The notes beneath the pieces are model-generated. The model saw only the letters and a program-made list of their open reading frames with translations. It was not told the DNA's origin and made no database searches. DNA of 64,000 nucleotides, from the NCBI GenBank assembly GCA_963514005.1, contig OY740814.1:7750001-7814000 (forward strand), read 5' to 3'. A program made the translations under genes and the position numbers. Positions 1-64,000 of this stretch are shown piece by piece. Each line of letters opens with the position of its first letter. The first letter of the stretch is position 1. Source of the DNA: Raja brachyura (Eukaryota).

Positions 1-549
1 TAACAAATTTGTGTCCAGGCCTCTACTGTTGAACTTGTTATTAACTATGGCCAACAAGAAATTATTTTAGTCACAGTATCACAGCAGATTTAGCTTTGCC
101 TGTGTCAAAGCCATGCTGATGACAACAAAATTCATCACATGTTCACAATGAAAGACTTCTCAGCATCATCAATATAAAGATCCATTCCATTTCACAGAAG
201 TTTAAAAGGACAGGATACTAATAGTTGATCAGAGGTCAGAAAACTGAAATCCTTTTTGTAAAAGACAATTGCATTGAGACCCCATGATGTCATTAAACAT
301 CAATGCATTCGGAGATCAACGTAGTCAAATCAATTACAGAAGAAATACAGATAAAGTCCTTATCACTGGGGATTACGCAAGGAACAGTTTTATTTCACAA
401 GAGGCATCTTGATTCAGAGTCTCGATCTTCAGGGTTAGTGGTGATCATTTGTGTGAAAGACACAACTCGGAAGAACAGATATCAAATGTAAGAGTTTCAT
501 CGTGTTCCTTTTGCAATAACTGACCTTAGCCCTTTTCTACTGAACATAC

Positions 550-647
550 CTGAATAGACCCCAGAGTACGGCCTTTTTCTTTATAGCAAGATAAAATAAT
601 GCAGCATCCAATGCTTCGTTGTTCCTTTGAAAAGCAGCTTTTGCAAC
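550..647 (-). CDS. DMXL2: DMXL2 exon 21 (98 nt)
   Basis: VAKAAFQRNNEALDAALFYLAIKKKAVLWGLFR; acceptor ttttcacag, donor gtatgt. Confidence 0.95.
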
Positions 648-3600
648 CTGTGAAAAAGAGATAAGCGGTATTCCCATTTCTGTACCAGTAGTACTGAAGG
701 GACTGATTGGAGTAGAAAACTGTTTGCTCTGGAATTTTGCAGGTAGGAATATAGTGACAGTGCTCATGACAAGCATCAGTGAATCCTAACCACAATAATC
801 CAACCACTTCTCCAATGCAGACTTCTCTTACACAAACATAAGTTGCTGCTTGACATCAGCTCTAGGGCAATACCAGCCTTCAGTGATACACAGTGTTAAA
901 GTCTGAAGAAGGGTTTCGGCCCGAAACGTTGCCTCTCTCCTTCGCTCCATAGATGCTGCTGCACCTGCTGAGTTTCTCCAGCATTTTGTGTACCTTCAGT
1001 GATACACAGGCTGGGCTGTTGGTTATATTCATGAACTCTCACCCACCAAACAAGGAATTGAATATACTTAAAAAGCTCGTGTAAAATTAAGATCATAACA
1101 TTTGCATAAGATCAATGTAAAAGCAAAACTCAACAATAAAATAAAACCTGAAGGAGGAAACTGCACATGCTGGTTTACACTGAAGATAGACACAAATTGC
1201 TGGAGCAACTCAGCAGGACAGGCAGCATCTCAGGGTATAAGGAATGGGTGACCTGTCGGGTCGATAACCTTCTTTAGACTTCTTCATAATTTTACAATTG
1301 ATATGGAAATGTGAAATATTTATCCAAGCAATTCAAAATTTACATTTAAAATTACTTTTTTAGGCCAAGGGATAAAAGTACGGTTTAATATGCCATTAAA
1401 ACTAATTTAACACACAAAAGGACACAAAGTGCTCTAGTGAACATGAATATGTGACGTTCTTCAGAATGAAGGTTGCTATCAAGGTCCTTACCCACAAGCA
1501 TTTAACCGAGTTGTGTGGATCTCTTTGAGTCGCTTGATCTGGGAGTGGTGCATAGGTCACAGACAGCAAATCATTAAAACCATGTCCTCGGCTGGTTTGG
1601 ACAAAAAGGCTTAAGGGAGTTGAGCCTCAGATAGGAAAATGGACGTATAATAAATGGATGCAGACTTCTCTCAGAAATAACATTATTTTTCAATATTCTC
1701 TTCATAAAGCAGCAAATCACATTGGGCTATCATCCATAAACTTTGCCAGCATATGACACCTTAGCAGAGTGATCATTTTGGTCTAGATGTCTAGACAGCA
1801 GGGTTCCAGAAGTTTTTTCCCATGCAATCAAACTCAGCTTAGTCTTTACGTAAAAGATAATACATTCTGAATGTTTGCCCTCCTACATTTATTGTGGTTC
1901 TACTGACACCAACCAAAATAATGCAAGCGAATATTCAGACTACATTAAATATGGTGTCATTCTTGTCTGTGCAATTCTATACTTGATTCTGCTGCATACA
2001 CAATTAGGATTTGAGGACTATCACTATCAGTTATCTTAAATTGCTGTTAATTAATAACACAATGCAACTTTTTGTTTTTGTTTAATTGCCATTTGATACT
2101 TGACATTTTCCAAGGAAAAATGAATGTAGCTTAGCAATAATTCAATTAAAACAAAGATGTTAGCTAGTTATTAACTTCAAAAGACTGATAGACTGAGAAA
2201 TAATGGAAAGCATTATAGCTCATGTTGTGAACAGATAATATTCACGTAATATTTCACTTTAAACTGAGAAATACCAGCTTGCGTTGCGAATGCATAAAGC
2301 ACTTCTTAACTAAGCAAAACATTTGAGGCAGTCCATCCACTCTCACCTACAATCAGATGTGTGATTTGACATGGTTTCCCTCCAAAACATCACCCTCTCC
2401 ACCCACGATTTCTGGAAGCTCCATTTTACCCATGTGCTTTTATCTACTACTTTCGTTATACTTGCTTGTGAATACTTAAAACTGCCGTACCTTCTCAATG
2501 CACTTGCGGAGTGTATTAATATTTCGAATCCACCAGCCGACTCCCATGGCTTTCAGATCAGACCACTGAGGATCCCCTTTTTGCATGGCAGGAATCATAC
2601 TGAGCAACTCTTCCTCAGCTTCAGAATGAAAGGCCCAGGCAAAGTGACATGTAGACAAGCCTACAAAATGCAGTAACAATTTTATGTATATATAAAAGAG
2701 TTAGTGATCCAAGTTGCTGTGTTAAATATATGCAAAAATATCAGTCCAGATGCAATGTGTAAAGCGAGCTGTTAAAAAACGATTAGAATGATGTCTAATG
2801 ATGCAATAAGAAAAATCGTGACATAACATGAACACTAATTACACTTTCAACAGATAGTAAAGCTACTTATGAATATTCATAGTTATAATCAAAGTCAATA
2901 CACTGCTCAATTACTTATTACAATTCAAATAAGACCTCAGTCTTTGCACAATGTTTTATCCACATCATATCAATTTGCTTTCAGTCCTGCCCACAGGATG
3001 AAGATACAGGATTACATTAATCAATACAACAAGATGAAGGGACAGGATTACGCTAATCAATACCCGTGACTGCAGTTTTGGTGCAGGGCACCACTCGTGC
3101 TCTCGGTTTGCCTATGTTGCTCAGCATGGTCAACCATTTCATTCACCCATATTGCCCACTCCATGCCACCTTACTCCACATAATGTTTCCAAAGAGGGCT
3201 TCTCCTCCAGCCCGCACCAGCTCCATTATGCTTGGTGTGCCCCCAACTTTTATCGTCAGCTTTTCCCTTCACCATTTATACACCAACATATATGTTATCC
3301 AGATACAGTGACAGTTTCTACATTTTACACATTCTACAATTCAACTCTGCAACTATTATCATCTAGCTTGTCTTGGTTTGACCAGAACCTCCTCAAACAC
3401 ACAATGAAAAGCAAGTTTATTCTCCTTTTGCCTCAACTATTCCTGCCCATAGTTAATTATCGGTAGACAAAAGTGCTGGAGAAACACAGCGGGTGCAGCA
3501 GCATCTATGAAGTGAAGGAAATAGGCAAAGTTTCGGGCCGAAACCCTTCTTCAGACTCCCTACCGAAGTGCCCTACCAAACTCAGTTCCACATACCTAGA

Positions 3601-5950
3601 CTCCATCCTATCCCCCTTGGTTAAATCCCTCCCTAATATAAAAACTACGACCACATTGTTAATTATTCTTCAATCATTATTTTGTGGTTGTTGAAGCACC
3701 CATGAACACATTGAATTCGAACTACTGTCATTTAGAATTAAAATTCCACTTACTAATTGCTCAAATAGCTTTTGGAGAAGAAATGGCATATTATAAAGTC
3801 ACAATACTTCATTTGGGATATATTGTGCTCAGCATACAGATTTTTTTTTAAAGCATTGAATAGAGGTTAATAGATTAATTCTAAACTGAATTCTGCCAAC
3901 TCAAAATAAACGATGGAACAAGCCTCTAGGCAAGGAAAATGAACGACCCTGATTGCAGTGCACATTTGGACAGACAAGAATACATTGAACCTTTGCCAAT
4001 GATGTCCTTGTTCTTTTGTAACACAAAGGAATCAGTTTGGTAGGATAATGGATTTTTATTTTTGCGGGGTAACAAAGCAATCAGCAACATTTAACCTTGA
4101 GGAAATGAAGAAGGTTGTACAAAAGAATACGAATGAACCTTTGTTATTAACAGGCACGGAAATAGCTATCAAAACATGGGGGGGGGGGGGACACAATTTC
4201 TTGGCGGCCGCGCGAGCTTGCGCACATGTACGCACGCGAGGCTTCGGGGGCTTCGGCCATTCGCCCTGTGGACGGTAATTACGGGAACGACGGCCCAGGC
4301 TTATGGCCAGCGCGGAGAAGCAGCGCTAAATCCTGCTCAACTCTGCCAGTCTCACCAGGTTAACCTACAGCCCTGCCTGGACTGATGGGACACCAGTCAG
4401 GAGCCGTGGAGCTAGCATTGCTTTTGCACACTGGCTGTAAACCTGGGCTGTCATTCCCGTAAGTCCAGGCAGGGCTGTAGGTTAACCTGGCGGGACAGGC
4501 AGAGTTGAGCTGGATTTAGCGCTGCTTCTCTGCGCTGGCTGTGGGCTTGTGGGCACTGCTCCCATCTGACTCCCAATGTCTCTGGCCAACCCCGGGCGTG
4601 TGGGGGAGCACACGGATGGGGACGGGGATGGTTCAGTGGCGGTTCGGCACAATTGCAGTGTCGGAGACCCGAGATTGATCGTGGCTGCAGATGAGGCACA
4701 GGTCTGTGTCCAGGGTGTGGAGTGTGGAGCCGAGAGTGTTTTTCGCTTGTGACCCTATGACCTGGGCATGCAATTCAAGCTCCACTATGATCTTTGCTCC
4801 ACCACGACGTCTCTCTCCTCCAATCACCGCGCTCTATCCTCAGTTCCACATCCCCTACTTCCGCCTCTGACCGACACCTCCCTCCTCCAATCATCGCTCT
4901 GAATTATCATGGTCTCTCCCTCCCCCCCCCACCCCACATTGCCTGCTGTCCGACGTCTCTCTCCTCCAATCAGCGCCCTTGATCATCAGACCCACTCCCA
5001 AGGTCTTGCGGAAAGTGGGGATTTCACCGGGTTTTAAAATCCAGATTACAAAAAATGGGGGGGATCGTCTCTAACCTCTCAAAACTTGGGGGGGGGGAGT
5101 GAAACATGTCCGCCCCTGGTTATTAAACTAGTGGTGATGTTCTCCATTATTAACATTTAAGAACAAATTAATGGTTTATAGTTTAAACATAACACAAGCC
5201 CAAGCCAAATGTTACCAAAACCAGATTGGGCATAATTTAGATATTTGAAAAAAAACAGGTCTTGCTGCTATCAATTATTTTTTAAGTTAATTGTAAAGAA
5301 CAGCCAGAACCTAAAAGTATTTTATTTCAGACAAAACACTTTCCAGCATTATCATTATTTTTCACATTGTAGCTCCCAAATTATAGCAGCAATTTTCTTG
5401 TGCCAGACAACAAAATGACCCAGGGCTAGAGGCACAAGTATCAGGAATGGCATAACATCCCACGAAAGCAGAGGTTCACTGTTTTAGTCCTCTTCTTTGT
5501 TTGGCCAGCTTCAGAACATGCTGAAATGTATGGTAAGCAAGACGAGGGAATACAAGGGCGGGGGCAACAGATGAAGGCCGGTCTTAGGGGGTTTGAGGCT
5601 AGGAGAAGGATGCAGGCAGAGAAAGTGTGGGACCTCAGGAATATGGAGTAAGATAACAGAAGGAATAGATATTCATGTGGAAGCACACACAAGTATCAAG
5701 TTGGTTGATATAATGAAGTTGGGGAGACCGGAAAGGCAGCGGACACAAAATCTTGCAGTGCAACATGGGTAGTAATGACCTCAATGACAAAGGAGGCAAT
5801 GGGAACATCAGCACACAGACAATCAGTTGCCTCAGTGGAATTGAAACTTCACTATCATGTGCTCCAGGTTAGAATGTATTGTTTATGGCTGCCTCCACCT
5901 CTCCACGAGGAAATTTAAAAAATAATTATGTTATTAGTGTGTATGTGTGA

Positions 5951-5982
<32 letters not shown>

Positions 5983-8900
5983 TCTATGGAGAGAAGGAAT
6001 GGGTGCCCTTCTTCAGAGGTTTCTGGCCTCTGGAAATTGCCCTTAGTGTGCAGGGAGCAGATGTGAAAATGGGATAACGCAGAACTAGCGTGAACGAGTG
6101 ATCAATGATCGTTGTGGCCTATTTCCATCATGTTTCTCTAAACTAATCAAATTGTTCTCGGACCCCTTACGTGCCCCATACCGGCTCCAGTGTCTATACC
6201 TGGAATGAATGGGACTCCTGCTCAAAGGAAGATAATGACAATTTCCGTGGTCTGGCACCAGTCAGATCCCAAGGATGCCGGAGAAGGGAGTTTCAAGTCG
6301 TAGTTAATTCCGAGACATACAAATAAAAATGACAAAAAAACGATTATCATTTGAGCTCCTACCTTGATGTAAAAGCTGGAGTCTGTAGACTGGAGGCAGC
6401 GATGTCAGCAGGCAAATATGCAAACGCATGGCAAGCAAATAACGTAAACCACATTCATCCAAAGTTTCACCTCCAATAAAAACAGACAGATTTTAACTCA
6501 GCTGGCGATAACCAGGGATACTAATGGAGATGCTCACATATACTGCATGCATTGCGTATTACAACTTTCCCAAATGAATTGCATCAGAAAATTAATGGAT
6601 TTTAAAATCATGCTAGATTGCCTTAAGTGTTTTATTACAGCTTACATACTGATTTTTTGAGACAAGTAGGATTACTAAATTCTATTCACTTTAAGATTTG
6701 TACTGTTTAGAAATAACTGCATTACTTGCTTGCAGTTACAATTATGAAAAACACTTTAGTCAATGTTGAAGAATAAAACAATTTGGAAGAGCATGAAGAT
6801 GGAGAGAAATATAATTCAAATATTGAGAATTTACACCAGTGGTTTCTTTCTGACAACACGGCATACTGCGCACTGGCACCTCTTACAAGTTGAAAACTAG
6901 ATTTTCATATTTTTAGAATTTTTAATAATTACTGGTTTAACAAATAAAATCAATAAAATTAGGTGGCCACGGCAGTAAAAAGCAGGTAGCTTATAGGACG
7001 ACGATCTGCTCTAGACAACAGCACTGAACGAGATGAGTTTCAGCAACTGTCTGTCTACAAAAAAGTACTAGACACTGCACAATTTAGATCAATTATAAAT
7101 TAAAACAAGGCTTATTAACATCCTTGAGGTTCATATAAATGTGCGTTAGTTTATATAGAGAATTGCAGAAAAGCAATTAGATGGACGATTCATATGAAAT
7201 ATACTAGAAAATATTAACTACTTGGCCCATCAGGGTTTCTCATTTAAAATATATATTGTCTCCCTGACATGGCTATTTTCAGTCATTCAATGAAGTTCAC
7301 AGACAATGATAGACTAATTTTAGGAGGGGATTCTTACATTGATAAACTTATCCAGATATTAATGAGTTCAGCAATGAATCTGAGATCCAGAGTCAAAACT
7401 CCCTGCTATTTATATACTCCCAGGAATAACTCCCCACTCTAAATACTCCCAACATCAATTCTATTTCTCAGCCCATAGATGCTGTCCAGCCTGCTTGTGT
7501 TTTAGACTTTTAACATCTCCAGTTTTATCTTTAAATGTTCAGAAGCGACAAGTCTAATGTCTCATCCAAAAGATGGCCTCTCCAATATTGGAACACTAAC
7601 TACACCATAGTGCTAAGCCTAGAATTCAACTGTAAGCTCTGGCTGGGATTTGAACCCAGAATCTTCTGCTGGAGTTGATAACTAGATCCCAATCTGAACA
7701 TTTGGCTCAATACTAAGTTTGTAGAATTTCTATAGAAAATATAACCAGCTGGGGTATAAAACAGGCAACAAACCTGATCCAATTAGCTCAACAGTGAATA
7801 AAGTAGGTAAAATATATCCTTGCTTTATTTATAAATCAAAAATAGTAATATTAATTGCAATGTTTGACTGGAAATATTTTGTGAACTAATTATCTGACAC
7901 CACCACATTTTGCATGTTGCTCTGTTTCAGCAAATAAGTATGCCGTTTTCAAAATCTTATTGGTAAAACCCACTACTATTGTACAAATGTATAAGTTTAT
8001 GCTATCATTATAATAGAATTGATATAGACTTAGAAAATAACCCAAATGGTTATATACGTACCAGAATAATTCTTGTCTCTATTTTCATTGACTTCTGTGC
8101 TTGTAGTCGCCACCGTGTCAGCTAAAGCTACAAGGAACATTTGTTCTAATCGTGTAAGTCCTGGCAAACTCGAGTGCATCAAATGACTAGAAAGGACACG
8201 AGCGTGTTCAGGCCCAAAGTATGTCGGTCCATACTGGGATAAATTAATGACTTTGGATTTAGATTCCTTCTTTTCAATTACAAAGTCAACAAAGTCATCA
8301 GTGGTTAAGCTTGGAGACTGAAACAAATCAGCATACTGATCCTCCATTTTTTTACTCTGCGGCTGTGAGCGTTTGTCTACTTTAGCAGTTTCTTCCGCAG
8401 TTTTATAAGAGGTGTCCTGATCAGCTGACAGCAAAGCATAAAGAGGTAGTGGTGGAATTGAATCTATTTCGGTATAATCACGAGTACCCTCTCTTCCCGC
8501 TATAATTGTATCCTTGCCCGTACTTCCACTGACGCTGATGGTTCGAGAAAGGTGGCGTCGTGGTCCTCCTCCTACTCCTGGGTCTTTGTCCCTGAAGATG
8601 GCAACTTCTCCAGCAATACATTTAACCAAATGTGAAAGGATTGCCTTCGCTCTGCGCACTTTGCCCAAATCCATAAGTTCCAGTAGCTGAGTGGGATGAT
8701 ATTGAGGGAGAGTGGGGGAAAGAATATGAGCAGCTTCAAACAAACCACCATCTTGAAGCATTCCTGGGATCCCAAACACATCATCTACAATAGCTGCTCC
8801 ATCAACAACACTGTGCCGTTTTGGAAACATTTTTGTTTCAAATGTGTCACCATCGGTTAACTCATCATAAGATGAGAAACTTCCATTTTCGGTATGGTTT

Positions 8901-11900
8901 AATGGTTTTGTAGAGTGCTTCCATTGTGCATACACATGCATTTCACAGTCCATCCCGATAACTAGAATGCCATCTCTCACCCACGATAAAGAAACTGGAA
9001 GTGATGGAGTTCCATCTACAGAAGATATCAGATCCACACATCTCAGCAATACCCATTTTGACTTGGTGCCTTGTTTAATACTTCCCCCTAGTGGCAAAGT
9101 AATTACAGCCAACCTATCTTTACTCGTGGCTTGCTCTGTTACAATCCCTGACAATCTTCCATACATTAGAATCTTGGAACCCACTCCTACGGTGAGTATG
9201 TGAGAACCATCTTCTTTCGACACCCAGTCCAAATGCACTAAATGTTTTATGTTGGACATCATGTTTTTGCCTCGAAGATAAAGCTCTGATTTATTATACA
9301 CAAATAAATTGCTGTCTATGCTGACTCGCGAATCCAGGACACTGCCAACTTTTCCCAAATCATCCAAATGAATTGTTTGTTCCAACACCCACTCTGATCC
9401 TCCAGTAGATTCACACTCAAAAATGGAGAGGTGCATTGAAAACTCTTTTGATGTAATGCCATTAGGTTGTAAAGACTCCTTGTAAGCTACAGCTAAGCGG
9501 CCCGTGTATGAACAGCTCACAGCCACTGGACGCCCAGTGACACTCACTGCACTGTCATTGTGTTCTCCTTCTTCATTCATCAGCGGCCAAGTTTCCCACC
9601 AATAGGCACGTATGTCTTCAGAATTTTCAGAGTTTGCGTTTCTATCCACAGTACATCGCCAGAATCTCACATTACCGTCAGAGCATGACGTCACTATTAG
9701 ATAAGGTGCAAGGCAGACTGGATAAATTGAGGAGGAACTCAAGTGACCTAAAAGAAAGAAAAACTATTATAACAGTGAGACATTCTCAGTCAAAGCTGTA
9801 GCACAGAACACATGAAAATGGCACTGGGAAAATGGCGATAATTTGCACCAATGGAACGTTAAAGGTGGTATCCGCTTGGGGGAAGATGGACAAGTCAGTC
9901 CTCTCAAGCACTTTAATCACCAAAGCAGGTTCTAACCCTGAAGAATTATTAAGTGTTCTCTTCATATTATGCAACAAATATTTGTATGGCGACATCAGTA
10001 TTTGGGGCTGATTATTCAAGCAGTATACTAATCTCTTTTGGTTCCCCCAACATTCTTCACTTTCATCACCACCCCTGTCACTCTCTAGTCCTGCCCTGCA
10101 ATGGTACACCTTACAGAAATGCCCTAGTGCATTCGTGCGTAATGCCTTGTGACTCGTTTACGATTGAATTTTACAATGGCATGTCATCAAACCGTGTGTA
10201 TGTGTGCCCTCCCATGCACCACCCTATTAATATTACCAAACAAGCACTACTTGTCATGTTCATTGCTTACATCTACAGCACTGCTAACCTCAACCTTTCA
10301 CTGTAGCCCGCAAACAAAAGCTTTTTACGGTATCTTGGTACGCGTGACAATAATAAACCAATACCGATGCCAATTACTCAGACCATTCCGCAAACACTTC
10401 AATTTACCCAAACCAGCACCAAGCTTCAAAGCTGCCTCTACAGGTTGCTAATGGTTGTTACAAGGATTGTAGCCTGTGTACCATTTTACCATCAGAACAT
10501 GTAGATGTGCACAAAATCGAGGGAAAAAAGACTACATTAAATAGAGGAAAAAGTTACCTGCAGAAGGCGTTGCTCGGATTACTTCCACTCCATCAGGCAG
10601 ATTTAACTGTTGACTATAAACTAATTTGGAGTTAAGTATCAGTTTGCTAGCGGTCTGAAGATTTGCGACTGATGCAGAGCGTGGTAGCGAATTTGGAGAC
10701 AAGCCAAAACTCTTGTCTTCTGATAAAGTCAGCAGTTTCTCTGATGTGCTCACTTCTGTCATCAGTATTATGGAGAAGGAAAGAGAAATGCAAGAATTAA
10801 TAAATGCAACTGTGAAATATTTTTACTAATCATCAGATATGCTTCCTCAACCATCTAGCATCACTATTGTAAACTATCCCTGCTCCTGGTGCAGACACAA
10901 ACAATTTGCACCCTGCCAATGCACCTATCCAAATGCTACTCCAGAGAACTCCCCTGAAGTCAAAGACTCCCCTCAAGTACCACTGGACTCCTTGCTGCTC
11001 AGTTGAGTTTGGTTAAACAACACCCCCATTCCAATTAATGGGCAAAATCGGTTTCTGGGGAAAATCCAACCCCAGGGAATGGGAAAAACAGCAGTTTGAG
11101 CTAAACAAATAATGTTTTTCATTGATTTTTAGTGTATGAATGTGCTCTCCAAATTCTTTAAATGTATCTTTGTATTTTTTTTAATTAATTTCTGCAACAA
11201 ATAGCATGGTTCACTGCTGCAAAGTAGGTCTTATATTGTTAAATCTCTAATTTCAGCAAATTACTGCACTGCAGTGGCATTCCAAGGTTACTGGGGTCAC
11301 GCTTTCTGTCAACCGATTACTTGTTTATGCAGCAAACCGTATGAACTGAACCAACTCAATCCCATCCCTGGGCCTGCACCCACGAACACCAGTGCAACAC
11401 AGTACTTGCATTGAAAACAGAAATGACCTAGATTCAAAAATAATAATAATGGAACCGCCGATGCTGGTTTACAAATAAAAAACTGATCAGTCTGAAGGAG
11501 GGTCCTAACCAGAAATGTCACCTATCCGTGCTCTCCAGTGATACTGTCTGCCCAGCTGAGTTACGCTAGTACTTTGTGACAAGGCATTTAAAGTATAAAA
11601 TAATTGCCTATCTAGTTTAACTATTTCACCCAGCGCACAGAGGTTAGTAAAGCCATTGACCTGCAAACAATCACAATTAATAAAAAGCCAATATTACTTT
11701 TCCACAGATATACACAACATGCTGGAGTAAATCAGCGGGACAGGCAGCATCTCTGGAGAGAAGGAAAGGGTGACGTTCGGGTCGAGACCTTTCTTCAGAC
11801 GTCTCGACCCGAAACATCACCCATTCCTTCTCACCAGAGATGCTGCCTGTCCCGCTGATTTACTCCAACATGTTGTGTATATCTGTGGAAAAGTAATATT

Positions 11901-14900
11901 GCATTTTATTAATTGCTGCTGGTCCCGCTGAGTTGCTCCAGCATTTTGTGTCTATCTTCGATTTAAACCAGCATCTGTAGTTCCGTCCTACACATTACTT
12001 TTCCACAATTCTCTGCCCAAGTTGGTTGCAATGTTCTGAAGTTCATGAAGTTAGTTTGGTAGGTTCTTAGTTATGCAACTTCAATGGGACAGTGCTAATT
12101 TCATACAGAATTTTAAATCAACCCATGTGCGATACTTTCATACACCTACCCATACGAGGCTGTTCAGACTTCAAATGAAGGTGCCACATGTGAAGAACAG
12201 ATTGACTCTTGTCTCGTTCGATTACCACAAGGTAGAACTTTTCAGAGAATGATGGTGCATGGAATCCTGAAATGACAGAAATGCAAACAATTTAAAAAGC
12301 AACCAATCTTCCCATTGAAATAAGAGAAAGCATGATAGAGCTTTGAGCCTAGGTATTATATATGAAAGTTCAGCATAAGAAGACGGAGAACAAAATGATA
12401 TTTATATCAAATTACATCACTAGAAATGATCTCCAAGTGTTAGGAAGTGTCTTATCCAAAGAAAGGAAAAAATGTAGGAGATGAAACAGCAAATAAGACA
12501 AATGACAAGTTAATGAAACACTTCTAGGAACTCTGACATTTTGAGAAACACGACAAGATACTTTTTGTCCAGTTAACAGGAGTGCTTTTCACTCAAATAT
12601 CAGCACAACAGTGCAAAGTTCCTTGGGACTGCACCGATGTGTCAGTTTACCTTTTTGTAATTAAATACTGGACAGTGATCAGAGGCAAAAGAACTCCCAA
12701 ATGAAATAAAAAATAGATTGGAGTAGATTTAAGCTAAATACTTGGTCAAAACATACCAAGTTAAAAGACTTTACAATTGACCCAGCATACCTTGTGCAGG
12801 TTGAGTAGAGGAAAATTCCTGCTCCTTATTAATTTTTTCTTCTAGTGGCTTATATCCCAGAATAAAATCTTCTTGGAATACATGAAGTAGTTGTGTGTTT
12901 GAGCCACACTGAAACAGTAATATTACAGGGGTTTAGTCAAACACATCACATTAAATATCAGCAGTTGATTTGTAAATTGGAGATTTCACATTAGGATAGT
13001 CATTCTCCATCCACCGAGAAGCCCAAGTGATGAGACCTTTGGATGGAAGTGGTCTCAGAGCTTCAGTAGGTTCCATACATGACTAGAAACCTTATACTAG
13101 AGCTTTAATTAACATTTACTCATTTATTACAGGGTATTTTAGTGAAAGGAGGAATGATCTTGACTGCACATGCATGGGGGGGGGGGGGGGGAGAGAGAAA
13201 GAGGGTAATGGAGAGAGAGGTCACATGTCAGTTTTGTACAACGTTATGAAGCCCCAGCAGCTAAATATAATAAGTAGAATGATCTGTGTGATGAAAACAC
13301 AATTTGCACAATTTCTGAACACAAAGTGAGCCAAAATGTACGGCGAACACTACATCCTACAATTTCACCATTGCCAATTAACTCAAGAAAATATAACTAA
13401 TCCTCCTTCAACTTGTATTTCACGTTCGATTATGGGGAGAGCTTTTAATGTGTACATTAGCACTAATGACTTAAGTAGGAAAAGGGATGAGATCCTGCAA
13501 AGTGAATATAGGATGTCTGGCGGAAGATTAAAAAGCAGGACACTGAGGGTAGTAATGGGATTACTCCCAATGTCAAGTGCTAGTGAGGGTAGGGATAAGA
13601 AGATAGAGCAGAAGTATTATAAAGATAGGGCAGAAGAACTTAGAGCCTGGATTGGTGCTCGGCACTAGGATGTTGCGTCCATTGTTGAAACGTGGTTGCG
13701 AGAGGGACACGACTGGCACTCGGGTTTTGATGTTTCAGATGAGATCCAGAGGGAGGAAAAAGAGGTGGAGGAGTTGCACTGCTAATCAGGGAGACTGCCA
13801 AGGCAGCACTCAAAGAGGACCTATTGCAGGGTTTGTCCACTGAGGCAATAAAGAAAGGTGCAAGGACTCTAATGGGATTGAACTATATGTCCCCTAATAG
13901 CAAATAATAGAGGAACAGATATGTAGGCAGATTACCAAAATATGCCAAAGCAACAGGATTGTTTTAAAGAAGGAACTGCAGATGCTGGAAAATCAAGGGT
14001 ACACAAAATGCTGGAGAAATGCAGGATTGTCTTAGTGGGCGACTTTAACTTCCCCAATATTTACTGGGACTTGCTCATTGCCAAAGGCTTAGATGGGGCA
14101 GCATTTATGAGGTGTATTTAAGAAGATCTCTTGAAATAGAATATGGATAGTCCAACCCTAGAAGGGAACATACTGGACTTTGTGTCGGGAACTGAGCCTG
14201 ATCCATATTCTGGTGTTGCAGTGGAAGAGCATTTTAAGGATAGTGTTCACAACTCCATGAGCTTTAAGATTTTGTGAATGGAGAAAAGGCTGGAACCTGC
14301 GGGAAGATGCTACATTGGAATAAGGTAAATGACAAAGTTATTAGGCAGGAGCTCGGGAAGGAGTAGTTTGGGCAAGTCTACATCTGACCTGTGGGAGTCG
14401 TTTAAAGGGCATTTGTGCGTAGTTCTGAACCTGCATGTTCCAATAGAGAGGAGGGATAAGGTTGCCAAAGTAAGAGAACCTTGGATGACCAAAGAGATTG
14501 TAAATTTGGTCAAAAAGGAAAAAAGTAAGTACATGCAAAATTTAAGTGGGCAATTTTTTTCCATACAAAGCATTGTTTGAATTTGGAATGCACCGAAGAA
14601 TGATACTGAAGACAGAGAATCTCATAGTTTTTAAGTATTTAGATGAGCTATTACATTATATTTACAATTAGATTATTTCTCTGGCATTACAAAAGAGGTA
14701 AAATCCACATCATATTTCACACCAGTCCAAATTTCTAACCTGAGCAGTTATTACATCCAGTTCAATAATGCAACCGGGACGAGCTGTTGATTGCTGGCTT
14801 ACTATGTTGAATACTTCACCAACAAGTTTCTGCAAAAATGATGTAATAAAATATCAAATGCAGCAGTTACAAACACAACATACGCAATGCAAAAATAATG

Positions 14901-17900
14901 ACAAGGGTTTCGTAAAAAAAATTATATATTGCTGAACTTAATAGAATTCATATTCTCAGACCCAATTCTGTGAATAAACTACCGAGATCCTTATCCATGG
15001 TTTAGTCACATTTCTACTTTATAATGCTAGGGATCTCCTTACTGGCATATAAAGACTCTGTGTACTTTAACGTTCAGTAAGTCCCATTTACCTGTATCTA
15101 TTGGCCTTGGACCTTCATGGATTCCAAAGCCAACAATATCATCTAAAATTTAAAATAAGTTATGAATGTTTACATTTCTACATTAACACCCCTATTCTCG
15201 CCTCCACAGTCCAGCACTTTATTGCTGTAACCCTGGTTTTCCTCAGCCTTGCCAAGCCATTAGTAACCACGACTTCAGCATCTGTACACTCCACTTTGCA
15301 ATCATGGCTTTCAAAAGACTTTTGGACAGAAATTTGGATAGGAAGGGTTTAGAGGGCTATGAGCCAAATGCAGGGAATGCCCATTTGGTTAACAGGGACA
15401 AAGTGGGCCTAAGGGCCTATTTCCATGCCATGCCGCTCTATGTCTCAATAATACATTTCCCCTCGTATATAACTGTCATCCCAGTTTCCTCACCTTATTT
15501 GTCTTAAAATCCACATCTTCCAAAATTTCTCAGTTCTCCCAATACCCATTTATTTTACATTAAAAAAAATCACAAAACTAGTCATATGATTAAAATTATT
15601 TAAGAAATATCTTATAATGTTGGTTATGATGACATCAATTCACTATCTTTCAATTTCACGGTCATTAACTCACCGATATTTCTGGATCAGACAGTTCATC
15701 CAGAAGTTTCCTAGCATCAACAACAGCCTGATAGAGTCTGAGATTCTGACCATCAGAAGCAACAAAGCAAGCACTGGCAGAGTTGCAGTATGTGCCTAAA
15801 GGTTAATGGAAAATGGAATAAGAACAATAATTTCATTATTATTTATGCTATTGATTGTTTAAAATTTCACAGCAAATAATGCAACGTAATATTTAGCCCA
15901 GCACTAATGGTGCCTTTTATATTAAGAAGGTGAAACAATGGGTGTTGTTAGCCAACATTGAGTAAATGTTTGCTTGAACATTTAAATAAGTTGTTCCAAA
16001 TAACTAGGGAAAGATGGAAAGTAATTCACAATTGTCTTCACATAGAACCTATTTGCAAAGATGTTGAACGTTCCTTTAAATATAATGGTTCATAAGTTAT
16101 GAAAAGGACATAACTTGTACGTTCTCCCCGTGACCGTCTGGGTTTTATCCGAGATCTTCGGTTCTCTCCCACACTCCAAAGACATGCAGGTATGTAGGCT
16201 AATTAGCTTGGTGTATGTGTAAATCGTTCCTAGTGTGTGTAGAATATTGTTAATGCGCGGGGATTGCTGGTTGGCGTCGACTCGGCGGGCTGGAGGGTCT
16301 GTTTCCCCACTGTATCCCTAAACTAAACAATACATTGACCACAACTACTTTTTAATTCCCATAAAATGTAACTTCTCCAGTTGATGGAATGGGATTTCAA
16401 TTGAAGCTCACATCAGGTTTCAGCATTACCAGTTTAGTAACATAACAAATGCTGTTCCATACTTATGTATTAGACAAACAACATTCCTGGTTGTACAGTC
16501 AATGAACAAGTAACATCAGTTATGGCATAACACCAATGGGTTTGCTACAAATGCACAATTTCAATATTACTAATGATAACTGTTCTATTTACAAGATAAG
16601 AAAACGGTCAACAACCAAGAAAATGTTCCTGAAACATAATCCCTCGGAACATGTTTTTGAGATTGCTTTAACAAATGAAATTAATATTAATAATTCTTGC
16701 TTGCACCAATCTTTGTTTGTCCATTTATACTACATGGACACATTGGGACTAGATGACACCGTGGGGATGCCTATGCTATCTTTTAGTCTTTGGGATCCAG
16801 AATAGAATCCAGTCTTAAGTCACGGAATCTAGCTTTACACAAAATATTCTTGGATATCACAACCCAATTTCCTTTGGATACAAGTCCACAACATAACACC
16901 CGTCACAAGAATCTTACAAGCACACCATCTTGTAAATGTTTATAATGTGGGAACTTTCTGTACATTATGTTGCTTTGATTTTGGTGGCTACAACCTATAA
17001 TTGTGTTTTCTCAAAAGATAGAGGTCTCTCGAGGTCTATTGGATCTTGATGAAAGATATTCTCATAATAGCCAGATGTTTATTAACTAAAAAGTGTATAC
17101 ATACCCAACTTCAAGAAAATGCCCAAAGGGTCGACAAGTAAAACGTTCTAAAAGGGCTATGGGATCTAATTTTGCAACGGTTTTCTGTTTTACCAAGAAT
17201 TAATTAACTTATTATAAGATTCAATTAATTTTTGACTAATGTGGCACAAACAAGCACTCTGATTATAAAGACACAATGAACTACTGGTTCTGGTTTACAA
17301 ATTATATGCTTGACCTACATCAAAACTAGCGTGAATCAAACTCACCAAGGCAGTAGCTCGGGATCAATGTTGGAAGCCAGGCCACATTTGAAAAGGCTGA
17401 AGTGTGCAGGGAATTGATACGTGCCAACTCTGAAACACCCCCGGAATACGATAATGGTCCTATTGGGTCCATACGCCATAGAATCAGTTCGCTGTAGATG
17501 GCATTAGGATCGTGAAATGTCCGTGTGGCAGCATTTTTAACCCGTTGCGTTCTTGGGCCTTTTAAGGATTTCACAGGTTCTACCTTAATCTTTTCTTTGA
17601 CAATGTCAGTTTCGGGAGTCACGAGAGCATTGTGATGTGAAGAAGTCAACAGCAAGGGCAGCACTGAATGGCAAGCCAAATCATTTAGGTGAAAACGATG
17701 GCCGCAATATCTGAACTTGTGAGACACAATCAGAACAGTGCTAAAGGCGGATTCTTCAGCAAAAGTTACTGCCCATTGATTTAGCGATCCGTCAATGTGT
17801 TTTGAAATCATCATAACTGATGGAATGACAATATTTACTTTTGAACCATACAAACAATGGGTCAATCCATTAATTTTTGAATCATTATCGGGTTGGTGTT

Positions 17901-20900
17901 TAGCATTTGTGGCAGTGCATGCATACATCATTATATTTCTGCTGAGCGAGTTGGCATCACCAGTAGGAAAAGCAACAGGAATCCGTGATGAAAATGCAAC
18001 CTAAAATACAAAAAGAATTAGATATTTTTCCTACTTCAACAGAATTTGAAAATGTTCCTGCCTAGAATAAACAACAATTTACAAGAGACCTCCTGACATA
18101 ATAAAAGCATTAAGAGGTGACCAAAGAGCCCACAAGGGAACCAAACTGACGAGAAGAGTTAGTGGCTCTGAGCAAAACATATGTAAAATGGTCAGAAGAT
18201 GATTTCTAAAGCAGCAAATTTTATTTTTTGTTTTGACATCCAAATGAGCAAATTACTTTGCTCAGCAGACATTTATATCTGCAGCTGGCATTATCTCAGT
18301 TGGTAAAACTTTATGAATGAATACGCAAAAATAGGTGTTCATTGTCCACTAAATTGCTAAAGTAAGATTTATATGATTCAATTTATATAAGAATTAAATA
18401 CATTCTCACACCATGGAACCAAATATTAAATGATAACTTCTCCTGGCCAAATAATTCAACTTTTATAGAGCCTACCTCTATAATTTGAAAGCTGCAACTA
18501 AAAGTCATAAGTTTAAAATAAAGATTAGTCGTACTCAGCCCGAGGACAAAATAAGGAAAGCAATGACTTGTCACCCAATACTATCATATCATTATTATGC
18601 ACAACAAATTTACGCTTTATGGGCATGTAGAGTTATAGTCAGAGTCAAACAGCATGGAAATAGGCCCCTTCGGCCCAACTCATCCATGCCGACCAAGATG
18701 CCTTGTCTTAGTTCATCCCATTTGCTCGTATTTGTCCCATATCCCTCTAAAAACTTTCCTATCCATGTATATATCCAAATACCTTTTAAATGTTATTGCA
18801 CCTTCAACTACTTCCTCTGGCAGCTCATTCCATATATGTAGCACCCTCTGCATGAATACGTCACCCCTCAGGTTCCTATTAAACCTTTCCCATCTCGTGG
18901 TAATCTCTAGTTTAAGATTCCCCTACGTTGGGGAAAAAATTCTGTGCATCTACCCCATCTATTCCTTTCATGATTTTATATACCTCTAACATTGGATAAA
19001 ACTTCGCACATGCAAGCACTTGGTTTGAACTTTCTGAAGGAACTAATGTAGAGCATTATTTAGAAATCGGGAACAAAAGATGCTGTTATCTGGGCCTAAG
19101 AAGTTACACGTTACTAAATGTGGGAAAGAGATCATCTTTTGGAATTAGGCTGATCACCTCAGAATTCATACTTTGATGCAAGTTTGAAAAATAGTAACAT
19201 TAAATTATTTTTTTATGCTGAGAAAGGAGGTGAAAAGATAAAAAGATGAAGAGATGGACCCATTCATAAAATTAAAATCGGGCCAATGATGATAGCAAGG
19301 CCCAGACGTTTCTGGAACGAGGTAACTTTTGAGATATTTCCACTCAGGATTTGTAATTATTACAGTGCAAACGGTAGGTATGTCTTTCTTTCCATGTATA
19401 CAAGTTTATAAATAGACAGGAAATGTGGGATTGTAATCACAAATTGATTCATAATTTCTTATAGAAATCGATTTAAGTGAAAATGTTTCCACAGGTTTCA
19501 AACCAAACATTGACTATATTAGAGAGCAGAGAATGTGCTTGTTCATAATAAATCATTACATGTTTTAATGCAAAACTCACTGCTAAATTTGATTACATTT
19601 CCAAGTAGTATCATTAAATTTCATCTGAACACATTTTTAATTTTTTTTTTTAACCTAGACTACTTCTATTTAATATATAAAATATAATTTAAGGTCTTTC
19701 GTCTGTACCTGGACTTGTCTAAATATTCCAGGATGGTATTCATCCAAATACTTCACATGCCACACCAAAAATGAACCATCAATAGGATGGATTGTAAACA
19801 GCATATCAGCATTCTTGTTCCACTCGGTTTGCAGCGTTTCAATATTTCGATCGAGCAAAATGGTGGGCAGCGGAACTCCAGCATAGGGCTGTGAAGATAC
19901 TTTGGTTCTCCCATCTTGTTCAGCCTCTTCAGATTCATACTCTGATCCCTTCTCTGAAGTTTCTTCTGGTTCTGTGACAAAATTGAGATAAACCAGTTTT
20001 ACTCAACCCAGGATTTCAGACAAGCTCGGTGCACTTTTCACTAAACATTTATGTGCTGTTTCGATCTCTAATGCTAATGTTCCACAATCTGAGACATTGT
20101 ACCTTTTGAAAGGAGATGAGGAGAAATGTCTTTAGCCCGAGGGTGGTGATCTGTGGAATTCATTGCCACAGACAACTGTGGAGGCCAAGTCATTTGGTAC
20201 TTTTGAATTTAATTTGAATTTCTTTATTTTTTGAGTATTTTTGAATTTCATTGTCATTCAAAAACACGTTTGAACGAAATTTCATCACCATGCAGTCATA
20301 ACAGTAAAAAAGCAACGAAACACACAATTATCCATCATAGTGACTCTCCTCCTGGCACCTCCTCACTGTGTTGGAAGGTAAAAAAAGTATTTTAAGGCAG
20401 AGATTGACAGATTCTTGATTAGCAAGGACATCAAGGTTATGGGGAGAAGACAGGTGAATGATGCTGTGAGAGAAAGATAGGTCAACCGTGATTGAAGGGC
20501 AGTGTAGACTCAATGGGCCGAATGGCCTAATTCTGCTCCTAGACTTATGAACTTATTAGGGGAACTTTAATATTGCTCTAAAATCTGGAATTATTACTGT
20601 AAAAAACTTTGACAGTATAATAAAAATGTAAATATTTTCATTGATTCTATTTATTTTTAACCACATCCAACATGATGTACAAAGCAAGTGATTGTTATTT
20701 GGGTGTCAAAATAGTTTGATGCCACTTCTGCTGTGAATTGCCAAATTGCTATAATGATACAGTCATCCATCAGAAGTATGCAGAGCAGGCAGATTACCCT
20801 GTCAACTGTGTGGAAGAAGTGATTTTACATCAACACTAGCATACGAGTTCCATTTCAAGTTCATGCACCTCACTTCACTTTGCACTGCCGAATACATATT

Positions 20901-23900
20901 AAGCTGCAAGCAAGACTCCAACCACTGCTGTTTAATGGAATTATCAACTATTTACTGGTTGATTGCTAGTTGACTTCTAATGGTTGATGCTTCAATTCTA
21001 TAAGTGTTTTGGGCTTTTTGTCATTATGTAAAGATGAATTGTTGTACAAGGAAAATAATGTGAAAATAATGGACATTCAAGGCATGCATAATCCATTCAC
21101 TAGTTTGGATATATTTTGGAATACTGCATTATATGTGTAAATAGAGGATGTGCAAAGAAAACAATCTACTCGATGAAGGAGGAGGCGAGGAAGAGGAAGA
21201 CACTCCAAGCCATAACTGCCTAATGTGATCAGTGAACATATGCCCTATTCTGTCTCAATGAAGAATTAAATACATTTATCAAGGAGCTTCACTGAAATCT
21301 GGACCACTGGTGCACCCACAGTAGCCGTTGAATATGACTCTTCAGCAATTGGAGACCCAGGAGGTCATATGCATGCTACTGATCAAACGCATAAATCAAT
21401 CTAAAACATTTGGTGGCTACTATTTGCATAGCATGGGAATTTACAACTTCAGCAATCAGACTTCAGCTTCTGAACAGTTACACAAGTTAGTTCGCTGGTA
21501 TACAAACTGAGTTCACCACCACTTTCACGCTGCATGGGATAGATTCCATGCTCCGAATTGAACTTCGCACTCCTTGATATGGAGGATACACCTCCTGGCT
21601 GGCCTCTCAACACCAAGCATTTAGGTTGACATACCTCACACCTTTTTAAAAAAAAATGGGGACTACTCCATTAAAATCCTCATTAGGGTTGGCCAAAGCA
21701 TGACCTTACTCTCTGCAACATTAATATCCAGATTAGCTTTGCCTCTGCCATAGCTGTAAAGCTTCATTTCCATAGTCTCATCATCTTCGTAATATATCTG
21801 AAATGACATGCCGTGCCTATCTGACTATAAGTTGCAAGTGTGAATCAAGCCATTGTGCCTAGTCTTTGGCCAGGCAGCAGCCCGACAGTCTGAAAGGGAC
21901 AAGGAATGGGGTAAGTGAGAAGTGCGCGCTTCTGATGTAGATATATCAGAAAAGTCTGTGAAAGAAGGAAAAGTAGGATGCGAGTTGGAGAATTTGCTGC
22001 AATTATCTTGAACGGCTGCAGTAGCAGATGCAACAAAATCAGCAATGTCCAACAAAATCCTACTTAAAATGATTTTTTTATGGCGTGCTTGGCATCTTCT
22101 GCTACAGATAACATGCTGGCTTTGATATGTTTGGATATTAGGGAAGAGGTCCTTAATCAGCGAGTGTTGCAAAATAAGTTGAGTGGCTTGGATGGTTGGT
22201 TAGATAACTGGATGTGTGCAAGCTGTGGTATTCGTGACAGGAGTTTGCAAAAGTGAGAGAGAGCTGAGCCAAGCATTTGAACACATGTACAGATCCTGAT
22301 TGACAAAGACAGTTGGAAGATGAGTGATAGGCATGGTGAACCGAATCGTTTTTGAGGTTAGTGTTGCAGCTCAGAGACAGCATTTAATGATGTAGGCTCC
22401 GTCCTTAATGACTTGTATTAAGCATCTTCAAACACAGCATTCAGATTAATAGAACGTAAATCCTACCATTTACTCTCAGGGTTTTTGAGTGCAGATCTTC
22501 TGCCAGACCTAGGATATATTTTCCACATTTCTATTACTCCACCAAGACTTAATATTGCATTCAAAACATAACATTTTCTAATTTCAAGCAATAAAGTTCG
22601 AAAAGAATGTGTTCAAAATTATTTATAAGATTGTTTGCTTCCCCGCTAACATTTTAGCTCTTACTTCTACTGAAAACTCCATGCATTCAGTTTGATCATT
22701 GAATCATGCAGGGCAAGAATGTTGAACATCCAGCTCTGGACCTGGAGCAGGAAAGCAGAAGAGGCTCGTGATTGTTACAATACTAGCTTGGTCAAACTAC
22801 TGCCATGGAATACGAGATCATTAAGAATCACTCAGAATTCACAGGATCAAGCCCCTGTCCCACTTAGGATACCTAAACAGCAACCTCTGGTGACCTTGCC
22901 CGCCACCCAAAAAAAAAAAAAAATCAAGGTTGAGGTGACCTGCAGCCTCCTACCACCTCCCACGCATATGTTGAAAACCTTCCGCGACTATGAAAAAGAA
23001 CGGCTTCGACTAGACCTACGACTAAAAAATTATCGATTTTTAAAACGGCAACCTATTTTTAGTCAAGGCCGGTTTTAATCATGATGAAAAAATTGAAGCC
23101 TCGACCATGCGGAAACCACTTTCGACCATTAGGGAGAGTGACCAAAACCTCCGGTGACCTCATGGAAACCTTGGGTGGCGGGCAAGGTCACCAGAGGTTG
23201 CAGTTTAGATCTCCTAAGTTGGACAGGGGCCAAGTTACCTGGCCCAGAAAATTAATGATAGATTAATAACCAGGGGATGCTCAGCTAAAGTTTAAGTTAT
23301 GCATTATGTGGGAATATAGAAACACTTTATTGATGATTACTTCTGACCAAATAACATTGTAAACACAAGCAATAATAGTTGTGAAAGGACCAGGAGCAAC
23401 TTTAACCAATCAATAGAAATTATGTAGTTCACAAAAAAATTAAATGTTTTCCATTCTTGTTCACATTATTAAAAAGGTGCCCCATTTTGGTCCCACTTTA
23501 TGATGTATTTTAATTAACCACAAGATTCCTTTCTTAAACTTATTTGATTTCTCATAGAACATGCACAATATATTGCATGATTTTTCTGCAATTTTCTGGT
23601 AAGAACCAAGTTTGGAAATTTTGTGAAAGCAATATTAAGACGACCAAATCCTAATCAGCATGGCCATTGGTCATGTGGCCCATACCCATAAAGGTCTCCC
23701 TTGGTGCATGGACAGAAACAAAACAGAATTACAGCCAATGTCTTATCCAACATTATCAATTACATTTCTTAGAAAGAACAAATCCTACTATAGATCAAAT
23801 TATGCACAATGTACAACACAACTTACTACTTGCTATGCTCACCAGTATCTAGTTTCAATCTCAATCCATTCTGACTGGCAATGTCGAACTCATCCTCCAT

Positions 23901-26900
23901 CTGTTGATCTGTGAGTTTCCTTAGATGCTCCATGAATATTTCAATAGAGGATGTAAAATGGAGCTCTTTGTTGTTCAGCCAATGAACGACAAAATTTCCA
24001 CCACCTTCTTCGATGTTGAAAGCTGTTCCAGCTAGTGCTGGTGGAATATCTGTGCATAACAATTGAACTATTAGCTTCCTCAAGTGCAACACCAAACCAA
24101 GAAATATATTCATCTTCATCTAAATTGCATTTTGCATTAAATCAAACTGATGCATCAAATCAACGGAACAATTGAAAATGTTTTGAACGCAGCTGCATTT
24201 TGCTTCAATGTGGTTTAAGCAAATGCTTTCAAAGCATTTTCAAATTTAAAATATTTGCTAAAAAAAAGGCCAGAGAAATAAAAGTGCATTTCTATGCGGT
24301 GTATTTTAACTAACCTCAAGATTCTATTCTTGAAGATAATTCTTTCCTAGCTAGATAATACATGCACAGTCCCTTTGCAATTTTCTGGCAAGGACTGGGT
24401 TTCAAAACTTTGTAACAGCAATATTAACAAACACCAGATCCAAATCAGCACGGCCATTGAGCCAGACATTGGTTGTGCGGATCATACCCACAAAGATATC
24501 CGGCTCCATTTCCATGGATTCTTCTTCATCTCCAGCCTCAACTTATAGGTGAGCCTAAGTTTAATTGCACTCAACCAAGTGTGTTAAATACCTTAAAGAC
24601 CAGTGTCACTTTTATGGCTCTTCGCTGAAGGTAGAAAATCTTGTCTTGAGGAGTTTCTCCACCCCTCTCTACCCACCCACGAGCATTACATGAGGATTTT
24701 TTTTTATTTTTATAGACACATAAATGCTTAATTGCTACAATCCCATACCTAACATATGCCACAAGTCCAAAGGCTAACCGACTTTACAGCAATTTATTAA
24801 GATTCCACCAAACCTTGAGAGAATCTAGGAAAATAGTCACAGATTTCAAAGGTGAGTTCTATAGAGTAGAAATAATTTTTCCTCAATTGTCACTTCAGTA
24901 ACTTCCAAAAGTAAAATCTGAAATTTCAGCTCAGTAAAAAGGGTTTATTACTTGAAATATCAAGAGTTTATTAGAATATCACAACACTTTTAACAAGAAT
25001 GTGGAATATCCAAATGATCTACCAAGTCGTTTACTAATTTCTGAAGTTGTGCTCCAGTCAAAGCTGGCAAGGATATCAACTCTGGCAGACAGGAACCAGA
25101 AATGGGATAAAGGTAGAATTGGAATGAGAGACAATAGACAATAGGTGCAGGAGTAGGCCATTCGGCACTTCGAGCCAGCACCGCCATTCAATATGATCAT
25201 GGCTAATCATCCTCAATCAGTACCCCGTTCCTGCCTTCTCCCCATATCCCCTGCTATAGTTAAGAGCCCTATCTAGCTCTCTCTTGAAAGCATCCAGAGA
25301 ACCAGCCTCCACCGCCCTCTGAGGCAGAGAATTCCACAGACTCACCGCTCTCTGTGAGAAAAAGTGTTTCCTCATCTCCGTTCTAAATGGCTTACTCCTT
25401 ATTCTTAAACTGTGGCCCCTGGTTCAGCACTCCCCCAACATCGGGAACATGTTTCCTGCCTCTAGCGTGTCCAAGCCCTTAACAATCTTATATGTTTCAA
25501 TGAGATCCCCTCTCATCATTCTAAACTCCAGAGTGCACAAGCCCAGCTGCTCCATTCTCTCAGCATATGACAGTCCCGCCATCCCAGGAATTAACCTTGT
25601 AAGCCTACGCTGCACTCCCTCAATAGCAAGAATGTCCTTCCTCAAATTAGGGGACCAAAACTGGAGAGAAGGAAAGCAGTCCTGTATTCAACATGGTACC
25701 TAAAGAGCCTTACTGAAGAATAGAAATATTCTTTAAGTGGCCTATTCTGACATAACTGTTCTAACACATCAGATTTAGTTGGAGAATATCACACCAGGCT
25801 GACATCTTCCCAAATAAATTTGCTGCACAAGTCAACAGATTGTGGCTTTAAGGTTTAAATTAAGGCCGTGCCTGAATGGAAACATGAACCTCGGACTTTT
25901 CAAAGTCATTGAAGATAAAACAACACCAGGAGGGAATTGTATGCCTTTGGGCCAGAAAGCTGACATTGCATGATTTTCAATCTGCCCCACAAGAGCTGCT
26001 CTTAAAATAGCCAGATGAATTTCAAAACTGAAAGTTATTTTTACCTTTGATTTGTCAATTTGTATTTAAATAACTTAGATTACCTTAACTTGGAAAAAAA
26101 AGTTCTATTGATGCCAACCTGTATTCGGATTAATGCTTGCCGCAATATGGAAGTGACATAGAGCATTAGCATAATGCGATATTTGTCTGTGGACTTCATG
26201 CGACCCAAGCTGGTTTGGCAAAACTTCCATATGGGCAGTCAGGACTGAGGACCTGCGACGGCCACTGAGATGCTTCAAATGATGAATTGTCTGCAAAATA
26301 TATTATTAATCCAGTTAATCAATGAACAAGTATTCATGTGAGTGTAAGGTAATTCGTGCTTTAGCAAACGCCTAGTTTGGATCAATACAGTTTAAATGCA
26401 ACTAAGCTTGTCTAATTGATGACAATCTTATATTTTAGCAATTTATACCAGCGACAATTGCCAAAAATTCAATAAGCTACTTGTATATGCAGCCCTTTAT
26501 CAACAAAGTATTTTTCAACATGGTCTTCCCCACGGATGATACTAAACGTACAAAGAATATAATGACAAAGGTTGCCTGAAAATCCTGACAAAAAGGAAAC
26601 AAATTATGCTTGATCCAGTCCAGATCTCACGTTTGCTGCAGTCAAGCCAAAATGAAGGGTGGGTGTTCTGAGGTCTGATCATGAGGGGATAACTGTACCG
26701 ACAGGAGAACACAAATAAGCACAATAAAAGCAGTAATGCATGAAACATCAAGGCCTGCGACTTTCTGGACTTACTCTCCTGCAGTCTGTGAGAGCCCATG
26801 CAAAAATATTTAGTGCACCCATTTCACCCACTATCCTGACCCTCCATCCCCTTTCGCCTGTATCCCTTCCTCTGGCTTCACATTTCACTCTCTTCTCTCC

Positions 26901-29900
26901 TTACCTTACAACCTTTTGTCTCCTTTCCATTTCTCATCTCCAGCCTTTGTCCACCCATCTGCCAATCAACCCCTGCTCACCTGTATCCACCTATCACAGG
27001 GTTTTGTCACATTCCCACTCCATTAAGCTTTCTCCCCCCCCCCCCTACACAATCAGTCTGAAGGGTCCTGACTGAAAAGTCACCCATCTATTTTCTTCAA
27101 AGATGCTGCCTGGCCCAAGATACTCCAGCAATTTATGGATGTTTTTTGTGTAAATTAGCATCTGCTGTTGCTTGTGTCAATAATATTTCCTAAGAAAATG
27201 CAAGATTTTATAGGAAATAAATATACTTGCCTGCTCAGATTTTGAAACTGACGTGTGATGTACATATAACTACAATAAGCTTAATGAAAGGTATAACTTC
27301 AGTACGTGCAAAGTTTACTCATTTTAAAGATGTAATTGTTGGCATCTACAAAATATTAGTGGTTGAAAATTCAACATAGCTTTATCAAATGGTATGCTTT
27401 TGTTTCATAATGCCAGACTTTGTAATATGTTATTTAAATTTTCAAATGGCTACACATCTTTTCGAAAATTGTAGGCAGAGCATTTATTCGAATGTATTCA
27501 GTAGCTGAAGAGGAAGGTCACAGCTGAACATCTGGATTGGATAGTCGATTTAAATAAGGTGCCCTGACAAAAACAAAAGAAAATACTAGCTGTTACATCC
27601 AGTGCCCTCCATCATTTATTTATTTGCCGCTGTACTCCAGAATTTGAGATATGTAATAGAAGAAAAATCACATGTGGTTAAAGTGCACATTGTCAGATTT
27701 TATTTAAGGGTATTTAAATGGTGAAAGCAAATGTATTAAAATACCCTTTGATAAAATCTGACAATGTGCACTTTAACGACATGTGATTTTTTTTTCTATT
27801 ACAAATGTCAAATTGTGGAGTACAGAGGCAAATAAATAAATGATGGGTCTTTGTCCCAAACATTATGGGGGGCACTGTATATGCAAAGACACTGACAGAA
27901 CACCAATAGAAGAGTGGACTGTGCACATACTGATGGCAAGGGACCTCAAGTTTGTGTGACTTCTTTATAAGTACACCACCTTGAAATTACACAGACTTAT
28001 TTCAATGTTAGACCAATAGGCACATTTCTTTTCTATACACTACAATTTCAGATAGACTAGGTAGACAAACATGCTGGAGAAACACAGCTGGTGAGGCAGC
28101 TTCTATGGAGCAAAGGAAATAGGCAACGTTTCAGGTCAAAACCCTTCTTCAGACCCGAAGCGTTGCCCATTTCCTTCGCTCAGTAGATGCTGCCTCACCC
28201 GCTAATGTTCTCCAGCATTTTTGTCTACCTTCGATTTTCCAGCATCTGCAGTTCCTTCTTAAACATTCAGAGAGAGTAGGTTCTTTGAGCATTAAGCTGT
28301 CAAAACATGGAATATACAAACCAAATATATATTTGATACACATTTAATGAACTACATCTACATAACATCTATTTTACTCTGACTTTCTATTTTTTTTAAT
28401 TTAGAAATAATTACCTCTAGAGCATGGTGAATTTTGTCTTTCTGACTTCCACCATGAGAAAGGTTGGTGATTGAGGTATTGACAGTGGTCTCTGCCATTT
28501 GTCCTCCAAAAATACTATCTTCTGGCAATAATGTTTCAGCCCACAGCCGGCAGACACCATCTCGACATGAAGTCAGAAGCACATTGCACACAGAGCTCCT
28601 GGGAAGAAAACCGTGAAATCATCGGCACTCCAAATCCAATGTCGAAAGTACCCTTCTATTTTATGAGTAACAGATTACTAAAGGCCAGATCTTGCTGCCA
28701 CTAGCAAGCTACAATCACTCATGACTGACTCGCATTAATTCATTATCTTCGAGATGCATCAAATGCACTTGACAGAAACAAATGAAATAAAACAAAAGAT
28801 TAAAATGCACTCAAATCATTTCCCTAGAAAGAAAATCACAACCTGCAGGATAATCACTTCATGCTTACAACATAATGCATCAGTGAAATTAATGGATACT
28901 CTTCTTATGCCTCGTCTCATCTTGTGCAGGATTAGCAAGCAGATGGTTGGTAAACTGCAAACCACAATTCCATGTTTCAATGAAACACTTGAACAGCACT
29001 TCATATTCCACACGAGTAGATTGCAACACAACGGTACGAACATTTAATTCTGCAGTTTTAGTCAACTAACCTACAGCAATCGTTCCACCCCCTACACCCC
29101 CCCCCCCCCCTCCCTTTCCTGTGACATACCCAATTTGTGCCCATTTTCACCTTTCTCCTTACATTCCTTCCTCAGGCTTCACAATTCTCACCTCTATCTC
29201 ACACCTTTTCTCTTTTCATCTCTGGCCTTTTTCCAACCATCTGCCTATCAAAGCCTCCTCACCTGCATCCTAATGTCCTTTCAAAGTGCACAAGACCATC
29301 TAGAGAAGTGCAAAAACATTATATAATAGACAGAAAAGTGTACTTTGCAAACGGTTCCCAAGAAAGTCTCAAATGGTAAGAGGTACAATTTCTCCTGTAA
29401 TCCTTGCATCTAGTGCTAGTCACTTGTTCTTTCATGCTTCGTAATATAACATACGACAGCAGGGAAATCGTGGTCCTGCCGAATTACAGCATCAACAGGT
29501 GACGCTCGTTTGGTGGCGAGTAGTCGCCCAACGAGTCGTACCTTTCTCTGGCCGCCGCTGGATTTTCAACATGTTGAACATTTCCGGGATTCTGCTGCGA
29601 CTATGACGGTGCCGGCAAGTCACCGAAAAAAAAAAACGCATAAGTGGGACAGGCCCTTTAGGGCAACACTGCAGATTTAATGGTATTATCCAATCCGTAC
29701 CCGATACAGAAACCTTGTTACGTACGATAAAGTGACACCTGCCGGGAAGCACCTGGTCACATTTCTAGAGTGGTAAGCAAATGACCATCTGCTGTTGCCC
29801 ATCATAAAATTGAAAAGAAAAGCACTTCTTGTATTTGAATATTTTAAAACCTTTGTTAAAGAGTTTTGTTTCTATTCTACCATTCCATAAGGTGTAATTC

Positions 29901-32900
29901 CACATATAACAGACAACCACTAATTATTCAGGCAAATTATTGTTCAAGTCTTCACAACAATACAAATTATTCAACTAGATAGGCAATTATAATGGAGCAC
30001 AATTCTCATCACATCTGATATTATATTTCTTGGATGGTCTCTTGGGATAAAGAATGATGCATCCACTCTAGGTTTGAGAGTTCTGAGCAGGCTGATGTGG
30101 GAATCTCAGTTCTTCCACTAATGGGATAGGTGGTGCCTGACAGGGAAGGCAAGTGGATAGTTTCTGATATGGTGCACTTCTTCTGCCACTCATGTAGGGT
30201 TTCAGTGTGCACCAGAAGCATGCCAAGGTTGTCAATCGCATCTTCAACGCTCGTTTTCAACTTAACAATTCTTGGACCAGAGATTCTAAGAAGTCAGTGG
30301 GGATGTTGCCAGGATTTGAACACATCGTTGAATCTCTTCCTCTATCTACCTGTTCATCTCTTGCCAGGACACAGTTCAGAATTGAGGACAATTTTCAGAG
30401 TCTACCGCTGGTCTTGCGTTTGTGCAAACTTGGTGGTTGCCCTCTAAACCACCGTCAACGTTTTCACTGAAGCACGAGAGCATGGAGAATATACATGAAA
30501 ATGGTACTCTGCTAACACTTGCTCCACACTTTACCCCTGCCCTCAAACCCTTTGTACCACATTGCCCTCCAATAATAAAGCAAGACCCTGGGAAAATGTG
30601 AACCACTTCCCACATCTTTCATTGACAGCCAACAGAGCTACGAAAAAGCAATTCAAAGACCAAGACCTCAAGGCATGGCACTGAGGTTATAATCTTTGAG
30701 GCAGCTGAATTCTTTGCCTTCCGAAATGCTTCTGAAGCCAGAACTGTCTTCAACAGGTATTTCCAGCCACGAGAAAAATGTCATCTACTTTGTCTCTACA
30801 AATCATGCAAACTTGATGCATGGATAAGCAAACAAACATTAGTGTCCTCTTCAGTCAGCTACATTAGGCAGGGCATGTTATTTACGTGCTTCACACCAGA
30901 CCAAATATCCATACAAAGCTACTATTACGTGTCAAACTCGTCTCTGACATTCCCCAGAATAAACCTAGCAAGTTGAGAACAAGTCCACTGCCCTCAATTA
31001 CTGTGCTAAGTGATTTTGCCAACTCAAAAGCAGCTTAATATACACATTTTAATCCAAACTCGGGAAAACAACCTCTACCAGCACTGTGGCATGTCTACCG
31101 GTGCACTGCTCTCTTTCGAAGTTACATTCAATAGCAGCCTTCCTATGATTTTGGACTGATCGGCATGTTAAAAGACATATGAAATTGCCCTTACAATAAA
31201 GAATCGAAGCACAGCTCTAACCTTGGCATATATTTACTGGTCTTCCGCCATGAAAATCCTGTCACTGCACGAGGATGTGTCAGATATACAAAGGAGAAGC
31301 CTACAGCTGTAGATACACTTCTTTCCCCAAGAATTTCTCCAACTATAACTGCAGATTTCCAGCCCATGGTCAGATACCATACTTTCAGAAGGGAGTCATC
31401 CTGCATGGGAAACAAAATGTATTCACACATGTTGTAAACAAATGCAAAATACAAATCCTTCCACAAGCACACCGAGTAGTCTTACTTCTGCAGCTTAATT
31501 AATTTTGCTTCAACATTTTATTTACACTGTTAATGCCAAAACAAAAATCAATGCTTCTGCTCAAATTTTAAAAAGTGTTTGTCAAAATCTTACCTTTCCT
31601 GCTGTTGCAAAATATTCACCATCAGGGGACCACTTCATGAGATATATTGGAATAGCAGTCCTAAGAAGCAGAATAAAATACATTAATGTTGTACATTTAA
31701 ACAATTGATTCCAACATTAAACACAAATATTTATGTAATTTTGTACCTGTTCCAATAGTCAACTATGTCAAATAGAGCAGTAAAGAGTATTTTTGAAAAC
31801 TTATTAATTCATTTTAGAAATAGATTTTAAAAAGTGTCAGCCATGACATAGTGGTGGCATGCTTAGCTCTCGAGTCAGTATGTTAAGGATTCATGTAACA
31901 CTAAAGCATTAAGCACATAATTTAGATTGACACTTTAACACTGAGGCAGTATTGTGCTGTTATACTTGCCACCTTTCAGATGAGAATTCTTACTGACATT
32001 TGTCATCTAAGGTAGATGTGAAGAGAAAAGCAATCACACTATTCCAAAGTAAAATGCCCAGGCTAATATTTATCACTATATTATTTCATTATTATCGCAT
32101 ATCTATTACTGAGCCTACTCTTGGCAATTGACATTATAACACTGAAAACACTAAAACTATTTTATTAGATGCATAGCATCCTGGAATCTACAATATAAAT
32201 GCAAATCCCTCAATTTATTCATTACTATACCGACAAAAGAATTTTATATTTTCTTCCACCATATTATGCAAAGATAAAGATTTAGCAATAAAGCTTCTCA
32301 ATATTACAAAAAAGTTCAATGAAACTTAAAGTATCTAGTCACTGGTTATTTGCTACTGGTCCAACTTCATGGGTAAGTTTATATATTATTCTCAAGAAAA
32401 TATGAGTGTATTAAATAAAATCACACAACAGGAAAGGTAGATTTTAAATTACGCTACTCTCCCATAATATGACAATCCAAATATGCACTGCCCACATTTT
32501 CTAGTAATTGTGCCTTTTTCAATTGTTTCATAGAAAGCGATGTCAATGGGTTTCCTCTGGGTGCTCTGATTTCCTCCCATGCTCTGAAGATGTGCAGGTT
32601 TGAAGATTAATTGGCTTCTGCAAATTAGCCATAGTTTGTAGGACTATAACTAGTGAACTAGATCGATCATCGGTATGTATTGGTGAGCCATAGGGCAGAT
32701 TTCCATGCTGTACCTCTAAAATGAACTAAACATTTAAAAGGCATTTGGACAGGTACATGGCTAGGGAAGGTTTAGAGAGATACGAGCCCAATGCAAGTAG
32801 GTAGGACTGGAATAAATGTTGTATCTCAGGGACAAGTTGTTCCGAAGGGCCTGATGCCGTGCTGTGCAATTAAATTATTCTAAAATAGATGTAATATTCT

Positions 32901-35900
32901 GGTGTTGCTCTTTTTGGGTCCTTGCCAAGTCCACGTGGACTATTGCAGATTCTGTATTACAAAAGTGATTGCAATTCAAAAATAATTCAACCAGCCATGT
33001 TAACAATTTATTTCTTCATAAATGCTGCCGGACTGACTGTTTCCAGCATTGCCTGTTTTTGTTCCACTCTTGCAGTCAGATTTACTTCCTCTTAAAATAC
33101 CACCAAGACTGATCCCTACAAAACGAGTCAGCAGCTTGTAGGAGCTGATTACTTGTATAAATGTTACTGAAAACCAAGGTTCAATTTTAAGCCAGTTTAC
33201 ACTCTCTTAATTACCTTGCACACAGAAGTCTCACTTAGAGGGGTGCCAAAATCTTGGATGGAGATACAAGTTTTCAGCCATAAACTTTCTAAGATGTAAA
33301 CCTTTCGTGAAATACTGAGAGGACTGTCTTCACACAAAACCAGCATCAGAAGTACAGTGAGAAAAAAAGATAACTAGACGTGGCTTCCAGAAGTGGCACC
33401 TTTCATGCGAATCTTTATCAACATCTTATTTGTCATCTCCGGTAGAAAATAAATTACACTATTCCAAAGCAAAATGCCCAGGCTAATAGATTAAATAACT
33501 GCTGTAGGACAATAAATTAAGAGTCAAAGCAAAAACTTGAACATGTTAGTTTGGCACTTACTTGCACTGCCAGATGCATTTCCAGTCATTTAAATCTGGT
33601 TGTAATTTGCATTCTTCAGAACTACTCTCTTCCTCGAGAACATCACTTGAGGGAGGCGACCATAACTGCAGATGATCTGTAGCTGTCAATAACTGATTAC
33701 CTTTGCAGAAAAGGGAAGAAAACGGCAATCAAAACAAACTTTTAAACGAATTGCTGAGTGTTTCCAACAATGTCTGTTTTAGTTTCATTCTCGCAATTTA
33801 CTTCCTCTTAAGATACCACCAAGATTAATCTTTAGAAAATGAGTCAGTGAGAGGCTGGTTATGAATATAAATGTTATATAAATGTTATCATAACCAATTC
33901 AGTCAAGTAGAAATAAGCTAGATTTTTTTGGAGTTAAGATTTGGCATGGATTGTTAGATTCACGAGAGCCCTGTGAGCAAACTCAACCGGATACCTGGTT
34001 TATTGCACAACTGTCTAGTTGAGCCAGGTTAATCAAATGCTTCAGGAGCTAGAACTCTTTATACTTGGCTTCAAAGAATGTGGAAGTTTGTGTTATGATA
34101 AGAGGAAGTTTCTAACTGGTGCTGTGTTGATAATTGGCCAGTTTTATCACTTTAAAGATCAGCATTGACTTTTAAGCTCTGACATTTTACAACTAAATTG
34201 TGCAAATGTATGCAAGCCTCCTGGATGCAAATGTGTTTCCTCTCTGGAAATTAAAAAAATCTGCAGTTATAGAATTATGGGTACAGCAAAACTCCAATAT
34301 TCTAACATTCATATGTTTTAAATAGGCAAATCTTTAGTTTGGAGATGCAGCGTGGAAACTGGCTCTATGGTCCACTGTGTTCACACCGGTGAGCGATCAC
34401 CCACACACTAGTTCTAGTCTTACACCCTTGTACAATTCGCAGGTCCTGTTAGCTTTGTCACATACATGTCCATTGCAGAAGTCAGTTCTGCTTTCACATG
34501 GGTGATTTCTTGGGAAACAGCTAGCCTGGATGGAGTCCTTAGATGTGTGTGCCAATCAACCAGCCACAAACTTCATCGACTTCTTTCAGCATCAGTCTCC
34601 TGCCCTCATTTGCTTTAAGTTCCTAGACATCCATTGCACCAGCAACCCAACCAGGCACCTTCACACTGATCAAGAAAGCGCATCAGTGTATTTACTTCCT
34701 TCAGAGCTCGAGAAGATTTGGCATATCCATGAGAATTGTCCCAGAATTCTACATGCGTTTAGGTGGTGTTCTGACAGGTTGCATTTCAGCCTGGTATGGC
34801 AGCTGCTCTGCTCTTGACTGCCTGAACCTGGTGAACACAGCCCAGGCCATCACAAGCTCATCACTTCCCTCCATCTACACGTGCCTATATTTTTCAACTG
34901 GTTTTGATAAGTTGAAAGGTAGAAACCAAAATTCACCAATTTTTTCTCCACTGCCCTACCAGGCTTCAAGGTCAATGTATTGTCACGTGTACCAATTAAG
35001 CTACAGTGAAATTCAAATTGCCATACAGCCATATAAAAAAAAAGCAACAAGACACACAACTACATAAAAGTTAACATAAACATCCACCACAGCGGCTCCC
35101 CCACATTCCTCACTGTGATGGAAGCCAATAAAGTCCAAACTTCTTCCTCTTTTATTCTCCCACATTGAGGTAGTCAAACCATCCGCAGTCGGGGCCTTTG
35201 AAGCTACCGCAGCCCGGAGTGGTCGAAGCTCCTGCGGCTTGGAGTTCCCAAAGTCGGTCTCTAATCAGACACTGCGAGCTTCGCAATGTTAAAGTCCCGC
35301 AAACTCCCGCAGTGGAGCTCTCGAAGTCGGCCTCCAGCAAAGGCTGCCAACTCTTCGATGTTAGGCCGCAGTGCGAACGGAGATACGATACAGGGAGAAA
35401 AAAAACGCATCTCCGTCGAGGTAAGAAATTAGAACAAGTTTCCCCCAGTCCCCGAACCCCCACATAAAACAAGCTAAGGAACACTAAGAACATACATTTA
35501 ACACATACAAACAAACAACAAAGGAAGGGAGAGACAGACTGTTGGCAAGGCAGCCATTTCTGGCGCCACCCAGTGTACACTCCCCAGGGCTCGGATTCCC
35601 ATGCTCTTTAATTCACCAAATTCATTTATAAATATTTATTAACCATTGTGTAGCTTGTGAAAATAGTATAGGCGATTAATAAGGGATAACATCCAACAGT
35701 CAATAAAGTCTACTAGTGTGGCGCCAACATTCTGAAGGTGCTGGGTTATCATCAGAGTTTCACTATACCTTGAATTTACAAACCAAACATATTCAATTAT
35801 CAAAACAGAAAACAATTTACAGCTCTATTGTGCCTGGGCTCCATCATGTGCGAAGCTGCATTTGTGCACAATGTACTGTATCTTTGCAAATAAAGACTTT

Positions 35901-38900
35901 CATTATGAGAAATAATGTTTTAAATCTACAGAAGTATTTAAATCACAGTTTAAGAAAAATATTTTTACAAATCATTAAAAAAAACTCAATTTGACGATCA
36001 TATTTTTAAAAAATATTTTTACGTTATCAAAATTTTAAAAACAAGAGCAATAATCACTGTATATCGTCATTAGCACTTAAATTTTACCAAACAGATCCAG
36101 TTACCTTGCGGATCCCAGGCCAAGTTGTATGCCATGGATTGGAGGAAAAACTGCCCTCTCTTTTGCCATTGATAATTTAGGACCTGCAGTTTTAGATAAT
36201 GTTTTAAAACAAAATGGAATATTTTAGAAGAGTTTTATTTCTGTAAAGAAATTAGTGCAACATGTTAAATGATTAACAGAACCAAGAATGAAAATTACAA
36301 TAGATGCTTTAATAATGAATCAATTCACATGGGGAAAGATTGTAAGAATTAGATTTTCACAGATTATCAAAACAATTGGACTCAATCCAAGATTCCAAAT
36401 GAATTAACATCAAATGATAATCCACAGACGAAAGCTGTCTTTATTGTAATGCCGCAGAATCTCATCGCTGCTCCCATCCATGAACCCCTGACCCATGTAA
36501 CAAGCACTTGAAGTTGAGTGCATTTTCTTACATTTCTACACCTGCAGAAGCTCATGCCACTTTAACTCCAAAGGCCTGTTGAAGTATTGAAAGTTCAATG
36601 ATTCCACAAAGGTAGTACACGATAGTGAATGTATTTTAAAATGATTAAGCTGGAAAGAGTACCAAAAAGATTTACAAGGACGCTGCCAGGATTTGAGGGG
36701 CTGAACTATAGGGAGAGCTTCAGCATGTTTGGACTTTATGCTTTGGAGTGCGGGAGGAGGAGTGATCTTTGGAGGTGAACATAATCATGAAAGGAATAGA
36801 TAAGGGGAATGCAGTCTTTAGCTAGAGTAAGCATATCAAGAACCAGAGGTTTAAGTGGGAAAATATAATAGGAACTTTTTCACAGAGGGTGGTAGGTATG
36901 TGGAACAAGCTGGCAGAGGATGCAGTCGAGGCAGAAACTATAGCAACATTTAAAATACATTTGGACAGGTACATGGATAGGAAAGGTTAAAAGGGATATG
37001 GGCCAAATGCAGGCAGGTGGGACTAGACGGGACATCATGGTCAGCATGGGCAAGTTGGGCCGAAAGGCCCATTTTCATGCTGTAACTCTTTCATTTCAAC
37101 AGAGATGGCAGAGCAGGAAAACAGTAATGAAGATGTACTATCATTAGAATTCACACTCTCGGCCACCAAATCGGATGTTGGCACCCTGCGCAATTTACAG
37201 TTACCACCGTGCCAGAATCTGCTACTGGCTGCAAACAGGGCATGAGGCAAGCATGGGGCAGGTGTGAATGTATTAGACACTGAAGTTATACACAAGTCCC
37301 ACAGCAGAGTCTATCCACAATGCGGCGTCACAAATTTATTGGGTCAGTCTCAATCAATATCATATTATAGTAGAGCAAAGTACACCAGCAACATGTCCTG
37401 AATCTGCCATATTGAAGCAATGACCAAGAAAGCACACCAAAACCTTGTCTTCCTTAAAAGGCTTGGGAAGTTCAGCATGCCCCGACATCTCTCGCCGTCT
37501 TCTACAGATGCGTTGTAGAAAGCATTTTATCGGGATGCATCACAGCATGGTTTGAGAACAGCTCCAGCCAAGACTGCAAGAATGGTGGACGCAGTCCAGA
37601 CCATCACTCCAACCAACCTCCTTTCCATTGACTCCATCTACACTTCACGCTGTCTCGGTGGGGCCACCAGCATAATCAATGATGAGTTTCACACTGGACA
37701 CCTCCCTCAACCTCCAGGCACGAGGTAGAGAAGTACCTCCAGATTCAGAGACCGTTTCTTCCCAACTGTTATCAGGCAACTAAACCATCCTATCATCAAA
37801 TAGAGAGCTGTCCTGATCTACCATCTACTTCATTGGAGACCCTCTGACTATCTTTAATTGACTTTACTGGACTTCATCTTGTCTTAAACATTATTCCCTT
37901 TAATCTGTACTTCTACACTGTGAACGGCTTGATTATAATCATGTATAGTCTTTCCGCTGACTGGACTGGACCGTAACAAAAAACTTTTCACTGCACCTCA
38001 GTACATGTGACAATAAACTAGGCTAAACATCTGATATTTACTGAAAAACAGATATTGAGCATAGGTTTACGATTTAGACATCTTTTTGTATTCTCCACAG
38101 TGTTAACTCAGCATATTTGAAAAATACAGTGTAGCATGGCAAACCAACGAACAGTATCTTTCTCCAGAAGTTTCAACGATATAAAGCAGAGTCATGTCAA
38201 AAGGTGACTGGGTGATAATGTATGGTAAAGAATGCATCACCACCTGCTGGCCAGAACCTCAAAGCACAGATGTAAGTGAACCCTGCAGAGAGCAGCGCAC
38301 TAAAAAAAAAGTCAAATTACAGAATATTTAAGGCCTTGAAACATCAGGTCAACTACCTTTTAAGGTAATCTACTGATGCTTTTCCATCATTGCTGAAGGA
38401 AAAATCCAGCTCAACATACACTATACAGCTACGATTAGAATTACTTTTAGGTTCTCAAATACTTTTTTTTCCCTTTTATACTTTGGTAAAGTTGGAGGGA
38501 GTTATTTAGAAAGTGGTTATATAATCATGGCATGAGAACAGGTGTTTCGGCCCAACTGTCCCTACTGACCAGATTTCATAATTGAGCTTGTCTGATTTGC
38601 CTGCACTTGGCCCACACAGCTCAAAACCGTTCCTATCTATGTACCTGCATAAATGTCTTTTAAACTTTGCCATTGTATCTGCTGCCAGAACTCCCTCCGG
38701 CAGCTCATTGCATATACATACTACCCTCTGTGTGCAGAAAATGCTCCTCAGGTCTCTTAAACCCTTGCTTTATAGTTCTGAACTCCTTTACCCTGGGGAA
38801 AAAAAGATTGTTGTGTTGGCATTTTTCAAAACAATGTATTAACTTCAGGAGTAGTGGACTCACTTAGATGGGGCATCTTTGTCAACATGCATGAGTTGGG

Positions 38901-41900
38901 TTTAAAGGCCTATTTGAATGCTGTAAGACTCTCAGACTTTGTGGTCAGTCCACCCTTTTGCTTCAGGCTACATTTAGAATACATTTCAACTGGGTTAATT
39001 TTCAGAAAATTTAACCCAGAATGATTTCAAGATATCCAAATTGTCAACAATTATAGTGCAGCCAATAAATGCCGGTCTTGCAATGGATATCCACATATCA
39101 TTAAATCACAAACAGAAGGAGGCTTCCATTTTTTAATTCAATAAACTGCCAAGTATTTCACTATATTTCCACACATGTACTGACATTGACAAAGGCATTA
39201 TTACTATAGGAATATATAGTACAAAAACAGAACTGGCACATCATAATTATCAACATGCTACCTTATCTTCACTTAGAAGCACCAAAGTTAAGGAAATTGT
39301 AAAAATTCTAAACAACGAGGATATGACGTGGGGCACAACACGGAATATTTTGCTGTACTTCATGGAGATTAAAATTGAAAGATAATTTGCATTGTTTATG
39401 CTATGGAAACTAATTTATCCACAGTAAATCTATAAAGATCCAAAACTCATCAGGTTGGATATTATAGATGTATTACAAAAATGGTAATATCTATTGTCCT
39501 TCTTGCCCTATACCAATTTGTTAGCAATTAGAACAGAATTAGAAAAGGAAGCCATTCAGCCCCTTGCTTGTTCTGTCATTCAATAGGTTTGTGGCTGATC
39601 GTTTACCTCAGCACCACATATTCTAGGGTATCCACTCACATATTACTGTTGACCAAATAACGCAGGGTTTGAAGCAATAGTTAAATATTTTACTGAAAAA
39701 TGTTTTGTCTAGTTTAATATGGCTCAGCTACAAAAATTGAAGGAATACAGAGCTACAGAAATAGTTCAGAATCAACTGAACACAATCAGGCATGTTCACA
39801 CCATTTCTTGGAAAGATCGTTTACTAGGAGCTTTGACAAAGAAGAGTTGTGTGCATGGCCTTGGCATGCTTCATATTTGACAAATTATAAAAATGTGATT
39901 TTTCCAACTCTATATCAGACAGCACTTGAAACAGACAAATTTGATTTTTTGCATTCTCTAGATAATTCTAGATGATGCAAAAAAAAACCCAATCAGCTCT
40001 AAAAACTATATACAAAGTATAAAAATTACCTCTAGGAAAATAAAATATTATATTGTAACATTTTCAAAGAATAACTGGAATACGTGATAATACTCACAAG
40101 TTTTCTTTTGTAATGCCTTAATGATACGGGCTCAAAAATGCAAACAGTGTTTCCATAAGATGCAGCAATCTATAAATAACACAATTAAAACTTATTATCC
40201 ACTGTCTGAACCTTTGATCATCTAAATAGAACAGAAACATCACAACGTTCTGGAAATAATGTAAATTCAATGCGGTGTACAGCAGGTTATGCATTATCAC
40301 TGTACCCAATTTGTCATACTCATAACAATTTGAAATTTCTCCAAGCCTATTCACTATACAGATCCTCTCCAGTTCACAAATATCTGACATACGTACAACC
40401 TGTACATATGAGTATTTGGGAGATCAGTGGGGTGGATTTGTCTGCTGCAGGCATCAGGGATTCCCCACAGGGGAACTCTATGCAACCACATTTCCATCTT
40501 GTGAACTATTTGAGTCACAAAAAGTCCACAGAAACAGAATTCGGAAACTTGTAACTTAGGGAAGACTTGTACTGGATAATTATATCATTAGGATAAAACA
40601 AGATCAAAAACAGAATCCTATGTGTTGGTTCTTCAATTACATTGAAGCCTTATATAACTTGCAATGAGACAACAGCTGGTGGAAAGCATTATCTGAAAGA
40701 GAAGTATTAAACAACAAGCTCACATCCATGCTGGAGTAACTCAGCGGGACAGGCAGCATCTCTGGAAAGAAGGAATGGGTGACGTTTGGGGTCGAAACCC
40801 TTCTTCAGAGACCAGTCTGAAGAAGGGTTTTGACCCGAAACGTCACCCATTTCTTCCCTCCAGAGATGCTGCCTGTCCCGCTGAGTTACTCCAGCATTTT
40901 GTGTCTACCTTCGATTTAAACCTGCATTTGCAGTTCTTTCCTACACATTTTTTGCAAGCTCACATCCATGTAGGTTCGATATACATTCACTGGATAATAA
41001 GCACCAATTGAAGCTCCTCGGCACGTCCAAGCCACAAATCTAGCATTCAAGAGTGCCATTCCATGTTGAGCAGCAGAAACTTGGCAAGTGTCTTGCATTT
41101 TATGACAAATCGTGCTACTCACTACATTGCTGATAAGAAGTATGTCACATCTGCGAAAGGTTTAAGCGCATACATCAACTCAACAACTAGCAAGTATCCC
41201 CAGCAAGCTAAGGGCAAAATAAGTGTTTGCAGGTGTGTCCTGCAGGTGTTCCGATGGCCCATGACATGCAAGTAGGTTAATTGGCTATTGTAAATTATAC
41301 CTTAATGTACATTAATGATACAAAGAATCTAGGGAGAATTAATGGACACGGGTGAGAGAAAATAGGTTGCAGAGGGTGCAAAAAAATAATGGGGGAGTGA
41401 AATGGCAATATTAGGATACCCCATAATTGTGGTATTATTTAGCTAGTAATGGGCGACACAGCAGTAGAATTGCTGCCTTACCGCACCAGAGTCCCGGGAT
41501 CGATCCTAACCTCAGGTGCTGTCTGTACGGAGTTTGTATGTTCTCCCTGTGACCAAGTGGGGTTTCTGCAGGTGTTCAGGTTTCCTCCCACATTCCACAG
41601 ACGTACAGATTTGTGGGTTAATTGGCTTCTGGAAATTGTCCCTAATGTGTAGGATAGAACTAGTGTATGGATGATTGCTGGTCGGCGTGGACTTGGTGGG
41701 CTGAAGGGCCCGTTTCCACACTGCATCTCTAAACTAAACTATCCTCCCGTGGGTGTTAACATAGTTCCAAAGGGCCAAATGACTACCTGTGTTATCATTA
41801 TAGGGATCAGTTCAAGCCTCTTTGGCCTTGAGTAAAGGTAGTTCCAAGATGGCAGAATTCAGATGGACGTTCCGACACAAAACAACTCACGGGGGAAGAA

Positions 41901-42474
41901 TTGATAATTTAATGTTGAAATCACATAGAATGTGCAGAGTTCCAAGGAACTTGCAGTATCAATTCACCGACTAGATTTGCTCAAGGCTGGGAGTCCTCAC
42001 TCATTCTAGACAACACAGATGATCACAATCTTGCTTTGGTATGGTTAATCCTAACCGGTAGGCTATCTTCTGCTCGAGCTGTTTCCACCTCACAAAAACA
42101 GCAACTTTACCTCGGTGGATAACTCTCCCTAGATTCTAATGTTACCTATTTCATATTTCTTAAATAACATACAAATTAGAACATTTGAACTAAAATAATT
42201 GTAAATAAAGTGTTAACGTAAACTAAATGCATAACGTACACTAAATTGCAGAATGCAAACAGAAGGTAAAGTAAAATAATAAAACTTTAAAATATGGCAT
42301 AAACGTCACCCATGCATTACAGGGATTAGTCATAAAACAATACTTTACCCGGCCTTGCTGAAGGGAACATTCCACACAACCAACTTGGATGTTTCCATGT
42401 TTAGCACCAGGGATGATCTGAACACATTCAAAGTCACTTCCAAGAATGACAATGTCGCAACCTGAAGCGTAGGC
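550..42474 (-). CDS. DMXL2: DMXL2 (DmX-like 2 / Rabconnectin-3 alpha), partial spliced CDS, exons 2-21; gene extends past both window edges
   Basis: 20 exons with GT/AG boundaries and compatible phases give one open frame of about 1616 codons. Motifs such as KHLVHLDWVSKEDGSHILTVGVG, LPLGGSIKQG and GKVGSVLDSRVSIDSNLFVY match recalled DMXL2 better than DMXL1. Confidence 0.93.
894..992 (+). mobile_element. Short Penelope-derived element with hammerhead-like core
   Basis: CTGAAGAAGGGTTTCGGCCCGAAACGTT at 903-930; flanked by a 17-bp direct repeat CCTTCAGTGATACACAG (877-893 and 993-1009). Confidence 0.8.
1150..1281 (-). mobile_element. Short Penelope-derived element, diverged copy
   Basis: Same family sequence (aactgcacatgctgg...gctggagcaactcagcaggacaggcagcatctc...ccttcttt) in reverse orientation. 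Confidence 0.7.
2491..2660 (-). CDS. DMXL2: DMXL2 exon 20 (170 nt)
   Basis: GLSTCHFAWAFHSEAEEELLSMIPAMQKGDPQWSDLKAMGVGWWIRNINTLRKCIEK; acceptor ttttgtag, donor gtacgg. Confidence 0.95.
3463..3634. mobile_element. Penelope-like element relic: inverted terminal segment joined to a reverse-transcriptase fragment
   Basis: Minus-strand terminal repeat (3463-3556) directly abuts plus-strand CPTKLSSTYLDSILSPLVKSLP, which resembles the PLE RT motif CPTELIS.YLDSILSPLV.SLP. Confidence 0.7.
4151..5118. mobile_element. Non-autonomous hAT-type DNA transposon
   Basis: Perfect 8-bp TSD GTTATTAA (4143-4150 and 5119-5126); imperfect TIRs CAGGCACGGA / TCCGCCCCTG; GC-rich interior with no transposase ORF. Confidence 0.8.
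5950..5972. repeat. (AT)n microsatellite
   Basis: Direct reading. Confidence 0.9.
6363..6470 (-). CDS. DMXL2: DMXL2 exon 19 (108 nt with GAG acceptor; 111 nt if the upstream TG is used)
   Basis: GETLDECGLRYLLAMRLHICLLTSLPPVYRLQLLHQG; donor gtagga; acceptor tttattggag. Confidence 0.9.
7300..7700 (-). mobile_element. Decayed DeuSINE-like element (approximate bounds)
   Basis: gtctaatgtctcatccaaaagatggcctctcc and gggatttgaacccagaatcttctg resemble the reverse complement of the Deu core and tRNA-like head. Confidence 0.55.
8062..9747 (-). CDS. DMXL2: DMXL2 exon 18 (large exon, 1686 nt)
   Basis: ORF 8030-9742: HLSSSSIYPVCLAPY...LPQYHPTQLLELMDLGKVRRAKAIL...ENRDKNYS; acceptor ttcttttag, donor gtacgt. 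Confidence 0.97.
10558..10755 (-). CDS. DMXL2: DMXL2 exon 17 (198 nt)
   Basis: EVSTSEKLL...ANLQTASKLILNSKLVYSQQLNLPDGVEVIRATPSA; donor gtaact; acceptor gatgacag chosen by phase. Confidence 0.88.
11707..11993. mobile_element. Fold-back (palindromic) insertion of the Penelope-derived element
   Basis: 14-bp TSD ATTACTTTTCCACA (11693-11706 and 11994-12007); inverted arms span 11674-11915. Confidence 0.85.
12150..12266 (-). CDS. DMXL2: DMXL2 exon 16 (117 nt)
   Basis: GFHAPSFSEKFYLVVIERDKSQSVLHMWHLHLKSEQPRM; acceptor catttcag, donor gtaggt. Confidence 0.92.
12791..12908 (-). CDS. DMXL2: DMXL2 exon 15 (118 nt)
   Basis: CGSNTQLLHVFQEDFILGYKPLEEKINKEQEFSSTQPAQ; acceptor gtttcag, donor gtatgc. Confidence 0.93.
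13430..14650 (+). mobile_element. Degenerate, internally deleted CR1 LINE (ORF1 esterase-like and endonuclease remnants) with a nested Penelope-derived fragment
   Basis: VYISTNDLSRKRDEILQSEYR..GRLKSRT resembles CR1 ORF1; gtgggcgactttaacttccccaatat encodes the APE motif VGDFNFPNI; PWMTKEI motif. Confidence 0.8.
14740..14829 (-). CDS. DMXL2: DMXL2 exon 14 (90 nt)
   Basis: KLVGEVFNIVSQQSTARPGCIIELDVITAQ; acceptor tttttgcag, donor gttaga. Confidence 0.95.
15674..15795 (-). CDS. DMXL2: DMXL2 exon 13 (122 nt)
   Basis: GTYCNSASACFVASDGQNLRLYQAVVDARKLLDELSDPEIS; acceptor cctttag, donor gtgagt. Confidence 0.95.
16114..16328 (+). mobile_element. 5'-truncated HE1-type V-SINE
   Basis: V-domain ttgtacgttctccccgtgacc...ccacactccaaagacatgcagg and taaactaaac tail. 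Confidence 0.8.
17346..18000 (-). CDS. DMXL2: DMXL2 exon 12 (655 nt)
   Basis: VAFSSRIPVAFPTGDANSLSRNIMMYAC...FRYCGHRFHLNDLACHSVLPLLLTSSHHNAL...NVAWLPTLIPSYCL; acceptor attttag, donor gtgagt. Confidence 0.97.
18630..18990 (-). mobile_element. CR1 LINE 3' fragment
   Basis: Typical CR1 3' UTR (acagcatggaaataggcccttcggcccaactc...cctatccatgta) in reverse orientation. Confidence 0.75.
19709..19971 (-). CDS. DMXL2: DMXL2 exon 11 (263 nt)
   Basis: EPEETSEKG...VPLPTILLDRNIETLQTEWNKNADMLFTIHPIDGSFLVWHVKYLDEYHPGIFRQVQ; acceptor ttgtcacag, donor gtacag. Confidence 0.94.
20100..20555 (+). mobile_element. CR1 LINE 3' fragment interrupted by another repeat (about 20205-20390)
   Basis: gagggtggtgatctgtggaattcattgccacag...gggccgaatggcctaattctgctcct. 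Confidence 0.75.
22851..23230. mobile_element. MITE, probably PIF/Harbinger
   Basis: About 55-bp TIRs GCCCCTGTCCCACTTAGGA...CCTTGCCCGCCACCC mirrored at 23173-23230; 3-bp flanking duplication CAA. Confidence 0.8.
23843..24049 (-). CDS. DMXL2: DMXL2 exon 10 (207 nt)
   Basis: DIPPALAGTAFNIEEGGGNFVVHWLNNKELHFTSSIEIFMEHLRKL...LRLKLDT; acceptor tgcacag, donor gtgagc; phase fits exon 11. Confidence 0.92.
25130..25662 (-). mobile_element. Young 5'-truncated CR1 LINE
   Basis: ORF2 C-terminus RKDILAIEGVQRRLTRLIPGMAGLSYAERMEQLGL plus a 3' UTR ending in a ctattgt repeat. Confidence 0.92.
26119..26290 (-). CDS. DMXL2: DMXL2 exon 9 (172 nt)
   Basis: TIHHLKHLSGRRRSSVLTAHMEV...ANALCHFHIAASINPNT; acceptor ttttgcag, donor gttggc. 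Confidence 0.94.
26825..27180 (+). mobile_element. Penelope-like element 3' region (pyrimidine-rich UTR plus degenerate terminal motif)
   Basis: C/T-rich tract ending in cagtctgaagggtcctgactgaaaagtcacc...gatgctgcctgg. Confidence 0.65.
27600..27877. mobile_element. Tc1/mariner-derived MITE, almost entirely TIR
   Basis: CAGTGCCC...GGGCACTG|TA ends and long inverted arms of over 100 bp; the left arm lacks about 22 bp present in the right arm. Confidence 0.85.
28061..28265. mobile_element. Fold-back insertion of the Penelope-derived element (older)
   Basis: Inverted arms meeting at cccttcttcagacccgaag; diverged flanking duplication ttcagatagactaggt / ttcagagagagtaggt. Confidence 0.75.
28415..28598 (-). 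CDS. DMXL2: DMXL2 exon 8 (184 nt)
   Basis: SSVCNVLLTSCRDGVCRLWAETLLPEDS...KDKIHHALE; acceptor cttcccag, donor gtaatt. Confidence 0.95.
28975..29270 (+). mobile_element. Penelope-like element ORF C-terminus and 3' UTR relic
   Basis: LEQHFIFHTSRLQHNGTNI resembles the PLE C-terminal LEEQHLIF.LG.LQP.GMNI; followed by a UTR similar to 26825-27000. Confidence 0.6.
29490..29657. mobile_element. Partial Harbinger-type MITE (right end)
   Basis: Ends in TAAGTGGGACAGGCCCT|TTA, the same TIR type as 22851-23230; CpG-rich interior. Confidence 0.65.
30030..30480 (-). mobile_element. Decayed RTE-clade LINE 3' fragment (a second piece lies on + at about 30700-30960)
   Basis: Broken translation resembling RTE ..SEL..GKR..GR.RKRFNDV.K...NIPTD..ESL; the plus-strand piece resembles QLRWAGHV. 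Confidence 0.55.
31222..31400 (-). CDS. DMXL2: DMXL2 exon 7 (179 nt)
   Basis: DDSLLKVWYLTMGWKSAV...FSFVYLTHPRAVTGFSWRKTSKYMPR; acceptor catgcag, donor gttaga. Confidence 0.95.
31594..31660 (-). CDS. DMXL2: DMXL2 exon 6 (67 nt)
   Basis: TAIPIYLMKWSPDGEYFATAGK; acceptor ttcttag, donor gtaaga. Confidence 0.94.
31836..32210 (+). mobile_element. Decayed near full-length DeuSINE (SacSINE1-like)
   Basis: tRNA-like head (gtcagccatgacatagtggtggc...gagtcag), core gccacctttcagatgaga...ggctaatatttatc, tail aatataaatgcaa. Confidence 0.65.
33562..33700 (-). CDS. DMXL2: DMXL2 exon 5 (139 nt)
   Basis: GNQLLTATDHLQLWSPPSSDVLEEE...LNDWKCIWQCK; acceptor ctgcaaag, donor gtaagt. Confidence 0.94.
34600..34885 (+). 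mobile_element. Rex1/Babar-like LINE fragment
   Basis: Similar to 37381-38020; LTGCISAWYGSCSA motif. Confidence 0.65.
34965..35575 (-). mobile_element. Non-coding interspersed retro-repeat with a LINE-type tail
   Basis: CpG-rich block; the minus strand ends in gtgacaatacattgaccttgaa; its tail region recurs at about 20250-20380. Confidence 0.6.
36105..36183 (-). CDS. DMXL2: DMXL2 exon 4 (79 nt)
   Basis: VLNYQWQKRGQFFLQSMAYNLAWDPQ; acceptor aactgcag, donor gtaact. Confidence 0.94.
36640..37090 (+). mobile_element. CR1 LINE 3' fragment
   Basis: KLERVPKRFTRTLPGFEGLNYRE-like translation followed by a CR1 3' UTR. Confidence 0.8.
37381..38020 (+). mobile_element. Rex1/Babar-like LINE 3' fragment
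   Basis: KKAHQNLVFLKRLGKFSM and ESILSGCITAWF motifs; gtgacaataaac tail. Confidence 0.75.
40098..40169 (-). CDS. DMXL2: DMXL2 exon 3 (72 nt)
   Basis: IAASYGNTVCIFEPVSLRHYKRKL; acceptor tttatag, donor gtgagt. Confidence 0.94.
40731..40954. mobile_element. Fold-back insertion of the Penelope-derived element
   Basis: Perfect 16-bp TSD CAAGCTCACATCCATG (40715-40730 and 40955-40970); inverted arms around 40809-40815. Confidence 0.88.
41451..41740 (+). mobile_element. HE1-type V-SINE, near full length
   Basis: tRNA-like head with a B-box-like gggatcgatcc, V-domain, CR1-like tail ending taaactaaact. Confidence 0.85.
42349..42474 (-). CDS. DMXL2: DMXL2 exon 2 (126 nt)
   Basis: AYASGCDIVILGSDFECVQIIPGAKHGNIQVGCVECSLQQGR; acceptor tttgacag, donor gtaaag. 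Confidence 0.96.
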
Positions 42475-42859
42475 CTGTCAAAGCAAAGCAGAAATCGCAC
42501 AAATTAATGAAATTCAAACATTTTCTGCCACATAGTTTCATAAAATCAAGGGGGGAACAAAGTATGTTTTTAAAAAAAAATAATGATGACATGAAGTTAA
42601 CGTTAAATCTCAATGTCTTACATCAAGACAGCAACTCTGACAAAACGTGAAAAATAGTTAATACTTATTTTTAAATATTCCTAGTGTATTCAATGAATAC
42701 TTTTACGTGCACATACATTGACACTAATAATACCCAATAATATTGCATGTAAAAATAGTATCTATTCATACATTTCTACACACATACATTTTGCACATGG
42801 CATAGATATGGTAGACAGCGAGACCTTCCCCCCCCCCCCCCCCCCAACCCCAGAGTGGA

Positions 42860-43160
42860 AATTCCCAACACTAGAAGGCGAGAGGGGGAAAGTTTAATGG
42901 AGATGTGAGAGGCCAGTTTTTATTTTATTCTTTAAAAATACAAGAATGGTGGTGACTTGGAACACATTGCCAGAGGTGGTGGTGGAGATAGATGCAACAG
43001 CGGTGTTTAAGAGGCTTTTGGATAGGCACATGGAGTTGCACGGATTAGAGGGATATGGATCATGTGCAGACAGACGAGATCAGTTTAACTTGACATTATG
43101 TTAAGCGCAAACACTGTGTGGAGGGCCCGTTCTTATGCTGTACTGTTTTATGTTATATGA
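42860..43160 (+). mobile_element. CR1 LINE 3' fragment
   Basis: tggaacacattgccagaggtggtggtggag...ttttggataggcacatgg...atgctgtactg. Confidence 0.7.
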
Positions 43161-43289
43161 TTTATGAAGTTGGCGACACAGAAGGGGTGAGTGCCTGCGA
43201 CACACTGTCCGGGGTTGGGGGGGGGGGGGGGGGTGGATTGAAGCAGATATGTTAGTTGTCTTTAAATTACTTTTGGATTGAAAAATGCA

Positions 43290-43620
43290 AATACAGGAGA
43301 ATGGTAGGATATGGGTTGTGCTTGGGTTCTTCTTGGTTCTTGGTTACTTGGTCCTCCAAAATATTCCAACTGGAATTTAAACTTGAGGTGGTGAAGGGAG
43401 GGGTTTAGCCAGAGAGGGTTGTTGGGAAGAAAGTGCCACTTTAAATTTAGTTGCATCTGGCTGGGCAACCGTGGCTTGGTGGAGATTATTCCATGCTTTA
43501 ATAGTGCGTGGAAAGAACAAATTGCTGTACACATCTGTCTTTGAGGCTGGGACCACAAATTGGATCGAATGCCCTCGTCTGCTCCTAATTGGTTTGGGTT
43601 GGTGTAGATCTTGGTAGATA
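43290..43620 (-). mobile_element. 3' end of a CR1-group LINE of a different lineage
   Basis: RSRRGHSIQFVVPASKTDVYSNLFFPRTIKAWNNL; tail with aagaacc-type repeats. Confidence 0.7.
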
Positions 43621-44383
43621 AGTGATGGTCTTGGCATCATGTTCAGCACAGACTGTGCTGCACTGTTCTATCATACCTCTTCAAACTTAAATCCCCTTGG
43701 GGTTTTTTTTCTAATTTTTATTCTATTCTACCTCAGCTGTGCCTGGCTTCAAATAACTATTGTTATTATTGTATTTCTGGATTATCACTCATTTTTATCT
43801 TATTTCAATTTTGTTCCTACTGCGTTAATCTAACCTGCCACACATTAAATAATCAAGTCTACATTTCAAAACACCAGAAGGAATATGTAAAAAAACTGGC
43901 TTAATGTCTAAAGTTGGACGGTAGCATCCATCTGGTTGAAGTGCTTATTTCCAGTATGCAGCAATCTTCTATGTTGGAGAGGGTGACAGGGGATGAAGGC
44001 TGCAACCCAAGACATTGCAGCAGGTCCTGTAGTGCCAGAAATTGGACGATTAGAAGCTGCTTAGAACTTATTGCCTGAAAATAACTGGAAGTTGCTTGAA
44101 AATGCTAGCAGCGGCACACGCAACTGGCAGCATCCCTCAGTTCCTCACCATGGTCATGTTCTCTGCACAAACCAGGTCCCAAATATGCTGGCGGAGCTTC
44201 ACAGATAGTTCCCTGACTCTGCTCCATACTACATCAGTGGCAATAGCACAGACGCTGCAGATTTCTAATACAAAAGCTAGTTGGATGAGTATAGGAACAG
44301 CATGTCCATACATTTCAATGGAGAGGAATGACTGCAAGGGATTTAGACAAGGAAATTGGTTAAAAAATAATTTAACTTGTTGT

Positions 44384-44475
44384 TACACAAAAAGCTGGAG
44401 AAACTCAGCGGGTGCAGCAGCATCTAAGGAGCGAAGGAGATAGGCGACGTTTCGGGTTGAGACCCTTCTTCAGAC
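44384..44475 (-). mobile_element. Short Penelope-derived element with intact hammerhead-like core
   Basis: 14-bp TSD ATTTAACTTGTTGT (44370-44383 and 44476-44489); minus-strand CTGAAGAAGGGTCTCAACCCGAAACGTC at 44473-44446. Confidence 0.85.
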
Positions 44476-44636
44476 ATTTAACTTGTTGTAATTGGTTGTG
44501 TTTTCAATTGATTTTTGTTTTTGTATGTTCTGAATGGCCTGACAAGTTCTTGACACGTTTGCGTTAATAATGACGGGGGGAGATGCATCTTGACCACCTG
44601 CTTTTTGCTGACCATTTCATAGCTACGGTTTGTTCT

Positions 44637-45090
44637 CATAATGATAGGAGTAGAATTAGGCTATTCGGCCCATCAAGCCTACTCCGCCATTCAATCATGG
44701 CGGATCTATCTCCCCCTCTTAACCCCATTCTCCTCCTTTCTCCCCATAGCCCCCAACACCCGTACTAATCAAGAATCTATCTATCTCCGCCTTAAAAATA
44801 TCCACTGACAGCCTCCACAGCCTTCTGTGGCTAAGAATTCCACAGATTCACCATCCTCTGATTAAAGAAATTCCTCCTCATCTCCTGCCTAAAGGAAAGT
44901 CCTTTAATTCTGAGGCTGTGCCCTCTGATCCTAGATTCTCCCACAAGTGGAAACATCCTCTACACATCCACTCTATCCAGGCCTTTAACCATTCTGTAAG
45001 CTTCAATGAGGTCCCCCCTCATTCTTCCAACTACAGGGAGCACAGCCGATAAACGCTTACCATTCTTACGCATTCCTGGGATCATTCTGG
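44637..45090 (-). mobile_element. CR1 LINE 3' fragment
   Basis: Reverse complement of the CR1 ORF2 end and UTR (gaattccacagattcacc, ggctattcggcccatc). Confidence 0.82.
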
Positions 45091-45904
45091 CACACCCAAA
45101 TCACACAAGGCCCTGACAGTTCACGAGGAACTTGCCTTTTCAGATCACAATGATGTTGGGTAACAAGTTATTGCAGGCAAAAAATAAGGGAACTTCCTAA
45201 CATGGTGTCAGGGCACCAACCTCTCCCTCGATGTCAGCAAGATGAACTTGTTATCAACTCCAGGAAGCTTTGTGAAATACCTTTTGGCATCAATCCAATT
45301 GGCATCAATGGGGCTGAAGTGGGGGGATTCACGAGATGCAACCTGGAATGGACAGGTGCAGTTATGAGAAGAGATTGAATAGTCTAGGTATATTCTCACT
45401 GGAACTCAAGAGTTACTGAAGTTTACAAAATTATAAGCAGAGATAGGCTAGATAGACAGAGTTCCCACCCGCACCACAGGATAGTCTGAAATCAGGAACG
45501 AGGAGCACATGTTTAAAGTGAGGGGGGGGGGGGGGGGAGGTTTAAAGGAGATCTGAGGAGTCAGTTTTTCACACAGAGTGGTGAATATCTAGAACAAGCG
45601 GCGCTAGCAGGTGATAGAGGAGAATACAATTACAACATTTAAAAGTCATTTGAATACATACTTTGATAGGAAAGGCATAGGGAGATAAAGCCTAACACAA
45701 GTAAATAGAAGTGGGCTGATAGGGCCTGTATCAGTGCTGCACGGTTCTATGATTTATTCGCTTGTTTGCCTTGGTTTTCTGGATTACTAATTCAGCAACA
45801 AATTCAGGTAGCTTTGCATTATTTTGAATTACCAAGTGATTTTGTTAATGTTGACATACATATCCTCAAATGGTAAACGCACACATGCAGATAACATCAG
45901 TAAT

Positions 45905-46345
45905 CATGAGTCTCTGCGTATCCCTCTGCAAATGGATCCTTGACTTCCTCATCCATAGACCACAGTCTGTTCGAATTGGGAGAAATAACTCTACCTCATT
46001 AACAATCAGTACGGGAGCACCTCAAGGCTGCGTGCTCATCCCCCTGCTCTATACTCATGACTGTGTAGCCGGACACAGTGCGAACTCTATCGTCAAGTTC
46101 GTCGATGACACCACCATTGTTGGGTGAATTACAGATGGTGATGAGTCAAAGTATAGAAGTGAGATCGACTAATTGACCAAATGGTGCCAGCACAACAACC
46201 TGGCTCTCAATATCAGTAAAACAAATGAACTGATTGTGGACTTTGGAAGAGGAAGGATGACATATTCTGTTGTGCTGCAGCAAGTAAGAATTTCATTGTT
46301 CTATCTGGGACATATGACAATAAAACACTCTCGACTCTCTCTTGA
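45905..46345 (+). mobile_element. Rex1/Babar-like LINE reverse-transcriptase fragment
   Basis: [19 protein letters not shown]...[18 protein letters not shown]...[12 protein letters not shown]. Confidence 0.88.
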
Positions 46346-46770
46346 ACACACCTAGCTGCCAGGGTATCCCTCGATATTGAGCACTGCCAGATTTAGTGCT
46401 GAATAAGGAGTGATATCCTCCTGTTTCTCTTCCCACAGATGCTGCTGAATATTTCAGCATTTTCTGTTTTGGCTTGTAGTTCTAGTACCTGCACCAATAA
46501 TCTTAATTACGCATGGATAAATTTTAAAAAGTCAGCTGCTGAAGAAAGCAGACCCATATACTTGTCCAGGACATCATTTTATTGTCATCATCTTCAGATA
46601 AAATGGTTGCATTTAATCTAAAGCACAGAATCAAAACAATACCTATCTTTATATTCTACGCAAATCTTTTCCATCCTACTTTATACGAGCCAATTAGCAT
46701 ATACCTCTACTATATTCTTCTTTCCAAAAGTACTGTATAGTTTCAATATACTTTTTTCAGTACATTAAAG

Positions 46771-47040
46771 ATATAGCATGGAAACAGGCCATCCGACCCA
46801 CCGAGTCCGCCCTGATCACTCCGCACACTAGCACTATCCTACACGCTAGGGACAATTTCCAATTTTTTACCAAAGCCAATTAACCTACAAACCTGTACGT
46901 CTTTGGAGTTTGGGAGGAAACCCAGACAGTCACAGGGGAAAAGTAGAAACTCCATACAAACAGGAGCAGTAGTCAAGATCGGACCCGGGTCTCTGGCGCA
47001 GTAAAGCAGCAACTCTACCGCTGCACCACTGTGCCGTGCC
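46771..47040 (-). mobile_element. HE1-type V-SINE, near full length
   Basis: Reverse-complement homologue of 41451-41740. Confidence 0.85.
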
Positions 47041-47164
47041 AATGTCATCAGGGAGCTTCCCAATATGATGACATACAACTGGGGAATAAAAAAAGACATT
47101 AGCAGAGATCGTTAACTATACCTAGATAGGTTAGCATGGGATCTAATGCAAAGGAGAAACAAAT

Positions 47165-47500
47165 AGAACATTAAAAAAAGTACAGCATGGGAACATGGCC
47201 TTTGGCCCACAATGTCTTTATCGGAAATTATGCCAAGATGAACTAACCACATCTGCCTACATATGATCCATATCCCTCCATATCCATGTGCCTATCTAAA
47301 CGCTTAGCTTGCATCTGCCTCCACCATCACAACTGGCAACACATTCCAGGCACCTGCTACTCTGTATAAAAACACTTGCCCTGCACATCTCCTTTAAACT
47401 TTACCTATCTCATCTTAAAGCTATGCACTCAAGTCTGACATTTCCACCCTGGAGCAGAGATTCTATTTACCCCATCTCTGTCTCTCATAATTTTATGTAA
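47165..47500 (-). mobile_element. CR1 LINE 3' fragment
   Basis: agtacagcatgggaacatggcctttggccc...tccatgtgcctatctaaa. Confidence 0.7.
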
Positions 47501-47859
47501 TTTAAAAAAAAGCTAAAGCAGAGGTTATGAGCTGGTCATCTGCCGTTAAAGGTGGGGGTAGGAAAGGAAAATTATTTAAAATGGCTTGCAATGCAGAAAC
47601 AAAAGGTTATTTCTGCACTCTGTATTGAACCCGAAATAATGGCAATGAGTCCAACAGAATGAAAGAAAGCAATTGAAAATAATGGCCATCATTTTATCTA
47701 AAATGTACCTTTAAATATAGTAATGCACACAGAATTATTGTACATTCTAAAGAATGTTGTGTACATGACAATCAAAGATTAACAATCAGCATATTCTGCA
47801 ATTGCACTCAAAATAAATTTTGCCACTGAAACTCAAAATGCCGCATCCAACATTCCTTA

Positions 47860-49103
47860 AACCCCTGTCTCACGTTGCGAGTTGGCCCACGAGTGACCCC
47901 GAGTTTTCACTCGTGGTGATCACGTACAGCCAACGTAGCCGGAACGTCGGACCTCGCGCGATCAACTTGTCCACTCGTGGCGCTAACGGCAGGTACCCGT
48001 GAAACTTGTGAACTCGTGAAAAAAGTCAAACATGTTTGACTTTTTCCACGAGTCAAATTTAGTGTTCAAGATTAAAACTGAAACATTTAGACTCGTTGTA
48101 AGAACGTAGGGCCCGTGCGTTTAACTTAGTGAATCGTGAGTCTACCGTGGGAACTCTTTAAATTATTTCAGTGCCATTCACGCTCGAGTCTTAATCACAA
48201 AATTTAATTCACCCTAGACTAAATATTCTTTGCTTTTTGGTCATTTTCGTCTTATTTTCCCATGTGTACAATTTTATATATAATGTATATCCTAAAAATA
48301 TGTTAAAAAAACTAGGAGTGAAAAAAAAGGTTTAATTACCACAGGTGTGGAAAATCATTCTATTAGAATGATAAAAAAAAACATTCCAACGTCTAAACAC
48401 TGGGCTTCAGCCCTATCCTACACTTTCTGGGGGTGATTACTGCAGTTATTTATTGGAAAATTAGCTATAAAAACCATGGAGATGAATTAATGGATTTTCC
48501 TGACGCATAGATTTGGTGTTGCGGTCCGACCAAGAGGAGGTGATGTGGACACGGTTTCAGTTATAGTTCTAGAGGAACATTGCTTCGGATCGATGTCTCT
48601 TATGCACTCCTCAGAAGAACTGGGTGTGCTCTTCACCATTATGGCTCCCAGCCTACAGGTTTCTGATCTGAACAACTAACTTCTTCCCTATTTCTCCTCC
48701 ACCCACCCCCCCCCCACCCCCCCCCCCCTATTTCCCTCTCCTCCTCGGCGCTCTTGTTCACTCACACCTTCCCTCCCTCCCTCCCTCTCGCAGGGCTTGG
48801 TTCAAAGGGGGCAACGAGCTAAGCGGGGTCTGAACCCTTTCTGAAAACGAGCGCAAAGAGAAAAAAAAGTATTGTCAAGCGCTCCAAACTTCGTTTAAAA
48901 TAAGTAAATCTGACTTTGGCTAATAATTTAATAATAAATCCTTATACAAAACTAACACCCTACAAACTCTCTGTCTCTCACGCTGCCTGTTGCCTTGTGG
49001 GGGGTGTGTGTCGGAGAGAGGGGGTGTGGGTGTGGAGGGGACCCGATGTGAATGTTACCACTATAGGATGACGAGGTTGGGCTCTGAGCTGCAGTGAGAG
49101 AGA

Positions 49104-49148
<45 letters not shown>

Positions 49149-49853
49149 GTGGGTGTGCACGTCAGCAGCAAAGTTATATACAACGGGGGTTACACAAAAG
49201 GCTGGAGAAACTCAGCGGGTGCAGCAGCATCTAAGGAGTGAAGGAGTAAGGAGATAGGTGACGTTTCGGGTCGAGACCCGAATATACAAAGGGCTTGTAC
49301 GCGCTGGCAAGATAGGTTTCCTTTGTTCTCGTCCGGGGCTTCAGAGAGATCGGAGGGAATTAAGCCTCCCTTGCACACCACTCCCTTGCACACCACTCCT
49401 AACCCAAGAGACTTGTCACCCCAGACAGATTAATGACGCCCCCCCCCCCCACCCTCCCCAACCTCCCTCACGCCTGGGGACCAAAGCAGCTCAGGAGGCG
49501 AACCCTGAGCTCCGTCTCCCAACAATCTGATGCGCATTTTCCCTCTGTAGGTCATATTAATAGATGCAGCCGCACTGATATCTATCTTTAACTCAAAGCC
49601 ACAGGATGGAGATGTTTTCTTTAACATTGTTGCTTTATTAAAACATACCTTCATTCACGGTTGGCTCAAGTGTAACGGGAGAGGAACTTGGTAACACGGG
49701 AGAGCACCTTGGCACATCGTATAAAAACATGCCCGTGGGAACTTGGTTAAAAACTTGACCATAAACTTTGTATCTCGTGCATAACCACGAGTCCGTTTTT
49801 TTTCTTTCACTTGGGGTCACTCTTGGGTGGACTCGCACCGTGAGACAGGGCCT
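47860..49853. mobile_element. About 2-kb non-autonomous PIF/Harbinger-type transposon with nested repeats
   Basis: TTA TSD (47857-47859 and 49854-49856); about 45-bp imperfect TIRs AACCCCTGTCTCACGTTGCGAGT.. / ..ACTCGCACCGTGAGACAGGGCCT. Confidence 0.78.
49095..49149. repeat. (GA)n microsatellite
   Basis: Direct reading. Confidence 0.9.
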
Positions 49854-50896
49854 TTACTAAAGGAAGTTACAAAATGATCAAATAATCTGAACAATGCGTT
49901 AAGCCACAAGAAAGTACGTTTAACCATGAACTGATAGTGGCAACAGTTGAAGATAATATCCTTTAAGTCACTGCAGCTAAAGTGGAGAGGTAAGCTGCAG
50001 CAAAAATAGAAAGAACAAGAAATCGATATCCAGTTCAAAAATATATGAATGTAGTCATATTTGCAACAAAACTCAATTGAAGAAAAAAGAAAATGAGTTT
50101 CTCTAAAAAGTATGATTTGAATTTTATATCTAATTGCTTCCTACAATGTTAATTCACTGCTGCATTCAAAATAACCTTCAGTTCCCGTCATCAATAAACA
50201 TGTCAAACAGAATGTGTCCTATGTTAGAGAGAAAAAATATCACTTGTCTTAACAAGAGTAAAAATAAAAATCATAATATGCCTGTAAATCACTCTGCTTC
50301 TTTAATCAGCACTGTTTCTACTGAATCCACCGTGCTGCTGAGAGCCATCTGTCAACCAACCCTATGCGATTCTGTACTGGTGCATGTTATCATATAGATG
50401 TTAGGAATGAAAAAAAGTAAATTAGCTATCAATCGTACATTATCACTAAATGGAAAACATTGATGGGTGATCCAATTCCATAAAAAAAGGACTTAACAAT
50501 TTTCGTTTTTATTTTGTTGCTTTTAGACTGGGTATGTGTGAATTTTTTGCTGTCCAGCATTCATAATGGAGACATTTATTTAAAAAAAAATATTACCTAG
50601 AAAGTGCTTTGTAAATTGCTATCCGGCCAAGTCAAACTCAGGCCAGCGATAACGAAGGGAACCACCAGCATTCAGCCACTCCAAATAATTCCTGGACATA
50701 CAGACTCTCTGCTAGATTGGGCCATGTCACATGACAAACGCCAGGAAAGGAGTCTACAGAATTCCCTAGCATTACTTCAGGATATCACCACTAATTTGAC
50801 GCAGGAATGGTAACACCTTTGTTTGAATGGTGATTTCAGGGCCTGTTACACAAAAAAAATCTGTTTTTATTGTTTTAAACTAGTTATTTATTTCTA

Positions 50897-51027
50897 ATGT
50901 GTAGGAAAGAACTGCAGATGCTGGTTTAAATCAAAGGTAGACACAAAATGCTGGAGTAACTCAATGGGACAGGCAGCATCTCTGGAGAGAAGGAATGGGT
51001 GATGTTTCGGTCGAGACCCTTCTTCAT
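50897..51027 (-). mobile_element. Short Penelope-derived element
   Basis: tgtgtaggaaagaactgcagatgctgg...gagacccttcttca. Confidence 0.8.
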
Positions 51028-52694
51028 AAATAAACATTCTTTATTTCTTAGTTTAATTCATTTAGATTATTCTCTAAACATTAAGAATTTAAACATTTTA
51101 ATTTTAACACAGACTTTCAAAACTTAGCAATGTTGTTAAAGAGCAAGGCTCCGGCCCCTCCTGTATAAGCTGCCAAGGCCCTTGGGGGTTAAAATCTCAA
51201 AAGTATGCTTCTACAGCCCTACCTATGGTAAATACCTCACTGATGTCTTCCAGATAAGCCATTCGATTAACTACATCTTAGCTGGTAAGAGTTTCAGTAG
51301 AAAATTAGGAATCTCTAACATAATTCCTGAATTTTGGTCAGAGACCTTTTTAATTATGATCAGAAAGCCTTGGATATGTTACATGGCGTCCAATAACTTG
51401 TACTGCAGATCAGAATATTATTTCCACATTTTTCCACACCCGCCCAGTCCATGGTCCACTCAAGATGCCTGACAATTTAAATGAACTTTTGTTATTGAAG
51501 TAATTTTCTTAGCTGGTTCTACCTCCCTCAGGGCTCCTATCCCACCCAAATTCTTCTCTTGCCGGGTCACATTCCCCGTCCGACACATCCTCGGCCAATC
51601 TACTGCTACCTGAATCAACTAAAAAAATCTCTCACAACAAACTTTAACCCTATTCCTCATGTTTCACAGCTTATCAACTACCAACTGCACAGAATTCCAA
51701 AAAAAAATCCTCTGCTCTACCTTAAAGATCCTCAAGTGTGAACACCAATTCTTAATGCCTGCCCATGACAAACCTAATACCTCCATTTCAAATAAAATGC
51801 ATAACATTCACTCATGTGCCTAGGAGCCACTCTTCTTCCCCTCATCACAGCCCCCAGATCTGTCCACTTTAATTTACCTCCTCCACGCTGTCAAAGAAAA
51901 GGCTTTTCCTTGTACAAATCTAATTTGAGAGTCCATTATCCCTTGGGTATTCCCTAGATGTGGTTTGGAAACAAAACATCTGCTGATCCACCAGTGCCAT
52001 TGCAGGTGGCAAATTCTAGGCCTTTTAAGCATTATAGTTGCTACAGAATAAAATCATCTTCAGATTTCTCCTGACTTCTCAAATATAAAAGTGAATGTAA
52101 AAGTTCTGGTGATCACTAGGACATTCGTAGCTGGGACTGCAAAATCCATTTTAAAGTTCTTTAATTCTCCCAAATAACAATGAGCTCAATATAATTTTCC
52201 AAAAAAAGTGCAACTGGTTAATTATAGTCATATTAAACTATTTAGATTAAGACTTCCAGTTTATTAGTCCAATAGTTTGAGTGTGAATTACCCAACAATG
52301 ATTTCCACATTCGGAAGCCTAGCCTGGGGACTGGTTCACACGTACAGTTGTCACACATTTAGTGTAATTTTCAAATCCTGTTTCTTTAACAGGTACGGAT
52401 GGATAATATGCCAAGATTTCAAAAGCTCTCTAATCCATAAGGAAAATTACAGCAATCTTCTGTGGCAAAATAAAATGTTATTAATTCTACCTTCTGATAG
52501 GGGACATAATTACAGCCTTGGATGTCTACAACTTTCCTACATTTTGTTTTGGATCTAGCGTTACCATTGATCTGTCACATTATGGAGAACAGTTGGGAGA
52601 ATCCACAAAGGGGAGTAATTACCTAAATCATAGTGACTAAAGCAATAAAATGTTTAAATGCACAAAAAAAAGTCTAATTTCTGGGAAAATAAAA

Positions 52695-53000
52695 GACTCC
52701 TTTCACGTACATCACAAAGCACTTCACAGCCAAAGAACTACCTTGGAAGTATATTATAGGTAATGCCTACCGCAGGAGAACCAATCCCCTCTTTAAATTA
52801 ACACAATCTTTTGCATTCATCCAAAGTAAAGAGGATCTCAGTTTAACATTCCATTTCAAAGCCAACATGTCTATCCAGAAAATGTTGTTTTGCAAGAAGT
52901 GTCATCTTGGATTACATAATTAAACCTCTCATGCGATGTTTGAACAACATTTTGCCGAGTCAAAAGCAAGAGAGTGACATCCAAGCCAAGATTGGCATCT
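52695..53000 (-). mobile_element. Decayed DeuSINE-like element
   Basis: cctttcac...caaagcacttcacagccaaagaactacc resembles the reverse-complemented DeuSINE tail. Confidence 0.55.
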
Positions 53001-53207
53001 CTAATCAAGCTACCGTAATACGGTAAATACGGAAAATAAATTTTGTTTAATTTAACAAAATAAAATGTTAATTATTTTAACATTTTTGCAGTTCCCCAAA
53101 AGTAGATCAAGCAACAAATCCAGTTACCGCCCATTTGATGCAAGTAGCAGCATCTACATGTAGAATTCTCATTAGAAGTACAGGACTTGTTCATAAAGCG
53201 CAAATAT

Positions 53208-54347
53208 ATAGAAACATAGAAATTAGGTGCAGGATTAGGCCATTCGGCCCTTCGAGCCTGCACCGCCATTCAATATGATCATGGCTGATCATCCAACTCA
53301 GTATCCCGTACCTGCCTTCTCTCCATACCCTCTGATCCCCTTAGCCACAAGGGCCACATCTAACTCCCTCTTAAATATAGCCAATGAACTGGCCTCAACT
53401 ACCCTCTGTGGCAGAGAGTTCCAGAGACTCACCACTCTCTGTGTGAAAAAAGTCTTTCTCATCTCGGTCTTGAAGGATTTCCCCCTTATCCTTAAGCTGT
53501 GACCCCTTGTCCTGGACTTCCCCAACATCGGGAACAATCTTCCTGCATCTAGCCTGTCCAACCCCTTAAGAATTTTATAAGTTTCTACAAGATCCCCTCT
53601 CAATCTCCTAAATTCTAGAGAGTACAAACAGAGTCTATCCAGTCTTTCTTCATAAGACAGTCCAGACATCCCAGGAATCAGTCTGGTGAACCTTCTCTGC
53701 ACTCCCTCTATGGCAATAATGTCCTTCCTCAGATGTGGAGACCAAAACTGCACGCAATACTCCAGGTGTGGTCTCACCAAGACCCTGTACAACTGAAGTA
53801 AAACCTCCCTGCTCCTATACTCAAATCCTTTTGCTATGAAAGCTAACTTACCATTCGCTTTCTTCACTGCCTGCTGCACCTGCATGCCTACTTTCAATGA
53901 CTGGTGTACCATAACACCCAGGTCTCGCTGCATCTCCCCTTTTCCTAATCGGCCACCATTTAGATAATAGTCTGCTTTCCTGTGTTTGCCACCAATGTGG
54001 ATAAATGTGAGGTTACACTGCATTACACTGCATCTGCCAAACATTTGCCCACTCACCCAGCCTATCCAAGTCACCTTGCAGTCTCCTAGCATCCTCCTCA
54101 CAGCTAACACTGCCCCCCAGCTTAGTGTCATCCGCAAACTTGGAGATATTGCCTTCAATTCCCTCATCCAGATCGTTAATATATATTGTAAATAGCTGTG
54201 GTCCCAGCACTGAGCCTTGCAGTACCTCACTAGTCACTGCCTGCCATTGTGAAAAGGACCCGTTTACTCCTACTCTCTGCTTCCTGTTTGCCAGCCAATT
54301 CTCTATCCACATCAATACAGAACCCACAATGCCGTATGCTTTAAGTT
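53208..54347 (-). mobile_element. Young 5'-truncated CR1 LINE (RT domain to 3' end, frameshifted near 54020)
   Basis: WIENWLANRKQRV...QGSVLGPQLFTIYINDLD...KFADDTKLGG and LVRPHLEYCVQFWSP...FFTQRVVSLWNSLP; tttctatg tail. Confidence 0.96.
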
Positions 54348-56599
54348 TGTACTTCCATGTGTTTGTAGAATGCAGGTGCAAAAGGGATTACTAATGATGT
54401 GACACGGATGAAGCCGCAGTTAATGCTTTTTCAAAAATGCCTTTAGCTTTTTTTCCATTTTGGGACATTTCATGTCAATGTCTTAGTATAATAGGTCACC
54501 TCTTTTAAAGCCCAAATGAAGAAAATCCTGAGGGAACACGTGTTTGCAGCATGAAAGTGATCATGAGTCTTTGTCTCATTGCACCAGGAAGCAAGTTGAT
54601 TTTGTATTGGCAGAGAAAATAAGTTTTCACCCTCATTTGTTCTGCTGCACTACTCTGGTATTGGAAAAAAAGTGTTTTAAAAACGCAGATGTTATTAATG
54701 ACATTGCAGGTTTGGATGTAGCATGCTCTCTAGAAAATGTGCTTTTTTAAAGGCTGGTATGTCATTAAAACATGTATAGTACTGAATAAATTCTTATTTT
54801 TTCAATCCACAGCTTTAAGTATGTTTCATTACAATTAGCATCAAAATCAGGAAGGAAAGATTATTTACCTCTGGCAGCACTGAGTCATACTGTTACAAAT
54901 TTATAAAATACCCAGGTCTTCTTTTGTTTTTGAAAAATGTGGAGGAGATTTTTATAAAGTTTCCAACTTCAATTCAGTTAATCCATGTAAATATTGCATG
55001 TAATAGCTAATTAGCAAATCACAACTATGTGACTTCATATATTTTAGCACAAAATGAATGTGAACACAAAAAAATGGAAAATGGATACTAAAGGGATATT
55101 ACAAAGCTGGGTACCCAGGATTATTTCCAGAACAGAAACATGATTACCCACAAGTCATTTAATAGTGAAAATATAAGTTTTATTTTTTAAAGTAAGCAGT
55201 GTTAGTACCATCACAACATACCACCAAACACTTGCACAAGAACCGTTTCCATCTTAAACAAATAAAATATTTTGTTCCATTTTAAACAGTTCCCTCCCCA
55301 AAAGTTATAGTTCATGCTAGCTCAGTACTCAGTACATATACCAGTACTCATTTAAAATGGTCGTTTGGAAACTTACGCGATCATAATTATATATACAAAT
55401 GAGTGACATCCCAAAGGGGACAACCAATCTTGAAACAGATTTCTACCTCCATCTTAGGCAGCGGATATGAAGACCAATTCTTGCCTACATGATCCATCCT
55501 CACTCAAACCAGTACTTTCATTCAGCCTCTTATGCAAATATCGAGTTTTCTTTTGCTCAGTAACAACTTATATTCACATAGCATCTCAAAGAAATAACAT
55601 TGGGGAGATTCAGGATCAGAGAGATTGTAACTTATAAAAGAGGTTTCATCTGGAATCAAACAGTAGCCAAGGAAAAGAATGAATTCCATGGAGTTAGTGA
55701 TCAGAATTTTAAACAAGTTGGAGGTAATAGAACTCCATAACAGTAAAACCTTCTTTAAGAGTTTACAATTGTCAAATGTCAATGTTCATGAAACAAGACT
55801 ACAACGAAATGTCTTCCCAGAAACGAAATAAGTAAAGGAAGAAAATCATAAGTCCAAAAATAAAATCAATCCAAGTTGAAGGTCAGAACATCCATTATCT
55901 CTGTTGCCTCCAACAATGAACAGAGGTTTGAGAGTTTCATTTTCACCTTCGCCTGCTGGAAAACACTGGCAAAAATCATTATTTGAAAATCTAAAGCATC
56001 CCGAGCTCCAATTATTAATTCAGTTTTTTTTGTTGATTGCTATTTGTTGATGCAGATTTGGAAATCACAGGTACTTCTCACATGTTCTCCAATCCTTCCT
56101 TGCATCTTTAAACAACTTCTCCAACCACCAACCCCCAGAAGTGTCAGAAATGAAACTTCAACATTTTTTATCTGCAAAGTTATGTATGAATTTCATCATT
56201 TAAGGTCACCTCACCACCAGCTTATTTCACCATTCTGCATGCATAAACATAGTATCTACTCCACAAATGCCAAGTGGCAGATATCATTTTTGCAGCTATT
56301 CTCAGTCTATGAATTCAGAGTTAATATTATTTTTATTCGGGTAAATTTGTCTATTCTCTGTTAGTGGAGTTTAAACTGGATATAGTACCATTTAGGTTTT
56401 TATTAAAGGGCTACACACAAACTCATCTGAGAATCACATGGACTTTGAGGCTTGAAACTAACGGATGTACATGTGCAATAATTTACCCATACCTGCTTGA
56501 ATACATAGAAAATAGGTGCAGGAGGAGGCCATTCGGCCCTTCGAGCCAGCACCAAGCCAGCGACCAATACATTTTCAAATATCTGGTACACTTAAATTA

Positions 56600-56694
56600 A
56601 AGTTTGAAGAAGGGTCTCGACCCGAAATGTCACCCATTCCTTCTCTCCAGAAATGATGCCCATCCCGCTGAGTTACTCCAGCATTTTGTGTCTA
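56600..56694 (+). mobile_element. Short Penelope-derived element
   Basis: tttgaagaagggtctcgacccgaaatgtcacccattcc...ccagcattttgtgtc; imperfect flanking duplication tacacttaaatt / tacatttaaatt. Confidence 0.78.
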
Positions 56695-57269
56695 CATTTA
56701 AATTCACAACTGGTTTCACTTTACAAGAAATCAAAAGAACATGCAAACAAAGCCAGTGAACAACATGTAATGAAACTCAAAGAAAACTCTGGTGCAAAAG
56801 GCCTCTTGGTGTAATTTGATTTAAACCTTACAGAATACACAAAACTATTTCAACACATGTCTTTTCAATGAATCCAGATATTTGATTTCAACCACCATTG
56901 TTGGTTAAACCTCAAATTAAGCAATGAAAAACACTAATTTTGGAATTGTTTATTCCACTCTAAATATACTTCGGAAGCTTATTAAATATCTAGTTCATAT
57001 TTGAGTCAACAATAATCACTGAATTTATCATAGGTTTACAAAGAGTAACACAATCTTAATTAAAATTATATTTAATAAACCAGAGCATATGACACCATCC
57101 TCTATTGCTCAGCCTACGAGCATGAAGTGCGAATATAATTAGGGCTCGGTTCCCTTTAAAAAATGCTTTCTCTATACTAATAGACAGCATCCAGCAAAAG
57201 AAAAATAGGGATATATGCATTCTCAAATAGATGCAAAAGATTCCATTGAACTTTTATAATAAATGCAGC

Positions 57270-57950
57270 TTGGGAGAGATGCCGCATCCCTGCATCCTGG
57301 CCAATATTTATCTTTTGGCTGTTATCATTGAAATAGATTACCTCATCTTCACAACAATTCGTATCTCTTGGTGGGAGCTGGCTGTATACAAATTAATGTT
57401 TAATATAAATAAATACCCCAGCCAAGTATACCTTGCAGTTTAACAGTTAAACAGAAAGTATTGTGGAGAAAGTATTGTGGAGAAAGTATTGTGGAGAAAG
57501 TATTGTGGAGAAAGTATTGTGGAGAAAGTATTGTGGAGAAAGTATTGTGGAGAAAGTATTGTGGAGAAAGTATTGTGGAGAAAGTATTGTGGAGAAAGTA
57601 TTGTGGAGAAGGGAATGCTATACTGTTGGAGTTGCCACCTTCCCAATGACACATTAAATGGAGTCCAGCCAGTCCTCATGTTGGATGAAAATAATTCCAT
57701 TCAACTATATATATATTTTTTAAGTAGTTATTCTTGGTGGCCTCACCAATACTTAACCTTCAAGTATTTTCATTGAAAAAAAGATTTAATCATGTTTACA
57801 TTGCTATTTGAAAGAGCTTGTGATACCCAAGTGGGTTGCTGGGGTTTACTCAACCGGAGACTAAGCTTCAAAATATACTACACGGGCTATGATGTGTTCT
57901 GAAATGTCTTCAAAGGCACTGTATCAATGTGCATCTTTATTTTTAAACAA
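57270..57950 (+). mobile_element. Two decayed DeuSINE-like segments flanking a minisatellite
   Basis: tcctggccaatatttatc...gtgggagctggctgt (57290-57400) and gccaccttcccaatgacacattaaa...aaggcactgtatcaatgtgcatcttt (57630-57940). Confidence 0.6.
57453..57610. repeat. Minisatellite, 11 perfect copies of the 14-mer AGAAAGTATTGTGG
   Basis: Direct reading; no spacers. Confidence 0.97.
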
Positions 57951-58715
57951 ATAGGTACATGTATTTTGGAAGACCCTAAAAACTCTTGAACAAGTATAAA
58001 TATATAATTTTATTTTTTTCATTTGTGCATTCATCCATAATAAAATGGTGTTCTCAGGAATACTTTATTTTCTTTAAAGGGAAGATTAAGATCATTTGAA
58101 TGCAAAAGTGTATATCCTATACTAGCCCTCTCCAGCTTTCGAGCCTCCAACACATGAATAACCCATGTGAATGAATACTTGGGAGAGTAGTGGTACGAAT
58201 TTGCCGACTGTTGCAAGGCTGCAAGAGATCTTCTGTCGTGTGGGAACTCAGTTTGGAGCTACATTTCCGAATTATTGAACTGTTCAGGTTACAGTAGTTG
58301 AACTAAAAATCTCGGAAATGTTGAGTATGGTCTAATACCTTGTGTATCTAATCCCTTTACTGCTATGCTATTTCACAATATGAATGTATAATATAGCTAT
58401 ATTTTTCATTAAAACATTCAAAGAAAATACAAAAGGTAAATGTATAATACCTTGGAGCAAACTTCACATTACAAGGATTGTGCCATTATGCACATCTATA
58501 TTCAGGTATGTAATGCTGTGTAAAACTTTTATTGGCAACAAAATAATTTGCTTAATGAGAAAATGTAGTTTCAAGTTATGTTTGAGGCATAGTCCATATT
58601 TATTACATAAAACATTGAGTAGTACAGCACAAGAACAGCTACATCAGCGCATTATGCCAGTGTCGAACATTATGCTAAGACCATCTCTTATCTACCTGAA
58701 CATAATCCATATCCC

Positions 58716-59130
58716 GAAGATAGACACATAAAGCTGGAGTAACACTGCGGGACAGGCAACATCTCTGAAGAGAAGGAATGGGTGATGTTTTGGGTCGAGA
58801 CCCTTCTTCAGACTGGTTAGGGATAAGGGAAATGAGAGATACAGACAGTGATGTGGAGAGATGTGAATGAAAGATATGCAAAAAGGTAACAATGTTACTT
58901 TTTGCATATCCTTTATCATCTTTACTTTTTTGCATATCTTTCATTCATTGTTCTTTATCTCTCCACATTACCGTCTATATCTCTTTTTTCCCTTATCCCT
59001 AACCAGTCTGATGAAGGCTCTCGACCTGAAACGTCACCCATTCCTTCTCTCCAGAGATCTGCCTGTCTTAGTTACTCCAGCTTTTTGTGTCTATCTTCTG
59101 TTTAAACCTGTATCTGCAGTTCCTTCTTAC
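58716..59130. mobile_element. Long fold-back Penelope-derived insertion nested in a CR1 3' fragment (CR1 about 58620-59400, minus strand)
   Basis: 16-bp TSD ACATAATCCATATCCC (58700-58715 and 59131-59146); inverted arms of about 170 bp. Confidence 0.88.
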
Positions 59131-60189
59131 ACATAATCCATATCCCTCTATTTTCTGCATATCCATTAACCTATCCAAAAGCATTTTATATTGTAGCTGC
59201 CTCAACCACCACCTCAACCAACCACCAGCACGTTCCACGCACTCACCACCCTGTGTAAAACAAAACCTTGCCCACACACTCCGTTAATCTTTGCCCCTCT
59301 CACCTTAAAGCTATGCTCTCTAGCATTTGATTTTTTCCATCTTGTGAAAAAGGCTTTCCCTATCTGTGCCTCTCACAATTGGATATTCTTCTATCCAACT
59401 ACTGTTGGGAAGGTAGCAGTAGGTTGACTTCTTGAATTGGTGCTGTTCAAATCACAAAGGTGCTGAGTTGGACAGTGCCAAATTTTTGATCAAATTTAAA
59501 AAAAAACACCCTAGTCAAAATGGGTGCGACTCTTACAAAAAGGTAAAAGTGATGGGTTTTGCACATGACTGTTTCCCTCCTGTGGCAACAAAGGCAACAA
59601 ATTTAGTACCTGCTGCTAAAAACAGTCTGGCAAGTTATTCCAGTGGACTGTGTAAATATTGCATGATGTAACCACAATGAGTCAGTGGTAAATGAAATGG
59701 ATATCCAAGCTGGTAGATGGAATGGAATGCTTTGTCTTGAATTTCATCAAGCTTCCTGAATGTTACATGGACATGCTTGCAGATAGGTATCATATCTCTG
59801 ATTTGTGCCTTAGAGGTATTAAAGACTATGTTGTGAAGTTAGGAGGATAGCTACTCATCACAGAATATTTAGTCTCCGATGTGTTCTACTAGCCATGAGA
59901 TTCAAATATTAGCATGAGATTCAGTGCGAGATTGCAGCATTTCATAAGTTGCTTGGTAATGAAAAATATAATATTGTTTAATGTCAACAGTAGACACCTT
60001 CTTCTTGGAGATGGTCTATGCTTGGCACATCAATTATTTCATCCCCAGGTTATCAGGGAGGAGTTCTTTAATGGGGCTAATCCATGTATATATTGTTTTA
60101 TGTTTACTAGCCAAACCCTCTTGTCATAAAGAGTTTACAATAATGGGCAGAACGGGTTTCAATATATGAAGAATTATAACGAACACTAA

Positions 60190-62120
60190 AAACAGGAATA
60201 GGCTACCTACACTCACAGGTCTGCCACACATTCAATGCAAGCATGGCTGATTAGTACCAGATCACAACCTCTTCTTTATCAGCTCTCCACAGCCCTCAAT
60301 TCCCTGATCTTTGAAATATTTATTTATTTACATTTTATCTCGAGCCACCACCCTGTTCTGGGGTAGAGAGTTATAGAGACTCACCACCAAAAATAAATGA
60401 GTGCACATTTTGGTTTTAAATGATTGCTTCTGGTCTCATATCTACATCACCTCATTAGACCCTTCCATAGACGGAAATATCTGAACATTTAGCCTATCAT
60501 GTGTGTCCTTTGCATCTTAGACGTTTCCAGCACTCGTTATTCATCTAAACTTCAGTGAATATGTAAGGTAACTTCTTTAGCATCTCATTTTAGCTCAATC
60601 CTCTCTTTCCAGGATTCAGCTTGGTGAATCTCTTTTGCCAATATATCGTTTGCTAAACAAGGTGACCAAAATTGTACAGTATTCCAGGTGTGCCCTCACC
60701 AGCGCGCTGTACAAATATAACAATACTTCCCCAATTCTAAATCCCAACTTCCTTGTAATAAAAAGTGTCAACATGCTGTTTGTTTTTTTTAAACTAGTGG
60801 TAGTCTTCTCACACTTACACAGTCTGTGCATTTCTAGTCACCACAGTATGACAGGGATGTGACTGGGCTGGAGAGAGTGCAAAGAAGATTCACTAGGTGT
60901 TATGTACATTGGAGGACTTCAGTTATGGGAAGAGTTTAATAGGCTTGGCATGTTTTCCCTGAAAGATTCCAAGAAGCATAGATTGAGTAGATTTTACCAT
61001 CATAAGGAGAACAAAGAACTGCAGATGCTGGTTTATAACAAAGATAGACACAAAGTGCTGGAGTAACTCAGCAGGTCAGAGGAAGCGTTCCAACCCGAAA
61101 CGCCACCTATCCTTTATCTCCAGAGATGCTGCCTGATCCACTGAGTTTTTGCAGCACTTAGTGGATACCTTTGGACATAGATTTGTAAGTGAGAGGTAGG
61201 GGTTTTAAAGGGAATATGAGCATTTGGTTTTTGTTATTACCCAGAGTGTGGATGGTATCTGTAACATACTGTCAGAGGTGGTAGTGGAATCAGAGACAAT
61301 TACTACATTTAAGAGACATGTACACAGATACTTAAACCAGCAAGGCAAAGGAGGATGTCATCCTAATATGGGCGTGAGATTAGTGTAGATAGACAAAGAA
61401 AGATTGGATGTGCTCGATTTAAGGGTCTATTTCTCTGCTGTAAATAAAGTCTGACCATCTATATCCTGTTGAATGGGATTGAATAATGTGTAGTTATCTG
61501 CAAAAGTCAGCTTTGTGATCTCAAGATGGGCAAAAGGTCATTAATGAAAGAGGAGAAACTGATTTGGCCTGACTGATCAACTACCCTGATTATCTGGGTA
61601 ACTATCTGACATTCCTTTGTGTCAAAATTGACTCGAGAAATGGCAGCATGATGGCACAGCTGGTAGAGCCACTCCTCACAATACCAGAGGCCTAGAGGCA
61701 ATCCTGACCCGAGGCGCTAGCACTGAAGATTGCTAGCTTTCCCTGTGACCATATAGGCTTCCTCCAACATCCCAGAGATGTCATTGGTACATTAATTGGC
61801 CATTGTAAATTGCCCCTGGTGTGTACGTGAATGCATCAGAAGAAAATGTCAGCCTACCATGAAGAACCTTGTCAAAAGCCTTACTAAAATCTATGTATAC
61901 ACCATCCACCTTCAGCAATCTCCTTTGTCACCTCCTAAAACAACTCAATCAAGTTAGTGAAACACTACCTGCCACGTGCAAACATGTGTTGGCTATCCCT
62001 AATTAGGCCACTCATGTGGCTCTTCCAAATGAGTGCAAATCCTATTGGAAAGAATTCTCTCCAATTGCTTCCTACTACTGATGTGAGGCTCACCAGCATG
62101 TAGTTCCCTGGATTCTCTCT
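60190..62120. mobile_element. Cluster of decayed CR1 fragments on both strands, with a nested Penelope-derived palindrome (about 61010-61170) and a V-SINE (about 61640-61830)
   Basis: LYSALVRAHLEYC (minus strand), ctggagagagtgcaaagaagattcactagg (plus strand), ccttgtcaaaagccttactaaaatc = DFSKAFDK (minus strand). Confidence 0.7.
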
Positions 62121-63409
62121 ACTTTGCTAGGTGCTGCAAAATGACAATTTTGGCTTAGAATACATACTTAAAGCTGAACACAAGAACATAAATCAGAGCA
62201 GCCCATCCCGCTCCTCATGCCTGGTTCATCCTTCTAATAAAGTTGTAACTAATATTATAATCTAAGCTACTTTCCTGCACATCCCTTGATTCCTTTGTTT
62301 TGTATATCCACAGAACATCCACCGTCCTGAACTCAAAGCAGGAGTTGTGTCAACTGTATTCAGCCTACAGTTGTATTATACAAATCTGATTTATAATCAA
62401 AAAGTCACAACTAAATTTAGTTTTGTAAAAACTCTAATGAGTAAAAGCCAGCATTTGGTGCAGGGAATGTTTGACACAGCGTAACCATGTCGCACATTTC
62501 TCTGCTACTGCAACTCTCACCAAAATTCGGTTACGTTTGCATTAATTCAAATAGCACAAGTTCATTAAAAGGACGAACGCATTAGATCTCTTAGGAATTA
62601 TCAACCACTGTTGATGACAAAAGCCTATTAAGGCACAACATTTACTGAAGTGGTTACAGACATTTATTTAGCCTGTGAAGGAAATTTGGTTCCGTTTTGT
62701 ACTTATAAACTGCAAGACCTGGTTTCAATGAATTGTACTGTATGATCTAATCCCTCTGCCTCATCATTCTCATCCAAAATAAACACTGCAGTTACCGACT
62801 ATGTGTTATGCAGTATCCCAGATTGCATCTGTGCATAGTTTTGTTCTGGCACAATTGCAGTACTATAACAACAAGTTATGGAAACCTGTTGGAAATTCTG
62901 AAGGGGGTCACAGTCAGACTGTTTCAGCACCATGATTTATTAATGTGATCAAGTCAGCAAGCAGCACACAACATATTACAGCATCAGCCAATCCCTACCG
63001 TCACAGCAATAAAAATGGCAATAGTTTCTTCCCTTGAAAAAGAACAGGGAGATATCGGATTGTGCTTATACTCACGATTAATCAAAAATCATGTGAGAGC
63101 TGCAGAGCTGTGGTGTACGAGGGGTGGTGGGGAGAAGATGAACTACACAGGTATTTGCTTAGGGCGAGAAGCCAGTAAAGAATTAATGCAGCAGTAGCAA
63201 GCACCGACCCGTGCAACTATCGCAAGGCTTAGACACAAGTTAATTTGGCCTTAGCACACACCGACGGAATGACAGGAGCCGCTGCATCACTGCCTCCTAC
63301 ATTACCACTGGAGGGCGAGGGGGGTGAGGAGAGGGGCAATGGGCATGAGGAGGGAGAGGTGTAGGGTTGGGAATTGGAAGAGGAGGGAGATAACAATAAG
63401 TATGGGGAT

Positions 63410-64000
63410 GGGTGGGATGGAGGACAGGGGTAGGGTCAGTGATAGGGTGACAGCAGAGAAGGAGGATGGGGTGGGGAAGGATGGGTGGGGGTGGGGAAGG
63501 ATGGATGTGGGTGCGGATGGGGAAGGATGGGGGGGATGGGGATGGGGGTTGGTGAAGGTTATGGGGGGGTGGGGAAGAATGGGGGGGATGGGGAAGGATG
63601 GGGCAGGGGATGGGGAAGGATGGGGCGGGGGGTGGGGAAGGATGGGGCGGGGGGTGGGGAAGGATGGGGCGGGGGGTGGGGAAGGATGGGGCGGGGGGTG
63701 GGGAAGGATGGGGCGGGGGGTGGGGAAGGATGGGGCGGGGGGTGGGGAAGGATGGGGGGGCGGGGGAGGACGGGGATGGGGTGGGGGACGACGAGGACGG
63801 GGATGGGGTGGGGGAGGACGAGGACGGGGATGGGGTGGGGGAGGACGGGGATGGGGATGGGGAAGGATGGGGCGGGGGGTGGGGAAGGATGGGGGGTTGG
63901 GGGAGGACGGGGATGGGGTGGGGGACGACGAGGACGGGATGGGGTGGGGGAGGACGGGATGGATGGGGTGGGGGAGGACGGGGATGGAGGGGTGTGGGGG
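63410..64000 (+). repeat. G-rich minisatellite running off the window edge
   Basis: Six perfect copies of the 22-mer TGGGGAAGGATGGGGCGGGGGG at 63611-63742, with variant units on both sides. Confidence 0.93.

Follow-up and report, generated by a model that had tools for sequence, protein, structure and literature searches.

Short hammerhead-like repeats in the genome of the skate Raja brachyura as apparent terminal pieces of Penelope-like retrotransposons

The short repeats dispersed through the 64,000-nt stretch of R. brachyura DNA analysed here (the window) are, as judged from sequence comparison, terminal (pLTR) pieces of Penelope-like retrotransposons (PLEs) and not a separate mini-element. 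The sharp 5' boundary that they share most likely marks the start of a capped RNA, not an RNA structure. An earlier sequence-only reading of the window had linked the repeats to PLEs, and this link is now borne out by an intact element, L081; its further proposal of a distinct family of PLE-mobilised mini-elements is not supported: counterparts linked to an ORF exist for four of the five sequence types, and pieces attached to ORF-start sequence show this 5' boundary as well.

Copies in the window and in the genome

The window holds 21 copies of the family, 10 on the plus and 11 on the minus strand; one count gave 20, and a 61-nt tail-only piece without the core (13959..14019, minus) brings the total to 21. 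Genome-wide, the copy number is roughly 0.9-1 million. This abundance is much greater than chance would give: one exact 33-mer of the repeat has 9,355 genome matches against none for its reversed control, and a minimal-hammerhead descriptor gave 38 matches in 714 kb against none in the reversed sequence. Exact words were counted 55,821 times for positions +45..79 of the repeat, 35,406 for +2..33, 10,971 for -11..+20 and 770 for the ORF start.

Among the solo copies, the short PLE end at 900..997 (plus; -3..+95) has all 13 core bases intact at 903-930, a 17-nt target-site duplication (CCTTCAGTGATACACAG) and six extra bases at its 5' junction. The young short end at 44382..44475 (minus; -2..+92) has an intact core at 44446-44473 and a 14-nt duplication (ACAACAAGTTAAAT), and is identical at 93 of 94 positions to the 3' end of L081. 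The short end at 3462..3557 (minus) keeps the 13 core bases at 3527-3554 and has lost the ACGU palindrome; it lies in inverted orientation to an adjacent PLE reverse-transcriptase (RT) coding fragment (3568..3685, plus; 89% over 66 nt to L081, tblastn E 1e-5). The remaining ones are a young end from +8 with an incomplete core (49187..49279, minus), an end with tail starting at about +1 (50896..51026, minus), a short end with C3 mutated (56601..56698, plus), a decayed end with tail (1151..1280, minus) and two old decayed ends (11487..11578 and 27054..27169, both plus).

Head-to-head pairs occupy five loci, near 11.8k, 28.1k, 40.8k, 58.9k and 61.1k. The locus at 11706..11996 joins a minus arm (11706-11800) to a plus arm (11802-11884), with a further plus piece carrying a tail (11914-11996); the pair at 28059..28267 has a tail only on its plus arm, and the one at 40728..40949 consists of a minus arm without tail (40728-40809) and a plus arm with tail (40811-40949), whose core at 40817-40844 has all 13 bases. 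At 58715..59134 the arms are longer copies that include the PLE 3' UTR, and the 226-nt plus arm (58909-59134) carries a tail and the core at 59008-59035; the pair at 61013..61171 is old. Head-to-tail tandem units with a hammerhead each were not found in the window. Short tandems were seen elsewhere in the genome (L025, L255 and L302).

The sequence-only reading had put the unit at 90-130 bp in more than a dozen copies and had named four best cores, at 903-930, 40817-40844, 44446-44473 and 59008-59035. The cores are all at these positions, but the 59008 copy departs from the description, being a 226-nt arm of an inverted pair in which stem II, said to be kept, is broken (GGCT/ACCT) and C11.1 is changed. 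All 13 core bases are retained in only four of the 21 copies (903, 3554, 40817 and 44473).

A large host-gene exon on the minus strand (8030..9763) encodes a Rav1p_C domain of the DMXL/rabconnectin-3 type; a PDB sequence search with this exon returned no matches. The suggestion that minus-strand copies are sense in the DMXL2 pre-mRNA stands as to a minus-strand DMXL/Rav1-type gene, at the family level only. We found no strand bias relative to the gene (10 plus and 11 minus in the window; 62 and 66 with 200 kb of neighbouring sequence included), and since most window copies have also lost core bases, an effect on the host pre-mRNA is unsupported.

The intact element

In L081, two cores flank a 1191-aa RT/GIY-YIG ORF. 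Its direct pLTRs (2481-3116 and 6476-7098) are 97% alike and form a partial tandem, as in L083, and 892-1471 is an inverted 5'-truncated copy. The ORF carries, in order, DKG, DVQSLY, GVAMG, YIDD, a CX4CXXC linker and LVY-CXXCXXC-YIG; Pfam recovered RVT_1 (E 5e-4) and GIY-YIG (E 2e-3), both under the curated cut-offs, and a PDB sequence search with the ORF gave no matches. The features that characterise EN+ PLEs are all present: a single ORF with RT and C-terminal GIY-YIG, direct pLTRs, an inverted truncated copy and a 30-40-nt tail option. So are two features of the Neptune clade, the CX2-5CXXC linker (CNRKRCYTC) and the two cysteines inside GIY-YIG (LVYCIRCSRCQLIYIG). By these motifs, rather than by an RT phylogeny, the element would resemble EN+ PLEs of the Neptune/Nematis type, which share with it the single RT-GIY-YIG ORF, DKG, the linker, the GIY-YIG cysteines, the partial tandem pLTR, the inverted truncated copy and the optional 30-40-nt tail at one end (Craig et al. 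2021, PMC8557442). Unlike the elements described in the available part of that work, the skate ORF has a long proline-rich N-terminal region, and skate insertions are most often units of 95 or 130 nt whose 5' end is fixed.

The short copies can be tied to this element in several ways. Among the matches listed, chosen by ORF alone, the core follows the end of GIY-YIG in 21 of 27. When 119 copies were aligned against 93 references (of 98 ORF-linked copies), four of five sequence types had ORF-linked counterparts, and one older type (17 of the 119) had none among these 93. Target-site duplications of 8-19 nt occur in 31 solo young copies, as well as in the window copies at 903 and 44473, with no poly(A) end; an inverted partner accompanies 41 of 126 young copies, and copies end at either about +90-95 or +127, the tail being optional. 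Four RNA-run contig sets (24 runs listed) at L081:2830-4300 contain the pLTR core, three of them with ORF pieces; we draw no conclusion on expression from them, as contigs give no start, end, strand or level and the RNA status of the runs is a guess.

The hammerhead motif

The motif matches the minimal PLE hammerhead described in the literature and can be regarded as a predicted ribozyme. L081 and the subfamily majorities have, within the pLTR, the conserved core, an extra base before helix II, the G10.1-C11.1 pair and palindromic positions 15.2-16.2. Metazoan PLE hammerheads share the CUGANGA/GAAA/UH core, the extra base between 9 and 10.1, the G10.1-C11.1 pair and the palindrome, with no real helix III; there too, two motifs flank the ORF and most motifs are dispersed singles (Cervera and De la Pena 2014, PMC4209133). 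The minimal type I anatomy proposed earlier is thus matched, and the extra A before stem II, which the earlier reading had given as a caveat, has been published as a feature of these ribozymes. The ACGU palindrome assigned to helix III is kept in the subfamily majorities and lost in the 3554 copy. Helix I has only GU/AC or GU/GC pairs, with U-A or U-G kept across subfamilies; the usual PLE helix I has 4-5 bp, and a variant in Drosophila virilis, which the predicted skate helix would resemble, has 2 bp (PMC4209133). Other differences from the hammerheads in the available part of that study are a helix II of only 4 bp, a likely position at the very start of the RNA, and about a million repeat ends compared with thousands of motifs in coelacanth and Xenopus; the hosts named in that part include no cartilaginous fish.

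Conservation of the core above the element average is only suggestive: the majorities of the five subfamilies differ at 1 of 13 core positions and at 23 of 77 others (p=0.08; 9 of the 119 copies, in small clusters, were left out). Non-CpG decay is 6.0% in the core and 8.5% in the rest, a comparison confounded by base content and hidden subfamilies. The predicted hammerhead fold lies 1.1 kcal/mol above the free minimum, and none of six folded sequences was more stable than its shuffles (z -1.4 to +1.5). Cofolding of two 38-mers produced no hammerhead dimer, which is a weak test for a protein-assisted ribozyme. An Rfam scan of the window gave no hammerhead match at E<=1; its six weak microRNA-precursor matches were discarded as fold-back artefacts, four of them on the inverted pair at 58.8-59.0k. 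Inserted copies are mostly decaying: all 13 core bases remain in 37 of the 119 aligned copies, and most window copies lack some of them.

The 5' boundary

The sharp edge a few bases before CTGA, noticed in the earlier reading, is confirmed. Among 126 young copies selected with a 3' 35-mer, 71 start at -7..+4, none at -38..-8 and 31 extend past -39, and only four start at the predicted cut site (+28/+29); in copies of all ages, 122 of 278 start in the hotspot. Starts at -12 to -32 are few in a wider set. At 59 of 74 ORF-start sites, a piece that stops within +185..266 is fused to a new element start. At these ORF-start junctions, which like the rest of the junction analysis concern the youngest subfamily only, 17 of 24 hotspot starts have an untemplated G in front of them, as against 1 of 30 other starts (p=1e-7), and a hand count among 100 matches listed found it at about 30 of 52 unambiguous junctions. 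Junctions with host DNA show a modest excess, with G at 32 of 73 against 27% expected (p=0.001; Fisher p=0.09 against other junctions). An extra G at the 5' junctions of full-length L1 has been read as a copied cap (PMC11702581), and the untemplated G here likewise points to a capped transcription start in place of the RNA structure that had been suggested to define the boundary. Most copies would begin just before the motif because a capped RNA likely starts there. The hotspot starts scatter across about 10 bases, and in many of them the first base is C(-4), which is unusual for Pol II; AAACGTC might be read as a DPE-like sequence. Since the bases added at hotspot jumps form A/G-rich runs, a terminal-transferase bias may contribute to the G.

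A second, small class of starts lacks the G and hints at rare cutting or at RT stalling. Five of the six starts in +3..+90 fall at +29..35, just past the cut, and genome-wide the bin ending at +35 holds 15 G-less junctions against 2 (upstream) and 7 in the flanking bins (p about 0.003). Some loci carry one junction repeated two or three times. A +241 to -70 junction occurs at both L264 and L302, which may mean that certain short units are copied again.

Discussion

We consider it likely that RNA with a capped start, internal RT initiation, run-off and jumps together explain the short ends. Pol II would start at dispersed sites (-6 to +2) around YCAGT, and RT would start inside the RNA at +94 or +127, by likeness to an anole PLE in vitro, reach the RNA 5' end and copy the cap. 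From there, joining to the target would give a solo short copy, pairing with a second arm a head-to-head copy, and a jump to +185-266 of an RNA a tandem copy; starts at the 3' pLTR would give the usual longer copies that are truncated at the 5' end. In most templates the hammerhead is probably uncut; in a minority it is probably cut or folded enough to stall RT. The inserted copies would then decay.

Internal RT starts and the tail are documented for the anole Poseidon element PAc (Frangieh et al. 2024, PMC11167929), in which, as here, two internal starts define the tail, RNA beyond the start site is required and uncut RNA is the main template. The PAc ORF begins inside the hammerhead, whereas the skate ATG lies at +163, and PAc hammerhead activity, which is protein-assisted, was assayed, whereas the skate hammerhead is a predicted one. 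Transcription of D. virilis Penelope also starts inside the pLTR, whose regeneration had no obvious mechanism for its authors (Schostak et al. 2008, PMC2377424); its start (371) precedes by about 120 nt the end of an intron that abuts the hammerhead, whereas the start suggested for the skate element abuts the hammerhead itself, with no intron found.

A different origin of the short copies, as an independent, non-autonomous SINE- or retrozyme-like family that has master copies of its own and depends on the PLE protein for mobilisation in trans, seems unlikely to us. In its favour, the short copies far outnumber long copies, have fixed ends and target-site duplications, and include the older type without an ORF-linked counterpart (17 of 119 copies, 93 references); the +241/-70 junction recurs at two loci, and non-coding, hammerhead-bearing retrozymes derived from PLE pLTRs have been described in vertebrates, one cartilaginous fish among them (Li, Clavereau and Pollet, bioRxiv 10.64898/2026.07.22.740005). 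Yet young short copies hardly differ from the ends of ORF-linked copies, and the hotspot also occurs where a piece is joined to ORF-start sequence, something that a solo short master would not contain. Those retrozymes are by definition tandem arrays whose units each carry a hammerhead, whereas the window copies are solo or head-to-head. It is quite unlikely that a folded hammerhead, or paired unit ends, drops RT just past the motif: the boundary does fall on the 5' strand of helix I, and folding predicts that an RNA of -4..+127 pairs its 5' end with the tail, but this fold is no more stable than shuffles (z -1.4), RT should stop on the 3' side of a structure, 31 of the 126 young copies read straight through and the G is left unexplained.

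A 3' splice site at the boundary would recall D. virilis Penelope, where an intron ends at helix I (PMC4209133), and a pyrimidine-rich sequence with CAG does precede the core in all subfamilies. We find this very improbable, as 47 of the 71 hotspot copies start at -2 or earlier and so retain a C, A or G that splicing would remove, the 3' UTR is missing from none of the 98 ORF-linked copies, and no common upstream exon appears: 21 of 31 copies with a duplication of at least 8 nt have no base between target and element. Circular RNA made by ribozyme cleavage and ligation, as in the Cervera and De la Pena model, would account for the G-less starts just past the cut (both the five of six at +29..35 and the excess of 15 over 2 and 7) and for the loci with repeated junctions; as the main template, however, it is extremely improbable. 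None of 54 junctions joins the cut site to itself, the repeated junctions lie elsewhere, only four of the 126 young copies start at +28/+29, G-bearing and thus likely capped ends are not ligatable, and hammerhead mutants had no effect on anole PLE insertion in vitro (PMC11167929).

This is a known kind of element, and the hammerhead in PLE ends was already known; with the copies mostly decaying, there is nothing unusual in the motif as such. What gives the family its value is the junctions, likely a genomic record of how PLEs copy themselves. The PLE literature, in the parts available, leaves open how the pLTR is rebuilt, whether the template is sense or antisense and whether the hammerhead cuts in vivo; with its tens of thousands of nearly identical members, its likely cap signature and its jump junctions, this young family allows such questions to be tested directly, by counting and a few bench assays. 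A broader proposal, which we hold tentatively and with some doubt, is that junctions in their thousands record a capped sense RNA starting from the hammerhead, internal priming close to its 5' end, a strong-stop-like run-off product that makes up most insertions, cap jumps that build tandems and maybe the pLTR, and cutting of a minority of RNAs in the germ line by the minimal hammerhead. If true, this would provide genomic evidence that a minimal hammerhead of a PLE cleaves in vivo.

Repeat copies and parent element

Positions are counted from the C of CTGAAGA, which is hammerhead C3 and is numbered 0; the predicted cut falls between +27 and +28. Twenty-one family copies (10 on the plus and 11 on the minus strand) lie in the window, which includes five loci of head-to-head pairs and a host gene of the DMXL/Rav1 type on the minus strand; the four best cores named by the sequence-only reading were located where it had placed them. 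In the 2.7-Gb genome, one exact 33-mer from the core region has 9,355 matches and its reversed control 0. In a 714-kb set (the window, 200 kb of neighbours and 450 kb scattered), a minimal-hammerhead descriptor gave 38 matches, 37 of them in the PLE-end family, against 0 in the reversed sequence, and the 278 family copies found there scale to 0.9-1.05 million per genome.

The proposed link to Penelope-like elements was borne out by an intact RT/GIY-YIG element, L081, with a core in both pseudo-LTRs. Translation revealed the end of a GIY-YIG nuclease encoded upstream of some copies, and an RT fragment (window 3568-3685) adjoins an inverted copy. When 30 loci were picked by the GIY-YIG protein alone, 21 of the 27 rows listed had a core on the same strand, about 160-320 nt downstream of the GIY-YIG end; over all loci, a biased set, the core was downstream in 98 of 115. 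A search with the RT part recovered long open frames. L081 comprises a pLTR (2481-3116), a 1191-aa ORF counted from the first ATG, and a second pLTR (6476-7098), the two being 97% alike with one core in each, and an inverted truncated copy lies upstream; window 44382-44475 is identical to its end at 93 of 94 bases. Judging from the motifs of its predicted ORF (DKG, DVQSLY, GVAMG, YIDD, a CX4CXXC linker and LVY-CXXCXXC-YIG), the element is probably of the Neptune/Nematis type as defined by Craig et al. (PMC8557442). Its class and its individual features (pLTR, inverted copy, tail and minimal hammerhead) are already known.

Among 126 young copies, picked by a 35-mer at +45..79, 3' ends fall near +90-95 or at +127, a difference that corresponds to the optional PLE tail, which is often confined to one arm in head-to-head pairs. 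Target-site duplications of 8-19 nt flank 31 solo copies. Older PLE 3' ends or ORFs at four other loci (L006, L008, L044 and L097) hold young short insertions, and nesting seems common.

The window has other repeats as well. An element with 60-nt terminal inverted repeats 260 nt apart (22851-23230), a 240-nt palindrome (27609-27846) and an 85-nt inverted pair (4279-4539) are possibly MITE-like and unrelated to the PLE ends. At 53298-54387 (minus strand) lies the 3' part of a LINE reverse transcriptase whose open frames span 311 and 124 codons; we take the LINE to be CR1/L2-like.

The hammerhead motif and its decay

The anatomy of the motif matches the minimal PLE hammerhead described by Cervera and De la Pena (PMC4209133): an extra base precedes helix II, and the palindrome is present. 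A putative helix I of 2 bp would resemble that of the D. virilis hammerhead. An Rfam search of the window returned no hammerhead match. All 13 core bases are intact in only 4 of the 21 window copies, and stem II, which the sequence-only reading described as kept, is broken in the copy at 59008. The majorities of five subfamilies differ at 1 of 13 core positions versus 23 of 77 others (p=0.08). Of 119 aligned copies, 37 retain the whole core, in which CpG bases decay freely; on these alignments, it is therefore likely that master elements kept the motif whereas inserted copies did not.

In the tailed unit of L081 (2983-3113), the two ends (TGAAGAAGG and CCTTCTTTA) are complementary to each other; in the predicted fold, which has a z-score of only -1.4, the hammerhead 5' core is buried. 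Another locus, L152 (G000:C29:22000001-22010000), carries a different hammerhead-like motif with CTGATGA, a 3-bp stem II and possibly a helix I of 4 bp (AGTT/AACT); an older PLE family, distinct from this one, is its likely source. At L025 (G000:C1 near 6.549 Mb), the initial ~50 nt of the element recur head to tail several times, each with a core, forming a natural tandem.

Element starts, junctions and the untemplated G

Starts concentrate at -7..+4, where they were found in 71 of the 126 young copies, in 45 of the 85 lacking an inverted partner, and in 122 of the 278 copies of all ages. No young copy starts at -38..-8 and 31 extend past -39; a few starts at -12 to -32 are present in the wider set. 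Exact-word genome counts drop from 35,406 (+2..33) to 10,971 (-11..+20), and similarity between subfamilies likewise begins at YCAGT (-5..-1).

The ORF-start 30-mer occurs 770 times in the genome, and the junction analysis covered 74 of these sites, taken from the beginning of the listing. At 59 of them, the ORF-start piece extends to +185..266, where a new element start follows directly, giving 54 distinct junctions; the remaining 15 were left uncalled, some owing to indels. New starts lie at -7..+2 (24), -14..-322 (24) and +29..68 (6). An untemplated G immediately precedes 17 of the 24 hotspot starts versus 1 of the 30 others (Fisher p=1e-7), with 8 of 8 at -4 and 3 of 3 at -3; counting only junctions with extra bases, it is found in 17 of 20 hotspot and 1 of 6 other cases. 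A gap-pattern search gave 125 matches, and hand sorting of the 100 listed excluded 32 that were uncertain or represented the native upstream sequence of an older subfamily, and a further 16 in which the G was possibly templated; among these listed matches, G is present at about 30 of the 52 remaining junctions, three of which overlap the 74-site set. Junctions with host DNA show a weaker excess (32 of 73 versus 27% expected; 15 of 54 elsewhere).

For full-length L1, an additional G at the junctions has been interpreted as a copied cap (PMC11702581), and the G at hotspot starts leads us to infer that a capped RNA begins at -6..+2. As the jump junctions carry ORF-start sequence, their template is, on this evidence, elements with the ORF start and not solo short copies. 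The data favour sense RNA as the template, a choice left open in the available text of Arkhipova et al. 2013 (PMC3846280).

Two loci, L264 (G000:C1 near 28.06 Mb) and L302 (G000:C1 near 162.94 Mb), share an identical junction from +241 to -70, present three times in tandem in L302, which may reflect a re-copied 311-nt unit or a single template. At L255-L257 (G000:C1:10467051-10469868), a +185 to -6 junction occurs three times, distributed over the two arms of an inverted pair, as would be expected had the arms shared one template or had one been copied from its partner.

Because starts at the cut site are rare (+28/+29 in 4 of the 126 young copies, where two pairs look duplicated), the ribozyme appears mostly not to have cut the templates. 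Within +3..+90, an interval chosen after the fact, 5 of 6 jump starts lie at +29..35, all five without G. Genome-wide, junctions number 2, 15 and 7 in equal 12-base windows whose ends lie at +21, +35 and +49; with CpG roughly allowed for, 15 versus 2 gives p about 0.003. Of the 15, two begin at +28 or +29 and none upstream of +28, where power was low. This pattern may reflect either rare cleavage followed by slight loss or RT stalling before a folded hammerhead.

A proposed route of replication

We propose that the RNA likely begins at the hammerhead in the 5' pLTR and that the element protein probably binds near the tail and the start of the ORF, priming RT within the RNA at +94 or +127. Internal priming, with both target strands extended, is described for an anole element in vitro in the available text of PMC11167929. 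RT primed at the 5' site would run off the template after 95-130 bases and leave solo copies, two run-off arms would give head-to-head pairs, and a jump across the cap would yield the tandems seen at ORF-start junctions. RT starting in the 3' pLTR would produce ordinary longer truncated copies, and the pLTR could be rebuilt if RT jumped from the 5' end into the corresponding part of the 3' pLTR, a step for which Schostak et al. (PMC2377424), in the text available, saw no obvious mechanism.

Our literature search, which covered the main text of mostly open-access papers, found no description of this family in skates or rays, no published cap signature in PLEs and no account of run-off copies as the main PLE product. 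The value of this PLE-end family rests on its junction record, not on the motif.
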